DNA of 64,000 nucleotides from an uncultured Alphaproteobacteria bacterium (GTDB taxonomy: Bacteria > Pseudomonadota > Alphaproteobacteria > RF32 > CAG-239). Shown here piece by piece: positions 1 through 64,000 of this stretch. The notes beneath the pieces were generated by a model. That model was not told the origin of the DNA. It did no database searches and was given only the letters and a program-made list of their open reading frames with translations. The DNA is taken from the NCBI GenBank assembly GCA_944392185.1, contig CALXVW010000051.1, positions 610 through 64,609 on the forward strand, in the 5' to 3' direction. How positions within the stretch are numbered: the first letter of the stretch is position 1; every line of letters starts with the position of its first letter. A program made the position numbers and the translations under genes.

Positions 1-341
1 ACATACTGACTGATAAACATTTTCATCAGTTTATCTTTAGACGACATATCGGTTGTAATCGGCTCTTCTCTTACTATTTCTTCCGAGGCATCTTGATTAA
101 TAATCAAAAACGGCTCTACTGTTACCATTGGGGCTAAGCGGAACAGGGCCAAAGCTGAACTCATCAATAAAAGCAATGATGCTCCGGCTAAAAATATAAA
201 CAATCTAGACAGCCACAAATAATAGGTCAGCTTAGCTCCTTCACTTTCTTTTTCAAGATGATCCAAGAATTCCGGTGCTTGCCTTGAACCATCTTCAAGG
301 GCTAATGTTTGTCTGCCGTTTTCTATCTGATTTGGTGCCAT
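1..341 (-). CDS. virB8: VirB8-like T4SS inner-membrane protein, N-terminal part (gene continues past the window start)
   Basis: Manual reverse-complement translation from the ATG at 341 gives 113 codons without a stop: MAPNQIENGRQ...LTYYLWLSRLFIFLAGASLLLLMSSALALF (single TM helix)...VTVEPFLIINQD...MFISQYV. This is the VirB8/TrbF topology (short cytoplasmic N-terminus, one TM, periplasmic domain). An AGGAAG RBS lies upstream, with an in-frame TAA before it. The gene sits directly downstream of the virB4-linked genes on the same strand. Confidence 0.5.
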   Translation of the reverse strand, partial: MAPNQIENGRQTLALEDGSRQAPEFLDHLEKESEGAKLTYYLWLSRLFIFLAGASLLLLMSSALALFRLAPMVTVEPFLIINQDASEEIVREEPITTDMSSKDKLMKMFISQY

Positions 342-360
342 CGCTAAAAATTAACTTCCT

Positions 361-3300
361 CTAGTATGTTGCACAATAAGGCGCTTCCGGCAAATTGATG
401 CTATCTGAAGCCTTATTTAGACTATTTATAAATTTATCTGCCACGTCTTCATTTACTTTAGAGGTTTTTATTTCCTCGTCAAGATTATTCTGATCCTCTA
501 CTACACCACCAATAATTGTCATTTCTTCTTTATCTTTTTGTAATGCGCTAATTATGTTTTTTAAGCTTTCTATTCTTTCTGTAACAACATCATTGTCTAC
601 AATGTCAATTTCTTCTATTTGACTTAAAGCTTCCGTTATAGCGCTATTCTTTATATTATTCAGCTTATTCCTTACCAAATTATAATCACTTTCTTTAGCC
701 AAATCCAAACTTGATGATGGTTCATAACCATATTCTCGCAATGTAGCATACAATTTTTCAAGCAGTTCATTATATTGTTTTTCGGCTTCTTCTAATTGCT
801 CTTTCATGTTTCTTTCATTCTCAGCATAGACCAAAAACTCTCCTATTTGATTAAAGGCCAATGGTGCTCTATCATATGCTGCCAGTTTTTTCTTTTTATC
901 ATTACTTAATTCATCTTCAGAATTATTTAATTCGTCTAACAGAGTATAATATGCATTGTATGTTGGCTGACGGAATAACAAATTACCTTCATCATTAGCT
1001 TCAAATAATGTTCCCAGCTCACTGTATGCACAATCTTTTGAGTTCTCACCTTCTCCGTTGCCAAGCTTTATGCTTACTTCTCGGCGTGTATGATATATAT
1101 TTCCAGAGCGTGCCTCTATGTATGAACACTCCGGTAAATCTCCCGTGGCTGACGAACGGATATAATTTCCCTCTCCATCCATATCTACAATAATTGCAGA
1201 ATTTTTTACTTTACACGGCATTGCTCCTCCGCGGAAAAACGAAACCTGTGCACATCCCTCATTTAGCGCTTTTTTCAAATCCATATCTGCTTCAACATAG
1301 CTATGTGAACGCAGCATATATTGCCAAACCTTGGGAATTTCTCCTCCAACGTTCAAAAAATCAGAATTTAGAATCGTCGACGTCTTTGTATTGCCTTCTA
1401 CAAAAGGCTTTACATTCTGAAAATCTGTTTCATCAAAATGGAATACCTCTCTTAACGGCGGTAAATTTTCTATAAAAATTTCTTTGGGAGCTTTTAGATC
1501 TCTTGCCTTTGCCGGACGACCTACAAAATAGTCTTCTTCTTCCGCTGACGTATCTGCCGTTAACAATTTTCCGTACAACTCTATCCCTCGAATTGCCGAA
1601 ATTCCTATAGCATTCACACTTATCGCCATTGCCTTGATATCTTTTATCATGCTTTGATGTATTTGATCTATTTGCTCATGATATTCCGGATTATATAAAT
1701 TATCTCCTAAAGCAGAAATTTGCTTTCTCGCTTGGTTTACTCGCTCTTCTACTTGGCTATATAATGTATCCAGTGCTCTTTGAGCTGAATTTTCTAAGCC
1801 TTGGTAAACTGTCTCTGGTGTAACAATTAATCCAACCTCTTGGTTTAGAGGATAATCTTGCAAAATTGATAATAAATTACTTTTTACATCTTTGGCATAA
1901 TCACCATCTGATTTAGACAACATCTCCGCTGCTTGCTTTATTAAAGAACTTTTTGTTTCTTCCCTCGAAAGCCTTAATCCTAATATTCCTGACTGAGCTT
2001 TTAGCCGATAAGACTTTATCTTATTATCAAGTTCCTCAAGTTGTTTATCCAACGAACTGACAACTTGTTTTTGCCTCTCCACCTTCTTTTCTTGTTCTTC
2101 TATCCCTGATGAAGCCTTGTTCTCTGATACATTACTACTGAATGATGCTGAAAGCTCTTCATAATCTTCAACGGCTGCAATTGATGTATTTCCTGATGGG
2201 CTGGCTTCCAGGCTTGAAGGGAAATCTTCTTTTGCCGTAACTTTTTCTCTCATGGTGGCGCCGGCATCTTCTCTGGCTTGGTTTCTTAAATCTGAAAGGA
2301 CATCACTTTCCGTTTTCAGTTCGGCTGAGGCATTATCTAAACGACTGACCAAGGCCTTTCTTTGCGCTTGTAAAGCAGCCAGACCACTTTGATAATCCTC
2401 CTCATATCCCGACAATGTTTGCTCTCCTTTTGAATCTGCCTCTTGAATTTCTGTGGATAACTGCTCTTCCAGTGCAACGGCTTCTTTGCGCCGCAAAGTA
2501 TTGTCTATTGACGCTTCTCCTCCTTTTAGGCGCTCTGCAACGACAGCTAAAACATCATTTTTCGTGAACGAGGTTAAATAGCTTTTTATATTGGCATATT
2601 TTTTATCCAAATATTGATTGTAAAAGCTTTTTACGTCTTGCCAAACAGAAAACGCTGGTGTTTTCAGTTCTTTTCCCCATTTTGCGGAATCTGCCGCTAA
2701 CATCTTGGAGGCTTCAGATCCTATTTGCCAAGACAGCATACGACTTGCCCGAGCCTCTGCCACCGCCTTTTCTTCTTTGCTCTTTCCGGGGCTTAGGCTT
2801 CCTTGATCCTCAATCTCTGCCATGTTCTTTTTAGTATCTGTCGGATCTGACAAATCAACATTTTCATAATCTATATCCATCGCTATAATATCGCTGCTGC
2901 TGGTTTCCGTCGTCTCGGCTGCTTTTGCTGCCTCATAGGCTTTATATGCCCAGCCAGATATGCCGCTGCGTGAATCATAATCCGTAACATTGGCTCCTCC
3001 TCCCCATACACTTGAGGCATTGCTGAAGTGGCGACCAATATAACTTTTGGCGCAACTGTCTGCTTTTTTTAAAGAGATGAGTGCTTTCTCATATTTTTCT
3101 CTCATCTCCTGCACACTTTCCGCCGCATTCTTATAATCACTTAAGCCATGTATGAGATTGTGAACATCTCTGGCTTTATTGACCTCCTCATCTATAGGCT
3201 CAAGTTTGTCTAATTCTGCCATCTTATCTTCTTCATAGATATAGGCGTGTTTTTCTGGTGAGGCATCCGGAACAACAAATGTCAGCGCACCATCAACATA

Positions 3301-4308
3301 TTGTTGTGATTTATCATTAGATAGAGTAACGGCACTTTCAACTTGAGATAAAGATAAAACCGAGCTTTTTTCAGATTGTGTCATGCCTACTTGGGCAAAG
3401 CTCAAAAGTTCTGAATGGTGTATGGCCGCCTGTGCATAAACTTTACTCAATGGAAAGGCAAAAGCTTGTGTTTCCGTGCTTTGCTCTGATCCACCTTCTG
3501 CACCTGTGGCTTCTTCTGCCGCCGCAGCTTGTGCCGCTGCTTCTTCTGCTGCTCCAGATGTATCGGCTGTTTGATCTTTTACTCCTTCGACATAAGCCAA
3601 TGGTTTAGTTTGATAAATAACTTTTGCTGCAATAAATTGCGCTTTTAAGGCTGTTACCTTAAGCAAGGTCTGATATAAATTATCTACCGTCTTGAATGCC
3701 AAACCTTCCATAAATATAGCATCATTATTACCTTCCGGCGTGTTATCATTACCACAATCTGTTCTCTCCCCTTTTATACAACCAATGTTTTTATCAATAG
3801 TGGGTTGAATGTTTTGTTCTAATTCTTCTTGAAGTGCACCGGCTGCCGTAAAAATTTCAATTACTGTATCTTTGTAAAACTCTTCTTTATAATTTTCATA
3901 CTGTTGCTGTTCCAGCGTATCATTGCTCGGATATTGCAAAAATAGTATTTTGATCAAATCATAAACATTATCGGCCGAATCATTTTTATACTGTTTGCCC
4001 AAATACATGCAGGTTTCCATCGGTTTTTGCCCAGGTTGTAAAGAATAATTATTAATCAATGTGCTCATTTCACCATTATAAACCGACTTTGCTGCCGCTC
4101 GTAGATTGTTAATATTATCTTGGGTGGTTTTAATGTCTTTTTGTGTCTTGTTTGCCAAATCTGCCGAACCTTGAATATATGAAGCGGCTTCATCAACAAA
4201 ATCCGGCATTGGGTATGAATCTATTGCCAAACCCCAAAATGCTTGTGCCTTCCTACTTATCAGAAGAAGTGCCACACTCAAAAATATATATACATATTTT
4301 CTCATCAT
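361..4308 (-). CDS. 1315-aa secreted protein (signal peptide, acidic, largely alpha-helical/coiled-coil, no TM helices); T4SS-associated, function unknown
   Basis: The N-terminus MMRKYVYIFLSVALLLISRKAQA is a signal peptide. The long ORF is Glu/Lys/Ala/Ser-rich and contains low-complexity AAQAAAAEEATGAEGG. It is the last gene before the virB8-like gene in the minus-strand T4SS operon. Confidence 0.6.
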   Translation of the reverse strand: MMRKYVYIFLSVALLLISRKAQAFWGLAIDSYPMPDFVDEAASYIQGSADLANKTQKDIKTTQDNINNLRAAAKSVYNGEMSTLINNYSLQPGQKPMETCMYLGKQYKNDSADNVYDLIKILFLQYPSNDTLEQQQYENYKEEFYKDTVIEIFTAAGALQEELEQNIQPTIDKNIGCIKGERTDCGNDNTPEGNNDAIFMEGLAFKTVDNLYQTLLKVTALKAQFIAAKVIYQTKPLAYVEGVKDQTADTSGAAEEAAAQAAAAEEATGAEGGSEQSTETQAFAFPLSKVYAQAAIHHSELLSFAQVGMTQSEKSSVLSLSQVESAVTLSNDKSQQYVDGALTFVVPDASPEKHAYIYEEDKMAELDKLEPIDEEVNKARDVHNLIHGLSDYKNAAESVQEMREKYEKALISLKKADSCAKSYIGRHFSNASSVWGGGANVTDYDSRSGISGWAYKAYEAAKAAETTETSSSDIIAMDIDYENVDLSDPTDTKKNMAEIEDQGSLSPGKSKEEKAVAEARASRMLSWQIGSEASKMLAADSAKWGKELKTPAFSVWQDVKSFYNQYLDKKYANIKSYLTSFTKNDVLAVVAERLKGGEASIDNTLRRKEAVALEEQLSTEIQEADSKGEQTLSGYEEDYQSGLAALQAQRKALVSRLDNASAELKTESDVLSDLRNQAREDAGATMREKVTAKEDFPSSLEASPSGNTSIAAVEDYEELSASFSSNVSENKASSGIEEQEKKVERQKQVVSSLDKQLEELDNKIKSYRLKAQSGILGLRLSREETKSSLIKQAAEMLSKSDGDYAKDVKSNLLSILQDYPLNQEVGLIVTPETVYQGLENSAQRALDTLYSQVEERVNQARKQISALGDNLYNPEYHEQIDQIHQSMIKDIKAMAISVNAIGISAIRGIELYGKLLTADTSAEEEDYFVGRPAKARDLKAPKEIFIENLPPLREVFHFDETDFQNVKPFVEGNTKTSTILNSDFLNVGGEIPKVWQYMLRSHSYVEADMDLKKALNEGCAQVSFFRGGAMPCKVKNSAIIVDMDGEGNYIRSSATGDLPECSYIEARSGNIYHTRREVSIKLGNGEGENSKDCAYSELGTLFEANDEGNLLFRQPTYNAYYTLLDELNNSEDELSNDKKKKLAAYDRAPLAFNQIGEFLVYAENERNMKEQLEEAEKQYNELLEKLYATLREYGYEPSSSLDLAKESDYNLVRNKLNNIKNSAITEALSQIEEIDIVDNDVVTERIESLKNIISALQKDKEEMTIIGGVVEDQNNLDEEIKTSKVNEDVADKFINSLNKASDSINLPEAPYCATY

Positions 4309-5753
4309 CAGAACACTCCTATGGTTGAAGGATCTACATCTATATTATAATTTTTGCCTACACCTTGGGCTTCTTTTGCCATATCTTTGACCTGCTGATA
4401 TTGATCTGTTGCATTATTTATACCTGCTTTTACTTCGCTCGCCTTTTCTTGCGCCTTGCTAACATTTTCTTTTACCTGAGAAGCACTTTCTTGCAGTTTG
4501 TTTACTGATGACATTGCCTTGTCTGCTTTCTTCTTTAATCCTTCTGCCCCAACATTTGATGAATCCGTATAATTACAAAGATTGAATTTATCCTTTAGAG
4601 GGACTGAATTTATTCTTCGCAAGCTGTTTACTTCTATTGATGCTTGCAATTTTAGATCTGCCAAAACAACATCTATATAACTGCGCAAAATTTTCAACTG
4701 CTCCGTTAAGACCTCTGCACTAATTCCCGAACCTTCCGATTCTCCCGGCATAGTATCCCCCAAATCTTCTTTTGAATCTGTTTTTTCTTGTGTTATCGCT
4801 CTTGAAAGTTGTTTGTCTGCTTTAATTGTTGTGGTTTCTACAATTACATCGCTCAAAGCTTCTTTTCTTTGTTTTTTTATCTTATTTTCTTCTTTGATAC
4901 TTGGCGCCTTGTAAAATAAAAACTTATTTTGAGTTTCCTGCAACGCCTCTGATGTATCTTTCGTTTCTTTTTTTATTAGAGTGCTTGAACCACTTGCTTC
5001 CGACAGTTCTTGTGTTAATTTGGCAATTTTTTCGCTTTGCTCCAGAATTTTTTCTTCATATTCATCTTCAATATTTTCAAATTCGCTTTCATAGTCCTCC
5101 AATTGCATATCTAATTCATTTTGTATCTGTTCTATTTCTTCTTCTATTGTCTCCATTTCCGGACTTTTTTCTAGTTCTTTATCTTCTAATTTTGATAAAT
5201 CTCCTTCTGCTTTTGTCAAAATGACACCTTCTTCGCCATCTGTAGATGCTGTATCCTCCATACTTTGCTCTAAATTTGCAATGTTTTGCCTAACATTATT
5301 TATTTTGGCCGATGTTTGCTCTTTCAACAAATCCATTTCTGCTTGAATTGATTCTTGTTTCTTTAATTTCTCCTCTTGCAGTTCTTTTAGCTTTTGGCTC
5401 TCTTCTGCTATTTCTTTAGAAATCATGGCCGTTTTACATTCTTGGCTATTTAAAGTTGACTCCGTAACTTCTCCATATAGTTCCGAGTTCTTAGTTTGTA
5501 AGTCATCTGCATATGATATACCTTCTTTGGTATACTTAATTCCATCACCGACAAATTGACCAAATTGTGACGTTTGAATTCCCTCCAAAGTCTTTTCACA
5601 TGAGGCTTTTTGCGTTTGAAACCAAATCGAAAGTTTAGACGGCGTTTTGGTGGCATCAACTTTAGTAAATTGCGCTTGCACATCGGGAATGGTTGCAAAA
5701 AAAATGCTCCCAAAGAATAATACATTCAGCAATAAATATAAATTCCTCTTCAT
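4308..5753 (-). CDS. 481-aa secreted acidic coiled-coil protein (TrbJ/VirB5-like position), function unknown
   Basis: Signal peptide MKRNLYLLLNVLFFGSIFFATIPDVQAQ. Long heptad-like Glu/Lys/Gln-rich segments. Start overlaps the stop of the upstream gene (translational coupling). Confidence 0.55.
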   Translation of the reverse strand: MKRNLYLLLNVLFFGSIFFATIPDVQAQFTKVDATKTPSKLSIWFQTQKASCEKTLEGIQTSQFGQFVGDGIKYTKEGISYADDLQTKNSELYGEVTESTLNSQECKTAMISKEIAEESQKLKELQEEKLKKQESIQAEMDLLKEQTSAKINNVRQNIANLEQSMEDTASTDGEEGVILTKAEGDLSKLEDKELEKSPEMETIEEEIEQIQNELDMQLEDYESEFENIEDEYEEKILEQSEKIAKLTQELSEASGSSTLIKKETKDTSEALQETQNKFLFYKAPSIKEENKIKKQRKEALSDVIVETTTIKADKQLSRAITQEKTDSKEDLGDTMPGESEGSGISAEVLTEQLKILRSYIDVVLADLKLQASIEVNSLRRINSVPLKDKFNLCNYTDSSNVGAEGLKKKADKAMSSVNKLQESASQVKENVSKAQEKASEVKAGINNATDQYQQVKDMAKEAQGVGKNYNIDVDPSTIGVF

Positions 5754-6244
5754 TGCTCCGCCTCCTCTGATGTGCTATTGGATGTCGATACCTCATCCAT
5801 TCCGGCAAGCATTTGAGTACTTTGTAAATTTACTATTGCCGTTTCCAATTCTACAATTTGTTTCAGACGTAATGCTATGTTTTTTACTTGGCTCTTAACG
5901 TTGTTTTGAAGTATTTCTTGTTTATTGGTTGACCCCATTGTATTCTCAGAAACATCTTCGCCTCCGTCTTCATTGCTCATGCTTGCTCGAATCGACAAGG
6001 CCTCTGCATATAGTCTGGCCGCATATTCTGCTATGGTCTCTTGGGTCTTTTGGGACATCTCTTGAGCATCTGTTATGGTTCCTCTTTTGGGCGTGTTTTG
6101 TTCAATAATTATATTTATATTATCACTGACTTTTTGAGGATCTTCTATGTACGACGGAATCTCAAAGGCTCTTGTCTCTTTGATTATGAAAATACTGCTA
6201 CAAAGGATAATCAGCAAATTTATTTTCTTATTTTTCATCTGCAC
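5750..6244 (-). CDS. 164-aa secreted protein, T4SS operon member, unknown function
   Basis: Signal peptide MQMKNKKINLLIILCSSIFIIKETRA. Overlaps neighbouring genes by 4 nt (5750/5753) and 17 nt (6228/6244). Confidence 0.5.
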   Translation of the reverse strand: MQMKNKKINLLIILCSSIFIIKETRAFEIPSYIEDPQKVSDNINIIIEQNTPKRGTITDAQEMSQKTQETIAEYAARLYAEALSIRASMSNEDGGEDVSENTMGSTNKQEILQNNVKSQVKNIALRLKQIVELETAIVNLQSTQMLAGMDEVSTSNSTSEEAEQ

Positions 6245-7364
6245 TCTCCTTTATTGCTTGTTTTGATGCTCCAAAACTTTGACGACGGCTCTCTCTCAGC
6301 GCTTTTAACTTTGCCTCATCTCCCGCTTTTAACTCCGCCTGCAAATCTTCAATGGTTAACTGAGGACCTGCATTTTCTTTTCGCTCTTTTGCTTTGAGCT
6401 GATCGGACATCAATAATTGTTCTTCCAAATTAAATTCACTTGTGGCTTCTGAGGCTTCTACAACATCTTTATTTTCAACTTCACTCAATTCTAAAACTTC
6501 ATCCGCAGAAATTGTGGTCATCATTTGCGGGGTAGTCATTGCTGTGGGCAGCACGACATCGGTTACAACCCCTTCTTGTTCGGACGTCAATGCCTCTATG
6601 GCGGTCAATGCCTGATTTGACTCCGACGGCAACAAGGTTTTTGGAGAAGATATTTGATCTGTTTCTTCTTCACCTGGCTCCTCTGAGGTCTCTGAATCTT
6701 GTTCATCAACAACCATTGCCTCTGATGTTAAAGTCTTGGCTTCAGAAATCTCGTCATTGGCATTTGTTTCTTCTGATGAAGAGATTCCTGCTTTCTCTTT
6801 TGCCGTATCTAATGTACCGCTTGCTTTATCTTGTGCTGAATTTACAGTCCCTTCCGCCGCATCTTTTAGTGCCGATGCATTTTCTTTTGCATTTTCTAAT
6901 GCTGTTTTACCTTCTTCAACCTTATCTTTTGCTTCTTCAACCTTATCTTTTGCTTCTTCAACCTTCTTCATTGCATCGTCATATTTTTTCTTTAATTCAT
7001 CGGCTTTTTCCTTTAGCTCATTGGCTTTCTTAGTTAAAGCCTCTTTTTTTTCTTTTGCTTTCTCTGCCAACACTTTGGCTTTGTTATATTTTTCTTGAGC
7101 TTTATTATAGCGATCTTTTATTTTTTTTGCCTTCTTTGTCTTTTTTTGAACCTCATTAACATCTCCGAGTTCACCTATTTTGCTTTGAGTATATGTATTA
7201 GCATAATTGGCATATTCTTCTTGAACCGAACTTGCATCTTTTACCAAACCATTGGCGTAATCAACCGTATTTACTATTGGATCTGTTACTGCATAACAAC
7301 ATGTGCCGCCAAGCACTAAAAATAGCGCTGTCAAAATTATTCCATATGGCAGACGGCAAAACAT
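6228..7364 (-). CDS. 378-aa secreted Lys/Glu-rich coiled-coil protein, paralog of the 539-aa protein
   Basis: Signal peptide MFCRLPYGIILTALFLVLGGTCCYA. Carries a KDKVEEA tandem repeat and the motif AKEKAGISSSEE, shared with AKDKAGISTDKG in the 539-aa protein. Confidence 0.55.
   Translation of the reverse strand: MFCRLPYGIILTALFLVLGGTCCYAVTDPIVNTVDYANGLVKDASSVQEEYANYANTYTQSKIGELGDVNEVQKKTKKAKKIKDRYNKAQEKYNKAKVLAEKAKEKKEALTKKANELKEKADELKKKYDDAMKKVEEAKDKVEEAKDKVEEGKTALENAKENASALKDAAEGTVNSAQDKASGTLDTAKEKAGISSSEETNANDEISEAKTLTSEAMVVDEQDSETSEEPGEEETDQISSPKTLLPSESNQALTAIEALTSEQEGVVTDVVLPTAMTTPQMMTTISADEVLELSEVENKDVVEASEATSEFNLEEQLLMSDQLKAKERKENAGPQLTIEDLQAELKAGDEAKLKALRESRRQSFGASKQAIKESADEK
6911..6973. 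repeat. 21-bp coding tandem repeat (CTTCTTCAACCTTATCTTTTG, 2 perfect and 1 degenerate copy) inside the 378-aa gene
   Basis: Directly visible in the sequence. Encodes the KDKVEEA repeat. Confidence 0.7.
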
Positions 7365-8029
7365 TAATCTTTCTCCTCATTTTGCTCCGACAATCGATAT
7401 GGCGCATCATATCTAAAGAATGCCTCCATCATATCCAAGCCTACTCTTGTTGAATATATATCAATTACTTGCAACAAATTCTCTGAACTGCGTCCTGACA
7501 TTTTTATATTTTTTGTTTGTTTGGTTCGCAAATCACTGCCATCTGCAGCCGCCTCCCCTCCTGCTGCTGCAGAACCGCTTTGTACCTCGTTATCTTCTTC
7601 TAATTTTTCATCTCGGGTTGCTTCATAATTTCCTGCCGCAGATTTAGTCGTTAAGGCCTTTTCTAACGCATCTTTGCTTACCTGATGCATGACCTCTTGT
7701 TCAATATTTAAAAGATCCTTACCCTCTGCCGCAAGCTTATCCAAACACTCATTTAATTTATATTTATCTCTGCCCTCTTTTGAGGATATTCCACAATGCA
7801 TGGCTATCCGTTTAGGAATTATCAAATCTCCTGCAGGACCGGTTCCGTCATCCATCTCAACATCTGCGGCCGAAACTTGTTTCTCTTCTTCCTTTGATGT
7901 TTCATTTTCTTGGGCATAAACTATAGATACTGCAAAAATAAAACTTAGGCAGCATAACATCCTAAAATATGTCAGATGCCTATTCATCTTCATCTCCTGA
8001 TTCTGCCGGAACAAACGAATAACTGCCAT
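7364..8029 (-). CDS. 221-aa secreted protein sharing a Cys-containing domain with the 539-aa protein
   Basis: Internal hydrophobic segment LTYFRMLCCLSFIFAVSIVYAQ (probable signal peptide). Motif DLIIPKRIAMHCGISSKEGRDKYKLNECLDKL matches TVIIPRALAMYCGLSSSDALEENKMDECLLKL in the ORF at 7980-9599. Confidence 0.5.
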   Translation of the reverse strand: MAVIRLFRQNQEMKMNRHLTYFRMLCCLSFIFAVSIVYAQENETSKEEEKQVSAADVEMDDGTGPAGDLIIPKRIAMHCGISSKEGRDKYKLNECLDKLAAEGKDLLNIEQEVMHQVSKDALEKALTTKSAAGNYEATRDEKLEEDNEVQSGSAAAGGEAAADGSDLRTKQTKNIKMSGRSSENLLQVIDIYSTRVGLDMMEAFFRYDAPYRLSEQNEEKD

Positions 8030-9599
8030 AGTTATACAAACTTTGAACCATCAATTGAGAACTAAAAACCTTTAACAACCCGTTCATTTGCATATCTATG
8101 GCTTTGTTTAGCTCAACAATATTATCATATACTGCTTGAGCATCTAATTCTGGCGCAAATTCTACCGCATCAATAAAATTTTCTTCAAAACTGTCGGCAT
8201 CTTGTCTGGCCTTGTAAGCTTCTGCCATGCTCGCTGCCACATATTGTGCCAGTGCTTGATTGTAAACTTTTGGAGCATCACTTCCGGAAAATAATTGCGC
8301 ACTTTGCTTTTCTTTGTTTAATTTTAATAAACATTCATCCATTTTATTTTCTTCTAATGCATCACTTGAACTTAAACCACAATACATTGCCAGTGCCCGA
8401 GGAATAATGACCGTTCCGTTAGAATCCGTACCTCCATCCGGTAAGTTTAATAGCTCAACTTTAGCAAACATTAACGTTTCTGAGTGATGTAATGAAGATG
8501 TCGTAAAAGCTTTTCTTAGCTGAATATGCTCTGTCGGAACCGCAACCGATGGTTTCACTGTCTCTATTGGCGAAAGATCTTTTACCGCTTTTGTTTTTGC
8601 AGAATCTATTGTTGCTTTCTCTTGCTGTTTAATGCTTTTAGCCTCCATAATGGCCACTTCTGCTTCCGTTGCTTTTGATGCCGTTGTTTCGTCAACACTT
8701 ACTTGCTTATCTTGAATTTGTGATATTTTTGCCTTTAATGCATTTAGTTTCTGAGTTTCTTCTTCTGATAATGAATCCTTGCTTTCCAGTTGGTTGAAAG
8801 TATTTTGCTCTTCTTCTGTTAAGATTGATGATAATTCATTATTTGTCTTCTCTATTTTTGCATCCGTATCTGCTGCGTCCGTATCTGTGCCTGCTGCATC
8901 TGTGCCTGCCGCATCTGTGCCTGCCGCATCTGTGCCTGTATTATCTCCTTCAAACGGAATGCGGCTTGATGTTGGATCTGTTTCGGCAGCATTTTCCTTT
9001 GCTGTGTTCGTTTGGGCGTCTATTAAAACAGATTCATTTGTATCGGTAACAGCATCCGTCGTATCTGCTTCAACGTCTACCTCGGTGTCCGCTTTCTCTT
9101 CTTGTCCCTTATCTGTAGAAATTCCGGCTTTATCTTTAGCGGCATCTAGTTTACTATCCGCAACATCCTGAGCTGCAGAGGCTGTTTCTTTAGCCGTTTC
9201 AACTCCATCTTCTGCTTGCTCTTTTAGCTCTTTGGCCTTAGCAATGTTTTCATCTAATTGCTTTTTATATTGATCATACTCTTTTTTATACTCTTCTGCT
9301 TTCTTTTGATATTCTTGAACTTTTGCAATCTTTTCTTCCAATTTTTCTTTATTGGCTACTACATATTCTGAAACACTTTTTTTAGCCGTTCCTATGGCCG
9401 TACTGGTTTTTTGAACAGTTTGCATGGTGCCTACCACCGTCTTGCTTTCTTTAACTTCCGTAAACCATTGTTTAACTGTTTTTCCGGTACTTTGTGTATC
9501 CGTTACAACTGCTTGTGCCTGTACTTCTTCTGCACAAAAACCTATATACAGAAAGGCCAGAAAACCTCTCAGAAGTTTTTTCCAAAAACCTTTTTCCAT
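7980..9599 (-). CDS. 539-aa secreted acidic coiled-coil protein with TDAAG tandem repeat; helical C-terminus loosely VirB5/TraC-like
   Basis: Signal peptide MEKGFWKKLLRGFLAFLYIGFCAEEVQAQA. Contains in-frame 15-bp DNA repeats encoding (TDAAG)n. Shares two motifs with neighbouring paralogs. Sits immediately downstream of virB4. Confidence 0.55.
   Translation of the reverse strand: MEKGFWKKLLRGFLAFLYIGFCAEEVQAQAVVTDTQSTGKTVKQWFTEVKESKTVVGTMQTVQKTSTAIGTAKKSVSEYVVANKEKLEEKIAKVQEYQKKAEEYKKEYDQYKKQLDENIAKAKELKEQAEDGVETAKETASAAQDVADSKLDAAKDKAGISTDKGQEEKADTEVDVEADTTDAVTDTNESVLIDAQTNTAKENAAETDPTSSRIPFEGDNTGTDAAGTDAAGTDAAGTDTDAADTDAKIEKTNNELSSILTEEEQNTFNQLESKDSLSEEETQKLNALKAKISQIQDKQVSVDETTASKATEAEVAIMEAKSIKQQEKATIDSAKTKAVKDLSPIETVKPSVAVPTEHIQLRKAFTTSSLHHSETLMFAKVELLNLPDGGTDSNGTVIIPRALAMYCGLSSSDALEENKMDECLLKLNKEKQSAQLFSGSDAPKVYNQALAQYVAASMAEAYKARQDADSFEENFIDAVEFAPELDAQAVYDNIVELNKAIDMQMNGLLKVFSSQLMVQSLYNYGSYSFVPAESGDEDE
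8866..8940. repeat. 15-bp coding tandem repeat (about 5 copies, GCATCTGTGCCTGCC unit) inside the 539-aa gene
   Basis: Directly visible: gcatctgtgcctgcc twice in perfect form, plus degenerate copies on each side. Encodes TDAAG repeats. Candidate slipped-strand variable region. Confidence 0.7.
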
Positions 9600-9678
9600 T
9601 GCAACCTCCTGTATATAAATCTTATACTTTTATAATAGCACATTCTGCCATTCAAATAAATCCGTTTACTTTGTTTTC

Positions 9679-12108
9679 TTAAATATTTAAATATTTTGTA
9701 ACAAAGTTTTCTTCGCCATATTCTTTTATCAGTTCTTCTACCAATAAAACATTCTTGCGACCGGAATTATATAATCGTAAATATGGCCCCAATCCGCTTA
9801 AATCGACATCTAAAATTACGGATTCTCCTGTTGCCGGACGTGATAACAAAATTGCATACGGAAAATCTCGATAGCTCTTACCAAAAATAAAGTCTGTTTC
9901 CGCATTAGTTAAGTTCCAGTTCAAATAATCTTCCGGTGTTGCCTGCGGATTGCGAAAGAATATAACTGTCTGACACTGACCACGAATAACTTCGCCAACT
10001 CCCAACTTATCAATAATATTTGGTTGTTGGAATGCACACAAATAGGCCTGACGTTTTTTACGCCCTTCTTGCAAACCTATAACAAAATAGTCTCTAAACA
10101 TTGGGTGCTTTAACATCGGTGCCGTTTCATCTATCATGATTAAGGAGGGAACACCTGTTTCACCTGTTTCTGATTGAATACGATGCATAATATAGCTGAT
10201 TACTGCCGGAGCTAATGTCTCATCTTCAAAAATATGCGTAAAATCAAAAGCCATAAAACGCTTGGACTTAAGATCCAAACTATCGGTATCCGCATTGAAA
10301 ATTTTACCATATTGATCCGGATTTACCCATTTATATAGTTCTCTTCGCATGTTTCCTGTCGGTGAAAAACAGCTTTTATATAAATTGGTCATCATGCGTT
10401 CTTCTGGACGAAGGTAATCAAATGCTGTCGTCACCGCTCTAGCAATCTCTTTTTCAGAAACGGCATCATCTACTAAAGTAATGGCTCGCATCCACCGACG
10501 CAAAAACGCTCTGTTATTAACGTTATTCTCACAATCAAACGGGTTTAATGAAACATTCTTTTCATCACCTTCAAATCCAACATAGGCTCCGCCTATTGCG
10601 CGAGTAAATATCTCCGCACCACGATGTCTATCAAAGAAGAATACTCGCAAATCATTGTGACGCATTGCCTGTCCGGCTAAAAATGTTAACAGTGTTGTCT
10701 TTCCTTGCCCCGTCGGACCAATAATACAACAATGTGCAACAGCTGAATCTTCACTTGATACGTGGAATTGGAATCGATAGGCAGAACCAGATGCCGTGCG
10801 GAATACTGTTATTGCCCCCGGCCCCCAGTCACTTCTAGAAAATCCCTCTGATGGCTTATCAAACGAAATGGCGGCAGCAACAACTCTTGATAAATATCTA
10901 TATGTCCTCGGTAATGTTTCATAAGTCGGAAATTGGTTAAAAAATGTGGCTTGTGTGACCCAGCCTTCCCTTACCGGAGTAACACCAAATAAACGACATA
11001 TTCTCTGAACTTCACTTTCGGCAAACTCTATTTCTTCTAGGGTTTCTCCTTGCAAAAGAATGGCCATAGCATACTCAGTTAGAGACTGGTGATTGGTATC
11101 ACTATCTTCAATTGCGGCCAAAACTTCACCATATTGATCAATAACATCTCCCGAAAAGCTCGTCATTGTGGCCATTCTTTGTTGCTGCATTAATAAAGCT
11201 CTGGCGTGTGGCTTAAATATCGGGCGAACATTGTGTAGCAGAACCAATTCAGAGTCTATGGACAACAATGATGTTACCATACTCTCATCCATATAATCCC
11301 CTGAAGATCGAATTCCCATCACTATCTCAAATTTTTCCGTATCTCCTGAGAAAAATCTGATTATTCCGTTTTCTCCTGTAAAATGAATGTGATCTGCCGT
11401 CAGTAATTCATTCAAATGAGCTCCTTCCGCTCCATTAATTTTGGGTTGCGGCTTGGTTATCGGACTACAGATTTTCGCATAGACAGACAACGGACTATCT
11501 GCCGCAGAACTTCCTTCTGCCTCAAACAATGCCATTACACCATATTCATTTAATGTGGCTATCAATGCTTGAGATGCATAGTTAAGATCCTTTAGATTTT
11601 CATCTCTATCGGCAACGGATAATACGATATAGTGTGAATTATTATAAACCCTGCTTAAATTTGAGCTCCACACCTCATCTATATGTTCAAGCAAAGCATT
11701 TCCAAAATCACCCTTGCTTTCTTCTAAAGGAATGCGTTCTCTTAATGTAATCACACGACAAGTAACTTGCAAATCAGACATCCCGTCAATCCAAGCTTTG
11801 CGCGCCTCCAACATCGACATAACTTTCTCATCGGTCACAAAAGCCAGATCAACCCCCGTAACACGAAAAACTCTGGCCAGAGAGCCATTATAACAACGAA
11901 TCGTCATTCCATCTGACAGCAACTTACTAAAAGGTAAAAAGTCAGAAACCCTTGACTCTCTTGGTTGCGGCAGCACATAATAGCCAAATTTCGTTACCCA
12001 AAATCCGGCAAATGCCGCGGCAGAGATAAATCCTATTACGGCGACTAAAACTTCTAAGTTTGTCAGACCTTGCACAAATGTGCTAAAAAAATCAAAATCA
12101 GGGTGCAA
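9679..12108 (-). CDS. virB4: Type IV secretion system ATPase VirB4/TrbE
   Basis: 809 aa. N-terminal TM segments. Walker A GPTGQGKTT and Walker B-like LIMIDETAP. Size and topology are typical of VirB4. Overlaps virB3 by 11 nt. Confidence 0.85.
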   Translation of the reverse strand: MHPDFDFFSTFVQGLTNLEVLVAVIGFISAAAFAGFWVTKFGYYVLPQPRESRVSDFLPFSKLLSDGMTIRCYNGSLARVFRVTGVDLAFVTDEKVMSMLEARKAWIDGMSDLQVTCRVITLRERIPLEESKGDFGNALLEHIDEVWSSNLSRVYNNSHYIVLSVADRDENLKDLNYASQALIATLNEYGVMALFEAEGSSAADSPLSVYAKICSPITKPQPKINGAEGAHLNELLTADHIHFTGENGIIRFFSGDTEKFEIVMGIRSSGDYMDESMVTSLLSIDSELVLLHNVRPIFKPHARALLMQQQRMATMTSFSGDVIDQYGEVLAAIEDSDTNHQSLTEYAMAILLQGETLEEIEFAESEVQRICRLFGVTPVREGWVTQATFFNQFPTYETLPRTYRYLSRVVAAAISFDKPSEGFSRSDWGPGAITVFRTASGSAYRFQFHVSSEDSAVAHCCIIGPTGQGKTTLLTFLAGQAMRHNDLRVFFFDRHRGAEIFTRAIGGAYVGFEGDEKNVSLNPFDCENNVNNRAFLRRWMRAITLVDDAVSEKEIARAVTTAFDYLRPEERMMTNLYKSCFSPTGNMRRELYKWVNPDQYGKIFNADTDSLDLKSKRFMAFDFTHIFEDETLAPAVISYIMHRIQSETGETGVPSLIMIDETAPMLKHPMFRDYFVIGLQEGRKKRQAYLCAFQQPNIIDKLGVGEVIRGQCQTVIFFRNPQATPEDYLNWNLTNAETDFIFGKSYRDFPYAILLSRPATGESVILDVDLSGLGPYLRLYNSGRKNVLLVEELIKEYGEENFVTKYLNI

Positions 12109-12388
12109 ATTTATTCCCCTTTACTTTATAAAGGTTATGAGATGTTTTGGCGGTTTGCCCGTAGGCTTGTATCATTGCTGATATGTGAGGCTCTTTTGCG
12201 CCAATAGCAATACAGATAATATGTCCGATGACCAAAGTAGCCATAAAAACCAACGGATTGATGTCAAATGTCCCCAAGAACATAAACATCATCGGAAACT
12301 GGATACCCATATTGAGCATCGTCGGCAAAAACGGCCCCCATAGTATCTTGGGCGGATTGGCTACGGCTTTTAATATAATTTCGCGCAT
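12098..12388 (-). CDS. virB3: Type IV secretion system protein VirB3/TrbD
   Basis: 96 aa. LKAVANPPKILWGPFLPTMLNMG followed by a hydrophobic helix matches the VirB3 pattern. Overlaps and precedes virB4. Confidence 0.7.
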   Translation of the reverse strand: MREIILKAVANPPKILWGPFLPTMLNMGIQFPMMFMFLGTFDINPLVFMATLVIGHIICIAIGAKEPHISAMIQAYGQTAKTSHNLYKVKGNKFAP

Positions 12389-12490
12389 CGTTTCAATCCC
12401 TGCATTGTTACTAATATTATGATACAGCTCTCATTTTTTTATGCAACACCCATAAAAAGGTTATCCCTTGCTTTCATCCAAATACATAAA

Positions 12491-12522
12491 AAAGAGGCAT
12501 TCTTACTACCTAGAATACCTCT
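12491..12522. terminator. Bidirectional rho-independent terminator between the giant virB2-fusion gene and virB3
   Basis: aaaaaagaggcattcttactacctagaatacctctttttt is an imperfect 10-12 bp stem flanked by A-run and T-run. It lies 40 bp downstream of the 1514-aa gene stop (minus strand). Confidence 0.55.
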
Positions 12523-12561
12523 TTTTTATGAATAATGCGTTAACTTTTACTTGTCAGAAGT

Positions 12562-15500
12562 TTATTTTCCCTCAAGCTCAAGTTGGCGGGCATATGCTTC
12601 GTTATACTTCACATCAGCGGCGTTCCTACGCTTAATTTCTTTTTCTAAAGTTGATTGAGCTTCTTGATATTGTCGCTCTGCACTTAGATAGTTATCTCTA
12701 GCAGCTACCAGAGCATTCATATGACTTGGGCTGTTGTTTCCGCTCTCATACTCCTTTATTAAGCGCTGCAATTCTGCCTCTGCTCGTGTTTTATTTGTTT
12801 CTGCGGCACTCACTGCAGCACGATATTCCGGAATATTCCGCTCTGCTGTGGCTTTTTCTTCTTTTGCTTGAGCTTGAATATATTTGCTCTCCTCCAGAGA
12901 TGCCTCCTTAGCTTTTTGCTCCAGCTCTTTGAGCGGTTCTTGCGCCTTTTCCGCTTTTTCTGCTGCCTGACGCGCTTCTTCTTGAGCTAGATTTGCTTGC
13001 TTTTGGAGTGTCTCTGCCTTAGCTTTTTCGCTTGGTGTTTGGGCTTCTTGCGCTGCTCTTTCTGCCGCAGCCCTCAATTCTTCAGCTTTTTTAGCTTTGG
13101 TTTCTGCATCATTCTTGGCTTGCCCCGCAGCTATCTCTGCTCGATTGTATATATCATTTATCTTTTCGGCTCTATCTACCGGATTGGATATACTATTCAG
13201 CTGTTGCTCCAATCTTTCAGCCTCTTGAGCTCTCCGCTGCTCTTCTTGCCTTGCTTGATCCTCTTTTTCTTGTGTCCATCCCGTATCTCTTTCTGCTTCA
13301 AGTTTGCTTTGCTCCGTTTTGGCTTCTAGAGCTTTTTGTGCTGCCTCTTGAGCTTTTTTCTTCTCATTCTCAGCAACCGTTTTCGTATTATTATAATCCC
13401 TTTCGGCTGCCTTGAGCGCATCGTCCGCAGCCCCCAGCTGTTTTAAGGAATCCTCATACGCCTTTTGTTTAGCTTTATTACCAGGATCTGACTTGAGATC
13501 TTCTTGCGCAGCCAGAGCGGCTTGCTCCGCCTGTTTCTTTTGGCTCTCAGCTTGTTCGGCTGCAAGCTTCTTATCCGCTAAAGACTGTGCTGCTTGCTCT
13601 GCTTTAGCCTTGGCCTCTTCAGCCTCCTTTGACGCAGCTATCTGTTCATCTTTTGCATTGTTAATCCCCTCTTCTAGAGACTGCTGATACAAGTCATCCA
13701 ACGGCGCTTTGGCTTCTTCTGCCTTTTGACGTGCCTCTTGCGCTGTTGACTTTGCCGTTTCGGCTACTGCCTTAGCTGCTGAAGCTTCATTTTTGGCTAT
13801 TTGCGCCCGATTGGCTAGACTTTCTGCCTTTTGCTTATCTTCTGCCGAGCCACTCTGAGCGGCTTTTTCTGCGGCGGCTTGTGCTTGCTGCGCCAGTTGA
13901 TCTGCTCTATTTTGAGCTTGACTTGCTTCGTTTTCTAGTCTTTGAGCCGTGCGCTCTGCCCCGGTGGCTTCGGCCTCTGCGGCTTGAGCCTCTGCTTGAG
14001 CATTTTGATATGCTTGAGAGCTTTGATTCTTGTCATTTGATTGCGAGGTATTAGAGCTTAAATCATTTAAAAGCCCCTCACCCTTCTTTATTTGTTGCTG
14101 TTCCGTCCGTTTGGCTTCTGCCTTAGCGGCCTCTTTTTTAGCTTCTGCAGCTCGCTTCTCTGCTTGGCGCTCCTGGCGGCCTTCATTGATACTCTTTGAA
14201 CCAAAAGCACTGAAATTTGCTGCCGCTCCAACAAGCGCTCCGGCCGTCTGGGTGGTATCCTGAACTTTTTGATTGACCTGATTCGATTTTTGAACAACAT
14301 TATTGGTAATGTCCATAAACCCTAGCTGTCCAGTGTTTTGCATATTTTTCTTGTTGCTCGCTATATCTCCTTCTATTGCATTACCTTTATCGTCAAAGCC
14401 GCTCTTCTTTACAACAACATTGCCATCTTTATCATATTCAAGATTTCCACCCCAACGATGCTCTACTCCGGTTACGTTACCATCCTCATCTCGGGTAACT
14501 TTTTGTCCCATCAATGCTGCCGTAAAGCCCCCTGTCGCTTCTCCCTTATCTCGACGGGCTTGCAATTCTGCTTGCTCATCTCGGCTCTTTGACATATCTT
14601 GAACATTGTTGGCTATATCTATGGTATTGGACATTACGTTGCTCATCATACCACCGGTAGAGCCAACTATGGCGTTAACATTTTGACCAATTTGACCCAA
14701 GGCATTGAAGCTATCTTCAAGATTGCCTTCTCCTATCTTATCTATGGCATCTCCTATGTTATTGGCTGCAAATTTGACACTTTCAACCGTATTTTTAACC
14801 GTATCTACCGTGTTTTGAACCTTCTTGGCCGTATCAACAGCCTTTTTACCGGCAGAAATCAAATCTTTTACACAGCTGGCAAATCCACCGCCGCCAAATA
14901 ATCCGCCTCCTTTTTGTTCTGCCTCACAAAAACCTCTGGTTTCCGTTTTCTTCTCTTCTTCCGCTGGCGGCTCTACCGATGTATCCGGCGTTTCAACAAG
15001 TTCAGGCGGCATATATGGTGTCATCTCATCTACCCACGCATATTCCGTATCGGCAAAAGCTCCGTGCAAATGATCTCCAAATTCGCTTGGCTTTTCCGTG
15101 GCTGCCAAATCCCTATTATCTACGGTATAAACCATGTATTCTATTAAACGACCCATATTGGCTACCAAGAATAAGCTAATGGCTATATTGGCAAACCATT
15201 TCCAGCTGATCTTATTGAATATGGCCATGAATGCAAAGGCTATTAAACCAAAGCCAGCAAATACATAGACTATCGGTTTTAATCCGACTAAAATTCTCGC
15301 CGCACGGCGTGTCAAGGTCGTAAATACATCGCCGGTATTGGAATAGTCTATTGTTCCAATATATTTTCCCGTAAATCGCTTATTTTCAACTCCCGAATCT
15401 TTAGCACTGCTAAAGGCTCTATATTCTTGACCAAAGTGTTCTCCTCCAAAATCATTTGCCATATCGCGCATTATATCCATAGCATCTTGCGCCATTCGAG

Positions 15501-17106
15501 TACCTTCTTTTGCCAACATTAATTCGTGCTCTGCATCTGCCAACTGCTCTTCTAATTGCGCCTGCATTGCACAATATTTTTCTGCATCAGCTTTTCCCTG
15601 TTTGGATGTTAGGGTCTTAGAATGTTCACAGGCTGCTTTTGCCTCTTTTAATGCGTTTTCTAAGCTTGCGACTTTATCTTCTGCTGCTTTTTGCTTTTGT
15701 TGGGCATCTGCCAAATTTTGTCTTGCTGACTCCGCTGCATCGCCTGCTACAGCTCCCAGTTCATTTGCTCTTTTCTCTTTTGCATCTTTTTCTTTATATG
15801 CTTCATCTGCAGCAGCCTTTGCTTCTGCTAATTTAGTCTCTAAATCGTCAAGTTCTGCACATGCTTCTTGATTTCCATTTGCACACTGCCCTTGTTTTTT
15901 TGCTAATTCTTCTGCTGCATCCTTATACGCTTGTACAGCGTTATCGTAGTTCTCGCTCGCTTTTTGTGCATCTTGGGCTGCTTTTTGCTTTTCTTCTTGT
16001 TCTTTGCGTAATTTTTCTAATCGAGCTTTCTCTGCAGCTTCTGCCGCTGCAGCTTCATCTGCCTCTAACTGTTTTCTGGCTTCTTCCGCTGCTGCCCTGT
16101 CTTCTGCCGTTAAGTCATCAATATTCTTCTTAGCATCATCTATGGCCCCATTGGCTTCATTAATGGTTTGGTTTGCTTTTGCTACTCTGGCAGATGCTTC
16201 ATCCATTTTTTGCATAGCTTTTTTACAAGCATTACTGTTGGGATCTTTACCACATTTTTTTTCAACATCTTTGGCAGCCTTGTCTCTATCTTTTTCTGCC
16301 TTTTTTTTCTCTTTTTGAGCGGCTTCAATTTTTTGTTGTTGAGCCTGGATAGAGGCTGTTGCCGCATCAATACCTTCCTGCTTGGCTTTTTGCTTGGCTT
16401 GCTCGGCTTCTCGCTCTGCTTGTTGAGCGGCGGTCATATCTGCCTTCATTCCATTTATTTGCTCATTTACTTTATCATTGGCTTCTTTGGCTTTTTGGTA
16501 ATCGGCAGAACCAGTTTCCGCTTTAGTTATTGCATCTGTGTAGGTTTTATCTTTCTTTGCCGCATCAATTGCTGCGGTTTTATCTTTTTTAGCTTGATTT
16601 AATGCTAACAACTTTTCTGAACACGCTCCGCCAGAGGCCATACATTGATCATAAGCGTCCTGAGCAGATTTAACTTTTGCCTCTTGTTCCTTGGTTACAT
16701 TAGAAACATTTTGATTATATGCTTGTTGTGCTGACTTAATGTTTGCTTGTCTTGCCTGCTCTTGTTTCTCATAGTTTGATCTTGCATCTTTTACTTCCTG
16801 AGAATTTACATAGTCACTGTACCTATTTTGAACATTTTGTTTTTGTTGATTAGCAATTTGTTTGTCCAAATCAGCTTCTAACTGATCCATAAAAGATTCA
16901 TTATAAGAGTTGCTGGCATTTTGTGCTGCGGTATTTGCGGCCTCATTGGCCTTTCGAGATTTCCTACTTTCTTTTTTGGTGACATTCCCAATATTATCTT
17001 GGTCAACCGCTAGCTGAGCAAAAACAGGTTGTGCACAATAGAAAGACGCGAAGACAAGTGCTCCGGCGACCAGAACTACTTTGCTTATTTTCTTTATGTT
17101 CATCAT
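12562..17106 (-). CDS. 1514-aa protein: signal peptide, about 570-aa coiled-coil, an internal VirB2/TrbC pilin-like two-helix membrane domain, then about 830-aa coiled-coil (giant VirB2-domain fusion)
   Basis: Signal peptide MMNIKKISKVVLVAGALVFASFYCAQPVFAQ. Internal segment ILVGLKPIVYVFAGFGLIAFAFMAIFNKISWKWFANIAISLFLVANMGRLIEYMVY aligns with the two paralogs: VVGGFGLVGLAFSAVFGKVNWKWFASLAVGLAILAAAGSIVNYATG (113 aa) and VVAGFGIIGVAVGGFFGNLNWKWLGAIIIALVVIATTGEIINMITG (310 aa). The rest is Ala/Glu/Lys/Gln-rich coiled-coil. Confidence 0.6.
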   Translation of the reverse strand: MMNIKKISKVVLVAGALVFASFYCAQPVFAQLAVDQDNIGNVTKKESRKSRKANEAANTAAQNASNSYNESFMDQLEADLDKQIANQQKQNVQNRYSDYVNSQEVKDARSNYEKQEQARQANIKSAQQAYNQNVSNVTKEQEAKVKSAQDAYDQCMASGGACSEKLLALNQAKKDKTAAIDAAKKDKTYTDAITKAETGSADYQKAKEANDKVNEQINGMKADMTAAQQAEREAEQAKQKAKQEGIDAATASIQAQQQKIEAAQKEKKKAEKDRDKAAKDVEKKCGKDPNSNACKKAMQKMDEASARVAKANQTINEANGAIDDAKKNIDDLTAEDRAAAEEARKQLEADEAAAAEAAEKARLEKLRKEQEEKQKAAQDAQKASENYDNAVQAYKDAAEELAKKQGQCANGNQEACAELDDLETKLAEAKAAADEAYKEKDAKEKRANELGAVAGDAAESARQNLADAQQKQKAAEDKVASLENALKEAKAACEHSKTLTSKQGKADAEKYCAMQAQLEEQLADAEHELMLAKEGTRMAQDAMDIMRDMANDFGGEHFGQEYRAFSSAKDSGVENKRFTGKYIGTIDYSNTGDVFTTLTRRAARILVGLKPIVYVFAGFGLIAFAFMAIFNKISWKWFANIAISLFLVANMGRLIEYMVYTVDNRDLAATEKPSEFGDHLHGAFADTEYAWVDEMTPYMPPELVETPDTSVEPPAEEEKKTETRGFCEAEQKGGGLFGGGGFASCVKDLISAGKKAVDTAKKVQNTVDTVKNTVESVKFAANNIGDAIDKIGEGNLEDSFNALGQIGQNVNAIVGSTGGMMSNVMSNTIDIANNVQDMSKSRDEQAELQARRDKGEATGGFTAALMGQKVTRDEDGNVTGVEHRWGGNLEYDKDGNVVVKKSGFDDKGNAIEGDIASNKKNMQNTGQLGFMDITNNVVQKSNQVNQKVQDTTQTAGALVGAAANFSAFGSKSINEGRQERQAEKRAAEAKKEAAKAEAKRTEQQQIKKGEGLLNDLSSNTSQSNDKNQSSQAYQNAQAEAQAAEAEATGAERTAQRLENEASQAQNRADQLAQQAQAAAEKAAQSGSAEDKQKAESLANRAQIAKNEASAAKAVAETAKSTAQEARQKAEEAKAPLDDLYQQSLEEGINNAKDEQIAASKEAEEAKAKAEQAAQSLADKKLAAEQAESQKKQAEQAALAAQEDLKSDPGNKAKQKAYEDSLKQLGAADDALKAAERDYNNTKTVAENEKKKAQEAAQKALEAKTEQSKLEAERDTGWTQEKEDQARQEEQRRAQEAERLEQQLNSISNPVDRAEKINDIYNRAEIAAGQAKNDAETKAKKAEELRAAAERAAQEAQTPSEKAKAETLQKQANLAQEEARQAAEKAEKAQEPLKELEQKAKEASLEESKYIQAQAKEEKATAERNIPEYRAAVSAAETNKTRAEAELQRLIKEYESGNNSPSHMNALVAARDNYLSAERQYQEAQSTLEKEIKRRNAADVKYNEAYARQLELEGK

Positions 17107-17169
17107 GGCGTCCTCCTATGTTCTATCTTCTAGCCATTGTTGCTGACTATTTTATTGCCATTTCTTGTG

Positions 17170-18102
17170 CTACTTCAGAGTATCTGTTATCATGGTGGCG
17201 GTGAACTCATCGCAACCGGTTATCATGTTTATTATCTCTCCGGTGGTGGCTATTACAACCAAAGCTATGATTATGGCTCCCAGCCACTTCCAGTTTAAGT
17301 TTCCGAAAAATCCTCCTACGGCCACTCCTATAATACCAAATCCCGCAACAACATATATCAAATCTCTTAGACCATTAAATATTTTGCTTCCTGTATCAAT
17401 TAAACCGGAGAATATACCATAATCGCTGGAACAACCTGTTATCGCCGAATCCGGCTGATGATCATTACCTGAAGAAGTAATCTGCTCACAGACACCGTTT
17501 ACCTTCTGATATCCATCAGGACATTTTTCTTCTTGTTCACCTTGCTTGTTTTGTTCATCTTGTTCTTTTTCGGGAACATTTTTATCTTCTTCTGCTTTTT
17601 TAGCCTCTTCAGCTTTTCTCTCTTCTTCAGCTTTTTTTGCTTCTTCAGCTTTTTTTGCTTCTTCAGCTTTTTTTGCTTCTTCTGCTTTTCTTGCTTCTTC
17701 TGCTTGTCTAATCTCTTCTGCTCTTTTTGCTGCCGCCTCTTTTAGAGCTTCCTCTCTCTTTTTTTGAGAACTTTCAGAATAATAATCCAACTCATCAAAC
17801 TCTTCTTGGCTGGATTTCTGAATGTTTTCATCTTTTATCTTTTGCTTTAGATCTTTTGCATAACTTTTTACCGCTTCAATTCTTATGCCTTTCTCATTAA
17901 AACGATAAAATGTTCTGCCATTGTCAGACAGCCATTTAACCCCTTCATCCTCTACAATATAGCCGCCCTCTGATTTGGCAAAAACAACGCCCGGAACCAT
18001 CATGGTGCTGACAAATACTGCCAAAAGTATTATTTGGCATATCTTCTTCAAATTTATCATTGCACCCTCCCGCTTAATTTCTTTCTTGTCCTTTAATATC
18101 AA
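17170..18102 (-). CDS. 310-aa VirB2-domain protein with N-terminal coiled-coil extension carrying (EEAKKA)n repeats
   Basis: N-terminal hydrophobic segment ICQIILLAVFVSTMMVPGVVFA after the first 20 residues (probable signal peptide). KAEEAKKAEEAKKAEE repeats encoded by 18-bp DNA repeats. C-terminal VirB2-like hairpin with the NWKW loop motif. Confidence 0.6.
   Translation of the reverse strand: MILKDKKEIKREGAMINLKKICQIILLAVFVSTMMVPGVVFAKSEGGYIVEDEGVKWLSDNGRTFYRFNEKGIRIEAVKSYAKDLKQKIKDENIQKSSQEEFDELDYYSESSQKKREEALKEAAAKRAEEIRQAEEARKAEEAKKAEEAKKAEEAKKAEEERKAEEAKKAEEDKNVPEKEQDEQNKQGEQEEKCPDGYQKVNGVCEQITSSGNDHQPDSAITGCSSDYGIFSGLIDTGSKIFNGLRDLIYVVAGFGIIGVAVGGFFGNLNWKWLGAIIIALVVIATTGEIINMITGCDEFTATMITDTLK
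17586..17700. repeat. 18-bp coding tandem repeat (TTCTTCAGCTTTTTTTGC, 3 perfect copies plus degenerate copies) in the 310-aa VirB2-domain gene
   Basis: Directly visible. Encodes the EEAKKA heptad-like repeat. The poly-T tract inside each unit is a potential slippage site. Confidence 0.7.
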
Positions 18103-18237
18103 CCAGCCAGACTGATTGATGTTAAAAGAAAGGGGGATAGGCTAAGCGGTTTCCCGTTTTTCCAAGACCCCCTTTGCCCTCTTCCTTGTTTGGATCGGGC
18201 TGCAAATCGCAGCCCGAAACCAAAACGAAGGAGAAGA

Positions 18238-18579
18238 TTAGTTGGTAGCATTATCAAATGAGTCTTGGAAACCAGACATATTTTCACCGGTTGCGTAGTT
18301 TACAATTGAACCAGCCGCTGCCAAGATAGCAAGACCTACAGCCAACGAAGCAAACCACTTCCAGTTGACCTTTCCAAAAACCGCACTAAAGGCCAAGCCA
18401 ACCAAACCAAAACCACCGACTACGAAAATAATCGTCTTAACGGAGGTAAATACGTTTAAGGCCTTTTGCTGTGATGTCTGCATTACACTGGTTTGTGCTG
18501 ACGCATCGCCGGCAAATGTCAACAGTGTAAAGACTGCCACCAAGCAAAATGTCCAAATGTTGTTTTTAATAAATTGCAT
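18238..18579 (-). CDS. virB2: VirB2/TrbC-family T-pilin (canonical size)
   Basis: 113 aa. Signal peptide ending AGDASA-Q, then two hydrophobic helices separated by a GKVNWKW loop (VirB2/TrbC pilin topology). First gene of the operon. Followed by a 9-bp-stem hairpin at 18195-18217. Confidence 0.7.
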   Translation of the reverse strand: MQFIKNNIWTFCLVAVFTLLTFAGDASAQTSVMQTSQQKALNVFTSVKTIIFVVGGFGLVGLAFSAVFGKVNWKWFASLAVGLAILAAAGSIVNYATGENMSGFQDSFDNATN

Positions 18580-18832
18580 TGTCTTTCTCCTTCATGATAT
18601 TTTTAGCAAAACTCTTTATACTCTTTTAGAATAACTGATTTTTGCTTTTTTTTCTAGCAAAATTGCTTATACCAAAAAATGGTTAACATACTGTTTACAC
18701 TTGCAAATTTTTGCTGTAACAAAAAATTCACAGTCCTTAAGAAGAAGTAAACGCCCTAAAATCAAGATGATAGTTTTGAGAATCGGATAATATATTTTTT
18801 ATAAAAATCCACAAATTTGTGCATATTTTTTA

Positions 18833-18853
18833 GCGACTCTTGCCAAGAGTCGC
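18833..18853. promoter_or_regulatory. Perfect 10-bp inverted repeat (GCGACTCTTG c CAAGAGTCGC) in the divergent T4SS/pilus promoter region; candidate operator
   Basis: Directly visible palindrome about 37 bp upstream of the ATG at 18890. The surrounding 280-bp AT-rich intergenic region separates divergent operons and also has a repeated TAGCAAAA motif. Confidence 0.4.
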
Positions 18854-18889
18854 ATTTTGATTTATCAAGTCTTTAGAGGGGTTTATTTT

Positions 18890-20578
18890 ATGCCAAAAAC
18901 AGGTTTAAAAACTTTTGTTTACAGCTTTTCCGTATCCTTGTTCGCTATTTTTGCCGCTAACGGGGTATATTGGCATGACCGCCCTTCTAAAACTTCTGAT
19001 CTTAAAATTTCCAGCAAAAATATCACGCTTTTCTTAAAAGATGCGGCAAACAACCCCTCTCATAATGTCGCACCCGTAAAGAAAATCGCACTCAGTGTAC
19101 TGCCTGAACTAAAACACGGCAGCCCTTCTGCCGTTCCTGAAGATGAAATTATTATGGCTGATGACTTTGATCTGCCGGAAATTCCGCTGGAGCTTTCACT
19201 CCCCTCTTTAGAATCTCCTTTGCAAGAAAAAAAAGATGTCAAACTTGCTGAAAATGCTGCCCCTAAACCTACATTAATAAGACAGGAAACTCAGGAGCCG
19301 CCACAGCCGGATAAAATCGTTATTCCTCTTGAGGCTCCTCAATCCAAAGGTCTTGTCCGCCCCAAAAAAGCCGAAGAATTTTCTGCTCCGGAATCTTTGC
19401 TCATAAGCGAGCACCCCTCTAAAGAAAAGCAAAAATTTCCGAATCTTTTGTTGGCTACGAATGAGGCCTTTCAAAATGAAACACCGTCTGATACCTTTGC
19501 TGCTGCCTTAAAAGATGAAGATGCCGACCTTTTGCTTCCTCTCGAAAAGAGCGGCGACAATAAACCATCGTCAAAAAATATTATCAAAGTGGCCGCAGAC
19601 AATGCCGTAAATCAAGTCGCTCTGGCAGATAAATCCATCCCTGTTCATAGTATGGAGAAAAATATATCCTCAAACGATCTTTCATTCTCAAAAGCTTCTT
19701 CCCCCTCGTGGGAAAGTATGGCTGACAGCAAAACAACAGATTCCCCTTGGCTTGTTGCAAAAGCTGACGGCGCTCTAAAAAACCAAAAAATTTCAGAAGA
19801 AGCATTCTACCAACAAGATGCCGCAAACATTAAAGGCGCTCTTAGCCCCAATACCCCCTCCGGCAATGGGGTTAAGGTTGCGTCAGAAACCGTAAAAAAT
19901 CTTCTTATTCCCATTCCGGAAGATATTTTAAATGATGAGAACCTAACTCCTCAACTATCTTACACCCCAAAAGAAACAAGCGGAAAAGAAGATGCCCCTA
20001 AAGATACAACCGCCGATGCTTCTTCTTTATCATCACCAACTCCGACAACGCCTGCAGCCTCATCGACAGAGACTAAAACTACCTCCGACGAGCAAAAAAA
20101 CAAATTGCTTGCATCTCTTGATGCTATTTTTAGTGCAAGTTCAATCAAAAATAAAACCCCTCCAAAAGAAGAAAAAAAGAATCTTCTCAGCAGTGTACGA
20201 AAAAAAATACAAAAACGCAGCAGTGTCGGCAAAATTATGCCTACCGAGATGAGGCTTTCTTTTCAACCAAACCGCGCCGAAATATCCGGACAAACTTTGC
20301 GCTGGATACAGGCCTTTGCCACCAAAGCGGCTGAAAATAACAATATGACCATTGAAATAAGAATTGATGGCACCAGCGCCATGGATCTTCAACAAAAAAG
20401 ACTTAATCTCTTACATAATATATTGACCGATAAAGGTGTCGAATACAGCAAAATAAATACTGTATTCACTCAACGAGAACCAAACTCGTTTATTATTAAA
20501 ACCATTACCCACAATAACCAGAAAGGAGCCAACGGAAATTTAAATAAAGCGTCTAACGGATATTACATCCAATGGTAA
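18890..20578 (+). CDS. 562-aa membrane-anchored/secreted protein with Pro/Ser/Glu-rich linker and conserved C-terminal globular domain; first gene of pilus operon
   Basis: The ATG at 18890 follows an AGAGGGG RBS (the ORF track starts at an upstream TTG). N-terminus MPKTGLKTFVYSFSVSLFAIFAANG is a signal/anchor. Long low-complexity middle. The C-terminal about 110 aa is globular (possibly a peptidoglycan-binding-like fold, uncertain). Confidence 0.45.
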   Translation: MPKTGLKTFVYSFSVSLFAIFAANGVYWHDRPSKTSDLKISSKNITLFLKDAANNPSHNVAPVKKIALSVLPELKHGSPSAVPEDEIIMADDFDLPEIPLELSLPSLESPLQEKKDVKLAENAAPKPTLIRQETQEPPQPDKIVIPLEAPQSKGLVRPKKAEEFSAPESLLISEHPSKEKQKFPNLLLATNEAFQNETPSDTFAAALKDEDADLLLPLEKSGDNKPSSKNIIKVAADNAVNQVALADKSIPVHSMEKNISSNDLSFSKASSPSWESMADSKTTDSPWLVAKADGALKNQKISEEAFYQQDAANIKGALSPNTPSGNGVKVASETVKNLLIPIPEDILNDENLTPQLSYTPKETSGKEDAPKDTTADASSLSSPTPTTPAASSTETKTTSDEQKNKLLASLDAIFSASSIKNKTPPKEEKKNLLSSVRKKIQKRSSVGKIMPTEMRLSFQPNRAEISGQTLRWIQAFATKAAENNNMTIEIRIDGTSAMDLQQKRLNLLHNILTDKGVEYSKINTVFTQREPNSFIIKTITHNNQKGANGNLNKASNGYYIQW

Positions 20579-20635
20579 TAAGTCTTGAGAGGCGCTTGAT
20601 TATTTATTTTTCAGTATGTATGATAGGAAAAAAAT

Positions 20636-21376
20636 ATGACAAATTCTAATCCGAGGATAGCAAAAATGAACCAAACTTTACGGCACGGCGCGTCTGCGCT
20701 AATGATCTTTCTTATAACAGGGTGCAGCCATTGGGATCTGTTTGGCGCCGGAAACACTTATGTCGAAGATACACCGACAGCCGTAAGCTCCTCTGCCACA
20801 CAAATGCCCGCATCTGCGGCTCCTGTTATGACTGTGGAAACTCAAACGGAGGCTCTTATTGTTCCTCCTGAACAGAATAATGATAGTGATTTTATTAATT
20901 ATCGACAATCTGCGGCAGATTATCGTGAGTTTGGTGAGCGCGCTCCAAGAGATCAAGATATCGTTACTTCCGGAGCCGGAAGTAATATGGCGGCGTCTAT
21001 CCCTCCAACCATTGAGGAAGAAGTAACAGACTACGAAGAAGAAATTAATGCGGCGATTGAAGAAAATTCAGACAGCAGCCAGTCGCAACAATCTGTTGGC
21101 GAAGACCCCGTAGAAGATTGGCTGGCTGAAGAAGGTAGTACGCTTAAAGGCCTGTTGACCGATTGGAGTGAAAGAGCCGGCTGGAGATTGATTTGGAACA
21201 GTAACCGCAATTACACTTTAGCCGCAGGCGCAATGTTTAGAGGGCGTTTTGCCGATGTGAGCTCTGCTTTAATCAGAACCTTTGCCAGAGCAAAACCTGC
21301 TCCGGTGGCAACTTTTTATAAAGGAAACAGAGTCTTAGTTGTTGAGACCATGGAGGATGAGAATGCATATAACTAA
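20636..21376 (+). CDS. pilL: PilL-like lipoprotein with TcpQ-type C-terminal domain (type IVb pilus biogenesis)
   Basis: Lipobox LITGC. C-terminal motif WSERAGWRLIWNSNRNYTLAAGAMFRGRF...ATFYKGNRVLVV resembles the TcpQ/PilL domain of R64 and PAPI-1 thin-pilus systems. Position immediately before the secretin gene, as in pilL-pilN. Confidence 0.55.
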   Translation: MTNSNPRIAKMNQTLRHGASALMIFLITGCSHWDLFGAGNTYVEDTPTAVSSSATQMPASAAPVMTVETQTEALIVPPEQNNDSDFINYRQSAADYREFGERAPRDQDIVTSGAGSNMAASIPPTIEEEVTDYEEEINAAIEENSDSSQSQQSVGEDPVEDWLAEEGSTLKGLLTDWSERAGWRLIWNSNRNYTLAAGAMFRGRFADVSSALIRTFARAKPAPVATFYKGNRVLVVETMEDENAYN

Positions 21377-22964
21377 TTGGAAAAAACTTGGATTTGGAAT
21401 GTTGGCGGCAGCATTCGCAGCCTCTTGTTCTATATCTACAAATTTAGATGCAACAATTGATCGTGAAGTAGAAGCCGCGACAAAACTTAAAGAGGCCGCT
21501 AAGGCACCTACTCCTTTGGCAAATCAAGACCTGATTAAGGTTAAGGATGAAATTTGGCTTGGTAATACGAGCGAAATTGAATATGAAGGAGAACCCTTGC
21601 CCGCTTATCTTGAGGGAAAAAACGGTATTACTTTGGTCAGCAATCGGCCGATTACTTTGTTTGAAATCGGAGATATGATCAACAAAACAACGTCTTTGGG
21701 CGTTCGTTATGCGCCACAGCTTGAGACAGATGTTAAATCTAAGGGCGCAGCAAACAAACCAACGGCAGAAGCTATTAATACCGACTGGGCAGAGCCTGAT
21801 AAAATGCTGGTTTCTTACCAGGGGCCTTTAAGCGGGCTGCTGGATGAAATTGCCTCTCGTTTCGGAATTTGGTGGAGATATGAAAAGAAAGAAATTCATT
21901 TCTATAAATTTATTACCAAGACTTTTGTCGTCTATAGCTTACCGACAAAACCGAATTTGACGGTTACTGTCGGCGGAAGCCAAAGCGGAAGCGGCGGAAG
22001 CTCTTCTGTGAACTTGAATAACTCCGCAGAAGTTGAGCTTTGGGGCAATTTTGAGAAGAGCATTACCTCTATGATCAGTGATGGTGCTAAACTTACAATG
22101 TCTCCGGCAGACGGGACCATAACTTTAACGGCAACACCTAATGATATCAAAAAAGTCGCAAAATACATCAATGAACAAAATGCTCGCTTGTCAAGACAGG
22201 TTGCTATTAGTGTTAAAGTGTTACAGGTAACCATCTCAGATACCGATAATTACGGCCTAGACTTGAGCGCTACTTTTAAAGACGGGGTTACTTCTATAGG
22301 TGTAACTGGATCAACAAGCATCAGTTCTGCTGAATCTGTCGGCAATACCTTGAGCTGGGGAATCCTAAACAAGCCCTGGACTGCAGATGCGGCGGTTAAA
22401 GCCTTGTCTCAACGGAATAATACCAGCTTGGTGACCAGCGGTACTGTTACCACGCTTAATAATAAACCCGCTCCAATTCAGGTTACTCAAAAGCAAAACT
22501 ACATTGCTGAAATGACAAAAACAAATAGCGGAACAACAGGTGACAACTACGATATTTCCGTTACGACGGAAGAAGTTGAAACCGGATTTACTCTCGATGT
22601 TTTGCCAAGAATCCTTGAACACGGCAGAATGCTCGTGATGTTCAACATGACACTGTCTGACCTTGTTTCTCTTGATAAGGTTGAGTTTGGCGCCGAAGAT
22701 GAAAACCAATATATTCAGAACCCGCATATTGAATCTAGAGCCTTTACTCAAGAGGTGGCTATGACTTCAGGAGAATCTCTTATCTTGACCGGATATGAAA
22801 GAGTTAATAATTCTACAACCAAAGAAGGAACAGGATCTGCTGAAAATTCTTTACTCGGCGGCGTTGCTAACGCTGAAAAAGAACGCAGTGTTTTAGTTAT
22901 CATTCTCACTCCGGTAGTGCTAGAAACACCTTTATCCCCGGAATCTAGAATGTCTATGAATTAA
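21363..22964 (+). CDS. pilN: PilN-like lipoprotein secretin (type IVb pilus outer-membrane channel)
   Basis: Start MHITNWKKLGFGMLAAAFAASC carries lipobox AASC. The C-terminal secretin domain (VKVLQVTISDTDNYGLDLS...ERSVLVIILTPVVLE) is the conserved secretin C-terminal pattern. Overlaps the pilL stop. Confidence 0.7.
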   Translation: MHITNWKKLGFGMLAAAFAASCSISTNLDATIDREVEAATKLKEAAKAPTPLANQDLIKVKDEIWLGNTSEIEYEGEPLPAYLEGKNGITLVSNRPITLFEIGDMINKTTSLGVRYAPQLETDVKSKGAANKPTAEAINTDWAEPDKMLVSYQGPLSGLLDEIASRFGIWWRYEKKEIHFYKFITKTFVVYSLPTKPNLTVTVGGSQSGSGGSSSVNLNNSAEVELWGNFEKSITSMISDGAKLTMSPADGTITLTATPNDIKKVAKYINEQNARLSRQVAISVKVLQVTISDTDNYGLDLSATFKDGVTSIGVTGSTSISSAESVGNTLSWGILNKPWTADAAVKALSQRNNTSLVTSGTVTTLNNKPAPIQVTQKQNYIAEMTKTNSGTTGDNYDISVTTEEVETGFTLDVLPRILEHGRMLVMFNMTLSDLVSLDKVEFGAEDENQYIQNPHIESRAFTQEVAMTSGESLILTGYERVNNSTTKEGTGSAENSLLGGVANAEKERSVLVIILTPVVLETPLSPESRMSMN

Positions 22965-22983
22965 TTCACTAAGGAGAAAACTG

Positions 22984-24261
22984 GTGCTGGAAGAAGCCAA
23001 ACTGCTTGATGATGATATTGAAAAAACCTCAGCAAAAAGAACCTGGGGAACATCAATTACGGTTGATGGCATGACTTATGCCACCAGTTTATTCTGGCAA
23101 CCTCTACAAAATACCAGCGATCCGTTCCAAGAAGTGGAAGAAGCTTCCGCCGGCGTATTGGAAGGCGCTGATTTATTCTGTATTAAAGGCGGAAAAGCTC
23201 CTCAATTTGGTATTTGCGTTTCTCATGAAGGATATAAAAACGGAGAAACCGTCGGTGCCGTGGCCCTGGCAACTGCTTTGTCCGATGTGGGATCTTATGT
23301 CGCTGTATTCAAAACCCAAGAAGGATGGTGGTACGTTTGTATTCGAAACGATATTATCCTTTCTGACGGCGACATGCTTTTCTTGAGTGAAGACGAAGCC
23401 AAAGAGCAGTTTATGTCTATGCTCGCCGTGCCTGATTGGGGGAAGAAAATTGCCCCTAAAGAATGGGCTATTGAAGAAACGGAGGAATTGGACCTTGGCG
23501 ATTTGCTTATGCGAGGGGCTAAATCTAAACTCCAAAAGATTAAAGCGTTGCGCGGCACGAAGCTTTTCATGGTTATTGCTATTTCTGCTGTGGTTGGAAT
23601 TTGGTTGTTATCCAGCCTAATTGACACTATCTTCTTAACCCCTACAGTCAGGCCCGTTGTTGTTCCCGTTAAGCCTAAAGCTATTCAAAAGGCGGAACCG
23701 ATCGTCGAAATTAAACCATGGGAAAAGGTTCCTAATGCAAAAGAAGTTATGAAAAATTGTTATGACGGAATTGTGGCATTAAATAAAATCCTGCCCCCAG
23801 GATGGGATATCGGAACAATTTCCTGTTCCAACGGAAGTGCTGCAACTACTTGGAAAAGAAGTGTGGGACAAATTGCTTGGGCTCAAAAAGCTCTTGATGA
23901 TTCAGGGCTGCACTTTTCCGGAAGAAGCTTTTCTTCTAAAGGAGATGACCTTTCGGCTACTTTATCTTTACCAAAGGCTGAAGAGCTTCTGAACCCGCCT
24001 CAAAAAAATCTACTTGATTTGCAAGATGACATCAATAACACCTTTCAATCAATCGGGGTTAATATTGCTTTGTCTATCGGAGCGGCAAAATCTTCTACCG
24101 GAGTAAATTATCGAACCCTTCAGTTTTCTTTGAATTCTGAATATAATCCATTGACTTGGATCAATTTGTTAACAAAATATTCAGGACTTGATATTAAACT
24201 AATTTCATATTCGCCACAAACTAAGCTATGGCATTACGAGGGAGCTATCTATGTTTTATAA
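22984..24261 (+). CDS. PilO-like type IVb pilus assembly protein
   Basis: 425 aa. GTG start 8 nt after an AAGGAG RBS. One internal TM segment (LFMVIAISAVVGIWLLSSLI). Position between the secretin and PilP/PilQ matches pilO of R64-type clusters. No direct motif support. Confidence 0.35.
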   Translation: MLEEAKLLDDDIEKTSAKRTWGTSITVDGMTYATSLFWQPLQNTSDPFQEVEEASAGVLEGADLFCIKGGKAPQFGICVSHEGYKNGETVGAVALATALSDVGSYVAVFKTQEGWWYVCIRNDIILSDGDMLFLSEDEAKEQFMSMLAVPDWGKKIAPKEWAIEETEELDLGDLLMRGAKSKLQKIKALRGTKLFMVIAISAVVGIWLLSSLIDTIFLTPTVRPVVVPVKPKAIQKAEPIVEIKPWEKVPNAKEVMKNCYDGIVALNKILPPGWDIGTISCSNGSAATTWKRSVGQIAWAQKALDDSGLHFSGRSFSSKGDDLSATLSLPKAEELLNPPQKNLLDLQDDINNTFQSIGVNIALSIGAAKSSTGVNYRTLQFSLNSEYNPLTWINLLTKYSGLDIKLISYSPQTKLWHYEGAIYVL

Positions 24262-25576
24262 ATTAAAAAATATTTTAGGTGTGTCTGCGTTGACTCTGGT
24301 TGTTGCCGCCAGTTATAATCCTTTATATGCTCAGGGTGTGGTTACCCTTTCTGAAGAAGCAATGTTTGATGAGGAGAATAATAATACTTCTCCCAGTGTC
24401 CCGAATGATGCTCCTTTGTTTGGAAACGCGGCTCCTTCCGTTTCAGAATCTTCCATAACAACAGAAGCTCCCGCTTCTGCCGATAACACTCAAACACCTC
24501 CTGTTGAAGACATATCCTTGCCGGTTATGCCTGCGGAAATGCTTAATCAGCCAGGGGCAGGGGTCGGTTTGTTAGGAACAAATGATGCGGAGGAAATAGA
24601 TGATTCTGTTTTTGATCAAATGTCTGATATTGAAAAACAGACTGCCTTGCTTAATCTTGAATTGAGACGTGAAAAAGTAAAGAATGAAATCGAAGCTATA
24701 AAAAACCAAAGAAAACAAGCTATTCTTCAAGAAAAAGAAAAAGCCGAAGAAAAAGAAAGACGTAAAGTTGAATGGGAAAAAGAACAAGAACAAAAGGTTT
24801 TGCAGGAGCAGCAAAAACTTAGAGAGCTTGATATTCAGTTTGAAAAAGAAAGACAAGAACGCCTGTTAAATGCTTATAAAAATGATATGCTGGCCGCAAA
24901 TCAGGAGTGGATTGCTCATGAGGGCTCACTTTATAAACAGATAGAAAATTTAAAAGAGGAAAATAAATCTCTTCTAAATGATATGAAAACAAAATTAAAA
25001 GGCATTAAAACAAATGTTGAGCAGGCTTCTCAACAATCTTCAAAAGCCATCGCTGATTATCAAAAGGAAATTGACAATCTTCAAACACAGATTTCTGTAT
25101 TAAAAGCTCGTATAGATGCTCAAGAACGTGAAATCGAAAAAAGAAATCCTTTTGAAGAGCAAGCTCTCCAAGATGCCCAAAAGGCTGCAGAGCCAGAAGC
25201 CACTATTGAAGAAGCAATTATTCCCGAATTAAAATTGGCGAATATGTACGCGGTTATGGAAATCAGAGGCCAGGGCGGAGAGTTGATTGCTAAATTGATC
25301 AATCAAGACGGAACTCCTTTTTATGTTAAGGAAGGAACTGCTCTCCAAAGCGGACATACCGTAAGTGAAATTACATCAACTTATGTTTGCGCCGAAAAAG
25401 ACGGTATTAAAGATTATCTCTATTTTGCCGCCGGAGGCATATTGCCGTTAGAACAACCAAAATCGAACATCAAGCCTTCTTTGCCGGAAGGCACTGTTGA
25501 GCAACAAGAGGTTAAACCGGCTTTTGCAACCAGTGTTGGTGTTCCGGGGCTTGGAAAGTCTATGATTGCCAGGTAA
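24251..25576 (+). CDS. PilP-like periplasmic coiled-coil pilus assembly protein
   Basis: Signal peptide MFYKLKNILGVSALTLVVAASYNPLYAQG. Central Glu/Lys/Gln coiled-coil. Overlaps the upstream gene stop. Synteny only. Confidence 0.35.
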   Translation: MFYKLKNILGVSALTLVVAASYNPLYAQGVVTLSEEAMFDEENNNTSPSVPNDAPLFGNAAPSVSESSITTEAPASADNTQTPPVEDISLPVMPAEMLNQPGAGVGLLGTNDAEEIDDSVFDQMSDIEKQTALLNLELRREKVKNEIEAIKNQRKQAILQEKEKAEEKERRKVEWEKEQEQKVLQEQQKLRELDIQFEKERQERLLNAYKNDMLAANQEWIAHEGSLYKQIENLKEENKSLLNDMKTKLKGIKTNVEQASQQSSKAIADYQKEIDNLQTQISVLKARIDAQEREIEKRNPFEEQALQDAQKAAEPEATIEEAIIPELKLANMYAVMEIRGQGGELIAKLINQDGTPFYVKEGTALQSGHTVSEITSTYVCAEKDGIKDYLYFAAGGILPLEQPKSNIKPSLPEGTVEQQEVKPAFATSVGVPGLGKSMIAR

Positions 25577-25582
25577 TGTTCA

Positions 25583-27271
25583 ATGGCTGACGAGAATGAG
25601 CAAAAACTGAACGATGAAAAAGATGAAGCTTCAGCTCCCGAGAATGATGTTGAAGCTTTAAGCCCATCTGAAGAACAACTAAAGGCGGATTCTCAAAAAA
25701 AATCTTCTATCTCTGAAACATATTTTTCTAACGGCAACAGATTATTAACTTTGCCCGGCTCATCTTTAGTTATTAATGATGATACCCGTAGGCTGTTGGC
25801 TCTCTTTTCCGATGGTCGGTTTTTGGTTGTTGAAACCCATAAATTTGATGGACGAGTCCTGAGTTTTGAGGTTTTGGCAAGAAAAAAGAAGTTAAATATC
25901 TTAAAACCGACTTATGTTTCTCAAAATGAAATAAACGCAATTTACAGTATCGGTGAACGTGCTCAGGCCGCTGTCGATGTGAAGGAAGACAGCGAGCTTG
26001 ATCAGCTGCAGATGCAGAAAGACTTTGTCAATGTTATTGCTCGAGCTGCTGCTCAAAAAGTCTCCGATGTTCACGTTATTGTTGCTGATAGCACTCAGAT
26101 TATGTTCCGTATCAATGGTATGATGACAACTGAGATGGAATATAACAAAGACTGGGGAGAATCCTTTGTTCGCGCTGCTTTTGCCTCTGCCGATGTTTCT
26201 GATTCAAACTATGCTCAAAACGAATTCCAGGGTGCACAAAAGCTTGGTTCCACCCCTTTGCGCGGCTCCAAAGGTAAATTAATGTTGCCACACAATGTCT
26301 TGGCTATCCGCTTACAATTTAACCCTATTGCTTTTGGATCCCAATATCTGGTTATGCGCTTGCTTTATGCCGATGATAACCCCGATGGATCCGGTGATTT
26401 AGCAAGCCTTGGGTTTGGCGAATATGAAGAAAATTTGTTTTATCGTCTTCGTGCAGTACCTGTCGGACTTAGCATCATCGCCGGACCTACGGGATCTGGT
26501 AAATCTACTACCCTTCAACGTAATATGATCAGATTACTGCAAGAAAAAAATTATGAAATTAACCTAATTACCGTGGAAGACCCGCCAGAATATCCTATTC
26601 CGGGGGCAAGACAAATGCCCGTGACTAACGCCAACACCGAAGAAGAAAAAGATGAGCAGTTTACAAAAGCTTTGTCTGCGGCGTTGCGTTCTGACCCGGA
26701 TGTTATGATGGTTGGTGAGGTGCGCTCTCTTTCCGCTGCCCAATTAACTTTTAAAGGCGCTCTTTCCGGGCACGGAGTCTGGACAACCCTACACGCAAAC
26801 TCCGCTCCTGCCATTATTACGCGCTTGAGAGATATGGGCGTCGAAACATTTAAACTTCTTGATCCAGAATTGATGAAAGGGCTTATCTCTCAACGTTTGT
26901 TTAGAAAACTTTGTCCTCATTGCCGTATTTCGGTTAAAGAAAAATTAAATGAACTCTCGGTTCAGCGTCTTAAAGTGGCATTGGGGGATTTTGGTATTGA
27001 AAATACTTTTGTTCGTGGACAGGGATGTAAATATTGTAACAATACCGGAATTAAAGGAAGAATGAGTGTGCCGGAAATTATCTTGCCGGATGCTACGTTC
27101 CTTGAACTAATGATTAAAGGTGAAACCAGAAAAGCGATTGATTATTGGACCAGTGATTTGAACGGAAGAACACTGAAGGAAGCCGCTATCGAAAGAATGC
27201 TTAAAGGATTAATCGACCTTGACGAGGTTGAACGTTGGTGCGGACTTATGGATCAACGTCCTGTATACTAG
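25583..27271 (+). CDS. pilQ: PilQ/GspE-family pilus assembly ATPase
   Basis: Walker A AGPTGSGKSTT. Asp/His boxes (MVGEVRS, VWTTLHAN). Tetracysteine CPHC...CKYC, typical of GspE/PilB ATPases. Confidence 0.85.
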   Translation: MADENEQKLNDEKDEASAPENDVEALSPSEEQLKADSQKKSSISETYFSNGNRLLTLPGSSLVINDDTRRLLALFSDGRFLVVETHKFDGRVLSFEVLARKKKLNILKPTYVSQNEINAIYSIGERAQAAVDVKEDSELDQLQMQKDFVNVIARAAAQKVSDVHVIVADSTQIMFRINGMMTTEMEYNKDWGESFVRAAFASADVSDSNYAQNEFQGAQKLGSTPLRGSKGKLMLPHNVLAIRLQFNPIAFGSQYLVMRLLYADDNPDGSGDLASLGFGEYEENLFYRLRAVPVGLSIIAGPTGSGKSTTLQRNMIRLLQEKNYEINLITVEDPPEYPIPGARQMPVTNANTEEEKDEQFTKALSAALRSDPDVMMVGEVRSLSAAQLTFKGALSGHGVWTTLHANSAPAIITRLRDMGVETFKLLDPELMKGLISQRLFRKLCPHCRISVKEKLNELSVQRLKVALGDFGIENTFVRGQGCKYCNNTGIKGRMSVPEIILPDATFLELMIKGETRKAIDYWTSDLNGRTLKEAAIERMLKGLIDLDEVERWCGLMDQRPVY

Positions 27272-27282
27272 GGGAAATAATA

Positions 27283-28413
27283 ATGGCAGAAGATATTAAA
27301 AAGAAATCAAAATCTCTTCAAAAAGCTATGATGAAACTCAATATCATTGAGGAGTATTATGCCAAAATGATTATTCAATTTTCCAATAAAACAAGATTGA
27401 AACTTTATCGGAAAATTGCATCCTTGATGAAAAACCGCTTCTCGTTGATGGATGCCTTGGATATGCTCCATGATACGGCCAGCAACGGCGGAAGAAACCC
27501 CGGAGAGCCATTGGCCATCGCTATCGCTGCTTGGGGTAGAGCCTTAAATAACGGTAAAACTTTTTCTGATGCTCTAAAAGGATGGGCTCCGGCCAGAGAA
27601 AGGCTGATGCTCTCGGTTGGTGATGTTTCTGACCTCGAAAGCGCCCTTTTAAACTTAATCAAAGTAACTGAAGGTTCTACAAAAATGATCCGACCTATTG
27701 TCGGTGCTATTGCTTACCCAAGTTTCTTGGTTATGATGTCGGTTTTGATCATTTATGCTATCGGCGTTTATATGGTGCCGCCAATGATTGATGCCGCGCC
27801 TAATGTTGTTTGGAGAGGTATGGCCAGAGATTTGGTTAATCTTTCTGACTGGATTAAAGATAACTGGGCTATTGCTTTTGCTTCTCTGCCTGCTGTTATG
27901 GCTGTTATCTATTTTACTATCGGTATTTGGACCGGAAAAATCAGAGCTTATTTTGATGCGGTTCCCCCTTGGTCTTTATATAAAGTATTTACCGGTATCA
28001 GCTGGCTTTTGGCTCTTTCTGCTTTGGTAAAAGGCGGAACCCCTGTGTCAACGGCGATGCGTGCTCTTCGCAGAGATTCCAGCAGATATCTCAGAGAAAG
28101 AATTGATAAGACTTTGGTCTTTATTAATAATGGTGACAACTTAGGTCAAGCCCTTGACAAAACAGGATTAAATTTTCCAGATGTGGAAATTATCGGAGAT
28201 CTTAAAATCTATTCCGAGCTTGATAATTTTGAAGAAGCTCTTGATAATTTGGCTAACGATTGGCTGGAAGAATCTGTTTATATGATTGAAGAAAAGGCCG
28301 GCATCTTAAATATGGTTGCCTTACTCTCAATCGGCGCTGTTATTGCCTGGGCCGTTATGGGAACTTTTGAGATGCAAGATCAAATCACTAGCAGTATGGG
28401 AAGCGGAGCCTAA
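27283..28413 (+). CDS. pilR: PilR/GspF/PilC-family inner-membrane platform protein
   Basis: About 377 aa from the ATG after the pilQ stop. Polytopic (three hydrophobic stretches). Follows the GspE ATPase as in type IV pilus and T2SS operons. Confidence 0.6.
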   Translation: MAEDIKKKSKSLQKAMMKLNIIEEYYAKMIIQFSNKTRLKLYRKIASLMKNRFSLMDALDMLHDTASNGGRNPGEPLAIAIAAWGRALNNGKTFSDALKGWAPARERLMLSVGDVSDLESALLNLIKVTEGSTKMIRPIVGAIAYPSFLVMMSVLIIYAIGVYMVPPMIDAAPNVVWRGMARDLVNLSDWIKDNWAIAFASLPAVMAVIYFTIGIWTGKIRAYFDAVPPWSLYKVFTGISWLLALSALVKGGTPVSTAMRALRRDSSRYLRERIDKTLVFINNGDNLGQALDKTGLNFPDVEIIGDLKIYSELDNFEEALDNLANDWLEESVYMIEEKAGILNMVALLSIGAVIAWAVMGTFEMQDQITSSMGSGA

Positions 28414-28415
28414 TA

Positions 28416-29011
28416 TGACTACAAAAGAAAAACTTTTCACTATAAAAGATAATCTTATTCAACTTATTTTCTTGCATCATAAAATATTGATAAGTATCTT
28501 GGGCTTTTTCTTGCTTTGTTGGCTCTTTATTGCTTTCTTTTTTGCTCAAGAAAATTCCGGAACAACTGATGCTGCCCTAGAACTTGAACAATTGACCAGC
28601 AATATTCGCCGCTATTATCAAAACAGGCCTGATTATTGGGGGTTAAGTACTCAAATGGTGCTTGACAAAAACATTTACCCTCATAAAATGCTAAAAAATA
28701 ATCGTTTGATTGGGTATTTTGGTAATCCGATTTTGATTGGAAACGGTCCTGATGCGGATGTCTTGATGCCAGGAGCTCGTAATTTTGATATTATTTATAA
28801 AGAACTGAATGAAAAACAATGTATTGGATTGGCCGCTTTCAAATTCTCTCAAAAGTTTTGGTTGGGTGTTACTGGAATTTCCATAATTAATGATAAATAT
28901 AATCAATTCTTTACGTGGGATGACAAAGAAAATGGCTTGCCAATACAAAAGAATACGGCTAAAAATATTTGTAAAGGAAATAATACGATAATTTGGCATT
29001 ATGAACAATAA
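28416..29011 (+). CDS. Membrane-anchored periplasmic protein of pilus operon (minor-pilin or assembly factor-like; unknown)
   Basis: The ATG 3 nt after the pilR stop gives MTTKEKLFTIKDNLIQLIFLHHKILISILGFFLLCWLFIAFFFAQ: a single N-terminal TM helix followed by a soluble domain. Lacks a clear prepilin G/E motif. Confidence 0.35.
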
Positions 29012-29126
29012 AGTTATGACTTTGGTTATATCCTTTCGTACTTTTTATGACTAAGGATAAGATTGTTCATAATTTATTAATTTGTTATAGTTAAACTATA
29101 AACAAAGTGAATCGAGGAGAGATACT

Positions 29127-29720
29127 ATGAATACTTTATATAAAAATGAGCAATCCGGGCGTTCAATGGTGGAAATGCTTGGTGTGCTCGCAATTATCGG
29201 GGTGCTTTCGATTGGTGGTATCTCCGGTTATTCTAAAGCTATGGCTAAATATCGTGTCAATAAAACCTTAGACCAAATTTCTATGCTGGTGATGAATATT
29301 CGTTCTTTGTTTTCTGCCAGTGTCGATTATGCTGATCTGAGTACTGATATCGCTATCCAAATGGGTATTATTCCTGGAGATATGAGAGATCCTGATAATA
29401 CGGCTGCTATTGTTAATGCTTATCAGGGATCTGTGTTCGTCGGAAATCCCGATAGTGATACTCGGCAATTTTATGTTCAGTATACTGGATTAACTCAAGA
29501 AGCTTGTGTTGCTTTGGCTACTGCCGACTGGGGTTCTCAGGCAGGTTCCGGATTGGTTTCTCTTGCTATCGGACCGGCTACCAATAAGAAAGATGAGGTG
29601 GAGTCATTTGCCGAAACAATTACCGTAGACCAAATGCCTGTTGGGCTCGCTACCGCGGCTTCTGCTTGCTCAAGCACCGTGGATTCCATCGGTAACGCAA
29701 TCCAATGGACTTACTATTAA
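29127..29720 (+). CDS. pilS: Type IVb prepilin (PilS-like major pilin)
   Basis: Leader MNTLYKNEQSG, then RSMVEMLGVLAIIGVLSIGGISGY. Glu at +5 after the predicted G|R cleavage and the hydrophobic alpha1 helix match the class III signal of type IV pilins. Followed by a strong terminator. Confidence 0.7.
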   Translation: MNTLYKNEQSGRSMVEMLGVLAIIGVLSIGGISGYSKAMAKYRVNKTLDQISMLVMNIRSLFSASVDYADLSTDIAIQMGIIPGDMRDPDNTAAIVNAYQGSVFVGNPDSDTRQFYVQYTGLTQEACVALATADWGSQAGSGLVSLAIGPATNKKDEVESFAETITVDQMPVGLATAASACSSTVDSIGNAIQWTYY

Positions 29721-29740
29721 TAAAAAAAACACTCTCTTTT

Positions 29741-29768
29741 GGACCCCGCCTCTAAGGCGGGGTTTTTG
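29741..29768 (+). terminator. Rho-independent terminator after pilin gene
   Basis: ccccgcc tctaa ggcgggg stem-loop followed by ttttt. Confidence 0.7.
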
Positions 29769-29853
29769 TTCTATATCCTCTTGCAGATTTGCACTTTATT
29801 AATATATACTTGATAAAATACTGAGAGATTGGTTTTTATATAAGAGGTTTTCC

Positions 29854-30819
29854 ATGACAACCATTACCGAAACAACTTTTTCTGATATATATATCACTCC
29901 TAAAAAAGAAGCTTTTATTCCTAACAAACAAACCATTAATGCCTTAACGCGCTTTAATCCTAATGATTTTGATAAATTTTATCATCTGCTGGAAACTTCT
30001 TGGGATGGGAAAAACCCAAGCTATTCCGTTATATACGACGGAATTTATTACCGCGTTGAGAGAACTGTTGCTTTGGATGGTATTCAATATTGCGCAAGAA
30101 GAATGCCCGCAAAAGTTCCGGACTTTACCTCTTTAGGGTATCCTAAGCAATTAGAAAAATATCTTTTGGCATTAAAACATGCTTCAGGCTTGATTCTTTG
30201 GAGCGGACCAACCGGATCGGGAAAAACAACCTCTATTTCAAGCCTGCTTAAAGACTATCTTTCTACAGAGGGCGGATTTGCTTATACTATTGAAGATCCT
30301 AATGAGCAACCTTTAGACGGTATCTATACTACGCCAAATGGCGGTTTGGGGCTTTGCAAACAAACCCAACCTGTGGGAGGAAATTGGGGCGATTCCTTAA
30401 AATCTGCTTTACGTTCAAAACCTCGTTATATTATGGTCGGGGAGATCAGAACTCCCGATACAGCTAGCGAGGTTTTACGTGCAGCAACTTCCGGCCACCT
30501 TGTACTTTCTACTATTCACGCCAACAATGTGACCGATGCCATAACATCTACAGTCAAATATGCCGCAGCCGGGGGGATGAGCGAGGATTTGGCTTATGAT
30601 CTTTTTTCTCGCGGAATGCTTGCTGTTTTGCACCAAACGTTGGTCGGAACATCTGTTAAAAGAGCTTCTGTATCATTCCTTTTTGCCAACCCTGATACAA
30701 CAAAAGGAGACCAAGTACGCGGCATTATTAAAGGTGGAAAATTAAACTTAGGAACATCTATTGAGACTCAGATGACACGTATGGCCAGAGGGCTGCCCAT
30801 ATTTGTAGATATTTCCTAA
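29854..30819 (+). CDS. PilT-like secretion/retraction ATPase (PilT/VirB11 superfamily, no GspE N-domain)
   Basis: 321 aa. Walker A GPTGSGKTT, Asp box IEDPNE, Walker B MVGEIRTPD, His box HLVLSTIHANN. Core motif order matches PilT/PilU. Confidence 0.65.
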   Translation: MTTITETTFSDIYITPKKEAFIPNKQTINALTRFNPNDFDKFYHLLETSWDGKNPSYSVIYDGIYYRVERTVALDGIQYCARRMPAKVPDFTSLGYPKQLEKYLLALKHASGLILWSGPTGSGKTTSISSLLKDYLSTEGGFAYTIEDPNEQPLDGIYTTPNGGLGLCKQTQPVGGNWGDSLKSALRSKPRYIMVGEIRTPDTASEVLRAATSGHLVLSTIHANNVTDAITSTVKYAAAGGMSEDLAYDLFSRGMLAVLHQTLVGTSVKRASVSFLFANPDTTKGDQVRGIIKGGKLNLGTSIETQMTRMARGLPIFVDIS

Positions 30820-31244
30820 TCCCATGGGAAAACGACCCATTGATTGGGTAAACCTTGGGCAAAGATCTCGCAGGTCCCTTGCCCGTTGGGTTTTGCATAT
30901 ATACAAACTCTTATGGCTTTGGGATATTGCTGATGCAGCAAATCTAATGTTCGTCCGCTGTCTGAAAGATCATCAACAATTAATGTTCTTTCATCTACGT
31001 CTGTTAGCAATCCTTTTATTTCTATAGCTTCATCCTGCCTTTTTATCTCGCCGTCGTAGCTTGACATATTTATAACATCGCAATTTCTTATGCCAAGTTC
31101 ATATGCCAATATTCCTGCCGGTATTAAACCTCCGCGGCTAACAGCTACTATCCTATTGAATTTTCCTGCTGCTTTTATCTTGGCTGCCAATATTTTGACT
31201 TGGCTATGAAATTCTTCCCAACTTATATAAATTTTAGCCGACAT
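30816..31244 (-). CDS. gpt: Xanthine-guanine phosphoribosyltransferase
   Basis: 142 aa, near-collinear with enterobacterial Gpt (IVAVSRGGLIPAGILAYELGIR, LIVDDLSDSGRT, WVVFPWD). Confidence 0.85.
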   Translation of the reverse strand: MSAKIYISWEEFHSQVKILAAKIKAAGKFNRIVAVSRGGLIPAGILAYELGIRNCDVINMSSYDGEIKRQDEAIEIKGLLTDVDERTLIVDDLSDSGRTLDLLHQQYPKAIRVCIYAKPNGQGTCEIFAQGLPNQWVVFPWD

Positions 31245-31249
31245 TTCTT

Positions 31250-31774
31250 TTATCCGTGCTCCGCTTTTAGCTTATATATATATTCAATAACATCATCATC
31301 TTCCCAATCTACCGTGCCGCTTATACGGCCTATCTCTTCTCCGGCTTTGTTTACCAAAACCGTATGCGGGGAGGAAAATATTCCGAAATCTCCGGCTAAT
31401 TTACCATTTTTATCGGTATAGTATTTTATATCCGTAGCTTTATATTTCTTTAACAGTTCTTCTTGTTCTTCGGGTATGGTCCATTCATCATCTTTGGAAA
31501 CCAGCAAAACCTCTATCCCTGTATCTTTCGTTTTGTTAACAAAGGTATTTATCTCATCCAATTCTTTAATACATGGTGCACAATAGCGCGACCAAAACAT
31601 CACAAGCAAAAACTGTCCTTTTAATTCCCCCAACTTAATCGCTTTTCCTTCCGCCGTATAAATCGGGGTTTGTGGGGCTTCTCTCGGATAGGCAAAAATA
31701 TTTAAACCGCTTTTAGCGGCGGCAAACCCACTCCACAAAAGCAATAAGCCAAGTATCAATATCTTTTTTATCAT
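31250..31774 (-). CDS. TlpA/ResA-like periplasmic thiol-disulfide oxidoreductase (thioredoxin fold)
   Basis: Signal peptide. WSRYCAPCIKE CxxC motif in thioredoxin-like context. Confidence 0.65.
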   Translation of the reverse strand: MIKKILILGLLLLWSGFAAAKSGLNIFAYPREAPQTPIYTAEGKAIKLGELKGQFLLVMFWSRYCAPCIKELDEINTFVNKTKDTGIEVLLVSKDDEWTIPEEQEELLKKYKATDIKYYTDKNGKLAGDFGIFSSPHTVLVNKAGEEIGRISGTVDWEDDDVIEYIYKLKAEHG

Positions 31775-31859
31775 CTATTTCTCTGTATAACTTAATTTTT
31801 ACTTAACTCTTATTCGCTATATATCTATACTATAATAGATAACTGGTAAAGGAATGGTT

Positions 31860-31982
31860 ATGAAAAAGTTTTTATGTTTTTTGATGCTCTTTTGCTTGAT
31901 TACCCTTTGTTCCTGCGGAAAAATGGCCTCCCCTGAACCGGTCCCGGGCAGTGGATATCCTCACACGTATCCCAAAGAATAA
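31860..31982 (+). CDS. 40-aa lipoprotein, first gene of vWA-PP2C-kinase operon
   Basis: MKKFLCFLMLFCLITLCSCGKMASPEPVPGSGYPHTYPKE with lipobox LCSC. AAAGGA RBS upstream. Below the 60-aa ORF-track cutoff. Ends 15 bp before the vWA gene. Confidence 0.4.
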   Translation: MKKFLCFLMLFCLITLCSCGKMASPEPVPGSGYPHTYPKE

Positions 31983-31996
31983 AAGGAGCTTAAACC

Positions 31997-32680
31997 ATGG
32001 TTGAAAATAATATTGAAAATGAGCTTATTCCTTATGTCGAATTTGCTGATAATGCCAATGAGAGAACTCCTTGTGTTTTGGTATTGGATTGCTCCGGATC
32101 CATGCGCGGAGAACCTATCAAACAACTCAACGCAGGCCTTAAAGCTTTGGAAAAAGAGCCCAAAGACGATATTGATGCCAGCTCTCGCGTCCAACTCTTA
32201 ATCATCAAAGCTTTTGGCAAAGATGAAGCCGTTATATCTTCTGATTGGATTGATGCCATGAATTTTGCGGCTCCGACTATGGAAGCCGGAGGTCTCACCC
32301 CGCTTGGAAAGGCTATGGAATTGGCCTTAAAAAAAATTGAAGAGCAAAAATGTCTCTATGATAGCTGCGGAATTACATCTAAACGCCCATGGATATTCCT
32401 TATCAGTGATGGTGAACCAACTGATTATGATTGGGAAATCATTGCTAAAAAGTGCCGTATAGCTCAAGAAAATAAAAAAGTGGTTATTCATGCCGTGGGA
32501 ACTCAAGGTGCTAACTTGGAAAAATTGGCTAAATTTTCTACCATTTCACCAAAGCGTTTGACCGGATTGAAATTCACTGAGTTTTTCTTGTGGCTCAGCC
32601 GCAGCGTTTCCTGTATTTCCAGAGCTGCTCCTAATGCTCCTGATTTGCTTGAAGATACCGGGGAATGGGATGAAGAATAA
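31997..32680 (+). CDS. TerY-like von Willebrand factor A domain protein
   Basis: VLVLDCSGSMRG MIDAS motif (DxSxS). Size about 227 aa. First member of the vWA-PP2C-kinase triad. Confidence 0.7.
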   Translation: MVENNIENELIPYVEFADNANERTPCVLVLDCSGSMRGEPIKQLNAGLKALEKEPKDDIDASSRVQLLIIKAFGKDEAVISSDWIDAMNFAAPTMEAGGLTPLGKAMELALKKIEEQKCLYDSCGITSKRPWIFLISDGEPTDYDWEIIAKKCRIAQENKKVVIHAVGTQGANLEKLAKFSTISPKRLTGLKFTEFFLWLSRSVSCISRAAPNAPDLLEDTGEWDEE

Positions 32681-33413
32681 AAAACGCCCCAAAATTGTGG
32701 CAACAAGCGTTGCCGGGGCTTTACATAATCATCGAAAAATGCCTTGCCAAGATTGTTTTAAGCATACAATCGGCAAAAATTTGGTGGCGGTTGTTTCTGA
32801 CGGGGCCGGCTCTGCAAAATTAGGGAAAATCGGCGCTAAGATTATCTGTTCTACTATGTGTGATTTGCTCAAAAATGCCAATTTTGCCAAAGCTCCAGAA
32901 ATTATTCGGCAGGCTATTCGTCTTTCAAGAGAAAAATTGATGATTCATCGCCTGAATCCTTCAAAATCCGAAGAGGGAATCGCCGATTTTGCCGCAACCT
33001 TGGTTGGCGTTATCTGCCGAGGAAACAAAGGCATTTTCTTTCATATCGGCGACGGCGCTGCTATTGCCGTGCGCAGCGGATATGATGATTTTATTGCTTC
33101 TCGTCCGGAAAACGGAAATTTTGCCTGTGAAACTTTTTTCTATACTCAACAAGCTTGGCTTGAAAACTTGAGATTTACTTTTTTTGAAGATGCGTCTCGG
33201 CTCTTTTTGATGAGCGACGGTGTTGCTAATTTTTCTTTTACTCCGGATTTTAAGGAAATTGAGCAAGGATTTGTAGCGCCTATTGACCGTTTTTTGGCTG
33301 ATGCTCAAAATAAATCTAAAGCCGTAAAAGCTTTAGCCAACACTCTTAACACCCCTAAAGCTCAACGTATCAATTCTGATGATAAAACCTTGGTTTGGAT
33401 AAAGGTAGATTAA
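32670..33413 (+). CDS. PP2C-family Ser/Thr protein phosphatase
   Basis: Motifs VVSDGAGS, FHIGDGAA, LMSDGV (PP2C/SpoIIE metal-binding aspartates). The ATG at 32670 overlaps the vWA stop. Confidence 0.65.
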   Translation: MKNKKRPKIVATSVAGALHNHRKMPCQDCFKHTIGKNLVAVVSDGAGSAKLGKIGAKIICSTMCDLLKNANFAKAPEIIRQAIRLSREKLMIHRLNPSKSEEGIADFAATLVGVICRGNKGIFFHIGDGAAIAVRSGYDDFIASRPENGNFACETFFYTQQAWLENLRFTFFEDASRLFLMSDGVANFSFTPDFKEIEQGFVAPIDRFLADAQNKSKAVKALANTLNTPKAQRINSDDKTLVWIKVD

Positions 33414-33415
33414 AA

Positions 33416-34867
33416 ATGACTGAATCTTTGACTTTTAATGCCGTATATGCCGACCACTCTTTTGGTAAAATAACTCTGGATGAAATGATAAACCGCGGCG
33501 GAGCTTCGGGCAAAATTTATAGTGTCAAAGACAGACCTGAGTTGGTCGCCAAAATCTTCCACAATACTGCTAAAAGTAAAACCAACCGCAAAAAACTTGA
33601 GGCCATGCTCTTAAACAAACCGCATTTTCCGCCTGTGGAGGTTGATGGTGTCTCGTACACCCAAATTGCCTGGCCGGAAGCTCTGCTCGAAGATGAACAG
33701 GGATTTTGTGTCGGATATATGATGCCTCTTATCAACATGAATGAGGCTGTGTCCTTAGATCATTTAATGCAGAAAGCTACCAGAAAAAAACTTGGCTTGT
33801 CTGAAAAGTATGCCTACCGCATTTTTGCCGCCTACAATGTTGCTTCTATGGTTACTTCTCTTCATAAATGCGGACACTACATCGTAGATCTCAAACCTTC
33901 CAATGTCTCCGTTTATAAATCCAACATGCTGGTGGCAATGGTGGATTGTGACGGGTTTTCCATTAAAGGAGAAAAAGGACGTTATCCGGCTGAATTTGTC
34001 AGTGAAGAATATATTTACCCTGAAGGGATGAACCTTTCTTGCCAAGAAATGGGGGAAGAACAAGATAAATTTGCTTTGGCTGTTATTATCTTTAGACTGC
34101 TTAATAACGGGATCCACCCCTTCTCCGGCTCGCCGCGCAAAAATGACGCCGAAATGCTCACCATCCAAAACCGTATTGAGCAATATCACTATGCCTACGG
34201 ACTTTGGCCGGATAAATATCAGGCCCCTCACCCTTATAGTCTGCACGAATATTTTGATAAAGATACTCTGGAAATGTTTGAACGCGCTTTTACCAAGGGC
34301 GGGAATCGGCCAAGCGCTTATGAATGGCAAGAGCATTTGTGGAAATTGATGCACCATTTGCGCCAATGCAAAGACAACCCCAACCATGTTTATTTTACCT
34401 CTAAAGGTTGCGGCCTCTGCATTATGGAAGACAAATTTTATCATGATATGCATGATATAAAAAAGCAAAAGCAAACGCCTGAAAAAATTCGCGGGATCAA
34501 TGTTGATGACCTTTCATTAGAAAAAATCAGTAAAGAAAAGGCTCTAAAGCTTGCTTTTGAAACCAAAATGCAAAAAATTTCCTTTGGTGTTATCGGGGGT
34601 TATTTGTTATTTTTTGGTTTCCTCTATAAATTATTGCTTTTGACGCAAAGTTTTTGGTTGGATATTGGGGTTGGAGCTCAAGCTATCTCAGCTACTTTTC
34701 TTATGCTTGGCGTTCATCATCTTATACACAAATATCAAGATATTTTTCCGCCGCTCAAAAATAAGGGCGTAACCGATATGTTGCAGGTATATGCTTTGAT
34801 TTGCATTATTATTGCTTTGGTATCTGTTAATGAACTTCCGAAGAATCTGCTTGAATTAGCGCCTTAA
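33416..34867 (+). CDS. Ser/Thr protein kinase with C-terminal multi-helix membrane domain
   Basis: Catalytic-loop-like HYIVDLKPSNVSV, DFG-equivalent VDCDGF. C-terminal about 120 aa with 3-4 hydrophobic helices. Overlaps the PP2C gene end. Confidence 0.6.
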   Translation: MTESLTFNAVYADHSFGKITLDEMINRGGASGKIYSVKDRPELVAKIFHNTAKSKTNRKKLEAMLLNKPHFPPVEVDGVSYTQIAWPEALLEDEQGFCVGYMMPLINMNEAVSLDHLMQKATRKKLGLSEKYAYRIFAAYNVASMVTSLHKCGHYIVDLKPSNVSVYKSNMLVAMVDCDGFSIKGEKGRYPAEFVSEEYIYPEGMNLSCQEMGEEQDKFALAVIIFRLLNNGIHPFSGSPRKNDAEMLTIQNRIEQYHYAYGLWPDKYQAPHPYSLHEYFDKDTLEMFERAFTKGGNRPSAYEWQEHLWKLMHHLRQCKDNPNHVYFTSKGCGLCIMEDKFYHDMHDIKKQKQTPEKIRGINVDDLSLEKISKEKALKLAFETKMQKISFGVIGGYLLFFGFLYKLLLLTQSFWLDIGVGAQAISATFLMLGVHHLIHKYQDIFPPLKNKGVTDMLQVYALICIIIALVSVNELPKNLLELAP

Positions 34868-34915
34868 TCTTGCTATACAACTATTGAGTATCATATTCTA
34901 ACAGAGGATAAAAAA

Positions 34916-36304
34916 GTGAAAAGTCTTAATCCGATTATCATTTCAGGAAAAGAAGTTTTGCCATTGATTGAAGGCGGTAAGGGTATTAATGCCAGTGATG
35001 GGCGTTCTTCAGGGGCGTGGGCCCACGAAAACTGCGTCGGAACTTTTTCAGGTGTCAGCCCTGACTACTATGATGAAAAAGGGAATGTTATTTTTGAGCG
35101 TTATTTCAAAAAAGATCGTCCTTCTCGTCACCAAGAAATGGTTGAACAATCCATTAGAGGATGTTTGGCTCAGGCCGAAATTGCTCATGAGGTCTCCGGC
35201 GGAAAGGGGCGTATCCATCTCAATATGCTCTGGGAATTGGCCGGTTCTCAGCAAATCTTGAACGGGGTTCTGGAAAAAGCCAAAGGCCTCATCCACGGAG
35301 TAACCTGCGGTGCCGGACTGCCTTATAACTTGGGGGAATTGGCATCAAAATTCGGGGTATATTATTACCCGATTATTTCTTCTGCCAGAGCTTTTCATGT
35401 TTTGTGGAAACGCGCTTACAACAGATTTGTTGAATATTTGGGCGGTGTTGTTTATGAGGATCCATGGTTGGCCGGCGGACACAACGGATTGTCTAATGCC
35501 GAGGATCCTAACCAACCGCAGACGCCTTATATGCGCATTGTGGAACTCCGCAAACTCATGAATAGTTTGGGGCTGGAAGAAAAACCCATTATCTTGGCCG
35601 GGGGCATTTGGTCCTTGGACGATTGGCAGGATTATATTGATAACCCAGACATTGGTAAGATTGCTTTCCAATTTGGTACCAGGCCGATGATTACCAAAGA
35701 AAGCCCTATCAGCGACGCATGGAAAAAGTTGATGCTGCAGGTGAAAAAGGGTGATGTTATTTTGCAAAAATTCAGCCCTACAGGGTTCTTCTCTTCTGCA
35801 ATTAAAAACACTTTCCTTTCTCGTCTAATGGAGCGCAAACAAGGTGAGGTTTCTTTCTCTCATGAGGCTACAGAGGAGTTTTCTCAGCCGCTTAGTATGA
35901 GCGAAACCAAAACCATCTTTATTCGCCCGCAAGATAGTGAAAAAGCCATGAACCAAATCAAGGCCGGCTTTACGGAAATCAAAGAAACTCCTGACAACAC
36001 CGTTGTCTTTTTGACTCCTGATGAATGGGTGCAGATGAAAGAAGACCGCAAAAACTGCGTTGGTTGCCTATCTCAATGCCAGTTTTCTTCTTGGTCTCAG
36101 GCTCGGGGTTCTACCGGAAGATTGCCGGATCCGCGTTCTTATTGTATTCATAAAACCTTGTATGATGTCAGCCATAACGGCAGCATTGTCGATAATCTGT
36201 TGTTTGCCGGGCATCAGGTTTACCGTTTTGCAACAGATCCTCTGTATCGAAACGGAATTCCGTCTGTTAAGGAGCTTATTGAAAGGATTAAATCCGGAAA
36301 ATAG
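34916..36304 (+). CDS. TIM-barrel FMN-dependent oxidoreductase-like protein (NMO/enoyl-reductase-like), with Cys-rich C-terminal extension
   Basis: GTG start after an AGAGGA RBS. PLIEGGKG and ILAGGIWSLDDW resemble nitronate monooxygenase-family glycine motifs. Weak assignment. Confidence 0.3.
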   Translation: MKSLNPIIISGKEVLPLIEGGKGINASDGRSSGAWAHENCVGTFSGVSPDYYDEKGNVIFERYFKKDRPSRHQEMVEQSIRGCLAQAEIAHEVSGGKGRIHLNMLWELAGSQQILNGVLEKAKGLIHGVTCGAGLPYNLGELASKFGVYYYPIISSARAFHVLWKRAYNRFVEYLGGVVYEDPWLAGGHNGLSNAEDPNQPQTPYMRIVELRKLMNSLGLEEKPIILAGGIWSLDDWQDYIDNPDIGKIAFQFGTRPMITKESPISDAWKKLMLQVKKGDVILQKFSPTGFFSSAIKNTFLSRLMERKQGEVSFSHEATEEFSQPLSMSETKTIFIRPQDSEKAMNQIKAGFTEIKETPDNTVVFLTPDEWVQMKEDRKNCVGCLSQCQFSSWSQARGSTGRLPDPRSYCIHKTLYDVSHNGSIVDNLLFAGHQVYRFATDPLYRNGIPSVKELIERIKSGK

Positions 36305-36322
36305 ACTTTCTTGCTTTAACAA

Positions 36323-36350
36323 AAAACCCGCCATTTGGCGGGCTTTTTAT
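36323..36350. terminator. Bidirectional terminator between convergent genes
   Basis: aaaacccgcc atttg gcgggcttttt hairpin between the + gene ending at 36304 and gpsA ending at 36350. Confidence 0.6.
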
Positions 36351-37321
36351 TATAATTTTTCAAATTCTTGCTTGAGAGTTCTTTCAAACATAGAGCGAAT
36401 GGTGGATTTGATATCCGCACCTTCATAAACCACACGGTACAAGGCCTGGCATATCGGCATGTCTATACCTTCCTTATCGGCAATATTTTTTACCGCTTTT
36501 AAGGTGGGAACGCCTTCGGCAAGTTTGCCAAAATCCTCGCCTCTGGCAAATTTCTCCCCAAAGGTTCTATTGTGGCTATACTTGGAGAATAATGTCGCCT
36601 CATAATCGCCCAAATGTGACAAACCATAGGCTGTTTGCGGATTGCCGCCAAAATGCTTGATAAAGCGCCCGACCTCAACCGGGGCTCTGGCCATTAATGC
36701 TCCTTTTAGGCCGTACCACTCAAGTCCATCCAGGATCCCTGCGGCAATACCGATAACATTTTTTAAGGCTGCCCCGATTTGATTACCGATCAAATCTGCT
36801 CCATAATAAAATCTTATCAAATCACTTGATAATAACTTTATCATCTTATCTTTGGTTTCTTCTTCATCACTGTCTATCACCGCACAGGAAGGAACTTTTT
36901 TCATATAGTCTTGAACATGGCCGGGGCCGCCTAAGGTAGCTATATGGATATTTTGTTTTATCTCTTGGCGCATAACATCCAGCATGGTGGTGGCGCCAGG
37001 TTCTTCCAGGCCTTTCATTGCCAGAAGGAAGGTTTTGCCTTTCAAGTCATAAGCAGACAGCTCTTTGCACAGACCTCTGAAGTACTGACATCCTACCGAG
37101 ACAATAATGATATCGTTCTTTAATACCGCAGCCAAATTATCATACAAATGCATATTATCAGACAAGCTCAGGTAAGCATTTTTGCGTGTGTCTCGCAGTT
37201 CTATAAAATTCGGTGATGTCGGGATATCATACATATCGACATCAAAACCGCAATAGTTGGCTGCATACCAGCCCAAAAAAGTGCCCCAGCGGCCACATCC
37301 GATCAGAGATAGTTTTTTCAT
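36350..37321 (-). CDS. gpsA: Glycerol-3-phosphate dehydrogenase [NAD(P)+]
   Basis: 323 aa. N-terminal IGCGRWGTFLG dinucleotide-binding motif. C-terminal half collinear with GpsA (GLSHLGDYEATLFSKYSHNRTFG, EGVPTLKAV). Confidence 0.8.
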   Translation of the reverse strand: MKKLSLIGCGRWGTFLGWYAANYCGFDVDMYDIPTSPNFIELRDTRKNAYLSLSDNMHLYDNLAAVLKNDIIIVSVGCQYFRGLCKELSAYDLKGKTFLLAMKGLEEPGATTMLDVMRQEIKQNIHIATLGGPGHVQDYMKKVPSCAVIDSDEEETKDKMIKLLSSDLIRFYYGADLIGNQIGAALKNVIGIAAGILDGLEWYGLKGALMARAPVEVGRFIKHFGGNPQTAYGLSHLGDYEATLFSKYSHNRTFGEKFARGEDFGKLAEGVPTLKAVKNIADKEGIDMPICQALYRVVYEGADIKSTIRSMFERTLKQEFEKL

Positions 37322-37426
37322 ATTTAATCCTTTAAAGTATTAGCAATACTTTATCAGTAAAACATAACATCATATTTTGCAACCATGTTGTTGCAAAAGT
37401 GCACGGGATTTTGGCAAAGAGAAGTA

Positions 37427-37786
37427 TTAAAGAACGCCTTTTTTGGCCCTTTGGCGCGTGACAATTGCACCAATGTGGTCAAATTCCTCAAAAGAGTGAT
37501 AGGCATAATCCAAGCTCTTTTTATCGCAATCATAAAATACCTGATTGGCCAAAGACTGAATCGCCGTGTCTATCCTTTTGAAGGCATTGTTGTAATCTGT
37601 ATTGAAGTTGTTTTTGGTTCTCTTTTTGACGATATCATGATAGGCGGCAATAACTTTGGCAGTCTCATCGGCGGCATTGGCGTAACCTTTTTCCTCAAAA
37701 TCACGCATAATCCGGGCCGTGGTTTGATAAAAGCACTTGTTTGTTAAAATACTCTTTTGCTTCTTGTTATTACTATCAATTATCAT
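37427..37786 (-). CDS. Hypothetical protein (119 aa)
   Basis: ORF only; no recognisable motif. Confidence 0.3.
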   Translation of the reverse strand: MIIDSNNKKQKSILTNKCFYQTTARIMRDFEEKGYANAADETAKVIAAYHDIVKKRTKNNFNTDYNNAFKRIDTAIQSLANQVFYDCDKKSLDYAYHSFEEFDHIGAIVTRQRAKKGVL

Positions 37787-37961
37787 TTGCAGACATCCAT
37801 AGTTTATGAAAGTTTATCTAGCACATAACGTGCCTTTTTGCAAGAGTTTTTATACATTCTTAATCATACCCTTTTTGGTTTAAAACTTGGTTAATTAAAT
37901 AGACAAGCCTCCAAAACAGACTTATCATTAGTTATCATTTTGTATGAAAGGAACTTTTATA

Positions 37962-38555
37962 ATGAAAAAATTCTTACCTTTATTTGCTTTGGTTTTTGCC
38001 TTTAGCTCAGAGGCTTTGGCTCTTGAAGAAATTAAACTTCCCGCCCCTGACACAAAAGGCGGAATTCCTTTAATGGAGGCTATCTCTCGCCGGCAAACCG
38101 TCAGAGAATTCAGCCCTAAAGCTATTGATGACCAAACTTTAAGCGAAATTTTGTATGCTGCCTGGGGAATTTCTCATGACGGAAAACGTACGGTTCCTAC
38201 CGGACGTGATATGCAAAATATGCGCCTTTTTGCCGCACGAAAAGACGGTGTATGGGAGTATGATGCTGCTGCAAACTCAATTAAAAAAGTCTCCGATATC
38301 GATGTCACATCTTATTTGGCAAAACAAGATTTTGTTGAGACATCTCCTTTGACTTTAATCTATACCGGAACTGATTCTCAATATTCTCCCATGGCTGCCG
38401 CTTCTGCCTACCAAAATGTCGGCCTCTATTGTGCATCCCGCGGCCTAAATAATGTGGTTCGCGGATATTTTGACCGCCCGATGATTGCAAAAGTCTTAGG
38501 CATGGAAGAAGATGACGTTATCATTACTCAGACCATCGGCTGGCCATATATGTAA
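37962..38555 (+). CDS. Nitroreductase-family protein with N-terminal signal peptide
   Basis: Signal peptide-like MKKFLPLFALVFAFSSEALA, then AISRRQTVREFSPKAIDDQTLSEILYAAWG, typical of the nitroreductase/SagB-like fold. Confidence 0.5.
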   Translation: MKKFLPLFALVFAFSSEALALEEIKLPAPDTKGGIPLMEAISRRQTVREFSPKAIDDQTLSEILYAAWGISHDGKRTVPTGRDMQNMRLFAARKDGVWEYDAAANSIKKVSDIDVTSYLAKQDFVETSPLTLIYTGTDSQYSPMAAASAYQNVGLYCASRGLNNVVRGYFDRPMIAKVLGMEEDDVIITQTIGWPYM

Positions 38556-38639
38556 ATAAAAAACAGCAATCTATCTTTTTTTCAGAAAAAATTTGTTGCA
38601 AAATCTTTTTTCATAGGATAGTTTAAGCTCTGTTTTTGA

Positions 38640-38730
38640 GGATAGGTGGCCGAGTGGTCGAAGGCGCACGATTGGAAATCGTGTGTACCCCTAAAGGGTA
38701 CCGAGGGTTCGAATCCCTCCCTATCCGCCA
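38640..38730 (+). tRNA. tRNA-Ser (anticodon GGA), CCA encoded
   Basis: Manual fold: acceptor GGATAGG/CCTATCC, D-arm, anticodon stem CACGA/TCGTG with loop TTGGAAA, long variable arm GTACCC-CTAAA-GGGTAC, T-arm GAGGG-TTCGAAT-CCCTC, discriminator G, CCA. Confidence 0.9.
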
Positions 38731-38767
38731 TTTATTTAAAAAGACGCTTGAAAAATAGCGTCTTTTT

Positions 38768-39784
38768 TTGCATCCTGCGGAATTGCGGGCTTTGCTGGCT
38801 GTTGACTTTGATAAATTGACTATGGTAAGCTCATTTAAAATCAAAAAACGCAAAATTTCCGGCAGTTACATACATTGCCGATTTTTGCAGAGTCAATGTG
38901 TTGGAGATATTATGGTTGATAAGATTGACGGTATAGATGTATTAAAAAATTTTTTGGAACAAAGATATTCTCAATATTCATTCAAAGATCTAGAAAAACA
39001 AGATGATCCAAGTATCCAAACTTGTATCAAAGAGGCAATTGATATTTTAGGAATTTGGTTACCTGTAGAGTTATATAAGTATTTGCCTATTATTTCCCCT
39101 TTTGTTAAACGGGATAATAGTTGTCGTCCTTTAAAGAAAAATCAAATAGATATGTGGGGATCACCTGATGAAGAAGGATATTTTCGTGATGACAATAGTA
39201 TTGTAAAAGGGTATCCTAGAAGTTTATTAATTAATAGTACCTTTCCATCATATGCAGGTAAAAAGATTGGAAAAGGTTTTGTGACAGCTCATTGTTGGAT
39301 GTGTAAAAACAATAATTATAATCCTATGGTGAATAGTTTTGTTCCTAATTTAGTGTGGCTTCCTAAGCCACTAGCTGTTCTTACAGATGTAGAAGGTAGT
39401 TTTGCTCAGCAGTATGTACAGTTTTTATCATATAATATATATGTAAAAGTACATGTAAATAGAGTGTTATCAAAAACAATTAAGGAATGTTGGAGTTTAT
39501 TACCGAAGCCATATTTGTCTCTTCCTAGGAAGAAAGTTGTTGTTAACTTTTTTAAATATAAGCCAAGAATGCAAAAAAGTAGAATTTCAATAATAAAAAA
39601 TGTTCAAAAAGCACTTGAACTGTGCATAGCAGGAGAAAAACTTTCTAAAAAAGTTATCAGTAAAAGATACACTGATGGGTTACCTAATGTTTCTAAAGAG
39701 CATCTAATTCGCTTGAATATAGAGCTTAAAAATTACTTAAAGACTGTTGAAGAAGCTTCTTCTCTTGCTCCTGAAAAAGCGTAG
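38768..39784 (+). CDS. Hypothetical protein, first gene of tRNA-Ser-adjacent island
   Basis: 338-aa ORF (the true start may be the internal MVDKIDG). Cys/His-containing segment HCWMCKNNNY. No family recognised. Confidence 0.3.
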   Translation: MHPAELRALLAVDFDKLTMVSSFKIKKRKISGSYIHCRFLQSQCVGDIMVDKIDGIDVLKNFLEQRYSQYSFKDLEKQDDPSIQTCIKEAIDILGIWLPVELYKYLPIISPFVKRDNSCRPLKKNQIDMWGSPDEEGYFRDDNSIVKGYPRSLLINSTFPSYAGKKIGKGFVTAHCWMCKNNNYNPMVNSFVPNLVWLPKPLAVLTDVEGSFAQQYVQFLSYNIYVKVHVNRVLSKTIKECWSLLPKPYLSLPRKKVVVNFFKYKPRMQKSRISIIKNVQKALELCIAGEKLSKKVISKRYTDGLPNVSKEHLIRLNIELKNYLKTVEEASSLAPEKA

Positions 39785-41375
39785 CACTAGAAGCTATTTC
39801 AAATAGTGTTTGCAGGTTAATGTTTAAGGTTCCATCGAGAAGTTGATTAACTATTCTTGGTGAGAGGTAGGCAAGATTTAGGTATTTGTAGATGGTTCGT
39901 TTCGACATTTTTTCTTGTTTGGCTATGTCATCGGTACTTAGTCCCTTTTCGTAGAGCTTCTTAAATTTCCAAGCATAAGCCAATGCACGGACAATGAGTC
40001 GATTGTTATCATTGATACTCATCAGTCCAACCTTTCCGGCGTTATAGACATTGCTTGATAGTCCGCGGTTGATGATGACCTGTTTTTCATAGATGATTTG
40101 GTTGTTGGTATTATCGGCTATAAAGTCTAATGGATTGTTATTTTCGTTTAACGCATTGCCTGTATAAGCTGATAGAATTAAAGGATCGGTGTTAAAAAAG
40201 AATGTTAAGTGATCTTTTTGATAAATTATTTTGTTAACAAAGTTACGGATAAAGTTACGCTGTTTCAGATAGTCAATATCTGCAAAATTTATTAATTTCA
40301 AAGCAAGTGAACTGTCTTTGTTTAGTCCATTGAGGTTGCTGTCAAGAATTTCGTTTATTGCATCTTTTGTAAGTTTATCAATTTGCTCTGTTGGCAGGAA
40401 TAAACCTTTTATTGCGTAATAATGGCGTTTTGTACTTTTCTTTTTGCTGTTTGCTTGGTTGCTAAAGGCGGTTCCTTCTGTGTTAAACAGCTTTCCGGTA
40501 AGTAAATTATTATTTGGCACATGATTGGGATTTTTGCATTTATCATTTTCTTTCAGCTTATTTTGTACCTGCTCCCATAATTCTTTGGAGATAATTGCTT
40601 GATGGTGTCCTTTGAAAGTTTGCCCTGTTTTCTTGTTTTCAATTAAACCTAAATATATTTTTTCATGCAATAACCTATGTAATGCCGATGTTTTTAATGG
40701 TTTTCCGCCTTTCTCAACACCTTTATTAGTCATCCAATGTTTATGGGTAATTCCTTTGGTTTGGACAAAGGTTTCAAGTTCTACCAAAGATTCACATTTT
40801 AAATAGCTTTCAAAAATATCTTTTACCTGTTCAGCTTCTATTGAATTTATAACCAGTTTTTTATCTATAATATCATAACCTAGTTTAGGAATCCCTCCAG
40901 TCCATAGGCCTTTGGCTTTACTGGCACGGATTTTATCACGGACACGTTCCGAAGACACCTCTCTCTCAAATTGAGCAAATGATAGCAGCATGTTTAGCGT
41001 TAGCTTGCCCATGGAAGTCGATGTGTCAAAGGCTTGGGTAATTGAAACAAAGCTGCAGCCATATTTATCGAATTCTTTCATCATATTATGGAAATCCATA
41101 ATTGAGCGGGACAAACGGTCGACTTTATAAACCACCACTGTCTGTATTAATCCATGTCGAATATCTTCAAGCATTTGTTTTAAGGCCGGACGTTCCATGG
41201 TGCCACCGGAAATGCCGCCGTCGGTATAAGTTTTGAAATATTCCCAGTTGTTAAAGGCTTGTGATAATATATAGCTTCGGCATGCTTCTTCTTGATTATG
41301 CAATGAATTAAACTCAAGCTCCAATCCTTTTTCGGTAGATTTACGAACATAGACGGCACAATTTATTCTAGTCAT
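39726..41375 (-). CDS. Large serine recombinase (integrase)
   Basis: N-terminal resolvase catalytic domain AVYVRKSTEKG (catalytic Ser) ...VVYKVDRLSRS. About 550 aa with a large C-terminal domain. Adjacent to the DUF2924 gene, as in many prophages and ICEs. Confidence 0.8.
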   Translation of the reverse strand: MTRINCAVYVRKSTEKGLELEFNSLHNQEEACRSYILSQAFNNWEYFKTYTDGGISGGTMERPALKQMLEDIRHGLIQTVVVYKVDRLSRSIMDFHNMMKEFDKYGCSFVSITQAFDTSTSMGKLTLNMLLSFAQFEREVSSERVRDKIRASKAKGLWTGGIPKLGYDIIDKKLVINSIEAEQVKDIFESYLKCESLVELETFVQTKGITHKHWMTNKGVEKGGKPLKTSALHRLLHEKIYLGLIENKKTGQTFKGHHQAIISKELWEQVQNKLKENDKCKNPNHVPNNNLLTGKLFNTEGTAFSNQANSKKKSTKRHYYAIKGLFLPTEQIDKLTKDAINEILDSNLNGLNKDSSLALKLINFADIDYLKQRNFIRNFVNKIIYQKDHLTFFFNTDPLILSAYTGNALNENNNPLDFIADNTNNQIIYEKQVIINRGLSSNVYNAGKVGLMSINDNNRLIVRALAYAWKFKKLYEKGLSTDDIAKQEKMSKRTIYKYLNLAYLSPRIVNQLLDGTLNINLQTLFEIASSATLFQEQEKKLLQQSLSNF

Positions 41376-41820
41376 GTGTTGCCTCCTTTAATGCTCGTTT
41401 GTTATTTAAGCCAAAGAAGTCATAGCCTGATACTTTTATTCCACATATTTCTTTGGCAATCGCCGACAGAGTTTTATAATGGTTGCCCTCAAAAATAAAA
41501 TCATCTGCTTCGTTTATAATAACCTTGTATTGGTGGTTGCGGAAGGTTTTAGTAATTTCTGTCCCCGGATGAAGGTTATATTTGGTTTTGTATACCTTAA
41601 TCATACATTCATCCGGGTTTTCAGCATATTTTTCTAACTTAATTAGGTGTTTGCGTTCAATCTTAAGATTGGCGTTTTCACAGGCGATATAATACCATAA
41701 TGCCCGAAACTGCCGTTTATAAGGACTGTTATGATACCGCGCCCATAGTTCAGCCTGCCTTTTGTGGTTCATACCTTTAAGCTCTTCAGCACTTCTCGGC
41801 AGATAAAACTTCTTTCTCAT
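41368..41820 (-). CDS. DUF2924-family protein (typical upstream partner of large serine recombinases)
   Basis: C-terminal FEGNHYKTLSAIAKEICGIKVSGYDFFGL and N-terminal LWARYHN...RQFRALWYYIA match the DUF2924 pattern. Overlaps the recombinase start by 8 nt. Confidence 0.55.
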   Translation of the reverse strand: MRKKFYLPRSAEELKGMNHKRQAELWARYHNSPYKRQFRALWYYIACENANLKIERKHLIKLEKYAENPDECMIKVYKTKYNLHPGTEITKTFRNHQYKVIINEADDFIFEGNHYKTLSAIAKEICGIKVSGYDFFGLNNKRALKEATHD

Positions 41821-42007
41821 CGGTCAACTCCTTGTTTTTCCATATCTTGTAAGCTCAGTAACGCTTACAGATTGGTAGAAGTCAAGCTAATATATTGAAT
41901 TTAAGTATATTTTTAAAATTTTAAAAATTTTTCAAAAAAAGCGTCAGAAAACACATCGTTGTCAGTACTTTTATTATGTAAAAAAAAATTTTTTAAGGAG
42001 ATTTCAT

Positions 42008-43339
42008 ATGAATGAAAAACTTTTGGTTAATTATGTGGCTATTAACTCAATTTTTGATTATAAGCTTAATCCCAAAACTCACGAAGAAAAGCAGATACAG
42101 CAAATTGCCAGATCTATTGAGCGTTTTGGATTTAATAATCCTATTCTGATTGATGAAAAATCGGAGGTAATTGCTGGTCATGGTCGTTTAGCTGCTGCTA
42201 GACTTTTAAAATTGGATGACGTGCCGGTAATCTGTTTGTCGCATCTCAGCGAGGTAGAAAAGCGAGCTTACCGTATTGCGGATAATAGGTTATCGGAAAA
42301 TGGTCAATGGAATACGGATTTATTGAAGCTGGAATTTTCGGAAATTGAAAAGTTGGCTTTGAACCTTGAAGATGAACTGGATTTGGATATTACCGGATTT
42401 GATTTTAAGGAGATAGATGTTCTTCTGGCTGAAGATAAGCCCAGTGTAAAGGCAGATCAAAAGCTTAATTCTATTCCGTATGTATCGGAAAATGAAATAG
42501 TCAGCCAATATGGAGATATCTGGCTGCTGGGAAAGCATAAAATTATTTGTGGAAACTCGCTGAAAGAGGAAACATATCAGCATTTATTTGAAAACATTAA
42601 GGCCAATATGGTTTTTACTGATCCGCCATTTAATGTGAAAATTCAAGGACATGTTTGCGGCTCTGGTCAAACAAAACATAAAGAGTTTGCTTTTGCCTCT
42701 GGCGAGATGAATGTGGCTGAATTTATTTCGTTTTTGAAAACATCAATGGCGAATATAGCAAAACATTCTGTTGAAAATTCCGTTCATTATATTTGCATGG
42801 ATTGGCGACATATATCCGAGCTGCTTTCCGCTTCTCAAGATATCTACGCTAAAATGCTGAATATGGTGGTTTGGTGTAAGAAAAACGGCGGTATGGGTAG
42901 TTTTTACCGCTCACAGCACGAATTGATTTGCATCTTTCAGAACGGCAAAGGTTCTCATGTTAATAATGTGGAGTTAGGCAAGCATGGCCGCTATCGAACA
43001 AATGTCTGGCATTATGCCGGTGTTAACAGTTTTGGCTCCGAACAGAAAAATCTTAAAATGCATCCGACGGTCAAACCGGTAGAATTAGTCCGCGATGCGA
43101 TTTTGGACGCATCTAAACGGGGCGATATTGTGCTGGATGCGTTTCTCGGCAGCGGAACAACGCTGATTGCGGCTGAAAAGGCCGGACGTGTTTGTTACGG
43201 AATCGAGTATGAGCCATTGTATATTGATACGATTATTCGCCGATATTATGAATTAACCGGAAATTGGGCTATTCATCAAAGTTCGCAAAAATCATATGAG
43301 CAATTATTGCAAGAAAAATTGGAGAAAATCAATGAGTGA
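42008..43339 (+). CDS. ParB-like nuclease domain fused to N6-adenine/N4-cytosine DNA methyltransferase (phage-type)
   Basis: N-terminal ParB-like IAGHGRLAAARLL. C-terminal MTase motifs DPPFN (motif IV) and FLGSGTT (motif I). Confidence 0.7.
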   Translation: MNEKLLVNYVAINSIFDYKLNPKTHEEKQIQQIARSIERFGFNNPILIDEKSEVIAGHGRLAAARLLKLDDVPVICLSHLSEVEKRAYRIADNRLSENGQWNTDLLKLEFSEIEKLALNLEDELDLDITGFDFKEIDVLLAEDKPSVKADQKLNSIPYVSENEIVSQYGDIWLLGKHKIICGNSLKEETYQHLFENIKANMVFTDPPFNVKIQGHVCGSGQTKHKEFAFASGEMNVAEFISFLKTSMANIAKHSVENSVHYICMDWRHISELLSASQDIYAKMLNMVVWCKKNGGMGSFYRSQHELICIFQNGKGSHVNNVELGKHGRYRTNVWHYAGVNSFGSEQKNLKMHPTVKPVELVRDAILDASKRGDIVLDAFLGSGTTLIAAEKAGRVCYGIEYEPLYIDTIIRRYYELTGNWAIHQSSQKSYEQLLQEKLEKINE

Positions 43340-43703
43340 AAGCGGCTATAAAAATCCGCCCAAACATTCGCGATTTCAGAAGGGGTGTTCGGGTAATCCG
43401 GCTGGAAGGCCGAAAGGAAGCAAAAATACGCTCAAACTTCTGGATGCAGTTTTGGAACAGAAAATCAAAATTCAGCAAGAGGGTAAGACCGTCAGCATTA
43501 CCAAAAAGCAGGCAATGCTGATGCAGCTGGTCAATGCTGCGGTAAAAGGCGAAATCAAGGCCATTGCGGCACTTTTCCCATACATGATGCAGCTGGACAT
43601 GAAAGAAGAGCAATCCTTAGAAACAAGCAAATTGTCTCTAAAAGATGAGGAAATTTTACAACAGTTTTTAGAACAAAATAAACAGGAGAATAGAAATGAC
43701 TGA
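43332..43703 (+). CDS. Phage terminase small subunit-like protein
   Basis: MSESGYKNPPKHSRFQKGCSGNPAGRPKGSKN (the GNPxGRPKGS motif is common in phage TerS-like/DUF5681 proteins). Directly upstream of and overlapping the TerL gene. Confidence 0.45.
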   Translation: MSESGYKNPPKHSRFQKGCSGNPAGRPKGSKNTLKLLDAVLEQKIKIQQEGKTVSITKKQAMLMQLVNAAVKGEIKAIAALFPYMMQLDMKEEQSLETSKLSLKDEEILQQFLEQNKQENRND

Positions 43704-45240
43704 TAAAAATTTGGTGAAGAATGCAGTCTTCCGTCAAAGTTTCTCAACCTTTGTACAGAAGTGTTTTTATGAATTAAACCCCTCGGAAAAATTTATAAAT
43801 GGCATGTATATAGATTTATTATGCGATCAAATCCAAAGTATGATTGAAGGTGAGAATCAGAAGTTGATAATCAATCTTCCCCCAAGATATTTAAAATCTG
43901 TCATATGTTCTATAGCTTTGCCTGCATTTATTCTAGGGCATAACCCGTCGGCTAAAATTATGTGCATCAGCTATGGGGAGGATCTGGCTTCCAAATTAGC
44001 TACGGATTGTAGAACCATTATGGAAACAGACTGGTATAAAGAACTTTTCTTTCAGACAAGAATTCGGGGAGATAGGAGATCTAGTATGGATTTTGAAACA
44101 ACCAAGCACGGCGGACGGTTTGCTGTGACAATTTCAGGAGGAGTAACCGGCCGCGGCGCTGATTGGATTATTATAGACGATCCGTTGAAACCGGTTGAGG
44201 CTTTTTCTGATATACAGAGAGAAAAAGTTAATGAACTCTATGGAAATACCGTTAACTCTAGGCTTAATGATAAAAATACAGGGAGAATACTTGTGGTTAT
44301 GCAGCGTTTGCATGCTCATGATTTATCTGGTTTTCTGTTTGAGAACGATCCTGATTTTAAGTCTATCGTCTTGCCGTTGATAGCCGTAAAAGATGAAGAA
44401 TGGCAAATAAAAAATCATATTACCGGAAAAATAGTGATATATAAGCGAAAAAAAGGTGAGCTGCTGCATCCGGAACGCGAAGGCGAAAAAGTTGTAAACA
44501 GTTATCGCAATTCGATGAGCCCTTTTGTATTTTCTGCGCAGTATCAGCAGAATCCAATGCCTATCGGCAGCGGAATGATTAAACAGGAATGGATAACGAC
44601 CTATCAAGAACTGCCAAAGTTGAGTAAAATTATTTTATCATGGGATACAGCGTCTAAAACTACAGAAACGAATGCTTACTCTGCATGTGTGGTGATTGGA
44701 GTTGGAAAAGATCAAAAGTATTACCTGCTTGAAGTGTTTCGCGGCAGACTTGATTTTCCTAGTTTGACAAGAAAGGTTAAGGAACTGTCTGATAAATATG
44801 AAGGTAAAATGTCAGGCAAGATAATAACTTTGGTTGAAAATGCATCTTCCGGGATTTCACTTTGTCAAACTTTGAAAGGTAAGATAACAAATTTAATACC
44901 TGTTTCATGTAAAAGTTCTAAGGAACAGCGTTTTGATATTGTCGCATTAAAAACCGAACAAGGTGAGTTATTGTTTCCAGGACAATATGAACCTTGGTTC
45001 AAAAGTTTTGAAGATGAGTTCTTAACTTTTCCGAGATCTTTATTTAAAGATCAATGTGATGCTTTGAGTCAGGCAATAGGGTATTTTGAAGAGCATAAAC
45101 ATTCTTTACGGCAAGCGGCTGTTGTTGCCATTCCATCGCCGCCCGTGAAAACTGTGTACACTGGAATTATTGGGACATCCAATACAAACAGCAATATTTC
45201 AGCTCGTCCAACAATATTTTTTAATTATAGGCGTTTTTAG
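43696..45240 (+). CDS. Phage terminase large subunit
   Basis: Deviant Walker A region INLPPRYLKSV (the LPPRHGKS-type terminase motif). C-terminal nuclease-domain acidic residues (SWDTASK...). 514 aa. Confidence 0.65.
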   Translation: MTDKNLVKNAVFRQSFSTFVQKCFYELNPSEKFINGMYIDLLCDQIQSMIEGENQKLIINLPPRYLKSVICSIALPAFILGHNPSAKIMCISYGEDLASKLATDCRTIMETDWYKELFFQTRIRGDRRSSMDFETTKHGGRFAVTISGGVTGRGADWIIIDDPLKPVEAFSDIQREKVNELYGNTVNSRLNDKNTGRILVVMQRLHAHDLSGFLFENDPDFKSIVLPLIAVKDEEWQIKNHITGKIVIYKRKKGELLHPEREGEKVVNSYRNSMSPFVFSAQYQQNPMPIGSGMIKQEWITTYQELPKLSKIILSWDTASKTTETNAYSACVVIGVGKDQKYYLLEVFRGRLDFPSLTRKVKELSDKYEGKMSGKIITLVENASSGISLCQTLKGKITNLIPVSCKSSKEQRFDIVALKTEQGELLFPGQYEPWFKSFEDEFLTFPRSLFKDQCDALSQAIGYFEEHKHSLRQAAVVAIPSPPVKTVYTGIIGTSNTNSNISARPTIFFNYRRF

Positions 45241-45316
45241 CTTGAATAATTCTTTTTTATGAGCATTACATATCCACGTCAGATTTTGTCGTCAATGCAT
45301 TATATCGTCAAAAGCA

Positions 45317-46411
45317 ATGAAAAAACGAAACGGGGTAAAAGTAATGTTTTTGAATAAATGGATGTTAGGTCTTAAAAGGGTAGAACAGAAAATTTTGAAG
45401 AGTTATGATAAAAAAAATTGTTCGGAACATATTTCTGCAATAATCCAATCTTATTTAGAAAGGTTGGATTATAAATATCAAAATCCTGATAAAATTATAG
45501 GACTTTCTACAGAAATAAAGACTCTAGACAACAAATTACAAGGTCTAAGAGGTGGAGAAATTATTTTACTCGCCTCTCGTCCCTGTATGGGCAAAACATC
45601 TTTTGCAATGAATCTTTCTTATAAAGTAGCACAATCATTTTTGAAAGAGGATAACATGAACATGGATAATAAATGTGTTCTGTATTTTAGTTCAGAAGCT
45701 CCGTCTTTTACTTTGTGTCAGCTCCAGCGGATTATCGCTGAAAAAATTACCGGTACAAATTGGTTTGATTTACATACATACAAATATGGAAGCAAATCTT
45801 ATGAAGAATTTGCAACGGTAGCAAATATTGGTAAAGAACTAGGAAAATTACCTCTTTATATATGTGATGATTCCAGCCTGTCTTTGGATTCCATAAAAAA
45901 TAAAATAAAAAAAATTAGCGGCTGTTCAAAAATCGGTTTTATTGTTATTGATGAGTTTTTATTATTTTCTTTCAAAAACTCATTACACCCCCAACTGTCC
46001 TATATCACCTTGCAAGGATTAAAGGATATAGCCCAAAAGCTTAATGTTCCCATTTTAGTTCTAGGCAAGTTAAGCAGAAATCTTGAAAGACGCTCCGATA
46101 AACGCCCGCTATTATCTGATGTTGATTCGGCAATTAAACTATCCCCTTATTGTGATAAAATTTTATTTTTGTACCGCGAATCTTACTATTTGACAATGAA
46201 ATACCCAGAAAAAAAGTCAAATGAAACAAAAAACCATTTTGACCATCGAATGAAACGTTGGGAAAAGAAGTATCGTAAAACGGAAAATGAATGTGAGATT
46301 ATAATAGCGAAAAATAAACAAGCATTTACGGGAACGGTAAAAATTTTTTGTAACATGGTAGATGGTATTTTTGACGATATAGAATCATCGGAGGATGATA
46401 TTCCGTTTTAG
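45317..46411 (+). CDS. DnaB-like replicative helicase C-terminal (RecA-fold) domain protein
   Basis: GLRGGEIILLASRPCMGKTSFAMNL Walker A in the DnaB C-domain context. Walker B-like FIVIDEF. Lacks the DnaB N-terminal domain. Confidence 0.55.
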   Translation: MKKRNGVKVMFLNKWMLGLKRVEQKILKSYDKKNCSEHISAIIQSYLERLDYKYQNPDKIIGLSTEIKTLDNKLQGLRGGEIILLASRPCMGKTSFAMNLSYKVAQSFLKEDNMNMDNKCVLYFSSEAPSFTLCQLQRIIAEKITGTNWFDLHTYKYGSKSYEEFATVANIGKELGKLPLYICDDSSLSLDSIKNKIKKISGCSKIGFIVIDEFLLFSFKNSLHPQLSYITLQGLKDIAQKLNVPILVLGKLSRNLERRSDKRPLLSDVDSAIKLSPYCDKILFLYRESYYLTMKYPEKKSNETKNHFDHRMKRWEKKYRKTENECEIIIAKNKQAFTGTVKIFCNMVDGIFDDIESSEDDIPF

Positions 46412-46467
46412 ATAATCTTACTTCCATTAGTATTCAAAACACTAATCCAAAACGAAAGGAACTGACA

Positions 46468-46959
46468 ATGAACAAGGAAATAAAATTAAATCTTAACAAA
46501 CTGTTTTGGTATGTCCTTAGCTGTGAAATTAATAATGACGCCGCTAAATATTATGCACCTTTATTTAATGATAAAGACAAGCAGGAACTTATCAATATTG
46601 TTCTGGAAATTCGACTGTCCGGCCGGAATACATGGAGTGAGAGCAGTAAAGCAAGAATAGCTCCTTATCTATTAAAATTTGCTCCTATTCCATATAAGGG
46701 CAATTCTTGCATTAAACCGGTTACCAATTTAGAAATGCTTGAGGCGGAAGAGTGTTATTCAATGCTAAGCAACTGGAACTTTTTCATCAGTGATGCTTTT
46801 TTCTTATACAAAAAAGATGATATTCGGGCTTTAATTATGGTTGCAGAGGAATTTGGCATTCCTACGCCTAAAATTATCGACCCTAACGACTATTTAACAG
46901 CCAAACAACGAAATACAGTTTTGGCAGAAATGAATGCCCTTATGGCCGAGCAAAGCTGA
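46468..46959 (+). CDS. Hypothetical protein (163 aa)
   Basis: ORF with RBS. No recognisable domain. Confidence 0.3.
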   Translation: MNKEIKLNLNKLFWYVLSCEINNDAAKYYAPLFNDKDKQELINIVLEIRLSGRNTWSESSKARIAPYLLKFAPIPYKGNSCIKPVTNLEMLEAEECYSMLSNWNFFISDAFFLYKKDDIRALIMVAEEFGIPTPKIIDPNDYLTAKQRNTVLAEMNALMAEQS

Positions 46960-47072
46960 GAATCTTATATAACATCTGCCAGAATTTACCTTACAATTTT
47001 CCTTTCTTGCAGGTGATGTACCACGGAAGCCCCAATATAAAATTGGGGCTTCACTTATTTCAGGAGAGAGTA

Positions 47073-47396
47073 ATGACAAAAAAGATAATAAAAGAACTTA
47101 ATGACAATTTTAGAAAAAGCTTTTTAGGTGGACGTGTAATGATAACTCAAAAAGTTCAAATGCTGTCTGCCGAAGCCCAAAGAGAATTATTTGACCGTGT
47201 AAAACAGTTTAATGACTTTACAAAAGAAAACGACCCTTACGGAGAACATGATTTCGGAAGTATCAAATTCCAAAACGACATTTATTTTTGGAAGATTGAT
47301 TATTACGACATTAATTTTTTATATCACAGTCCAGACCCGAGCAACACTTCTATTACAAATAGGGTTTTAACAATCATGCACGCAGATGAATATTAA
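47073..47396 (+). CDS. Hypothetical small protein with conserved NDPYGEHDFG...FWKIDYYD motif
   Basis: ATG preceded by a CAGGAGAGAG RBS (the ORF track starts further upstream at a weaker start). The motif resembles a small protein family common on plasmids and phage islands; exact family uncertain. Confidence 0.35.
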   Translation: MTKKIIKELNDNFRKSFLGGRVMITQKVQMLSAEAQRELFDRVKQFNDFTKENDPYGEHDFGSIKFQNDIYFWKIDYYDINFLYHSPDPSNTSITNRVLTIMHADEY

Positions 47397-47450
47397 CGTC
47401 AAAAATTGGCGACTTTCCATAATATAATTAAAAAATTAAGGAACAAAGCC

Positions 47451-48257
47451 ATGATTTATAAAATTAAAAGCCGAAAACAGCTTATCAATTTGATTAAACA
47501 TTGTGTAATGCTGCGAATATTTACCAACGGAAAAGATGTCTATGCGTGGAATAGCGAATTTACCGATCATCAGCATGCCCGAAAAGTGCTTGGCGGATTA
47601 GACGACTCTTATAATTCTTATACGATAGAAAATAATGGACGTCTGTTACATTGTGTTGTAATCAATCATACTGTATTAGAAAAATTTATTCGGACATGGT
47701 TTCCTGATTGCTGGTATGGTTTTCATATTAAAGAATATGATACGCATGAGGGCATTTGTCTTTTTACAAATGAAAAACCAGAATGGGCATCTCTTCATCA
47801 TGCCTATAATATGCGTATTATAGCATTGGCACAGCCTTATTATAAATCCGAAACTAAGAAACGGACATTCACGCTTTTTACTGAAGATAATGAAATGCCT
47901 TTTCGTTATCCGCATGTTCACGTTTGTGTTGCTACAAAAAATAAGAAGTATTTAGGAGTTCCTCTTCGGTCTCCTTATTGGGCAGAGAAATATAAATCTA
48001 TTTTCAGCATCCGCATAAAAAATCCTAAAGTTACAGAAAAAGAACTCTACACGGCAAATAATTTAATAATTGAAGATGAAGTAGAGTCGGACTGTTTTAA
48101 GAATATGTCCGAGCAAGAAAAAAGCGAACTGCTCGACCTGCTTAATTGTGAAAAATTTAATTTTTGGAGAGGTTACCTCTGTAACATTAAAAACGATGAG
48201 ACTTATAAGGAATATTGGCAAGAAAAAGGCTGTTATTTCGAAACCATAACGCCATAG
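47451..48257 (+). CDS. Hypothetical protein (about 268 aa)
   Basis: The ATG at 47451 follows a TAAGGAAC RBS (the ORF track begins at an upstream TTG). His/Cys/Trp-rich. No family recognised. Confidence 0.3.
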   Translation: MIYKIKSRKQLINLIKHCVMLRIFTNGKDVYAWNSEFTDHQHARKVLGGLDDSYNSYTIENNGRLLHCVVINHTVLEKFIRTWFPDCWYGFHIKEYDTHEGICLFTNEKPEWASLHHAYNMRIIALAQPYYKSETKKRTFTLFTEDNEMPFRYPHVHVCVATKNKKYLGVPLRSPYWAEKYKSIFSIRIKNPKVTEKELYTANNLIIEDEVESDCFKNMSEQEKSELLDLLNCEKFNFWRGYLCNIKNDETYKEYWQEKGCYFETITP

Positions 48258-48320
48258 AACTATAATTATTGCTTCTTGCCACCCAAACAGGTATAAATAT
48301 GGTGTTGAGGAGTTTAAAAT

Positions 48321-48502
48321 ATGTTTTTATCAAAATCTGATTATATGACGGCTTATACCTTGCTTTTTTGACCGGAACATTATCTGACGAAGAAGAAAAA
48401 ATCCTATTTAAAGGTTTGGAAGACTATTGTTACCAAGATACATATGCTATGGTTAAATTGATTGATGTTTTATACGAAAAAAGCAAGGAAGAAACAAATT
48501 AA
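48321..48502 (+). pseudogene. Small ORF (about 60 codons) interrupted by a -1 frameshift at a T6 homopolymer
   Basis: MFLSKSDYMTAYTLLF-TGA, then the -1 frame continues LTGTLSDEEEKILFKGLEDYCYQDTYAMVKLIDVLYEKSKEETN to a TAA at 48500-48502. A single T loss or gain at 48364-48369 would restore one ORF. Confidence 0.2.
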
Positions 48503-48795
48503 TTACAGATATATTTTTTTGATACCATAATTCTAAAATTTTTCCATTTTTATACACTGTCTGATAAGATAATTAACATGATATGAATAAGTTGATATAT
48601 TAAATTTCCTTATGTTATCCGTATGAAAAATATAACTTTTTTCATCAACAGCATTGCTTTTCAATTTAATAATATGTGTATAAAAAAATACTTAACAGCT
48701 TACACAGAGATTTACTACAACCACTACATTTTAAATTATAATTAGTAGGGGATGTTAAAGGTGTTTATAAGTTTGATTGCTTATTATCCGGCATT

Positions 48796-49737
48796 TTATT
48801 TTTTGGGTTTTATAACCTTAACCTCATCGTCCCAAGTATAAAGAAACCAATCCATTTCCAATTTTCCGCCGGCTCGGAATTTAACTGTCAGACTGCCATC
48901 AGGATTTTCGATAAAAGTTTGGTTGGGGTGGAAGATAAAGGTTTTGGCTTCTTCTGCCACTTTCGGACTAAAGAGCCATTCCACGTCAAAAGGCTTTTCA
49001 TGCCAAGCCCCAAAAGATTCTTGGGCATACGCCTCCAAATTAAAATCATCGTTAGTAAAAGTTTCCGGCAAAATGTCGGCTTCTAAAATATGCGATAAAG
49101 AAAAATTGTGTGCTTTCCCGGAATCCCAGCCGTCGCTATGCTTAGCAACTAAATAATGTGCCCTCTGTCCATATAAAAAACCGTACGGAATCAGGTTATA
49201 GTCAAAAATTCTGCCGTCCATTTTGCTTTTATATTTTAATCTGACCTGATGGCAGCTTAAAATTGCCTGCCGAATGGTATCTATAATTTGGGCATCTATT
49301 TTTATTTTTGGACCGGGACGCAAAACCAGCCCTTCCGCTTTTATTAACTCCTCCGCATCAACCTCGACCCTGCGTTTTTGTTCCGGCTTCATCAAGTTTT
49401 TCAGCTTAAGCTCAACCTTTGCCAATAAAGCGGCTTTATTGTCCAAACTATTTTGCTTAAGGTAACTTATTGCCGTTTGCAGGGCTGAAATTTCTTCCGG
49501 AGAAAACGCAATTAAGGAATTTAAAGTCCGTTGAGGAATTCGCCAGCGTTTTCTTTTTTCTCCAGTATAGACTTCTTCCATTTGTGGAAAATAGCGAAGC
49601 AAAGCGTCTCGCATTCTTTCTGCGGTACGTTGCGAAACATCAAAATCGTGACAAATATCGGCAAGAGAAATCCCGTCTGAACTTTCCTGCATTTTCATTG
49701 CCAAGTCAAACAGGTCTAACATCTTGCCGTAATTCAT
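48796..49737 (-). CDS. WYL-domain transcriptional regulator (HTH + WYL, BrxR/YafY-like)
   Basis: N-terminal HTH (GISLADICHDFDVSQRTAERMRDAL). Central WYL-type domain and C-terminal extension (WYL-like motif VAKHSDGWDS). 313 aa. Confidence 0.55.
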   Translation of the reverse strand: MNYGKMLDLFDLAMKMQESSDGISLADICHDFDVSQRTAERMRDALLRYFPQMEEVYTGEKRKRWRIPQRTLNSLIAFSPEEISALQTAISYLKQNSLDNKAALLAKVELKLKNLMKPEQKRRVEVDAEELIKAEGLVLRPGPKIKIDAQIIDTIRQAILSCHQVRLKYKSKMDGRIFDYNLIPYGFLYGQRAHYLVAKHSDGWDSGKAHNFSLSHILEADILPETFTNDDFNLEAYAQESFGAWHEKPFDVEWLFSPKVAEEAKTFIFHPNQTFIENPDGSLTVKFRAGGKLEMDWFLYTWDDEVKVIKPKK

Positions 49738-49747
49738 AACCGTATTC

Positions 49748-50413
49748 CTACCTTTCCGCGGGTTTTACTTTTATCATTAAAAGTTTAAAATTATTTAAAT
49801 ACTCGCACCAATGACATTCATATTCGTTTGTTGACACTTTTTTCTTATATTTATCATTTTTTGGTGAAAAAACTTTTGGCCCTGCCTCAATATTTTTTGC
49901 AAGGTAAAATTTTTCATCAATAGTTTCTTTCTTTTCTCCCTTTTCTCTTTCCCAATAAACCTTGTCATTAGTCAGAAAAAGGCAAAAATTGTTCATCTTT
50001 TTTGATGTTATGTTACGGATTCCCTCTAATCTTTCTATATCCTGAACAAACAATAATCTTCCAAAATCTTGGGCGGAGTGATTTTTTAATGTCAAATTAA
50101 TACCGTACCGTGTAATTTCTTTTGCTGTAGTCTTATATTTTAATTCGATAAACGAGATTTCATCAGGCGTATCAACATAAATATCTATATATTTTATACG
50201 AGTACCCTCTTTCTCACGATAAGGATATTCCAAAATGATTTTTGCCGTTTCGCCTAAAATTTCTTTTAGTTTCCACGCCAAGCTAAACTGAAAATCAGCC
50301 TCAAGCGTAAATATTGCATTTTCCGCTTTTAATCTTTTAATTGCTTCACTTATTGCAGTTGAAATGACATCCGCCATAATTACCTCCTTTATTTTTTTGC
50401 AGAACATAATCAA
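49748..50413 (-). CDS. PD-(D/E)xK-like nuclease-fold protein (221 aa), co-operonic with WYL regulator
   Basis: YIDIYVDTPDEISFIELKYK gives an Asp strand followed by ExK about 12 residues later. The gene stops 10 bp before the WYL gene start. Confidence 0.35.
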   Translation of the reverse strand: MIMFCKKIKEVIMADVISTAISEAIKRLKAENAIFTLEADFQFSLAWKLKEILGETAKIILEYPYREKEGTRIKYIDIYVDTPDEISFIELKYKTTAKEITRYGINLTLKNHSAQDFGRLLFVQDIERLEGIRNITSKKMNNFCLFLTNDKVYWEREKGEKKETIDEKFYLAKNIEAGPKVFSPKNDKYKKKVSTNEYECHWCEYLNNFKLLMIKVKPAER

Positions 50414-50919
50414 AATACCTTACATATCCGACAGAATTTGACGCTAATGGTATAAAAAAACAGTCGCCGGGATCTTGGCGACTGGGAGTTTACAACTGCA
50501 TAAAGACAGCATGATGCTTTTAGCAAAATGCCTGAACATAACATCATCTCCCAGTCATTAGACTAGGAGAAGTGTTTTTTGATTTCGGTCTGTCTTCTCT
50601 AATTCAGACCGCTTTATGAGGGATTGTAAAGTCCCAGCTCACTTTTGAGCCGATTTCATATTAACAACGTGTAATAAAATGTCAAAAGAAATGATTAAAT
50701 TTATGCTGAGGAAATATTATTTCTTTTAAGAAATATGATGTATGTTTATTATATTTCTTACAGAAAACCTCAAGTTCACTTAGTGGTGAAGATAAAAGTA
50801 TTCCATGACATCCTTTTGCGCTAATGCGTATAGACAAACCATAGGTTTCCAGCAGATTAATTTCGTCTGTTTACGGGGAATATTTACTGTTGAATAAGAT
50901 ACTGAATATAAATTGATAC

Positions 50920-52221
50920 TTAAGCTACTTTATCTAAGGTTTTTACATCCAAAATGTTATCCTCAATAATAGCGTCTTTGATGTCGTAGTTTTTATCAAG
51001 CATAGCAATTAAACAGCGACCGATGTGATAACTTAAATTAACTGGTACTGCATTACCGATTTGTTTGTATTGAGCCCCCATAGATCCTTTAAATTCCCAA
51101 GTATCTGGAAAAGATTGAATCCTTGCATATTCTCTAATAGTCAATGGCCGAGTTTCTTCTGGGTGACATCGTTCTGTTTGTTTTTGTGCCGGTGCACAGG
51201 TTAGAGTTAGGCTGGGTTCATCCCAGGAAAGACGTCTTGCCATACCTGTTTTTCCTCCAGAAAGGTAAAAACTTCCTTTCATATATTCTTTTTGTAACCC
51301 TATCGGAAGATCTCGCCAGTATCCTCCCTCTGGAACCTGTGAGAGAATCTCAGCTTTTCTTTTAGGGTAGCTTTGTCCTTCAGATTTTGGGCAATTTTTT
51401 AATGCTGATCTTAAAGAAACGGTATAATTTTTTTCTTTGGGAAAAATGAAAGGTATATCTAAGTCTTTTCTAATTCCAATTATAATTAATCGCTCTCTTT
51501 TTTGAGGGACATCCAAATATTGTGCTCTAAGTACTTTATATCTTACATTATAACCAAGTTCCGTTAAAGTATTTACCATAGTTTGAAGCGTTCTGCCGTT
51601 ATCGTGTTTTAATAATCCTTTGACGTTCTCACCAACAGCAATTTTGGGCATGGTTTCTTTAACACAACGAGCAAATTCAAAAAATAAGGTTCCTCTTGTA
51701 TCTTCGAATCCCATACTTTTTCCAGCATAGCTGAAAGCTTGACATGGAAAACCGGCCTGAACGATGTCGACCTTATTTTTCCAAGATGTAAAATCTACAT
51801 TATGGACATCAGCATGAATGATGTTTGTACCTTTAGGGAAATTATGTTTTAATGTTTCTATGCAGTTTTTATCAAATTCATTTAACAATACATGGTGAAT
51901 ACCAGCATTTTCAAAGCCTAAAGCTGTTCCTCCGGCTCCAGCAAATAATTCTATTGCAGTATAAGGGGATGGTGTTTTGTTTTTTAATACTTTAAATTCT
52001 GCTTCAGATTTGTCGTTTAATTTTTTTAGAAGTGCTTTTACTTCATCTTCATCAAAAATTCTATGGTTTTTATCCGATCTTTCTGCTTTTATAAGACCTT
52101 TTTTTTCCCATCGTCTGATTGTATCAATTGAAAGATTAAGTTTTTGGCTAACTTCATGGATAGATAACTGCATTGTAACACTCCTTGATTCAATAAAAGA
52201 ACCATAAAATAACCCTTGCAT
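50920..52221 (-). CDS. DNA (cytosine-5)-methyltransferase with N-terminal MerR-like HTH
   Basis: C5-MTase motifs I (ELFAGAGG), IV (GFPCQAFSYAGK) and VI (ENVKGLL). N-terminal LSIHEVSQKLNLSIDTIRRWEKKGLI (MerR-type HTH). Confidence 0.8.
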   Translation of the reverse strand: MQGLFYGSFIESRSVTMQLSIHEVSQKLNLSIDTIRRWEKKGLIKAERSDKNHRIFDEDEVKALLKKLNDKSEAEFKVLKNKTPSPYTAIELFAGAGGTALGFENAGIHHVLLNEFDKNCIETLKHNFPKGTNIIHADVHNVDFTSWKNKVDIVQAGFPCQAFSYAGKSMGFEDTRGTLFFEFARCVKETMPKIAVGENVKGLLKHDNGRTLQTMVNTLTELGYNVRYKVLRAQYLDVPQKRERLIIIGIRKDLDIPFIFPKEKNYTVSLRSALKNCPKSEGQSYPKRKAEILSQVPEGGYWRDLPIGLQKEYMKGSFYLSGGKTGMARRLSWDEPSLTLTCAPAQKQTERCHPEETRPLTIREYARIQSFPDTWEFKGSMGAQYKQIGNAVPVNLSYHIGRCLIAMLDKNYDIKDAIIEDNILDVKTLDKVA

Positions 52222-52266
52222 ATATGCAAGGGTTATTAGAATAGCTGTAGATAAGTTAAAATATCG

Positions 52267-52980
52267 TTATTGATTATATTTTTCTTCTATTTCTGTAGAT
52301 AGCTGCCTAATTACATTATTTAATAATTCGGTTCCATCGACCTCTGTTGCAAGAGACGCAATTTCATTTATTAATTCATCATAAAAGCTGGGATCCCCGG
52401 TTAAATGGTGCCAAAAATCTTTGCCGACATATACTGGATGCGAACGATCAATTGTCCGATACATTTGTGATAAATCATCACTTTTTCCATAAAAAACACC
52501 AACAATACAATCAATATCAGCATTAAATTCGCGTAAACCATTGGTGCGGGCTATACGACGAATAGATTCAAAATGATTTTTAATGGTTGTAATATCATCT
52601 TTATTAATGGTATTTGGGCCAGCTTTTATTTGGCAATATTTACGTCGGCCATCAAGTTGATCGACAAATTCAATGTCTATTCCAGGAGTTGTGGATGCAA
52701 AACCGCTAAGTACATCTTTACAGAAGGCTTGCATTTGTGTACCGAACGTAGTGTTTATTGAAGTACCTAAAACCCTAGGATATACTAAAGCCTTTGCTAT
52801 GCTAGAAGCGTCACAATTACCAAAAGCAAAGTTTGCTAGATATTTTTCTAAAAAAGGATTCGGTTGAAAAGCCGATAATTTACCTAATTTTTCTGTATTC
52901 CTTTTATGATTATCAACAATTTTCTCTCTAAAAAAATCCTTTGCTTTTGCTAGTATTTCTCTTTTTTCTGCCTCAGTCAT
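52267..52980 (-). CDS. Candidate Type II restriction endonuclease paired with the C5-MTase
   Basis: Immediately upstream of and co-directional with the MTase. IDIEFVD...KYCQIK gives a degenerate PD-(D/E)xK-like arrangement. Assignment by context. Confidence 0.35.
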   Translation of the reverse strand: MTEAEKREILAKAKDFFREKIVDNHKRNTEKLGKLSAFQPNPFLEKYLANFAFGNCDASSIAKALVYPRVLGTSINTTFGTQMQAFCKDVLSGFASTTPGIDIEFVDQLDGRRKYCQIKAGPNTINKDDITTIKNHFESIRRIARTNGLREFNADIDCIVGVFYGKSDDLSQMYRTIDRSHPVYVGKDFWHHLTGDPSFYDELINEIASLATEVDGTELLNNVIRQLSTEIEEKYNQ

Positions 52981-53132
52981 AGCTATTTCCTATGTTGTTT
53001 TTACTAATATATTGAAATTATACTGGCGATTATTGAAAACACAATCATTAAATTAGTTAAAAGAAAAATTCTTGACTCCATAGCAAGCATGCAATATAAA
53101 AAATATCAGCAAGCATAAAAAGAGGTATAAAT

Positions 53133-54137
53133 ATGAATGTAAATCAAATTAAAGGTGGTAAGGTTAGAGCAAAAAAATTATCATCAGAACAACGTAGAGA
53201 GATAGCAATAAAAGCGGCACAATCAAGATGGCAAAAAAGTGCTACTAATGAAAGCAATTTTCCTAAGGCTCTATATACTGGAGTGCTTCCTATTGGCGAT
53301 GTAGAAATAGATTGTGCTGTATTAGATGATGGTCGGAGAGTTTTAACCGCAACATCTATATTTAATGCTTTTGATCGAACTAGAAAAGGTATGAATTCAA
53401 GGCTCGAAATTGAAGGAACAAAAATACCTCCATTTTTGGCCGCAAAAAACTTAGAAAAATATATAACTTCAGAAGTTATTGAGAAGGCCACCCCAATCAC
53501 ATATATTGATGGGTCTATAGAAAAAACAGGTTATTTGGCCAGTATATTACCTAAAATGTGTGAAGTTTATCTCAATGCACGTAGAGACAACCAATTAACA
53601 GCTTCACAAAAGAAACTTGCAGAGAAATCTGAAATTCTATTAATGGCTTTTGCTCAAGTTGGTATAGATGCATTAATTGACGAAGCAACAGGTTACCAAT
53701 ATGACAGAAAACACGATGCATTAAGGATATTGTTAGCAAAATATATTGAAGAAGGTTTACAAAAATGGATTAAAACATTTCCGGATGCTTTTTTTGCTGA
53801 ACTAGATCGTCTTTATAATAACGGAATCACTATTTCTCGTAAAAGGCCGATGTATTATGGAAACTTTATAAATAAATATGTGTATGAGCCAATAGAACAC
53901 GGATATATAAAAGAAGAACTTAATAAGAAGAATATAAAAAAAGATGGAAAAAGAATTGCTCAGTTTCATAGGTGGTTAACTGAAGAGGGAAGAAATATCC
54001 TTATTTTACAGATTGGTAGGGTTTCAGCTCTTATGGAGATTAGTAAAAATATAGAGGCATTTAAAAGAAAAGTTGAAAAACAAAAGGAAATCTCTGTAGC
54101 TCCGTATCTATTTGAAGAGATGAATGAAATTGAATAA
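53133..54137 (+). CDS. P63C-domain protein (phage-type) immediately upstream of Gabija
   Basis: N-terminal GGKVRAKKLSSEQRREIAIKAAQSRWQK and central IDEATGYQYDRKHDALRILLAKYI...WIKTFPDAFF match the P63C-domain pattern. Stops 31 bp before gajA. Confidence 0.45.
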   Translation: MNVNQIKGGKVRAKKLSSEQRREIAIKAAQSRWQKSATNESNFPKALYTGVLPIGDVEIDCAVLDDGRRVLTATSIFNAFDRTRKGMNSRLEIEGTKIPPFLAAKNLEKYITSEVIEKATPITYIDGSIEKTGYLASILPKMCEVYLNARRDNQLTASQKKLAEKSEILLMAFAQVGIDALIDEATGYQYDRKHDALRILLAKYIEEGLQKWIKTFPDAFFAELDRLYNNGITISRKRPMYYGNFINKYVYEPIEHGYIKEELNKKNIKKDGKRIAQFHRWLTEEGRNILILQIGRVSALMEISKNIEAFKRKVEKQKEISVAPYLFEEMNEIE

Positions 54138-54167
54138 GTTTCATTCTCTATTACTAGGAGTTAATTT

Positions 54168-55868
54168 ATGAAAATATCAAAATTGACTATTGAAAATTTT
54201 AGAAATTTGTCAGGAATATCAACGATTTTCTCTGATGAAATTTGTTCAATTGTTGGTGAAAACAATATTGGAAAATCAAATTTATTATATGCTATTACAT
54301 CTGTATTAACGGGTAAGAAATTTGATGAAATAGATTTTTATGATAAAAGTAAGCCACTGGTTATTTCTTTTACATTAAAACTCTCGGATGAAGAATTAGG
54401 TGCTTTTGATGATTATTTTGATCCAGACGACCATCATTTAGTTAATATTATCGCAGAGCAAGCAACTCCTGATGATTATATTAACTATAGACACAAAGAA
54501 AGTGGAAACTCTATTTCACGAGCAGATATAATTAATAATTTAAATGTGATTGTATATGATTCTTTAAGAAATCCTAAAACAGAAATAACTTTTGAAAAGA
54601 GTAAAGGTGTAGGAGCATTTTTAAATTATATTATAAGAAGGTATTTATCTCAAAATGCTTCTAAATTATATCTTGTAGAAGAAAATATAAACTCATTAAA
54701 TGATTATATTATAGGGATTCTTGAAAAACTTACGTGTTTTAATAAGTTTAATATAAAATCAGATGTATCTAATAATGCAGATGAATTATTACCCAAAATT
54801 TTTGATCTATACGAAGCAGGGAACATTCCTTTAGAGTGCTCAGGATATGGAGTACAGTTTAATATACTTATTTTATTATCTATTTTAGAAAAAATTTTAA
54901 GATATTCTGAAAAAAAAGGATTGCCTGATAATAAAACATTTTCCTGTATTATTACTTTTGATGAACCTGAGATACATCTAAGTCCTTTTTTACAAAGAAG
55001 CATATTGTACAATATCAAAAAGATTGCAAAAGGAGAAGATGATGATTTTAATGCAATTATAAAAGAACTATTTGATATTGATCATTTTTCTGCTCAAATA
55101 TTGCTGACAACCCATTCCAGAGAAATTGTCGAAAATAACTATAAACAAATCATTCGTTTATATAAAGATGAATCCAAAGTAAAAGCTGTATGTGGTGCCG
55201 ATATTTCAATAACATCGGAAGAAAAACATTGGTATAAAGCACTAACCTACGTTAAAGAGGCTTTGTTTGCAAAAAAAGTTATATTAGTGGAAGGTGATAG
55301 TGAACAGGGCGCCTTGTATAGCTTTGCAAAAACATTAAAAATCAATTTGGATGATTATGGTGTTGCTATCGTAAAGGCATCTGGCGCTAATAGTATTTTT
55401 CCATTAGCTTATTTGTTTGAGAAATTTAATATACAACCTATACTTATTTTTGATAAAGATAAATATGATGAATATCAAAGAGGTAATAAAGATCAAGATA
55501 TTACACATTTTAAAGATTATATGTTTGTTACGCAAACTAAATGTTTTGATAGTGAAATAGTTTTTAATTTATATAATGATGACGGAATTGAAGTTCTAAA
55601 GGTTATTCAGAATGATTATAGGTGTAATATAATTCAAAGAAGTTCTGTTGCTAAACTTAATAAGCAGTACGCACTAAATCCTCCATTAGAAGAACAAGAT
55701 TACCAATTCGCTTCATACCAATATCCAGATGAAATTTTAAAATATATGTATGTTTCATTTTTTCAAAATAATAAAACTGTTGTATTTGGAGAGTGTATTG
55801 GCGAGCGTTGTCCCGAAGTGTGTATTCCAGAATGTTACAAAAACGCTATTCTTAAGGCAGTCGAATAA
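54168..55868 (+). CDS. gajA: Gabija GajA (OLD-family ATPase + Toprim nuclease)
   Basis: N-terminal ISKLTIENFRNLSGIS...IVGENNIGKSNLLYAI (AAA_15/OLD ABC-type ATPase). C-terminal Toprim VILVEGDSEQ. 566 aa, overlapping the start of a UvrD-like gene. Confidence 0.75.
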   Translation: MKISKLTIENFRNLSGISTIFSDEICSIVGENNIGKSNLLYAITSVLTGKKFDEIDFYDKSKPLVISFTLKLSDEELGAFDDYFDPDDHHLVNIIAEQATPDDYINYRHKESGNSISRADIINNLNVIVYDSLRNPKTEITFEKSKGVGAFLNYIIRRYLSQNASKLYLVEENINSLNDYIIGILEKLTCFNKFNIKSDVSNNADELLPKIFDLYEAGNIPLECSGYGVQFNILILLSILEKILRYSEKKGLPDNKTFSCIITFDEPEIHLSPFLQRSILYNIKKIAKGEDDDFNAIIKELFDIDHFSAQILLTTHSREIVENNYKQIIRLYKDESKVKAVCGADISITSEEKHWYKALTYVKEALFAKKVILVEGDSEQGALYSFAKTLKINLDDYGVAIVKASGANSIFPLAYLFEKFNIQPILIFDKDKYDEYQRGNKDQDITHFKDYMFVTQTKCFDSEIVFNLYNDDGIEVLKVIQNDYRCNIIQRSSVAKLNKQYALNPPLEEQDYQFASYQYPDEILKYMYVSFFQNNKTVVFGECIGERCPEVCIPECYKNAILKAVE

Positions 55869-57661
55869 TGTCTTGTATTGAAGATAAGTTAAAAGAAATG
55901 CATCAAAATGATAGGGAGCAACTTGATATCATATTTTCTCAAGAAAAACGAATCCTTGTTGAAGCATCAGCAGGGTGCGGTAAAACAAAGACATTAGTTA
56001 GTAAAATAGCTTATTTGCTTAGTACAAATAAGATTCCTGTAAATAAAAAAATTTTGATATTAACATTTGGTGTAAATGCTGCTTACAAAATAAAAAAAGA
56101 AGTTTTTGAAAATGTACCTAAGTTAATAAGAAATATTCACGATTTAGAAGATAAAATCATAGTTACTAATTTTCATGGCTTTTCGCGTAGAATTCTAAGT
56201 CGATATGGGTATTTATTAAATGATAATCTTTTGCAATTAAACCAATTTTCTATAGATGATGATGCAGAAACCGATGAATTAACACAGTTAGACATAGGGC
56301 TACTTATGTCAGAAGCTGATTTTTTAAGTACTTATTCTCAATGTATCAAAGATAATAATTATGGTTACTTGAATGAAAATTTTGAGAAGTATATTGCTTT
56401 AATAAAGTATAAGTTTCTGCCAAATAATCATATTACATATAATGCCATATTATTACTTACATTGAAACTTTTAAGTCAATATAGTGGAATATTACAGTTT
56501 TATCAAAAACTATTTCCTTATATAATAATTGATGAATTTCAAGATACTGGTAGTATTAGCTGGGCAATACTTAGACAACTGATAACAGAAAAAACTTCTC
56601 TTCTGTTTATGGGAGATCCTTTACAAAGAATTTATGGTTTTATAGGTGCTGTTCCAGGTTTAATGGAAAAAGCATGTGCAAAATATTCTATGAATATATT
56701 TAAAATAACAACAAATTATCGGTTTAAAGATAATCCGAATATGCTGCAATTAGATAAAAACATTAGAGAAAATAGTAAAGGCAATTCTATAATTATCACT
56801 CAAAATGCGGTTGTTCCTTGTAATTTGTATTATACACAGCACGATGAGGCAGTCTATATAAAATCAAAATTAATTTATTTATTAAATCATTATCAAGGAT
56901 GCAAAATAGCAATTTTAATTCAATCCCGAACAAAAAATTTAAATTATATCTTGGATTATTTAGCTAGTAACTCAATTGATTATTTTAATGGATTATTCAA
57001 CGAAGAAAGTTATTCTTATAAAAAATTTCATAAAGATGTATTGGAAATATTTATAGATAGTTATAACAAAAGTAAATTAAAAACTATTCGCAAATCTTTT
57101 TTATCTCAAATTTACGAAAAAGTTTCTGCTTTTTATGATGCTCACATGACAGATGAAATATCATCTTTAATAAAATTGTTAAAAGTGTTTTTTTCTGATA
57201 TCACAAATAAGATTTATCTTAATAATGAAGAAAAATATCAGCTAATAATTGATGTATTATCAAATAATTCCTTAAAACAATCTATGGAACTATTGGAAGA
57301 AAAAATTGTAGTTACAACGGTGCATGGTGCAAAAGGATTGGAATGGGATTATATTTTACTTCCTGATATGGAGCGAAATAGTTTTCCTAATTGGCAATCT
57401 TTATGTAGTGTATGTCCGGAAATAGCAAACCATGATGATTGTAATAGATGTTTAAACAAAAGTAGCAATATGGATCAAAAGTTTTATTGTCGCTACATTG
57501 ATATTCTTAGCCTTTTTTATGTGGCGGTTACAAGAGCTAGAAAACAAGTATTTTTTTCTGCTAGTTTACAAACGTTGAATAATCTAAAATATCCAAGAAC
57601 AAAAATTAGCTGTTTATTATCTCTTCCTGGTATTGACTTAAAAGAAGATAAAGAAATCTGA
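55868..57661 (+). CDS. gajB: Gabija GajB (UvrD-like helicase)
   Basis: Motif I ASAGCGKTKT, motif II IIDEFQDTG, motif V-like VTTVHGAKGLEWDYILL. The start overlaps the gajA stop (taATG). Confidence 0.75.
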   Translation: MSCIEDKLKEMHQNDREQLDIIFSQEKRILVEASAGCGKTKTLVSKIAYLLSTNKIPVNKKILILTFGVNAAYKIKKEVFENVPKLIRNIHDLEDKIIVTNFHGFSRRILSRYGYLLNDNLLQLNQFSIDDDAETDELTQLDIGLLMSEADFLSTYSQCIKDNNYGYLNENFEKYIALIKYKFLPNNHITYNAILLLTLKLLSQYSGILQFYQKLFPYIIIDEFQDTGSISWAILRQLITEKTSLLFMGDPLQRIYGFIGAVPGLMEKACAKYSMNIFKITTNYRFKDNPNMLQLDKNIRENSKGNSIIITQNAVVPCNLYYTQHDEAVYIKSKLIYLLNHYQGCKIAILIQSRTKNLNYILDYLASNSIDYFNGLFNEESYSYKKFHKDVLEIFIDSYNKSKLKTIRKSFLSQIYEKVSAFYDAHMTDEISSLIKLLKVFFSDITNKIYLNNEEKYQLIIDVLSNNSLKQSMELLEEKIVVTTVHGAKGLEWDYILLPDMERNSFPNWQSLCSVCPEIANHDDCNRCLNKSSNMDQKFYCRYIDILSLFYVAVTRARKQVFFSASLQTLNNLKYPRTKISCLLSLPGIDLKEDKEI

Positions 57662-57687
57662 TCTTTGCTCTATGTTGAATTATATTT

Positions 57688-59448
57688 TTATTCAAAAGCT
57701 TTTAATAGCCTTTGTGTAAGGATTTTTTTGCGTTCTTCAATAAATTTGCGAAAGTCTTTAATATCGACAAATTTAGAAGGGATTAGCTGTTCTTTACAAT
57801 TTATATTGTTTTTTTCTATCCATTCTTCTAAAGATTTTTTATTTTTTGCTTCGTTGTCATTGCCATAAAGTAATTGGAGATTTAGAATGCTATTCCAGTT
57901 GTTTTTATCCTGATAGAATTTGAGGTCATCCTCTGACAGATTTAGTTTCTTAAGTTCTTTTTTGCTAAAGCAATATTCGGGGTGAAGGTGATCTTTGTGC
58001 TTTGTTGCTCTATAATCTGAACCATCATATAGTAAAGATAAAATTGGAAAGGCATATCTAGATTCCTTTTGTTCAAACAATAAGCTCTCTATAAATTCAT
58101 TATCAACTTTTAATGATTTTCTTTTTCCTTCTAGATTCTCTTTTATTTCTTCTAGAGGAAAGTTACGAGATTTAGATCTTTGTATTACATCACGAATCTC
58201 TTTTAAAATTGAATCAGATTGGCCTCCAAATATCTTTTTAAGAAATACAATATTTAGCCATTTTAAAATAATAAGTCTATCTTGTTTATACGCCACCTTA
58301 TCACAAAATTGTTTGGTTTTTCCAGAGTGATTTAAATAATAAACAATTAAGGCAATTGCATTGTATGATGTAATTGTATTATCATTATGGCCGTAATTTT
58401 TTAATAATGTAAAAGCTTCTTTAATTGTAGCCTTTAACCCTCCTTCAGAATCCCATTCTTTTTCAAATTGAAATAAACATTCAGAAGATAAATTATTAAC
58501 TTTAAATTTTATATCTTTACTATAAGCGAGGAGAGCGCATCGAACAATGAATTCTTTCGAAAAATTATAAAATCCCATGTTTTTTATTTCTTTTTCTAAA
58601 TTATTAAATTCTGTTCTTGCATCAACGGAAGTCCAAGTTGAAATAATTGTAGATATTAGCAGATCTGAAAAAGATAATTTTTCTCCTCCGCTATTTGTTC
58701 TTATAAAGATTTTTAGTGCTTTATCATAATCTTCTGTTTCTTCAAGATAATAGTTGATTAAAGGTTTGTTATAAATAATGTCATATAACTTTGCTATGGT
58801 ATCATGAGCAAATTTGTTGTTGGGAAACTGTTCTTCTAATGTTTTTATAAGGCGTGATACATCTTTGTATTTTTCTGTTAAAATGTCTCCTACTTTAAAG
58901 AAACGTGAGGAGCCACCTAAGTTATTAAACTCTTGTTCTGTTAAAAAGTAGAAGCCATATTCTCTTTCATCATCATATTCAGCAATATTTTTATGTTCTT
59001 CTTCTGTATATTCTTTATATTTTTTACAGATATCTAAATATAATTTTCGTTCTGGATAGTTATCTAAATTATCCCAGTGGCCGTAGGGCCTTTTATATGC
59101 ATAAGATCCTTTTAGCCCAAGATATAACGCTGTTAGTCTTTGTTGCCCATCCAGTACAGCACAAAAGTCATTTACTCCATTTGTATTAAAAGAATCAGCA
59201 GTTTCGTGGTAATATTCAATATATTTAGTTAGAAATTGGTAATATTTATACTGATTTTTATTCTCAGCATTATCTACCTTCCAGAAAAGGAATGAGTTTA
59301 TTGGAAAATTACACATTAGAGAATCAAATAATAATTCTATATCATCCGTACTCCATACAAATTCTCTTTGGATTGCAGGTAGTAATAGTTCTCTCTTATC
59401 TATTCTTTCTAGGGCTTTTTTAATTGTTAAAGGCGTTTGAAAACTCAT
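57688..59448 (-). CDS. GmrSD-family type IV restriction endonuclease (DUF262 + DUF1524)
   Basis: N-terminal DUF262 hallmark LDGQQRLTAL and QREFVW. C-terminal His-Me finger-like HKDHLHPEY. Confidence 0.7.
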   Translation of the reverse strand: MSFQTPLTIKKALERIDKRELLLPAIQREFVWSTDDIELLFDSLMCNFPINSFLFWKVDNAENKNQYKYYQFLTKYIEYYHETADSFNTNGVNDFCAVLDGQQRLTALYLGLKGSYAYKRPYGHWDNLDNYPERKLYLDICKKYKEYTEEEHKNIAEYDDEREYGFYFLTEQEFNNLGGSSRFFKVGDILTEKYKDVSRLIKTLEEQFPNNKFAHDTIAKLYDIIYNKPLINYYLEETEDYDKALKIFIRTNSGGEKLSFSDLLISTIISTWTSVDARTEFNNLEKEIKNMGFYNFSKEFIVRCALLAYSKDIKFKVNNLSSECLFQFEKEWDSEGGLKATIKEAFTLLKNYGHNDNTITSYNAIALIVYYLNHSGKTKQFCDKVAYKQDRLIILKWLNIVFLKKIFGGQSDSILKEIRDVIQRSKSRNFPLEEIKENLEGKRKSLKVDNEFIESLLFEQKESRYAFPILSLLYDGSDYRATKHKDHLHPEYCFSKKELKKLNLSEDDLKFYQDKNNWNSILNLQLLYGNDNEAKNKKSLEEWIEKNNINCKEQLIPSKFVDIKDFRKFIEERKKILTQRLLKAFE

Positions 59449-59711
59449 TTTTGTTTCCTAATTTTTTAGATAATTAATAATATATATTGTTACTATTGTA
59501 GTTTGCAAAAAGCAATCACTAATTGTAAATTTTCCCTGTATTTAATTTTAAATTCCCTGATAATTTTGGGAAGGATGTTGGGATAAGCTAAGCAATTCAA
59601 GGTAAACATGATGGTGCGGAGGAGAAAAACGTGGTGAAATTCCCTGTAGATTCCCTGTTATTTGGCTTGAGCAATGTGAAGCTTTAGTATGCTTAATACC
59701 GTTGAGATTTA

Positions 59712-60090
59712 CTACTCCGCCATTTACAAGAAAGCCCTGCCTTGTGCAGGGTTTTGTTGTAAATACTGAGAGATTGGAGGGATTTGAACCCTCGGAGAAG
59801 AGGGGGCGACTACCAGCGAAAGGCAAGCGGAAGCGTGCCGGTGAGCCTTGGCGAATGAGCGCCCGTGCAACTCAAGCGTCAGCGCAGAGTAATCCCTCCC
59901 TATCCGCCATTTACAAGAAAGCCCTGCCTTGTGCAGGGTTTTGTTGTAAATACAAAAGGATTGGTGGGATTTGAACCCTCGGAGAAGAGGGTTCGACTAC
60001 CAGCGAAAGGCGAGCGAGAGCGCGCCGGTGAGCCTTGGCGAATGAGCGCCCGTGCAACTCAAGCGTCAGCGCAGAGTAATCCCTCCCTAT
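59712..60090. repeat. Two tandem copies of a 187-bp unit, each ending in a copy of the tRNA-Ser 3' end (candidate attR sites). Each unit also contains a terminator-like hairpin and an inverted tRNA T-arm-like fragment
   Basis: ccgccatttacaagaaagccctgccttgtgcagggttttgttgtaaata recurs at 59717 and 59904. aatccctccctatccgcca (identical to the tRNA-Ser 3' end at 38712-38730) is at 59891-59909. aatccctccctat is at 60078-60090. ggagggatttgaaccctc is the reverse complement of a T-arm. Confidence 0.75.
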
Positions 60091-60175
60091 TTGTATTATA
60101 TAAGAATCCCTTGTCTTGCTCTCAGTTTTGTTGTACTAATCAACTTGTCAGTTTCCTTAGCTTAAGAGAAAATTT

Positions 60176-60721
60176 ATGAACAGATGTGCCTGGCTTAATA
60201 TTCGCAATCCATTATATGTCAAATATCATGATGAAGAATGGGGCGTCCCTCAGCATGATGACACAAAATTGCTGGAGTTGCTTATTTTGGAGGGTTTTCA
60301 GGCCGGGCTTTCGTGGGAATGTGTTCTGAATAAAAGAGAAGCTTTTCTCAAAGCTTATGATAACTTTAACCTGAAAAAAATTCTTCATTATAATGAGGCC
60401 AAAATTCAAGAACTTCTATCAGACCCCAATATTATTCGTAACAAATTAAAAATTGTTGCCAGTATTGAAAATGCTCGCATCTTTCAAAAAATAAAAAAAG
60501 AATTTGGCTCTTTTGATACCTATATTTGGGGTTTTACCAATAACAAAATCATCATTGAGCCTTATAATTTGCGCACAACCTCACCCCTTTCTGACACCAT
60601 TTCGAAAAATCTAAAAAAACGCGGCATGAAATTTGTCGGCTCCACCATTATCTACTCTTATCTCCAAGCTATCGGCATTCTTAATGCTCACGGAGAAGAG
60701 TGCGACTTCTCTAAAAAATAA
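60176..60721 (+). CDS. tag: DNA-3-methyladenine glycosylase I
   Basis: YHDEEWGVP, LILEGFQAGLSWECVL and Cys/His zinc-site pattern typical of Tag. Confidence 0.8.
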   Translation: MNRCAWLNIRNPLYVKYHDEEWGVPQHDDTKLLELLILEGFQAGLSWECVLNKREAFLKAYDNFNLKKILHYNEAKIQELLSDPNIIRNKLKIVASIENARIFQKIKKEFGSFDTYIWGFTNNKIIIEPYNLRTTSPLSDTISKNLKKRGMKFVGSTIIYSYLQAIGILNAHGEECDFSKK

Positions 60722-60794
60722 AAAACTTTGAACTTTTTTATTTCCCTTTCGTTTTAGTGGGTAGAAGCAACTTATAACAGAAAAGGATTATGCC

Positions 60795-61115
60795 ATGAAA
60801 AAGTTTTTGCTCTCTCTGACTGCCTTATCTTTGCTGGCGACACCCGTTGCCGCAAAGCCCTTCCATCGGCCGCACCACCGCCCGGCTCCAGTTGTTATTC
60901 ACAAACATCATCATGGGGATTTTGGAGCACCGTTATTGGCTCTTTCAACCGGGCTTATCGGATTTGCCATTGGCGCCTCAACCGCTCCGCAAACACAAAC
61001 AGTTTACTACACCCCGGCTGATGATAAGCAATGTTTTGCCGTTGTTTCAAAATCCAGCGGCACCATCACCCAACAATGTGTCAGCGGCAGCAATCAAGTC
61101 TTGTATGTGGACTAA
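60795..61115 (+). CDS. Small secreted His-rich protein
   Basis: Signal peptide MKKFLLSLTALSLLATPVAA, then RPHHRPAPVVIHKHHHGD. Confidence 0.35.
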   Translation: MKKFLLSLTALSLLATPVAAKPFHRPHHRPAPVVIHKHHHGDFGAPLLALSTGLIGFAIGASTAPQTQTVYYTPADDKQCFAVVSKSSGTITQQCVSGSNQVLYVD

Positions 61116-61162
61116 AAATTTGCTTGCTTTTTAATCATTTTGAGGCTAATCAAAAAAGGTGT

Positions 61163-61239
61163 TGCCGGCGTAGCTCATCAGGATAGAGCAACAGTTTCCT
61201 AAACTGTGGGTAGTGGGTTCGAGTCCCGCCGCTGGCGCC
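61163..61239 (+). tRNA. tRNA-Arg (anticodon CCU), CCA encoded
   Basis: Manual fold: acceptor GCCGGCG/CGCTGGC (one G-U pair), anticodon stem ACAGT/ACTGT with loop TTCCTAA, T-arm GTGGG-TTCGAGT-CCCGC, discriminator G, CCA. Confidence 0.7.
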
Positions 61240-61248
61240 ATCTTTTTC

Positions 61249-61279
61249 AAACAAAACCCCGCCTTTAAGGCGGGGTTTT
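61249..61279. terminator. Bidirectional rho-independent terminator
   Basis: aaaaccccgcc tttaa ggcggggtttt. Nearly identical to the hairpin at 29741-29768. Confidence 0.65.
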
Positions 61280-61283
61280 GTCT

Positions 61284-62393
61284 TTAGCGCTCACTTGCTA
61301 ATTTCTCAAGAAATCTTATCTGAATATCCGCTATCTTCAAAACCGAATCGATTTCAACATACTCACCTTCTGCGTGCATGCCATCGCCGCTGCCCGAATG
61401 CATGATAACCGTGGAACCTTTGACGGCAAATTCTCTGGAATCGGTGGCGCCTCCCTCATATTCAAAGCTCAGCGGACGACCCAATATATTCTCGGCAAAC
61501 GCCTTATAATCCAAAATATAGGGATTATCCTCTCTCATCACAACCGGGGTTGATGATGAAACTATTTTATACTCACAGCCTTTGGCCATGGCCTTATCCA
61601 ATTTGGCTTTTAAGTCCTCTACACTACTGTTTTCGGTTAGACGAATATCACACAAAGCCTCGCAATAATTGCAAATGACATTTGAAACCTCACCTCCATT
61701 GATTTTGGCCACGTGCAAGGTATCTATCCACTTGTCTTTGGGCTGCTTGCCGTCTTTTGAATAATAGGGAAAAGATTTGCGTAAGTTATTTATGGTTTCA
61801 ACCATTATCTCATTGGCATCTACACCTTCCCACGGACGAGAGCCGTGAGCCGCCTGCCCTTTGGCAATCAGCTTCACAAACACGGGGTTTTTGCATTTAA
61901 CAATAAGCTTACTGATATCACCGCCGACATCATTGTCCAAAACTATTGTCGATTTTATTTCCGGATGGGCGGCCAAAAATGCTTGTGTCCCCTTGCTGCC
62001 TTTTTCTTCATCTGAAGACAATATTACCCCAAACTTTATCGGTAATTTATTTTTCAAAACATGCTCCATAGAATTTAGAGCCACTGCTGCAAAAGATTTC
62101 ATATCTAAGGTGCCGCGCCCATACATCTTACCGTCTCTGATTTGCGGCGTAAACATCTCTTCTGAGGCAGCAACCACGTCTATATGCCCCAAAACCAAAG
62201 CATCAAAGGCTTCTGAATCCGTGTTTCTGATGAATATTACCGGCGCCCCTGCCACTTCATCAAAAACATCTATCTTGGCATCCGTGCCGGTAAAAAGAAT
62301 TTTTATATAGTCCATAACTTGATTGATTTCTTTGGCGTTGCCGGTTTCTGAACGAAAACGAATTAAATCTTGCGCAACTTGTATGATGTCCAT
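61284..62393 (-). CDS. M20-family peptidase (ArgE/DapE-like deacylase)
   Basis: VLGHIDVV and SSDEEKGSKG metal-binding motifs. C-terminal HSGSGDGMHAEGEYVE. 369 aa. Confidence 0.55.
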   Translation of the reverse strand: MDIIQVAQDLIRFRSETGNAKEINQVMDYIKILFTGTDAKIDVFDEVAGAPVIFIRNTDSEAFDALVLGHIDVVAASEEMFTPQIRDGKMYGRGTLDMKSFAAVALNSMEHVLKNKLPIKFGVILSSDEEKGSKGTQAFLAAHPEIKSTIVLDNDVGGDISKLIVKCKNPVFVKLIAKGQAAHGSRPWEGVDANEIMVETINNLRKSFPYYSKDGKQPKDKWIDTLHVAKINGGEVSNVICNYCEALCDIRLTENSSVEDLKAKLDKAMAKGCEYKIVSSSTPVVMREDNPYILDYKAFAENILGRPLSFEYEGGATDSREFAVKGSTVIMHSGSGDGMHAEGEYVEIDSVLKIADIQIRFLEKLASER

Positions 62394-62490
62394 AAAAAAT
62401 TCCTTTCTTCTCTTATTTTTTTACAATTTATTCACTTAATACTGACATAATAAGCCCAACAGAATAAAAAAAGATTAAAAAGGGGGCAAA

Positions 62491-62997
62491 ATGAAAACTT
62501 TATTTATGGCAGTAGCGCTGTTGCTTTTCTCTTTTGGCAATGCTTCTGCACAGAATCTTATTGATGACGGCGAAACCGGGCTTGCTCTTCCGCGCTTTGC
62601 CTCATTGCGCTCTAATCATATTAATGCTCGCTCCGGCCCGGGCGCAAGATATCCGATTGAATGGGTGTATATGCAAAAATCTGCTCCGGTCGAAATTATC
62701 GCCGAATTCGAACTTTGGCGTAAAATTAAAGATTGGCAAGGTTCTGAAACTTGGGTGCATAAATCTATGCTGACCGGAAAGCGCTTTGTTAAGGTCATTA
62801 CCCCCGGTGAGAACAACATCTATGCCAAAGATGACTACAACGCAAAAGTTATTGCCAAGGTTGAAGACGAAGTTGTCGGTGAAATTAAAAAATGTCCCGT
62901 CAATACCAATTTCTGCCTTGTCCAATTCGGCAGTGTCGATGGTTGGATCCCTCGCCAAAACCTGTATGGGATCTACCCTGACGAGATTATTGATTAA
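62491..62997 (+). CDS. Secreted SH3b-domain protein
   Basis: Signal peptide, then two SH3-like segments (NARSGPGARYPIEWVY...; ...YAKDDYNAKVIAKVEDEVVGEI). Confidence 0.45.
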   Translation: MKTLFMAVALLLFSFGNASAQNLIDDGETGLALPRFASLRSNHINARSGPGARYPIEWVYMQKSAPVEIIAEFELWRKIKDWQGSETWVHKSMLTGKRFVKVITPGENNIYAKDDYNAKVIAKVEDEVVGEIKKCPVNTNFCLVQFGSVDGWIPRQNLYGIYPDEIID

Positions 62998-62998
62998 A

Positions 62999-63574
62999 TC
63001 AATATTCTTTTAACTCCCAAACACCGTCCTTGAAAGTCAACTTGAAAAGGGCGGTGTTTTTCATAGCAGAGGGCTTGTGACCAAACTTCATCAGCAAATA
63101 GCGAATCGAGCTCCCATGCGAGGCTATACCTATCACCGTTTCTTTAGTTTTTAACAAGTCATCTAAAACTTTTAGCATCCGCTCTTGCATCTGCCGTTTG
63201 GTCTCGCCGCCGGGAAACCCTATATCCAAAGTTCCGCCTTCTTCATACCAAGTGGCAAAAATCTCCGGATATGCCTTGGCAATGTCTGTTTTTAACATTC
63301 CTTCAACCTTGCCGAAGCAACCCTCTCTTAAATCTGGTATTATTTTAAGCGGAACGTGTAATTTCTCAACCACGACTTCAGCTGTTTGCAAAGCTCTCTT
63401 GAGCGGGCTTGAATAGACAATCTCCAACCCTTTGTCTTGCAAAAAGTTGGCAAGTTCATGTGCCTGGGCCTCACCTGTCGCATCTAAAGGCATATCTATT
63501 CCGCAACCTTGCCAGCGCCTCTCTTTGTTATACTCTGTTTCTCCATGACGGAAAATATAGAATACTTTTTGCAT
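62999..63574 (-). CDS. Histidine phosphatase (phosphoglycerate mutase family)
   Basis: IFRHGETEYNKERRWQG catalytic His motif, later ASHGSSIR. Confidence 0.75.
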   Translation of the reverse strand: MQKVFYIFRHGETEYNKERRWQGCGIDMPLDATGEAQAHELANFLQDKGLEIVYSSPLKRALQTAEVVVEKLHVPLKIIPDLREGCFGKVEGMLKTDIAKAYPEIFATWYEEGGTLDIGFPGGETKRQMQERMLKVLDDLLKTKETVIGIASHGSSIRYLLMKFGHKPSAMKNTALFKLTFKDGVWELKEY

Positions 63575-64000
63575 TATTTTTCCCTAACCGGAATCCCCGG
63601 GAAAAGCATGGCCGCTACTTTTTGATAATGCTCATTCCAGTTGCTGACCAAAAATTTATAATCACGGTTGCGGCTCAGGCAAATATCTATCTCTATATGT
63701 CTTCTCAGATAATCTGCCAATTTGGCTCCCATCAGCTCATCTTGAGATATTATTCTGACCCTTGGCAGAGCCTCTCTGAAATATTCTTTTAGCAACGGAT
63801 AGTGTGTGCACCCCAAAATAAGTGAATCCACATCTTCAAACTTTTTAGCATATTCTATTGCTGATTTTTTAGCCTCTGCAAAGTTATCTGTCTCAATAAA
63901 CGGGACCAGCTCCGGTGCGGCAATTTCTCTTACCTCCAAATCCGGTTTTATCTTGTGCAATTCCTGCTCATAAATATGAGAGCGCACAGTGGCATTGGTG
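63574..64000 (-). CDS. murI: Glutamate racemase, C-terminal part (gene continues past the window end)
   Basis: LILGCTHYPLL conserved Cys motif. The ORF is open to the window edge. Confidence 0.7.
   Translation of the reverse strand, partial: TNATVRSHIYEQELHKIKPDLEVREIAAPELVPFIETDNFAEAKKSAIEYAKKFEDVDSLILGCTHYPLLKEYFREALPRVRIISQDELMGAKLADYLRRHIEIDICLSRNRDYKFLVSNWNEHYQKVAAMLFPGIPVREK

Follow-up and report, generated by a model that had tools for sequence, protein, structure and literature searches.

Pilins of the TrbC/VirB2 family (Pfam PF04956), among them Agrobacterium VirB2, R388 TrwL, pKM101 TraM and RP4 TrbC, count as minimal subunits, with about 70-90 residues in the mature form. Their precursors comprise about 100-130 aa, and some are cyclised head to tail. 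Multiple TrwL copies are found in the Bartonella Trw system, VirB8 is duplicated in the T4SS of Rickettsiales, and CagC, the VirB2-like protein of the Helicobacter Cag T4SS, is small. In solved conjugative pili, a positively charged loop faces the lumen and the N- and C-termini are solvent-exposed (bioRxiv 10.1101/2024.03.04.583355). The VirB2 paralogs of Anaplasma adjoin virB4 and have variable N- and C-terminal ends, and an antigenically variable surface organelle has been proposed; all of them are small (two helices and a signal peptide), and their number ranges from 8 to 15 between strains (PMC3556328).

No description of a VirB2 pilin fused to long extensions was found in the searchable literature, in line with an earlier note on the DNA studied here, whose author did not recognise the architecture from described T4SSs. 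Relevant literature on the secretion systems of RF32, CAG-495 and CAG-239 was likewise not found. The hosts include the CAG-495 group, which one paper describes as a human gut genus that has not been studied.

Genomic locus

The analysed DNA (the window) is a stretch of 64,000 nucleotides from an uncultured Alphaproteobacteria bacterium. Three consecutive open reading frames on its minus strand (18238-18579, 113 aa; 17170-18102, 310 aa; 12562-17106, 1514 aa), here called classes P, M and G, are located immediately upstream of virB3-virB4, which gives the gene order P-M-G-virB3-virB4. The features of the locus are:

18238..18579, minus strand: class P, canonical VirB2/TrbC pilin precursor, 113 aa (Pfam TrbC)
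18178..18236, minus strand: GC-rich stem-loop directly after the pilin stop codon (RNAfold)
17170..18060, minus strand: class M, 296 aa from ATG 18060 (310 aa if TTG 18102; BLASTP to the pilin, Pfam TrbC)
17586..17705, minus strand: tandem repeat with an 18-nt unit in 6.7 copies, which encodes the AEEAKK repeats of class M (TRF score 177, 89% matches)
12562..17106, minus strand: class G, 1514 aa (BLASTP; Shine-Dalgarno sequence AGGAGGA 6 nt upstream of the ATG)
15352..17013, minus strand: class G N-terminal arm, aa 32-585, A/E/K/Q-rich, helical (composition)
15112..15351, minus strand: class G VirB2 hairpin, aa 586-665, including GFGLIAFAFMAIFNKISWKWFANIAISLFLVANMG (BLASTP to the pilin)
14152..15111, minus strand: class G conserved C-proximal domain, aa 666-985, about 320 aa (90% identical in the related locus L006)
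12565..14151, minus strand: class G distal C-terminal arm, aa 986-1514, A/E/K/Q-rich (composition; tropomyosin and SMC-type profile matches)
12485..12530, minus strand: terminator-like hairpin with a stem of 19 bp ahead of a T-run, located between class G and virB3 (RNAfold)
12098..12388, minus strand: VirB3-like protein, 96 aa (28% identity to Microvirga VirB3, E 6e-9)
9679..12108, minus strand: VirB4 ATPase, 809 aa (Pfam CagE_TrbE_VirB, E 1.2e-13)

The ATG at 18060, with GGAGGG as Shine-Dalgarno sequence 5 nt upstream, is most likely the start of class M. The coordinates and the lengths of 113 and 1514 aa given in the earlier note thus hold, whereas the middle protein most likely has 296 aa and not 310.

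A VirB2 hairpin shared by three proteins

The TrbC/VirB2 pilin hairpin is present in each of P, M and G. Pairwise BLASTP among them shows 37-39% identity across 57-71 residues, with E-values of 3e-18 (P and G), 3e-16 (P and M) and 1e-15 (M and G). TrbC/VirB2 is the sole meaningful family for all three in a Pfam profile search. Class P reaches 39.3 bits and exceeds the gathering cut-off of 27.9 bits; the long proteins, for which a TrbC match had been anticipated, do have TrbC as their top meaningful match but score under this cut-off (class M 20.2 bits, E 7e-4; class G 18.8 bits, E 2e-3). The annotated TrbC/VirB2 of the Microvirga plasmid pMVF16-3 is matched by P, M and G with E-values of 6e-19, 5e-14 and 7e-12, respectively. 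Class M (domain aa 222-304) scores 91 bits against a purpose-built HMM. A precomputed PF04956 match is attached to several full-length homologues, and TrbC is the only family matched by class G cores (11 of 13, best E 7e-7). No rival membrane-anchor family matches the hairpin in the Pfam search of P, M, G and 13 family cores. Sequence and profile searches of the PDB returned no solved pilin, only compositional matches of the coiled-coil type, and an NCBIfam search with all T4SS proteins gave low-complexity noise only.

All three proteins have N-terminal signal sequences and two hydropathy peaks. In class P, the signal peptide ends in FAGDASA, followed by QTS, and the two hydrophobic helices (peaks at aa 50-68 and 75-93) are separated by the loop FGKVNWKW. 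The corresponding loops read FGNLNWKW in M and FNKISWKW in G; a loop GxxNWKW had been ascribed to all three, which is literally true of P and M but not of G. The basic loop residues are conserved in P and G ([GN]K.[NS]WKW), and M retains the second Lys only (GNLNWKW). Judged by their sequences, P, M and G are homologous to bona fide VirB2. BLASTP and Pfam thus bear out the description of a canonical VirB2 pilin followed by two paralogs in which the hairpin is fused to long extensions, and speak against an unrelated membrane anchor.

With the described TrbC/VirB2 pilins, the three proteins share the signal peptide, the two hydrophobic helices, the short basic loop and a place in the operon immediately 5' of virB3-virB4. 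Class P is a typical family member, also by its size; M (296-310 aa) and G lie outside the usual range. Unlike known members, M and G are extended at one terminus or at both, by 130 to about 2000 residues, so that head-to-tail cyclisation is excluded.

Architecture of the long proteins

Class M consists of a signal peptide, a variable N-terminal part, the AEEAKK charged helix, a Cys-containing linker and the VirB2 hairpin at the extreme C-terminus (about 17191-17439). By our own heuristic, applied without a shuffle control, the AEEAKK stretch has no heptad hydrophobic pattern and dense i,i+4 charge pairs; it looks more like a charged single alpha-helix than a coiled coil.

In class G, the hairpin is located between two arms. 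The N-terminal arm contains four short-range Cys pairs (155/162, 285/294, 408/416, 493/512) and is 51% identical to its counterpart in L006, compared with 98% for VirB4. The hairpin is 96% identical in the same locus and is modelled by AF2 as helix-loop-helix (pLDDT 74-91). The distal C-terminal arm differs greatly in sequence and length: aligned with L006, it is 33-41% identical, and the alignment has about 200 gap columns. It has an Ala-based heptad-like pattern by a home-made heuristic without shuffle control. The arms match profiles of coiled-coil-type proteins, namely the colicin E3 receptor domain, TolA (E 3e-4), EmrA and tropomyosin. The coiled-coil label given to the extensions in the earlier note is therefore backed by these matches and by the heptad-like pattern in G, but not by the AEEAKK stretch of M, and AlphaFold confidence outside the hairpin is mostly low.

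The same label had been applied to the whole C-terminal side of the giant protein, which does not stand: aa 666-985 form a distinct conserved domain of low A/E/K/Q content. It carries the motifs GDxL…GFADTEYxWV and RGFC…SC[VI]KD (Cys 727/745), followed by helices and a small beta-rich part. Of 186 family sequences, 128 have this domain directly behind the hairpin. A first AF2 run on aa 560-1010 (26 sequences) had a mean pLDDT of 49.9 and was confident in the hairpin alone; a second run on the hairpin and the C-proximal region (67 sequences) reached a mean of 61. Within the C-proximal domain, pLDDT is 74-90 for model residues 240-330 only. Neither Pfam nor Foldseek, the latter with this low-confidence model, matched the domain to a known family or fold; against the PDB, Foldseek gave nothing under E 0.4 for the core and C-proximal model (mean pLDDT 61). 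An exact-sequence look-up returned no record of the 1514-aa protein. The domain is a candidate new protein family. Both this domain and the clade-wide conservation of the triad had been missed in the earlier note.

Intergenic stem-loops

The 135-nt region between P and M folds with -56.4 kcal/mol (RNAfold; z = -4.9 against mononucleotide shuffles). The core stem of the post-pilin stem-loop (18195-18217) is formed by CGGGCTGC and GCAGCCCG and is without a U-tract. A hairpin with other stem sequences is found at the same place in L003, L004, L006-L009, L011-L013, L016, L018 and L031. As a candidate attenuator or stabiliser of the mRNA, the stem-loop may keep the ratio of pilin to downstream paralogs high; its conservation after the pilin gene fits an excess of pilin over M and G. 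The 173-nt region between the class G gene and virB3 folds with -40.5 kcal/mol (z = -3.4), and its terminator-like hairpin may act as such. In a scan for consensus promoters and terminators, counts were no higher than shuffled expectation.

Conservation among related genomes

Of 80 related loci from uncultured gut Alphaproteobacteria, 68 have the P-M-G triad, and virB3 follows it in 62-63 of the 80; the order P-M-G-virB3-virB4 is also found in L003 and L004. Human, mouse and ruminant guts have yielded dozens of independent assemblies with intact orthologues of the same architecture. A survey of related genomes thus recovers the fusion widely, and since orthologues of at least 1000 aa occur in many independent MAGs, the long reading frame is not an assembly artefact. 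In the related loci, the shortest class G protein has 153 aa and the longest 2042; a wider protein library contains members of up to 2138 aa. Between related genomes, arm length varies from near zero to about 700 aa on the N side and about 1350 aa on the C side.

For every class, the nearest neighbour of each hairpin in another genome belongs to the same class (68 of 68), and mean hairpin identity is 0.51-0.65 within classes compared with 0.27-0.33 between them. The hairpins of P, M and G therefore represent three ancient orthologous classes that arose by an old, sub-functionalised triplication, not recent cassettes. This differs from the Anaplasma/Ehrlichia arrays of the Rickettsiales vir homolog T4SS, which likewise combine several VirB2 paralogs beside virB4 with variable termini: the present system has three ancient classes, no more and no fewer, and its variable ends have lengthened into arms of hundreds of residues.

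Compared with L006, class P is 96% identical and the hairpins of M and G are 94-96% identical, a conservation level equal to that of VirB3 and VirB4. Of the four-fold degenerate sites of virB4, 55% differ when the window is compared with its closest relatives. Constraint is thus strong on the C-proximal domain of class G and on the hairpins of all classes, while the A/E/K/Q-rich arms are nearly unconstrained in sequence. Diversifying selection on the arms was considered and dropped, as synonymous sites are near saturation and near-neutral drift with retained composition is enough; for the same reason, arm divergence is not evidence of surface exposure.

In some single proteins (P0132; also in L003 and L022), a class M hairpin is joined to a class P hairpin, and P0047 and P0125 carry three or six tandem hairpins per protein, which argues that hairpins sit side by side and lends indirect support to polymerisation into a pilus. 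Orphan long copies outside the T4SS operon are found in L064, L067, L071, L077, L078, L081 and L084.

The surrounding secretion system

The VirB4 protein is 38.8% identical to that of Microvirga pMVF16-3 over 94% of its length. VirB5, VirB6 and VirD4 are not recognised in the operon, which marks the machine itself as atypical; in particular, no operon protein has a VirB5/TrbJ-type match in Pfam or NCBIfam at E up to 1. VirB8 is duplicated, as in Rickettsiales. VirB9 matches Pfam CagX, and as in the Helicobacter Cag T4SS (CagY is an enlarged VirB10, CagX is VirB9), core components are greatly enlarged: VirB10 of a relative has at least 1512 aa, and a repeat protein of the same machine 1138-1266 aa. 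As Cag-specific proteins were not found in the present system, the resemblance is one of style, not membership. The T4SS is chromosomal and order-wide, with duplicated VirB8, giant VirB10 and six secreted proteins downstream of virB4. Type IVb pilus genes adjoin it. A metagenome scan with partial VirB8 returned one 3.4-kb contig only.

Location and possible role of the arms

P, M and G carry Sec-type signal peptides. Among 60 homologues, 410 of 443 Cys residues in the N-terminal arms occur in short-range pairs, about 207 being expected by chance, and the Cys count is even in 57. Signal peptides, hairpin topology and paired cysteines together indicate that both arms lie outside the cytoplasm.

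M and G are best explained, at a confidence just short of probable, as pilin-like subunits of low abundance that assemble together with P, the major pilin, and display long helical arms. P, M and G would be exported by Sec and placed in the inner membrane as a VirB2 hairpin, with the positively charged loop facing the cytoplasm and both termini, hence both long arms, outside it. The VirB3/VirB4 machinery that handles P would also handle M and G because their VirB2 hairpin is kept almost unchanged, and within the pilus or at its base, M and G would pack beside subunits of class P. Given that solved pili expose the VirB2 termini to solvent, the arms would point outward: in M this is the N-terminal arm, in G the domain of about 320 aa together with variable helical arms. 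The likeliest sites are the pilus tip, with M and G as first subunits, or sparse positions along the shaft, and the arms would most likely serve as spacers or adhesive fibres for target contact. We infer the co-assembly, stoichiometry, surface exposure and contact role of M and G; several points count against co-assembly. The outer-membrane channel would have to pass subunits with 200-1400 extra residues, A/E/K-rich helices are also typical of periplasm-spanning proteins, with TolA among the profile matches, M and G alone score under the Pfam TrbC gathering score, and the machine is itself atypical, no VirB5, VirB6 or VirD4 being recognised in its operon.

A decorated or fibre-tipped conjugative-type pilus in this abundant clade of gut Alphaproteobacteria, which would be a T4SS surface structure of a new kind, is conceivable, if somewhat doubtful. 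The VirB2 fold would be the socket that plugs arms of up to about 2000 residues and the domain of about 320 aa into the lattice, and the arms, at the tip or along the shaft, would replace the missing VirB5 adhesin. The role proposed for M and G equals that of the tip adhesin VirB5/TraC (minor, pilus-associated, target-contacting, encoded in the same operon), by analogy only: unlike VirB5/TraC, they would be attached via the VirB2 fold and not via the VirB5 helical bundle. Foldseek with the low-confidence model found no VirB5-type fold for the class G core and C-proximal region. A VirB2-VirB5 fusion was rejected, sequence and fold evidence both being absent.

That M and G instead stay in the inner membrane as a periplasmic scaffold, outside any extracellular filament, is less likely but a serious alternative. 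Here, the hairpin would dock them at the VirB3/VirB4/pilin assembly site, and the arms would span or organise the periplasm, for instance as spacer, stalk cage or ruler. Such a scaffold needs no threading of huge subunits through the outer-membrane channel, suits a machine that is enlarged elsewhere too (VirB10, the repeat protein), and, in the form of a simple spacer, is compatible with near-neutral arm evolution; paired cysteines suit the periplasm as well as the surface. The arm helices resemble the A/E/K-rich charged helices of TolA domain II, and TolA, EmrA and the colicin receptor domain are among the matches. The likeness to TolA and to ER/K single alpha-helices is compositional only: unlike TolA with its single N-terminal TM helix, M and G are anchored by a VirB2 hairpin that follows a cleavable signal peptide, and Pfam finds no TolA domain III in M or G. 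Arm lengths differing as widely between relatives as they do here are hard to fit to a ruler of fixed periplasmic width, a helix of 1400 residues is far longer than the periplasm unless folded back, and the conserved lumen-type basic loop (full in P and G, one Lys in M) would be left unexplained.

It is improbable that P, M and G are interchangeable major pilins, expressed at different times for antigenic or host-range variation and giving 'hairy' pili. The tandem VirB2 paralogs with variable ends upstream of virB4 in Anaplasma phagocytophilum and A. marginale (PMC3556328) offer a precedent, some genomes have orphan long copies away from the operon, and the 18-nt repeat could alter the length of class M. 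In 68 loci, however, each operon holds one member of each strictly orthologous ancient class, not a variable number of cassettes; the genes are co-oriented in one cluster, where an invertible or promoter-switch element was looked for and none seen, and a homopolymer of 1514-aa subunits would be the sterically least plausible option. The suspicion that the long reading frames stem from chimeric assembly or gene decay, with the hairpin as a generic hydrophobic anchor, could draw on the sub-threshold TrbC scores of M and G and the absence of a pilin from the PDB sequence search. It is refuted by the intact architecture in dozens of independent gut assemblies, by hairpin identities of 94-96% despite near-saturated synonymous divergence and by TrbC as the only family that the cores match.

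Minor subunits with display arms thus remain the explanation tentatively preferred for M and G. A conserved family of VirB2 folds bearing such large extracytoplasmic modules would show that cargo-bearing subunits can be accepted by the pilin lattice or by the site where the machine handles pilins. The P/M/G system would offer natural tools for studying where the pilus takes up its subunits and how it crosses the outer membrane, and the finding suggests that a common gut lineage possesses a major cell-contact apparatus as yet uncharacterised.

VirB2 identity of three consecutive open reading frames

Three open reading frames lie consecutively on one strand of the window, followed by genes for a 96-aa VirB3-like protein and an 809-aa VirB4:

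18238-18579, minus strand: class P, pilin of 113 aa
17170-18102, minus strand: class M, 310 aa
12562-17106, minus strand: class G, giant protein of 1514 aa

The earlier note had read all three as carriers of a VirB2 hairpin, and this holds with small corrections. The Pfam TrbC/VirB2 profile matches class P at 39.3 bits, above its curated cut-off of 27.9, and the long proteins through their hairpins below it (20.2 bits for class M, 18.8 for class G). No rival membrane-anchor family of note was found for the hairpin; TrbC is matched by 11 of 13 family cores. In pairwise BLASTP the three hairpins share 37-39% identity (E between 1e-15 and 3e-18), and an annotated TrbC/VirB2 from a Microvirga plasmid is matched by all of them alike. 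The loop, given before as GxxNWKW, reads [GN][KN].[NS]WKW, with WKW common to all three. The class M frame is present, but its start is probably the ATG at 18060, behind a GGAGGG ribosome-binding site, which gives 296 aa. Classes M and G share the fold, topology and synteny of the VirB2 family but are not small, hairpin-only proteins. Class P is an ordinary VirB2; classes M and G carry long extensions on the VirB2 fold.

Architecture of the class M and class G proteins

All three proteins have a Sec-type signal peptide at the N-terminus and one VirB2 hairpin each. Because the cleavable signal peptide precedes two membrane helices, both hairpin ends, and hence both extensions, are placed outside the cytoplasm. 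Class G is divided as follows:

aa 32-585: N-terminal arm, A/E/K/Q-rich
aa 586-665: hairpin
aa 666-985: C-proximal region, of a composition unlike the arms
aa 986-1514: distal arm, A/E/K/Q-rich

The A/E/K-rich flanks described for the giant are thus borne out for the two arms but not for residues 666-985. Ala-based a/d periodicity was found in much of class G with a home-made heptad heuristic, run without shuffle control and not a validated predictor. A profile search against PDB sequences returned coiled-coil-type matches only, namely the colicin E3 receptor domain, TolA, a methyl-accepting chemotaxis protein and tropomyosin. The proposed coiled-coil is partly supported for the giant. In the AEEAKK stretch of class M the heptad heuristic finds no a/d periodicity, and there are many i,i+4 charge pairs; from its sequence, this stretch looks like a single charged helix. 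It is encoded by a repeat:

17586-17705: tandem repeat within the class M gene (18-nt unit, 6.7 copies)

Slippage in this repeat could alter the length of the charged helix, and the length of the region is very different between relatives. The class G gene contains no substantial DNA repeats.

In an AlphaFold2 prediction with 67 homologues, the hairpin is a helix-loop-helix (pLDDT 74-91); beyond it only a helix and a small beta-rich part reach 74-90, the remainder being of low confidence (mean 61). A Foldseek search of the PDB with this model (mean pLDDT 61) gave no match.

The ten mature cysteines of class G form five short-range pairs. In 60 homologues whose N-terminal arms are long, 410 of the 443 cysteines are paired 3-22 residues apart (about 207 by chance), and the cysteine count is even in 57. 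Such pairing points to helix turns that are stapled by disulfides and lie in an oxidising compartment.

Distribution and orthology

When the central part of class G was used as query, 46 unnamed metagenomic proteins came up, 226-759 aa in length, and several of them have a precomputed TrbC match. Species-representative genomes gave 170 matches, from which 80 loci were kept. All are from uncultured gut bacteria, nearly all labelled Alphaproteobacteria or Proteobacteria, with one metagenome-assembled genome labelled Lactobacillus; sources include human (Hadza, Nepal, Brazil, CAG:495, UMGS63), mouse, roe deer, sheep, yak and water deer. We take CAG-495 and its relatives to belong to order RF32 of GTDB, the records themselves stating Alphaproteobacteria only. 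CAG-495 is termed an unstudied human-gut genus in one paper.

With a home-made HMM, the P-M-G triad was found in 68 of the 80 loci. Its members are the pilin (about 113 aa), a protein of 110-300 aa with a C-terminal hairpin and a third one of 153-2042 aa; the fusion recurs in related genomes. The hairpins form three orthologous classes. Compared with hairpins from other genomes, the members of each class are closest to their own class in 68 of 68 cases, and mean identity is 0.51-0.65 within classes versus 0.27-0.33 between them. The triplication is therefore older than the clade's radiation.

When 1.84 billion cluster representatives were searched exhaustively with a profile, 662 matched at E up to 1e-3, and 452 of these at E up to 1e-10. 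Among the best 140 new representatives, 119 have at least 300 aa and 30 at least 1000 aa, the longest having 2138 aa. An iterative search within the library set showed that the C-proximal region is a conserved domain, which 128 of 186 sequences carry directly after the hairpin. An assembly artefact joining separate genes was rejected, since the same fused architecture recurs in many independent assemblies; the fusion is a family trait.

Other arrangements also occur. Two library proteins carry tandem hairpins, six in 399 aa (P0125) and three in 308 aa (P0047). Proteins of about 252 aa in independent assemblies fuse a class M to a class P hairpin (library protein P0132; loci L003, 9087-9845, and L022, 7647-8453). 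Orphan long VirB2-domain proteins of 526-837 aa, with no pilin, VirB3 or VirB4 nearby, are found at loci L064, L067, L071, L077, L078, L081 and L084; some are extra copies within one genome (two loci in UMGS63, three in HGM16780).

Sequence conservation

Identity between the window and its closest relative, locus L006. Comparisons of the arms and the N-terminal part contain many gaps.
VirB4: 98%
VirB3: 96%
Class P pilin: 96%
Class M hairpin: 94%
Class G hairpin: 96%
Class G C-proximal domain: 90%
Class G N-terminal arm: 51%
Class G distal arm: 33% (41% by global alignment)
Class M N-terminal part: 25% (39% by global alignment)

The hairpins and the C-proximal domain are under very strong purifying selection; the arms retain composition and helical character while being almost free in sequence and length. 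Diversifying selection on the arms, our first reading, was dropped: four-fold degenerate sites of virB4 differ by 55% between the window and the compared relatives, which is near saturation.

Genomic context

The cluster is chromosomal. In the window it lies near gpsA and tRNA genes, at locus L004 it adjoins cmk and rpsA, and at locus L089 it ends at a housekeeping GTPase. Downstream of virB4 come six genes for signal-peptide proteins without known domains and then, at the window's left edge, virB8; the operon continues in relatives:

361-9599, minus strand: six signal-peptide proteins (539/221/378/164/481/1315 aa), between virB4 and virB8
L087 10001-20759, L089 1-12331, L086 1231-3021 (loci of relatives): VirB8, a VirB7-like lipoprotein of 62-63 aa, a second VirB8 and VirB9 (Pfam CagX)
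Next in these relatives: a 1138-1266-aa protein of DGxVxDxxGNxIG-type repeats, VirB10 and VirB11
18857-30819, plus strand: type IVb pilus cluster, divergent from and adjoining the class P gene

The six proteins match no Pfam or NCBIfam family and are acidic or coiled-coil-like. The 539- and 221-aa members share an 'IIPR.xAMxCGxSS…ECLxKL' motif, and the former has 59% identity to L006, where VirB4 has 98%. VirB10 has 448 aa in L089 and at least 1512 aa in L087, where it is filled with DGxVxDxxGNxIG-type repeats. The operon stretches read in the window and relatives showed no recognisable VirB5, polytopic VirB6, VirD4 or relaxase, and in the continued operon of relatives no VirD4 is seen before the return to housekeeping genes.

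The type IVb cluster is complete and lies next to the triad in 51-60 of the 80 loci. It encodes a 573-aa unknown protein, a TcpQ/PilL-like protein, a secretin, PilO, a 441-aa unknown protein, a T2SSE ATPase, a T2SSF platform protein, two PilS/bundlin-type pilins and a second ATPase. The two pilus systems may cooperate. The class P stop codon is followed by a GC-rich stem-loop, and in a dozen relatives a hairpin with other stem sequences occupies that position; between the class G gene and virB3 lies a terminator-like hairpin.

Just past the type IVb cluster, adjacent genes for a von Willebrand A domain protein, a PP2C phosphatase and a Ser/Thr protein kinase (31997-34867, plus strand) could form a signalling module. 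From a tRNA-Ser gene (38640-38730) onwards, a low-GC island (about 38640-60000; 27-35% versus about 40%) encodes a large serine recombinase, N6/N4 and C5 DNA methylases, a DnaB-like helicase, an OLD-family nuclease and a GmrSD-type restriction enzyme, and resembles a mobile or defence element that has integrated there.

Among named symbiont records, the closest VirB4 (30% identity) is that of plasmids of the amoeba symbiont Candidatus Paracaedimonas acanthamoebae (CP008940.1; locus L002, 10628-11906), where unannotated 229-aa and 104-aa genes precede the VirB3-like gene; plasmids of free-living Alphaproteobacteria score higher.

Possible roles of the long VirB2-domain proteins

The M-P fusion and the tandem hairpins suggest that the hairpins are neighbours in one assembly. 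In solved conjugative pili the termini of VirB2 subunits are solvent-exposed (bioRxiv 10.1101/2024.03.04.583355), so a subunit extended at either end would be compatible, in its topology, with a position in the VirB2 lattice. We tentatively favour, at somewhat below an even chance, class P as the major pilin and classes M and G as scarce pilin-like subunits of the same assembly with their arms outside the cell. Classes M and G would enter this assembly via the conserved hairpin and would present their arms either at the tip or at scattered points along the shaft. A difficulty for the pilus model is that such cargo-bearing subunits would have to pass the outer-membrane channel. In the main rival reading, which is somewhat less likely, M and G would be a periplasmic scaffold anchored in the inner membrane. 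The conservation pattern is compatible with surface fibres and with periplasmic spacers alike.

Among described systems, the multiple TrwL proteins of Bartonella come near, all of them small and differing in copy number. Closest, too, are the tandem VirB2 paralogs of Anaplasma, which are small and vary in number (PMC3556328). That P, M and G are alternative major pilins, as proposed for Anaplasma, is improbable, fitting poorly with three fixed and ancient classes. No description of VirB2 domains fused to long extensions, or of the T4SS of these gut Alphaproteobacteria, was found in open-access papers or bioRxiv. The C-proximal region is a candidate new domain family, beside an unusually elaborate T4SS.

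Follow-up and report, generated by a model that had tools for sequence, protein, structure and literature searches.

The window analysed, a stretch of 64,000 nucleotides from an uncultured Alphaproteobacteria bacterium, carries on its plus strand at positions 18890-30819 a colinear run of ten genes, which by homology is a real type IVb pilus machine of the PAPI-1/bundle-forming-pilus (BFP) kind. Family matches across the run have E-values from 1e-10 to 1e-65, far beyond chance. The control region in front of the run, the ten genes in their order and a hairpin between the last two are as follows:

18580-18889: divergent control region between the T4SS operon (virB2, minus strand) and the pil operon (plus strand)
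18890-20578, plus strand: first pil-operon gene, OmpA-like-domain membrane protein, 562 aa from ATG
20636-21376, plus strand: PilL/BfpG/TcpQ-family lipoprotein; Pfam TcpQ 59 bits, residues 161-237
21339-22964, plus strand: PilN/BfpB-family lipoprotein secretin; Pfam Secretin 55 bits, TIGR02520 (PilN) 277 bits, below the cut-off of 287.65
22984-24261, plus strand: PilO2/BfpC-family assembly protein; Pfam PAP_PilO 41.5 bits, full length
24251-25576, plus strand: enlarged PilP-like protein, 441 aa; TIGR03021 (PilP) 33 bits, residues 271-379, below the cut-off of 34.65
25583-27271, plus strand: PilQ/BfpD-family predicted extension ATPase, 562 aa; Pfam T2SSE 220 bits
27235-28413, plus strand: PilR/BfpE-family predicted platform protein; Pfam T2SSF 84 bits, two stretches
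about 28415-29011, plus strand: pilin paralogue lacking a prepilin cleavage site, 198 aa counted from the ATG; Pfam Bundlin 25.4 bits, above the cut-off of 22.3
29127-29720, plus strand: predicted major prepilin of the PilS/bundlin type; Pfam PilS 59 bits, Bundlin 49 bits
29741-29775, plus strand: terminator-like hairpin and T-run
29854-30819, plus strand: BfpF/PilT2-family small ATPase, 321 aa; best match NCBIfam pilT_fam 110 bits, well below the cut-off of 319

All eight genes named in the initial annotation were found by Pfam, NCBIfam and motif inspection, on the plus strand and in the claimed order. Two genes had been overlooked, the first (OmpA-like) and the eighth (pilin paralogue), and the TcpQ lipoprotein had been placed first in the interval, where the gene at 18890-20578 instead encodes a membrane protein with an OmpA-like C-terminus. 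The assignment to a type IVb PilL-N-O-P-Q-R-S cluster, neither T2SS nor Tad/Flp, was borne out by the Pfam and NCBIfam profiles. If the locus encoded a T2SS or a Tad/Flp pilus, its ATPase, platform and secretin would be at home there, as all three come from superfamilies common to T2SS and Tad, and the GspE and GspF models indeed gave 225 and 52 bits. These scores, however, lie far under the cut-offs of 630 and 424, the secretin reached 39 bits with GspD against 277 bits (cut-off 287.65) with the type IVb PilN model, and the TadA-type model gave only 43 bits. Moreover, TcpQ, PAP_PilO, PilP and PilS/Bundlin are type IVb-specific families, and no GspC/L/M, pseudopilin set, TadB/C, RcpA or Flp was found. 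A T2SS or Tad/Flp identity is refuted by these profile scores and its probability is regarded as minute.

Homology identifies the TcpQ-type lipoprotein and the PilN-type lipoprotein secretin as the putative outer-membrane channel. The PilL-like protein has the lipobox LITGC and is likely the partner of the secretin; in BLASTP its C-terminal domain is 41% identical to a Bosea TcpQ protein, 38% to BfpG, 38% to PAPI-type PilL2 and 29% to R64 PilL. The secretin, with a probable start at about 21357 and the lipobox AASC, is 31% identical to BfpB over 554 aa and 32% to R64 PilN over 386 aa. PilO2, the long PilP-like protein and the PilR platform are assigned by homology to a predicted inner-membrane assembly complex. 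A profile of PilO2 orthologues matched Bosea PilO2 (E 7e-46), BfpC (1e-22), PAPI-type PilO2 (2e-9) and R64 PilO (2e-5), and a profile of the PilP-like orthologues matched R64-type PilP (E 1.4e-5). The PilP-like protein consists of a signal peptide, a long charged repeat-rich stretch and the C-terminal PilP domain; judged by eye, the charged stretch resembles a coiled coil. For PilR, which probably starts at ATG 27283, BLASTP identities are 34% to Bosea, 32.5% to BfpE, 28% to PilR2 and 24% to R64 PilR. PilQ, by homology the putative extension ATPase, contains a CPHC...CKYC cysteine motif and is 39% identical to the Bosea ATPase, 36.5% to BfpD, 33% to PAPI-type PilQ2 and 30% to R64 PilQ.

The open reading frame of the first gene opens at TTG 18857, with the ATG at 18890. 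In the product, an N-terminal TM segment is followed by a long low-complexity linker and then by a conserved OmpA-like domain of the peptidoglycan-binding type at the C-terminus. It belongs to no significant Pfam or NCBIfam family, and its only match among PDB sequences was Pal/P6 at a non-significant E of 1.6. When a single-sequence AF2 model (pLDDT 66.5) was searched with Foldseek, the top 40 or so matches were all OmpA_C/Pal/MotB domains (best E 1e-5). The gene is found at the same position in all related loci with sufficient flank, and conservation of the protein is restricted to the C-terminal roughly 95 aa, with D46 and R57 invariant.

The cleavable prepilin is, by homology, the probable fibre subunit. 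As claimed, it has E at +5 after a G: an 11-aa leader (MNTLYKNEQSG) precedes the cleavage site G|RSMVE, leaving a mature protein of 186 aa with Cys116 and Cys170. It is 25.5% identical to BfpA over 184 aa (BLASTP). Conservation among 58 homologues is 91-98% over the first 30 residues of the mature protein, and the C-terminal half varies. Tandem copies in relatives number 0-4, and at six loci the interval from PilR to the small ATPase contains no cleavable pilin gene. The pilin paralogue, whose open reading frame opens at 28316, has one TM segment and a pilin-like globular domain, and exactly one copy follows PilR at every locus examined. The G-x4-E site is absent here and is not conserved among its 37 orthologues. 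The orthologue profile matched BfpA (E 8e-11) and R64 PilS (2e-4), with no match to PilM.

Neither PilV, PilM nor a prepilin peptidase was found near the cluster, which for PilV and the peptidase agrees with the initial annotation and holds at tblastn sensitivity for the window and 165 related loci. Likewise, no minor pilins and no shufflon were found. A prepilin peptidase must be encoded elsewhere, as for PAPI-1.

The small ATPase belongs by homology to the BfpF/PilT2 family and is predicted to be a retraction motor. All four ATPase boxes that had been described were found, Walker A (GPTGSGKT, residues 118-125), the Asp box (AYTIEDPNE), Walker B (PRYIMVGEIR) and the His box (GHLVLSTIHAN), and the four are invariant in 16 homologues. 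In full-length BLASTP it is 34.6% identical to the Bosea protein (E 2e-52), 33.5% to BfpF (7e-46) and 31.4% to PAPI-type PilT2 (1e-37), and it aligns to BfpF and PilT2-type proteins over 98% of its length. NCBIfam scores were 110 bits for pilT_fam (cut-off 319), 73 for TraJ, 67 for DotB and 46 for VirB11. The AF2 model (pLDDT 81) has a two-domain PilT-like fold with PilT, PilT2, PilT4 and PilU as best Foldseek matches over 317-338 columns, closely followed by the PilF/PilB assembly ATPases and DotB, and sequence and fold give no clean split between PilT-like and DotB-like ATPases. The claim that the protein is PilT-like and not a VirB11 of the T4SS holds, because the T4SS operon of relatives ends with a separate full-length VirB11 (TIGR02788, 144 bits), which shares with the small ATPase 34% identity over only 125 aa of the nucleotide-binding core. 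The description of the ATPase as additional was not upheld: PAPI-1-type clusters (PilT2) and BFP (BfpF) normally include such an enzyme (PMC5297154, PMC3984277, PMC12531336), which is therefore no unusual extra.

The near-equal scores of DotB-type ATPases in the fold search would also suit a conserved stand-alone PilT-family enzyme with another job, on a different pilus or DotB-like on the T4SS, that is just a neighbour of the pil genes in some genomes. Behind the strong terminator-like hairpin (29741-29765, whose 11-bp stem includes 7 G-C pairs and leads into TTTTTGTTC) the gene looks like its own transcription unit. At 22 of the 80 species-level loci it remains beside the PRT, redoxin and VWA genes with no pil genes within the available flanks (6-10 kb to either side); such settings include cmk-rpsA-ATPase in L001, L012 and L016 and a flagellin-gene neighbourhood in L026 and L030. 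In these lineages the ATPase is intact and highly conserved, P0021 for example keeping all invariant motifs, and conversely the pil cluster of L123 abuts virB2 with no small ATPase of the BfpF/PilT2 type. On the other hand, the best full-length matches are ATPases of type IVb operons (BfpF, PAPI-type PilT2 and those of Bosea and E. coli BFP-like clusters). The genes pilN-R lie directly upstream of the ATPase, in the PilT2 position after the pilin gene, at 38 of 80 loci and within 10 kb at 9 more, so that pil genes are found within 10 kb in at least 47 of the 72 informative loci. Rearrangements in L009, L011 and L023 show the pil cluster moving relative to the ATPase, and absence from a 10-kb flank is therefore not equal to absence from the genome. 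As the T4SS is also already equipped with VirB11, a stand-alone enzyme is considered unlikely.

On the other side of the control region the pil cluster directly adjoins a T4SS, as had been noted, with two VirB2 proteins, VirB4 and, at the window edge, VirB8:

1-18579, minus strand: VirB-type T4SS operon, adjoining the pil cluster and running off the window start
18238-18579, minus strand: VirB2; Pfam TrbC/VirB2
17170-18102, minus strand: VirB2-like protein, 310 aa
between the VirB2-like and VirB3-position reading frames, minus strand: 1514-aa protein of the T4SS operon
12098-12388, minus strand: 96-aa reading frame in the VirB3 position
9679-12108, minus strand: VirB4; Pfam CagE_TrbE_VirB, TIGR00929 380 bits
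1-341, minus strand: VirB8 N-terminus, a fragment 61% identical to a Pfam-VirB8 protein

The operon in the window also holds six unrecognised proteins. In relatives it continues with VirB8, a second VirB8, CagX/VirB9, a ~1000-aa protein, a VirB10 of 1570-1602 aa and VirB11; it is a giant VirB/Cag-like T4SS. Of 30 VirB4-centred loci whose upstream flank covers at least 8 kb, 28 have pil genes flanking this T4SS, and the pairing extends to loci with VirB4 identity as low as 67%. The intergenic region contains a CTGTAACAAAAAATTCACAG motif at about 18716-18735 and a GCGACTCTTGCCAAGAGTCGC hairpin at 18833-18853, both kept in an alignment of this region from 14 related loci, which suggests a regulatory role for CTGTAACAAAAAATTCACAG and GCGACTCTTGCCAAGAGTCGC.

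The adjacency to a T4SS is also what would be expected of a conjugative module, whether an ICE or what is left of one, whose pilus would hold mating pairs together while DNA is transferred. An accessory role of type IVb pili in conjugation is known (PMC10654706, PMC5297154), and the closest named homologues lie on conjugative plasmids or PAPI-1-type elements: the Bosea pBSY19_1 cluster comes with PilV and a topoisomerase III gene, and other close homologues are on a P. aeruginosa MPF_G megaplasmid. The conjugative or ICE reading of the initial annotation is nevertheless not supported. Many species of CAG-239/"Scatocola"-like uncultured gut Alphaproteobacteria share the synteny of T4SS, pil cluster and housekeeping flank, on contigs that reach 300-700 kb; downstream of the cluster most loci have the same PRT, redoxin, VWA-PP2C-kinase and NMO genes. 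Core proteins diverge gradually between species (PilQ 78-95%, VirB4 65-95%), and the GC content of the block is that of its flanks. Relaxase and VirD4 families gave no match in window reading frames of 150 aa or more, nor in the relatives' T4SS operons, where VirB11 comes last, and no integrase is linked to the locus. The sole recombinase in the window (39726-41375) lies inside a separate 21-kb defence island that is missing from the nearest relatives, and PilV and a shufflon are lacking. It is concluded that pil cluster and T4SS form a conserved, vertically inherited chromosomal locus and not part of a plasmid or ICE; a conjugative module is given little credence.

The locus probably encodes a type IVb pilus machine that belongs to the PAPI-1/BFP lineage, is fixed in the chromosome and serves the T4SS as an accessory contact device. 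The fibre would extend as PilQ polymerises processed pilin through the secretin, and would retract as the small ATPase depolymerises it; in EPEC, BfpF is the retraction ATPase that drives retraction of BFP (PMC12531336). The OmpA-like inner-membrane protein would tether the machine to peptidoglycan, and the membrane-anchored, uncleavable pilin paralogue would perhaps be a base or priming subunit. The pilus would most likely catch a target cell or surface and pull it close, because the cluster is almost always divergently paired with the large VirB/Cag-like T4SS and shares a conserved control region with it. Such a role would most likely parallel that of the thin pili of IncI and PAPI-1 elements in liquid matings; type IVb pili are described as accessory pili of IncI2/IncI1 mating, both in liquid and in the gut (PMC10654706). 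Since the pair is vertically inherited and neither a relaxase nor a coupling protein lies nearby, self-transfer of an element is less likely than a cargo of protein effectors or some other function that depends on contact. The hairpin before the small ATPase gene counts against this contact-device explanation, as do the 22 of 80 ATPase loci with no pil gene in the available flanks, the ATPase-less L123, the six loci without a cleavable pilin between PilR and the ATPase, the overlap of PilT-like and DotB-like ATPases in sequence and fold, and the lack of a tip adhesin (PilV), minor pilins and a peptidase at the locus.

Compared with known systems, the cluster proteins are closest to those of the Bosea plasmid cluster and BFP and furthest from those of R64. 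Bosea sp. RAC05 pBSY19_1 gave the best BLASTP matches for PilL, PilN, PilO, PilQ, PilR and the small ATPase (25-41%). Of the earlier label R64/PAPI-1-type, the PAPI-1-type gene order stands and R64 is the poorest fit. PAPI-1 has the order pilL2N2O2P2Q2R2S2T2V2M2, and insertion in any of the ten genes greatly cuts transfer (PMC5297154). In a PAPI-1-type cluster, as here, TcpQ, PilN, PilO2, PilP, ATPase, T2SSF and pilin are followed by an ATPase, there of 318 aa, and the cluster of PAPI-1 likewise contains no prepilin peptidase (PMC3984277). In contrast to PAPI-1-type clusters, the locus lacks PilV adhesin and PilM, its PilP is 441 aa instead of about 150-180, and its relatives bear up to four tandem pilin copies. 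The extra OmpA-like first gene and the extra non-cleavable pilin paralogue are two lineage-specific additions. PAPI-1-type clusters lie on an ICE or plasmid with an MPF_G T4SS, whereas the present one is chromosomal, vertically inherited and partnered with a VirB/Cag-like T4SS.

Experiments have established BFP of EPEC as a type IVb pilus that retracts by means of its own dedicated ATPase (PMC12531336). Homologues of BfpG, BfpB, BfpC, BfpD, BfpE, BfpF and BfpA are all present here, with identities of 20-38%; the alignment with BfpF covers 98% of the small ATPase, and the pilin is most like bundlin. In the BFP order bfpA-G-B-C-U-D-E-F-P-H-I-J-K-L the pilin gene is first, whereas here it is near the end; BfpP peptidase, BfpH transglycosylase, the minor pilins BfpI/J/K, BfpL and BfpU were not detected, and BFP is encoded on a virulence plasmid without a paired T4SS operon. 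The R64/IncI1 thin pilus (pilI-V) shares homologues of PilL, PilN, PilO, PilP, PilQ, PilR and PilS in the same relative order and is likewise associated with a T4SS, there as a functional partnership and here as adjacency of genes. The PilM, PilU peptidase and shufflon-bearing PilV of R64 were not found here. R64-type PilT is a lytic transglycosylase where an ATPase lies in the present cluster, and of all the references R64 has the most distant proteins (PilQ 30%, PilR 24%).

The type IVa ATPases PilT/PilU and DotB/TraJ of type IVB secretion have the two-domain fold and all nucleotide-binding boxes in common with the small ATPase, whose best PDB sequence and fold matches are PilT proteins with DotB close behind. 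By sequence only its core residues 77-235 align to PilT (83-90 bits), whereas BfpF/PilT2-type proteins align over the full length with 128-168 bits. Its C-terminal helix reads VRGIIKGGK where PilT has AIRNLIRE.

Between positions 18890 and 30819 of the window, ORF listing and translation revealed ten co-directional genes on the + strand with short or overlapping junctions, and Pfam and NCBIfam assigned eight of the ten to families. The genes are as follows.

Genes of the pil cluster
From 18890, + strand: orf573, the first gene, 562 aa from the ATG at 18890, with AGAGGGG just before the start
20636-21376, + strand: TcpQ-domain protein of the PilL/BfpG type (Pfam TcpQ 59 bits, cut-off 27; 38% identity to BfpG; lipobox LITGC)
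21339-22964, + strand: lipoprotein secretin of the PilN/BfpB family (Pfam Secretin; lipobox AASC; 31% identity to BfpB over the full length)
22984-24261, + strand: PilO2/BfpC (PF06864) assembly protein (PAP_PilO 41.5 bits, cut-off 26.7; the orthologue profile matches BfpC at 1e-22)
Next gene, + strand: PilP-like protein of 441 aa (C-terminal part 33 bits with PilP TIGR03021, cut-off 34.65)
25583-27271, + strand: GspE-family extension ATPase PilQ, 562 aa (T2SSE 220 bits; 36.5% identity to BfpD)
27235-28413, + strand: GspF-family platform protein PilR (T2SSF 84 bits; 32.5% identity to BfpE)
About 28415-29011, + strand: pilin paralogue (Pfam Bundlin 25.4 bits, threshold 22.3)
29127-29720, + strand: PilS/Bundlin prepilin (Pfam PilS and Bundlin families)
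29854-30819, + strand: small T2SSE-family ATPase of 321 aa with all four nucleotide-binding boxes

The secretin scored 277 bits with the PilN model TIGR02520, just below the equivalog cut-off of 287.65, and far lower with other models (MshL 112, GspD 39, type IVa PilQ 33). Secretin, TcpQ partner, PilO2, extension ATPase with platform protein, and prepilin place the cluster in the type IVb (PilL-S/BFP) group. The initial annotation had described a type IVb cluster with eight of these genes, all but orf573 and the pilin paralogue, and, given the family assignments, the lipoboxes, the prepilin signal and the ATPase boxes, this observation is correct; the family assignments and sequence motifs also excluded an assignment to T2SS or Tad. 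The reported lack of a prepilin peptidase and of PilV in the cluster was likewise borne out. With BfpP, R64 PilU and an E. coli A24 protein as queries, tblastn of the window and 165 related loci detected no A24 prepilin peptidase, nor did Pfam scans of window ORFs of at least 150 aa. In the same window and loci, tblastn gave no match to three PilV and two PilM proteins (threshold E 1e-3 or better), three transglycosylases, BfpI/J/K/L/U or PilI.

For comparison with known systems, five reference clusters were used in BLASTP, the R64-type being represented by the IncI plasmid pC60-108. For nearly every protein, similarity was highest to the cluster of the Bosea sp. RAC05 plasmid and to BFP and BFP-like clusters, followed by the PAPI-type and then the R64-type. 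Thus, PilQ was 39% identical to its Bosea, 36.5% to its BFP, 33% to its PAPI-type and 30% to its R64-type counterpart, and the corresponding values for PilR were 34, 32.5, 28 and 24%. The P. aeruginosa PAPI-type cluster (L088) has the order TcpQ, PilN, PilO2, PilP, ATPase, T2SSF, pilin, ATPase (318 aa), PilV and PilM, matching the published PAPI-1 order pilL2N2O2P2Q2R2S2T2V2M2 (PMC5297154). The window cluster shares the order L2-N2-O2-P2-Q2-R2-S2-T2 with it, and its small ATPase is 31% identical over the full length to the 318-aa ATPase. However, the minor pilin/adhesin PilV2 and PilM2 were not found in the window or related loci, and carriage on an ICE or conjugative plasmid is not seen either, the cluster lying in chromosomal synteny with no linked relaxase, VirD4 or integrase. 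The features of R64/IncI systems, namely PilM, a lytic transglycosylase named PilT, the PilU peptidase, and PilV with shufflon and rci, are all present in the IncI reference (L172), and none was detected in the window. In that reference, pilS is followed by the lytic transglycosylase gene, the prepilin peptidase and PilV. 'R64-type' is therefore the weakest label and 'PAPI-1/BFP-like, lacking PilV, PilM and peptidase' the accurate one. Of the label 'R64/PAPI-1-type' given initially, type IVb and PAPI-1-like are therefore retained; R64, the most distant BLASTP reference and one in which PilT is a lytic transglycosylase, is not.

The small ATPase was compared with both pilus and T4SS ATPases. 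Among NCBIfam models, pilT_fam ranked first (110 bits), followed by TraJ (73), DotB (67) and VirB11 (46), all under their cut-offs. Against PDB sequences, PilT proteins were the best matches, over residues 77-235 only, with DotB next. With BfpF, BLASTP aligned residues 1-313 at 33.5% identity (E 7e-46), and in the plasmid tblastn the alignment covered 98% of the length at the same identity (E 5e-38) with a record annotated 'bundle-forming pilus retraction ATPase'. Unnamed ATPases of 318-344 aa from Bosea (34.8%), from BFP-like plasmids of E. coli and from a megaplasmid of P. aeruginosa, all encoded within type IVb operons, align in the same way; annotated regions place them after the platform-protein gene or after the pilin gene. 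Pairwise BLASTP scores were 168 bits for Bosea, 160 for the E. coli BFP-like protein, 150 for BfpF and 128 for the PilT2-type. With 321 aa the protein falls within the BfpF/PilT2 size of ~320-345 aa and lacks the long N-terminal domains of extension ATPases; as read from the sequences, a CxxC...CxxC motif (CPHC...CKYC) is present in PilQ only. An AF2 model of the small ATPase (16 homologues, pLDDT 81) matched PilT, PilT2, PilT4 and PilU over 317-338 alignment columns, with the PilF/PilB assembly ATPases and DotB close behind. At the C-terminus, the conserved helix VRGIIKGGK corresponds to ISSKIRSGK in BfpF and, tentatively, to the AIRNLIRE region of PilT.

That the small ATPase might instead be the VirB11 of the neighboring T4SS, an outcome that the initial annotation had named as refuting, was rejected. 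The VirB11 model scored 46 bits compared to 110 for the PilT family, and in relatives a separate VirB11 (322 aa; TIGR02788 144 bits, profile positions 1-306 of 308) closes the T4SS operon, sharing 34% identity with the window ATPase over 125 aa only. The ATPase is thus the normal PilT2/BfpF component of this type IVb subgroup, so that 'PilT-like' in the initial description stands and 'additional' does not. For BFP, experiments have established BfpF as the retraction ATPase (PMC12531336), and PilT2 was described as an ATPase without the N-terminal 110 residues (PMC3984277). From its homology to BfpF, the small ATPase is predicted to drive retraction.

A strong terminator-like hairpin (29741-29765) separates pilS from the small ATPase gene. 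Homologues of the ATPase number in the thousands; the best 120 share 69-95% identity, and the few with names derive from Alphaproteobacteria MAGs. A scan with one genome per GTDB species yielded 289 relatives, and the best 80 of these loci were searched by tblastn with the window proteins. In 38 of the 80, pilN-R lie directly upstream of the small ATPase on the same strand; in nine the cluster is within 10 kb in another arrangement, and in three the pilin genes alone are visible at the contig edge. No pil genes occur within at least 6 kb in 22 loci (including L062, L077 and L085, whose apparent PilQ matches are cross-hits on the small ATPase), and in eight the flank is too short to tell. The neighbors of the ATPase gene in those 22 species are housekeeping or flagellin genes, and the available flanks (at least 6 kb and up to 10 kb on each side) hold no pil gene. 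However, since the pil-T4SS block shifts relative to the small ATPase in several loci (L009, L011, L023, L057, L123 and others), separation alone proves little.

Two further arrangements were observed around this gene. In L026 and L030 (13-18 kb), where no pil genes are near it, three flagellin-like genes in tandem lie at a distance of a few kb. In L049, a VirB2-like ORF at about 11158 (51% identical to the window VirB2) is located between the small ATPase and phosphoribosyltransferase genes, off any T4SS operon.

The first gene, orf573, opens the pil operon in all related loci whose flank is long enough. It has no significant family match in Pfam or NCBIfam, and BLASTP and orthologue-profile searches found no counterpart among BFP, PAPI-type, Bosea and R64 proteins. 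Only an N-terminal TM segment and the last ~95 residues are conserved. A PDB search with a profile of the C-terminal domain returned the Pal/P6 OmpA-like domain alone; this match was below significance (E 1.6), yet it is in register and aligns the invariant Asp and Arg. The single-sequence AF2 model (pLDDT 66.5, core 70-86) has a beta-alpha-beta-alpha-beta-beta topology, and peptidoglycan-binding domains of the OmpA_C, Pal or MotB kind made up all of the top ~40 Foldseek matches (best E 1e-5, TM 0.5-0.65). With moderate confidence, orf573 is predicted to be a peptidoglycan-tethering component.

The pilin paralogue had been considered as a possible PilM, and this was rejected, as a profile of 48 orthologues matches pilins (BfpA 8e-11, E. 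coli BFP-like pilin 4e-7, R64 PilS 2e-4) and not PilM. It has a single TM segment and no conserved G-x4-E site, and is predicted not to be processed in the usual way. The prepilin carries the signal MNTLYKNEQSG|RSMVEMLGVLAIIG, with G at -1, E at +5 (G|RSMVE) and a first residue other than Phe. Its leader of 11 aa is at the short end of the type IVb range; the mature protein has 186 aa, within the ~180-200 aa usual for the type, with Cys116 and Cys170 as the putative C-terminal disulfide pair. Between PilR and the small ATPase, relatives have one pilin paralogue and zero to four tandem prepilin genes. Most of the 58 prepilins compared have an 11-aa leader; in this set mature residues 1-30 are conserved at 91-98%, and the C-terminal half, whose variable end is flanked by the two cysteines, shows 8-40% column identity. 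Variation is therefore in the major subunit and not in a PilV tip adhesin. The interval from PilR to the small ATPase lacks a cleavable pilin gene in six loci (L024, L034, L043, L048-L050). In L020, L021, L052, L059 and L073, three or four tandem prepilin genes have identical N-terminal and divergent C-terminal halves.

On the - strand beside the pil cluster lie the T4SS genes, confirming the proposed T4SS adjacency.

Genes of the T4SS operon in the window
18238-18579, - strand: VirB2
Also - strand: 310-aa protein with a VirB2-like C-terminus
Also - strand: 1514-aa protein
Also - strand: 96-aa ORF at the VirB3 position (no Pfam match; VirB3-like by position only)
Also - strand: VirB4 (TIGR00929 380 bits)
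Also - strand: six proteins with no family match
Window edge, - strand: VirB8 N-terminus (61% identical to a Pfam-VirB8 protein)

In relatives the operon continues with VirB8, a 62-aa ORF, a second VirB8, CagX/VirB9, a protein of ~1000-1200 aa, VirB10 and VirB11, and then stops. The system is unusually large: the window together with L170, L171, L173 and L174, four related loci, shows several proteins of 1000-1600 aa and two VirB2-like and two VirB8 genes, and VirB10 of this group has 1570-1602 aa with TrbI and 'beta-flower' domains. The unrecognized proteins fall to 21-45% identity, while VirB4 holds at 76-90%. No VirD4-type or relaxase family was recorded in the relatives' T4SS operons or the window. 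T4SSs without a coupling protein exist, such as Brucella VirB, Bordetella Ptl and Helicobacter ComB, and the missing nearby VirD4 therefore argues against self-transfer and not against function.

VirB4 was also used in a metagenome scan, which yielded 80 loci (65-95% identity); 30 of them extend at least 8 kb upstream and served to judge linkage. In 28 of these 30, virB2 is adjoined by the first pil gene together with PilL and PilN (and beyond). The orientation is nearly always divergent (tandem in L123), and the linkage persists down to 67% VirB4 and 48% PilN identity. A 277-bp divergent region contains two motifs conserved across relatives, CTGTGAATTTTTTGTTACAG in virB2 orientation and the hairpin GCGACTCTTGGCAAGAGTC beside the first pil gene; in the window (18580-18889) the conserved motif reads CTGTAACAAAAAATTCACAG (about 18716-18735) and the hairpin GCGACTCTTGCCAAGAGTCGC (18833-18853). 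Both are candidate operator or leader elements. Mainly because of the tight co-inheritance and the shared control region, we infer that pilus and T4SS work together. A literature search on pili or T4SS of this clade (RF32, CAG-239) found nothing relevant.

The best 80 of the 289 relatives are all gut MAGs, from human (including Hadza), deer, buffalo, rabbit and chicken, titled Alphaproteobacteria, Azospirillaceae, 'Azospirillum sp.' or 'Candidatus Scatocola'; one T4SS protein of the clade carries the name 'Azospirillum sp. CAG:239'. In most loci the small ATPase is followed, as in the window, by a phosphoribosyltransferase, a redoxin, the VWA-PP2C-kinase genes and an NMO-family protein. Median identities to the window in the 38 syntenic loci were graded: PilQ 85%, PilR 79%, small ATPase 72%, PilN 66%, PilO 61%, pilin 47%, PilP 46%, first gene 44% and pilin paralogue 38%. 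The relatives' contigs reach 300-700 kb, and the GC content of the pil cluster (0.37-0.45) is like that of its flanks. Graded divergence in fixed synteny, long contigs and flank-like GC are the pattern of a vertically inherited chromosomal locus.

The sole recombinase of the window is a large serine recombinase (39726-41375), located in an island of ~21 kb (38735-59890; GC 0.27-0.35) inserted beside tRNA-Ser (38640-38730). The island lies ~8 kb downstream of the pil cluster, past conserved housekeeping genes. It also encodes DUF2924, a ParB-methylase, a terminase-like protein, a DnaB-like helicase, a WYL regulator, a type II R-M pair (C5-methylase and EcoO109I-like endonuclease), phage-like genes, Gabija (GajA 526 bits, GajB 643 bits) and a GmrSD/HEC-05 protein. 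Window 36000-38734 and 59891-61987 adjoin each other directly in the two closest relatives (L006 and L007), and the island is therefore a separate insertion. The recombinase at 39.7 kb, considered as the mark of an ICE containing the pil genes, was rejected as such, since it belongs to this island, which has no counterpart in L006 and L007. With conserved synteny and no linked relaxase, VirD4 or integrase, the conjugative or ICE interpretation is not supported. The initial interpretation was thus partly right: type IVb, T4SS-adjacent and PilT-like hold, and the mobile-element reading fails. The cluster type and PilT-like ATPase as first stated are ordinary for this family and the core was already known; new are the two added components, the chromosomal fixation beside an atypical giant T4SS, and the lack of PilV, PilM and peptidase nearby.

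PilL-S-type type IVb pili have mostly been known from conjugative plasmids and ICEs, which they serve as accessory pili, or from plasmids that encode virulence pili such as BFP. In the present case, such a machine, including a retraction-type ATPase, is a stable chromosomal feature of widespread uncultured gut Alphaproteobacteria of humans, ruminants and birds, nearly always paired with an unusually large T4SS without visible DNA-transfer genes. If the two cooperate, conjugation-type hardware would have been co-opted for host or inter-bacterial contact in a functionally almost unstudied commensal lineage. The variable pilins and the fast-evolving T4SS surface proteins are concrete candidates for attachment in these bacteria. 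One tentative and rather doubtful possibility is that pilus and giant T4SS each make up one half of a single domesticated contact apparatus that is non-conjugative and belongs to the core of CAG-239/'Scatocola'-type gut Alphaproteobacteria. A retractile type IVb fiber, varied by tandem major-pilin paralogues instead of a PilV shufflon, would reel in a host or bacterial target, on which the coupling-protein-less VirB/Cag-like T4SS with its very fast-evolving outer components would then act.

Just downstream of the pil locus, window 31997-34867 encodes a triad of VWA protein, PP2C phosphatase and Ser/Thr kinase. Identity of the VWA protein between species is 85-96%, above that of every pilus protein.

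Follow-up and report, generated by a model that had tools for sequence, protein, structure and literature searches.

Gene content of the island at tRNA-Ser(GGA)

The window, i.e. the whole 64-kb stretch of DNA that was analyzed, carries an island of 20,992 bp (38735-59726) at a tRNA-Ser(GGA) gene. The island had a lower GC content (0.33) than its flanks (0.41-0.42). Its features are listed in Table 1; related loci are here referred to by L numbers. Outside the island, the window also holds a VirB4-like gene.

Table 1. Features of the island and of the adjoining host sequence (LSR, large serine recombinase)
Feature	Position	Strand	Basis and remarks
tRNA-Ser(GGA), integration target	38640..38730	+	ARAGORN; Rfam tRNA 62 bits; intact after integration
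attL copy of core TCCGCCATTTA	38724..38734	+	sequence
Island-borne hairpin and T-run (AAAAAGACGCT...AGCGTCTTTTTTT)	38738..38769	+	kept directly after CCA in >20 related islands
TTGACT...TTGACTATGGTAAGCT motif	38802..38831	+	kept in close clade
Leader hairpin CGGCAGTTACATACATTGCCG and T-run	38860..38887	+	terminator-like call; 5' of variable left cargo slot
290-aa protein, left cargo slot (attL to LSR)	38912..39784	+	no Pfam, PADLOC or PHROG match
LSR, 549 aa	39726..41375	-	Resolvase and Recombinase domains, C-terminal HTH
DUF2924 protein, 150 aa	41368..41820	-	Pfam 2.9e-18; stop overlaps LSR start by 8 nt
ParB-N fused to N6/N4 DNA methyltransferase	42008..43339	+	Pfam; PHROG 498, 408 bits; family-wide
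DUF5681 protein	43296..43703	+	Pfam 2.4e-23; PHROG entry of unknown function
TerL	43696..45240	+	PHROG 38, 317 bits; Terminase_6C
DnaB-like helicase, C-terminal ATPase domain	45317..46411	+	Pfam DnaB_C 3.1e-46; PHROG 19
Three ORFs: 163 aa, DUF3768 (47007-47396), 283 aa	46468..48257	+	only DUF3768 assigned
Cas4/DUF2779-like remnant, last 48 codons	48356..48499	+	tblastn 98% identity over 48 aa
WYL/WCX regulator (48796-49737) and 221-aa ORF (49748-50413)	48796..50413	-	Pfam and PADLOC WYL matches (regulator)
Type II R-M: MerR-HTH C5 cytosine methylase	50920..52221	-	Pfam 2.3e-86; PADLOC MTase_II 384 bits
Type II R-M: EcoO109I-family endonuclease	52267..52980	-	Pfam 2.4e-35
P63C-domain protein	53133..54137	+	Pfam 5.5e-18; no PADLOC match
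Gabija GajA	54168..55868	+	PADLOC 526 bits, full length; Pfam AAA_15 and OLD-like TOPRIM
Gabija GajB	55868..57661	+	PADLOC 643 bits, full length; Pfam UvrD
GmrSD-type (HEC-05) putative type IV restriction enzyme	57688..59448	-	PADLOC 620 bits; Pfam GmrSD_N 2.5e-29
Non-coding right end (P arm)	59449..59715	+	kept in aligned L008, L084, L015; terminus ...AATACCGTTGAGATTTACTAC
attR copy of core TCCGCCATTTA	59716..59726	+	sequence
Two tandem 187-nt RtT-like host units, outside island	59716..60089	+	TRF and repeat finder
Second, unoccupied attB-like site, unit 1/unit 2 junction	59891..59930	+	matches L002 attB from AATCC, at least 79 nt

The LSR matched the Pfam families Resolvase (1.9e-40) and Recombinase (2.3e-14), its catalytic domain matched that of TP901-1 (3.6e-23), and the catalytic motifs YVRKS13T and DRLSR were intact. 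No Cys was present after residue 279, and among 18 members of the LSR family no match to Zn_ribbon_recom was obtained at E<=1. The zinc-ribbon/coiled-coil domain controls directionality in the characterised serine integrases; its absence here may indicate a differing mechanism. A DUF2924 gene accompanied the LSR gene in nearly every locus in which the upstream region was present. The AF2 model of the DUF2924 protein reached a pLDDT of 82, and a search for its structural neighbours gave none that was significant. Pfam-type domain annotation of the ORFs revealed no tyrosine integrase in the island.

The genes for the ParB-methyltransferase fusion, DUF5681 and TerL recurred over LSR identities from 41% to 98%. 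The DUF5681 gene was always located immediately 5' of the TerL gene in the loci compared, and from this position only we regard it as a putative small terminase (TerS-like) gene. TerL comprises both the ATPase and the nuclease half and shared 30-33% identity with the TerL proteins of cultured phages. The three ORFs next to the helicase gene were 92-99% identical in L003 and L016. The core module was 92-99% identical between hosts with a flanking nitroreductase of only 42% identity. Capsid, portal and tail families gave no match among the island ORFs of at least 60 aa (Pfam, PHROG), and the neighbourhood of TerL was likewise devoid of virion genes in L003, L011, L014 and L054. Neither a relaxase, an oriT or a coupling protein nor AlpA, Pri-Rep or P4 hallmark genes were seen in the island.

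In the left cargo slot other genes were present in L003, L007 and L014. The Cas4/DUF2779-like gene was intact in L003, and the WYL/WCX regulator together with the 221-aa ORF was common to L003 and L016. The defence genes in the two variable slots probably benefit the host.

This composition is largely in agreement with an earlier note made from the sequence alone. The note had proposed an insertion of about 21 kb, bounded by repeats and adjoining tRNA-Ser(GGA), and an island-free counterpart (L002) indeed exists. The large serine, not tyrosine, recombinase with its DUF2924 partner was recovered by Pfam domains, and the ParB-methyltransferase fusion, TerL, DnaB-like helicase and dense defence cargo by Pfam, PHROG and PADLOC; the lack of capsid, portal and tail genes was confirmed for the ORF sizes given above. 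The TerS-like gene of the note corresponds to the DUF5681 gene.

Several non-coding features were found at the ends. The hairpin directly after the CCA is absent from the empty site L002 and probably replaces the native terminator of the tRNA. The TTGACT...TTGACTATGGTAAGCT motif is a candidate that may represent either a promoter with an extended -10 element or a site of protein binding in the P' arm; a simple promoter scan made no call there. In the wider family, a GACTnnGGTA-like motif recurred within the island at a distance of 60-100 nt from attL, and the leader hairpin was kept in L003, L007, L008 and L014. The right end contained four TTCCCTG motifs (59532, 59553, 59640 and 59651), and all three matches to ATTCCCTGW in the 64-kb window fell within a single 107-nt stretch of this region.

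Borders of the island and flanking repeats

Both borders share an 11-nt core consisting of the last 7 nt of tRNA-Ser(GGA) and 4 additional nt. The conserved island end stops at 59715, immediately 5' of the first 187-nt unit. Its terminal 21-mer abutted nCCGCCA in 7 further loci and in L109, and comparison of attL and attR in L008, L084, L085 and L105/L109 narrowed the common core to CCGCCA(T). Since the ends at the second locus (L105/L109) and in seven related islands read ...TTTACTAC followed by nCCGCCA, the junction repeat is only 7-11 nt long. This is what serine-recombinase chemistry predicts, and the anomaly seen in the earlier note, a serine recombinase combined with long tRNA repeats, therefore no longer exists. 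The crossover probably occurred within CCGCCA, corresponding to tRNA positions 71-76.

The longer repeats were assigned to the host sequence. Exactly two copies of the 19-mer AATCCCTCCCTATCCGCCA exist, at 38712 and 59891 (0 expected by chance), the exact repeat in fact being 23 nt long (38712-38734 and 59891-59913), and a 13-nt truncated copy of the tRNA end is located at 60078-60090. The note had given these positions correctly but had taken the copies as island borders, whereas both copies, of 19 and 13 nt, form the termini of two 187-nt units. The two units are 94% identical, and each has TCCGCCATTTA at its start and AATCCCTCCCTA at its end. Global alignment of the Rfam RtT model to them gave 25 bits, which is below the gathering threshold of 45 bits; conversely, a model made from the window units scored 25-28 bits on exactly the four rtT repeats of E. 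coli. The note was to be abandoned if the repeats proved to be unrelated dispersed elements. This is half the case, since the copies belong to an RtT-like host repeat which is also present at island-free sites, among them tRNA-Ser(CGA), tRNA-Pro and tRNA-Val loci.

The search for an empty site in related genomes, as suggested in the note, led to L002. Here, the order is nitroreductase, tRNA-Ser, one 187-nt unit and tag. The tRNA was 100% and the left flank about 100% identical to the window, and the unit was nearest to unit 2 (185/187 versus 176/187 for unit 1). One could therefore also place the island at 38731-59909, bounded by a 19-23-nt duplication of the tRNA end, with unit 1 (59716-59902) being mobile and a long tDNA being part of attP. 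The exact 23-nt repeats agree with this, and L002, the only island-free site found here, is on its own equally compatible with a deletion between these repeats, which would leave a single unit. However, in L109/L110 the same cargo end, belonging to a 99.8% identical element, stops at ...TTTACTAC followed by TCCGCCA, beyond which lies host DNA that is unrelated and lacks unit 1. Additionally, in 7 loci the conserved end of the element is followed by differing host DNA, a unit is found on the tRNA side of the island in L014, units exist at the island-free loci mentioned above, and the island carries no tyrosine integrase. We consider these wider borders extremely unlikely and would rather set the right one at 59726.

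With this border, the junction between units 1 and 2 lies outside the island. In other loci such unit-borne copies of the tRNA end were occupied: the island of L014 sits after one, and L084 has two islands with one unit between them. Each unit junction recreates an attB that can be used.

tRNA targets and mobility

The note had further proposed to check whether the recombinase clusters with tRNA-targeting serine integrases. In about 50 of 57 loci a tRNA gene was located 0.2-3.5 kb past the LSR stop, on the opposite strand and with its 3' end facing the LSR. These 57 are the loci with enough downstream DNA, from gut Alphaproteobacteria and Elusimicrobia and with LSR identities of 42-98%; no tRNA was found beyond the LSR in 7 of the approximately 57. 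By a rough calculation, such adjacency would be expected by chance in about 4%. The target tRNA tracked LSR phylogeny, and LSRs 96-98% identical to that of the window were sited at Ser(GGA) or Ser(CGA). The LSR thus belongs to a large family with tRNA-end targets, which apparently has not been described before.

The same island was found at tRNA-Ser(CGA) in other metagenomes (L105/L106), 99.78% identical over 11.1 kb. Its end after the CCA is identical to that in the window; this copy has the same end nucleotides with a core of only 7 nt. On the basis of these sequence comparisons, the island is real and mobile. Junctions of the attP type in L015 and L017 were located in the chromosome and may represent scars or stem from tandem copies; an excised circle or attP junction of the window element was not seen.

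The earlier note had left the choice between a satellite-like element and a decayed prophage. The latter would be a WO-like temperate phage which was stripped of its virion genes and has since been retained, immobile, as a defence island. In favour of this, the LSR-DUF2924 pair and the ParB-methylase are also present in Wolbachia phage WO, TerL persists with no portal or capsid gene, and the Cas4-like gene is cut down to 48 codons. However, copies 99.8-99.9% identical occupy two different tRNA loci in several metagenomes, the island is present or absent between otherwise near-identical flanks, all core ORFs are intact, and dozens of species from two phyla have the same layout without capsid genes. 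Decay is thus very unlikely. The lack of capsid genes in all loci examined would fit a satellite-like lifestyle.

Proposed model of integration

The borders and the gene content are established, as are the empty site, the occurrence of the element at two tRNA-Ser loci and the adjacency to tRNA genes throughout the family. We assign a probability of roughly 75% to the following reading: 38735-59726 is an integrative element, put at the 3' end of tRNA-Ser(GGA) by its own LSR and with a probably satellite-like lifestyle. The responsible enzyme would be the LSR, expressed in an operon with DUF2924 and aided by it, and would insert the element at the very 3' end of the tRNA gene. The putative attP reads ...AATACCGTTGAGATTTACTAC-TCCGCCA-TTTATTTAAAAAGACGC... 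and would have only 7-11 nt in common with attB, which would consist of tRNA nucleotides 70-76 and the start of the host sequence downstream. Strand exchange within CCGCCA would rebuild the tRNA, and the element would supply it with a new terminator. Since the tRNA 3' end is present once more at the end of the RtT-like unit downstream, attB would be repeated at the unit junctions; these sites could serve for landing or be left empty as at 59891. After excision, the ParB-methylase/DUF5681/TerL/DnaB-like module presumably serves for replication and for packaging in the capsids of a helper phage.

It is possible, though we think it the less probable case, that the LSR island is mobile but no phage satellite. 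It would then spread by conjugative mobilisation, a gene transfer agent or flanking homologous recombination, and TerL, DUF5681 and the ParB-methylase would have another use, e.g. in nuclease-based defence or self-protection. Neither a helper phage nor a gene for capsid remodelling was identified, and only 1 match was obtained among the 2.9 million contigs of IMG/VR. Between two tRNA hot spots, the region 60100-61030 shared 75-93% identity with L002 while both sides were about 100% identical, which suggests import via flanking homologous recombination. The VirB4-like gene of the window may be added here. Against this, the island has no relaxase, oriT or coupling protein, and a full-length TerL with its upstream partner is kept family-wide, which is difficult to account for if they play no part in packaging.

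Comparison with known systems

Like the classical serine integrases (phiC31, Bxb1, TP901-1, A118), the LSR combines an N-terminal resolvase domain, which provides the Ser nucleophile, with a Recombinase domain behind it. An enzyme acting alone, a defined site and a short attP/attB identity (7-11 nt here) are further common traits. In contrast, an unfamiliar stretch of about 190 aa, together with a C-terminal HTH, stands in for the zinc-ribbon/coiled-coil here, and the LSR is co-encoded with DUF2924 and targets a tRNA CCA end.

Phage WO has the full set of head, tail and baseplate modules of a complete phage, whereas the window element has no virion genes; WO is not known to integrate at tRNA genes. 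The Wolbachia WO recombinases were the only phage LSRs aligning along the entire length (28-29% identity, 94-96% coverage). In Wolbachia wStri a DUF2924 gene is located immediately upstream of a recombinase gene (PMC10299305).

The ssrA islands of Dehalococcoides carry the CcrB-like serine recombinase DsiB of about 540 aa, which adjoins attL at the 3' part of the tmRNA; their integration module also contains a ParB-domain protein and a DNA-modification (Mom) homologue, and the islands, which have variable cargo, can occur in tandem (PMC3146451). A serine recombinase at a tRNA-like gene, the ParB-domain protein, the DNA-modification gene, the tandem arrangement and the variable cargo are thus shared with the window. 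The ssrA islands differ by a second small serine recombinase (DsiA) instead of DUF2924, insertion into the T-loop, a direct repeat of 20 bp, the lack of a terminase and a cargo of reductive dehalogenases (PMC3146451).

Islands and satellites with tyrosine integrases (Islander-type, PICI, P4, tycheposons) likewise insert at tRNA 3' ends and restore the gene, form arrays at tRNAs and carry defence or adaptive cargo, some with a terminase for capsid piracy. Among tycheposon-like elements, 27/937 had a large serine recombinase (bioRxiv 10.1101/2020.12.28.424599). However, the enzyme family is another one, and the junction repeat is 7-11 nt here versus 17 nt or more; a 17-nt repeat was found at an unrelated insertion (L095). 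Furthermore, the window element has TerL without capsid genes and no AlpA, Pri-Rep or P4 hallmark.

PLE of Vibrio cholerae is a phage satellite integrated by an LSR into a reiterated host repeat with several alternative attB copies. By description, it resembles the window element in its LSR and repeated attB. PLE lacks a terminase, and its targets are VCR repeats instead of tRNA ends.

The 187-nt units have their counterpart in the 178-bp rtT/tyrT repeats of E. coli (RF00391). Both are tandem and directly 3' of a tRNA gene, with an inverted T-arm copy, an end equal to the last 19 nt of the tRNA and common internal motifs. In contrast to rtT/tyrT, units of the window type accompany tRNA-Ser, tRNA-Pro and tRNA-Val genes of Alphaproteobacteria, the terminus agreeing with the tRNA in each case, and here they form part of the attB of a recombinase.

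The tRNA-Ser(GGA) locus and the 187-nt units

The positions of the features discussed here are collected in the table. The earlier note had reported a tRNA-Ser(GGA), two 19-nt copies of its 3' end and a further 13-nt copy, and all of them were found in place by ARAGORN, Rfam and a repeat search. The 19-mer AATCCCTCCCTATCCGCCA occurs exactly twice, none being expected from shuffled sequences, and the exact repeat is longer, at 23 nt. The reading of these copies as the ends of the island did not hold. Those on the right are the termini of two tandem units, the 19-nt copy at 59891 being the junction of unit 1 and unit 2 and the 13-nt copy the end of unit 2.

Features of the window and their positions
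Feature	Position	Remarks
VirB4/TrbE-like ATPase	9679-12108	left of the island
Secretin and T2SS-E ATPase	21339-27271	left of the island
tRNA-Ser(GGA)	38640-38730	ARAGORN and Rfam
19-mer, start of copies	38712 and 59891
Island	38735-59726	20,992 bp, counting one core copy
Large serine recombinase (LSR)	39726-41375(-)	549 aa
ParB-methylase fusion, DUF5681, TerL, DnaB-like helicase, DUF3768, WYL regulator		island; TerL matches PHROG 38 (317 bits)
Remnant of Cas4/DUF2779-like gene	48356-48499	last 48 codons, 98% identity
Match to sRNA-Xcc1	50472-50556(-)	32.5 bits, gathering score 53, E 0.04
C5-methylase/EcoO109I-type R-M pair, P63C protein		island
Gabija GajA, GajB	abutting at 55868	PADLOC, 526 and 643 bits
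GmrSD/HEC-05		island; PADLOC, 620 bits
Two tandem 187-nt units	59716-60089	94% mutual identity
13-nt tRNA-end copy	60078
Tract divergent from the island-free site	60100-61030	75-93% nt identity

Each unit starts with TCCGCCATTTA (the 3'-terminal 7 nt of the tRNA and then TTTA) and ends with AATCCCTCCCTA. Inside, each unit has the terminator hairpin of the tRNA as well as a copy of its T-arm in inverted orientation. RNAalifold predicted 26 pairs for the units, five of them with compensatory changes. Rfam aligned the units end to end with RtT RNA (RF00391). The scores were 25.0 and 17.4 bits, which are below the Rfam gathering score of 45. RtT RNA comprises the 178-bp repeats behind E. coli tyrT. 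As a reciprocal test a covariance model (R1) was built from 12 units. In E. coli K-12 this model matched only the four rtT repeats of the tyrT-tyrV locus (25-28 bits, E ~1e-7), the next match scoring 7 bits, so that bona fide rtT repeats were detected reciprocally.

A metagenome scan found the same type of unit behind tRNA-Ser(GGA), tRNA-Ser(CGA), tRNA-Pro(GGG) and tRNA-Val(TAC) (loci L083-L101). At each of these loci the tRNA present there is matched by the inverted T-arm, by a GAAC-N4-loop-N4-GTTC hairpin and by the 3' end of the unit, and at Ser, Pro and Val loci a tandem unit lies directly 3' of the tRNA and ends in the 3' end of that tRNA. Since termini and hairpin are matched to the local tRNA at several tRNA loci, the units are a host tRNA-linked, RtT-like repeat family of gut Alphaproteobacteria and not the ends of islands. 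Among 68 LSR loci searched with model R1 no further RtT-like units were found, probably because the attR sides lie past the 10-kb flanks. A literature search on RtT and tyrT gave nothing relevant.

A chimeric RtT-like unit was present in locus L090 (5571-5900). It starts like a tRNA-Ser(CGA) unit and ends like a tRNA-Pro(GGG) unit with the Pro downstream flank. Its source is either a recombination event that joined units of two tRNA loci or a chimeric assembly.

Borders of the island

In L002, an island-free site, nitroreductase gene, tRNA, one unit and the gene tag follow one another without interruption, with a left flank that shares ~100% identity with the window. This arrangement is compatible with excision at an 11-nt core in a host with a single unit as well as with a deletion between the 23-nt repeats. 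As L002 alone fits both, other loci were needed to place the borders.

In four loci (L008, L084, L085 and L088) the right end ...AATACCGTTnnnnTTTACTAC directly abuts nCCGCCA, followed by differing host DNA, and in L014 a unit sits between the tRNA and the island. The most decisive evidence came from two pairs of loci. In L105/L106 the same island is found at tRNA-Ser(CGA), with 99.78% identity over 11.1 kb and identical sequence after the CCA. In L109/L110 the cargo end of the island stops at TTTACTAC, followed by TCCGCCA and then by unrelated DNA without unit 1. The element therefore has the borders listed in the table. That unit 1, which differs from unit 2 at 11 positions, travels with the island was ruled out by L109.

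The shared core is 11 nt long here and 7 nt at the other locus, and comparison of the junctions narrows the exchange region to CCGCCA(T). For an exchange of attP and attB with a 2-bp staggered crossover, the sequence comparison yielded only this short core identity of 7-11 nt, which is what a serine recombinase should leave. The excised form would carry the circle junction AATACCGTTGAGATTTACTACTCCGCCATTTATTTAAAAAGACGC. An intact tDNA with a displaced tDNA fragment on the other flank, as in Islander-type islands, was not found, the duplication at the true junction being limited to 7 nt of the tRNA and the 19-nt copy belonging to the host unit.

In L015 and L017 the right end ...AATACCGTTnnnnTTTACTAC abuts a second left end. 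These direct joints of right ends to a left end or its remnant (L015 2500-2570, L017 1-83) were at first read as attP. They may equally be tandem copies or scars and were not used as proof of a circle. L095 (3462-10040) has an unrelated ~6.5-kb insertion that separates tRNA-Ser(CGA) from its RtT-like unit. A 17-nt tRNA-end repeat (TCCCTATCTCTCCGCCA) borders this insertion on both sides, the classical long-repeat signature typical of the other kind of island.

Repeats as landing sites

Each unit junction restores the tRNA end together with the downstream half-site, and the copy at 59891-59930 is identical to the attB of L002 from AATCC onward. Unit-borne copies are occupied by islands in L014 and L084, the latter carrying two islands with one unit between them. 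Solo scars of ~40 nt from the left-end terminator were found after a unit in three further loci (L086, L093 and L099). As the unit junctions recreate attB and some of them are occupied, the repeats multiply the landing sites and allow tandem arrays.

Structure of the island ends

The left end comprises, in this order, an island-borne tRNA terminator, a conserved TTGAC...TGACTATGGTAAGCT motif, a leader hairpin and a variable gene slot. A standard sigma-70 promoter was considered for the TTGAC...TATGGTAAGCT motif and rejected, as the spacing is unfit and a promoter scan gave no call. A GACTnnGGTA-like motif was observed 60-100 nt inside the left end in many recombinase clades, including clades only 50-57% identical (attL regions of L030-L075), and qualifies as a candidate for a promoter element or a site of accessory binding.

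At the right end, ~260 nt of non-coding sequence are conserved and hold four TTCCCTG motifs. ATTCCCTGW has three matches in the 64-kb window, and all of them fall into 107 nt of this region. The TTCCCTG motifs may serve to bind accessory proteins, or may mark an origin or a pac site.

The recombinase and its family

The LSR carries a resolvase domain with serine nucleophile (PF00239, 1.9e-40; TP901-1 integrase catalytic domain, 3.6e-23; motifs YVRKS13T and DRLSR). The Recombinase domain PF07508 (2.3e-14, residues 180-277) was found in 18/18 family members. None of the 18 members gave a match to the zinc-ribbon domain with embedded coiled coil (PF13408) at E<=1, and the LSR has no cysteine after residue 279. 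An HTH_7 (residues 472-500) stands where the zinc ribbon would be. No island ORF matched the tyrosine integrase domain PF00589. Ahead of the C-terminal resolvase-type HTH, ~190 residues are without recognisable domain, as in all 18 relatives checked. An AF2 model of the LSR, computed from 18 aligned sequences of 80-97% identity, was unusable (mean pLDDT 46.6). The DUF2924 gene invariably comes just before the LSR gene, here with an 8-nt overlap with the LSR start.

The LSR has thousands of close homologues. A scan with one genome per species gave 72 loci, almost all from uncultured gut Alphaproteobacteria (e.g. Azospirillum sp. 51_20, Ca. Scatocola and Ca. Enterousia) and some from Elusimicrobia. 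Downstream sequence was long enough in 57 loci, and ~50 of these have a tRNA gene 0.2-3.5 kb past the LSR stop, always on the opposite strand; by a rough estimate ~4% would be expected by chance. The target tRNA follows the LSR tree. Ser(GGA) and Ser(CGA) are interleaved in a clade of 77-98% identity, Ser(TGA), Pro(TGG) and Pro(CGG) form separate clades and Arg-targeting lineages branch early, with Val and Gln in one or two loci each. Throughout the family the island sequence begins right after the CCA.

Gene content and proposed lifestyle

The serine recombinase, the defence cargo and the lack of virion genes described in the earlier note were borne out by Pfam, PADLOC and PHROG. The island has a GC content of 0.33 compared to 0.41-0.42 outside. 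The defence cargo, which is particular to this island lineage, sits in the slot that precedes the right end. In Gabija, GajA (ATPase and TOPRIM) and GajB (UvrD-like helicase) are adjacent and both full length. The type II R-M pair consists of an adjacent C5 methyltransferase (2.3e-86) and an EcoO109I family protein (2.4e-35), the PADLOC match to REase_II being weak (9.5e-06). GmrSD/HEC-05, a putative type IV restriction enzyme, combines an N-terminal DUF262 (GmrSD_N, 2.5e-29) with a full-length HEC-05 match, and Pfam gave no call for a C-terminal nuclease domain.

No virion protein was matched by any island ORF in Pfam or PHROG. The trio of ParB-methylase, DUF5681 and TerL is found repeatedly in the family. 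In L054 HsdR comes next, in place of capsid genes. In L011 and L014, where TerL is immediately upstream of DUF2924-LSR, no virion gene intervenes. The combination of TerL and an upstream DUF5681 without capsid, portal or tail match, shared with L003, L011 and L054, corresponds to a phage satellite in the PICI, cfPICI, P4 or PLE sense, an integrated element with packaging-redirection genes but no full virion set. The hallmarks of named satellite families (AlpA/Pri-Rep; Psu/Sid/Delta) were absent from the Pfam and PHROG results, and no PLE gene came up in these general searches.

A satellite-like cycle would begin with excision of the island, proceed through helicase-driven replication and end with TerL-driven packaging into the capsids of a helper. 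No helper phage was identified, and a scan of IMG/VR gave no relative with a single protein and one with the alignment. A non-viral route of transfer instead of packaging by a helper is a serious rival to this cycle. The GenBank phage record MT839917 (LSR and TerL each 78% identical) was rejected as evidence of a circular or packaged form, as it is a linear unverified 5.4-kb scaffold without terminal repeats.

The module from DnaB to WYL is 92-99% identical in L003 and L016, although the LSR is only 83-84% identical there, and the flanking nitroreductase of L016 is only 42% identical. The high identity of the module compared to the divergent LSR and flank points to its recent transfer between species. 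Only the end of a Cas4/DUF2779-like gene, which is intact (488 aa) in the related island L003, is left in the window, and this remnant marks a third small variable spot in the island core. The weak sRNA-Xcc1 match from Rfam falls into the gap that separates a 221-aa ORF from the C5 methylase.

Neighbouring DNA

Right of the units, tag and a 106-aa ORF share only 75-93% nucleotide identity with L002 (1100-2000). To the left of tRNA-Ser and in the surroundings of tRNA-Arg, by contrast, identity is ~100%, which gives the segment the look of a recombination tract with a tRNA integration hot spot at either border. Just downstream of tag and the 106-aa ORF, L002 carries a different island (2334-10122), which contains tRNA-Arg(CCT), a tyrosine integrase with Arm-DNA-binding domain, a small resolvase and an N6/N4 methylase.

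Two further tRNA-associated sequences were observed. In L105 (9545-9700) tRNA-Ser(CGA) has a partial copy of its own 5' end (GGATGAGTGGCAGAGATGGCTGGAAT) ~170 nt upstream, and the sequence after this copy is GC-rich and apparently structured. The motif GTTTCAAGC...GCTTTCAACGGACGGGATTA occurs just after tRNA-Gly(GCC) terminators (L021, L080) and in the host flank beside the island in L109 (5640-5700(-)), and may be another tRNA-linked conserved element.

The first 36,000 nt of the window contain, besides the ATPase and secretin genes listed in the table, very large ORFs of 1315 and 1514 aa without any Pfam domain. The 1514-aa ORF lies in a stretch of unusual composition at 13-14 kb (GC 0.49, AT skew -0.54).

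Significance and comparison with known systems

The most far-reaching reading is tentative, and we give it a probability of roughly 0.3. The islands would represent an undescribed, very abundant phage-satellite-like family in gut Alphaproteobacteria and Elusimicrobia. They would owe their integration to a serine recombinase that lacks the zinc ribbon, works with DUF2924 and is specialised for the tRNA CCA end, and would use RtT-type repeats as reiterated landing pads. In the literature library searched, which is incomplete, no paper was found on this LSR family, on the function of the DUF2924 partner or on RtT-like units in an attB.

If this reading is true, RtT-like elements would gain a first functional context. 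The RtT-type repeats of E. coli are linked by this analysis to the attachment site of a mobile element in a distant phylum. Here, a whole clade of serine recombinases targets tRNA genes, with at least 50 mapped loci and target tRNAs that track the enzyme phylogeny. The missing zinc ribbon and the obligatory DUF2924 partner suggest a site recognition and a control of directionality unlike those of the serine integrases used in genome engineering. With an attB that is short, occurs naturally in several copies and, as the tRNA CCA end, is highly conserved, the enzymes could be useful tools. The elements also carry complete defence systems from one species to another in the gut of humans and animals.

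Classically, tRNA genes serve tyrosine integrases as landing sites. A standard reference (PMC4383910) states that no serine integrase is known to specify them. The sole full-length alignments of the LSR were obtained with recombinases of Wolbachia phage WO (28-29% identity), and in Wolbachia wStri a DUF2924 gene is reported directly upstream of a recombinase gene, as here. A partial precedent is provided by the ssrA islands of Dehalococcoides, which have a CcrB-like serine recombinase, a 20-bp repeat and homologues of ParB and Mom. Tycheposon-type elements, 27 of 937 of which carry an LSR, are a further precedent.
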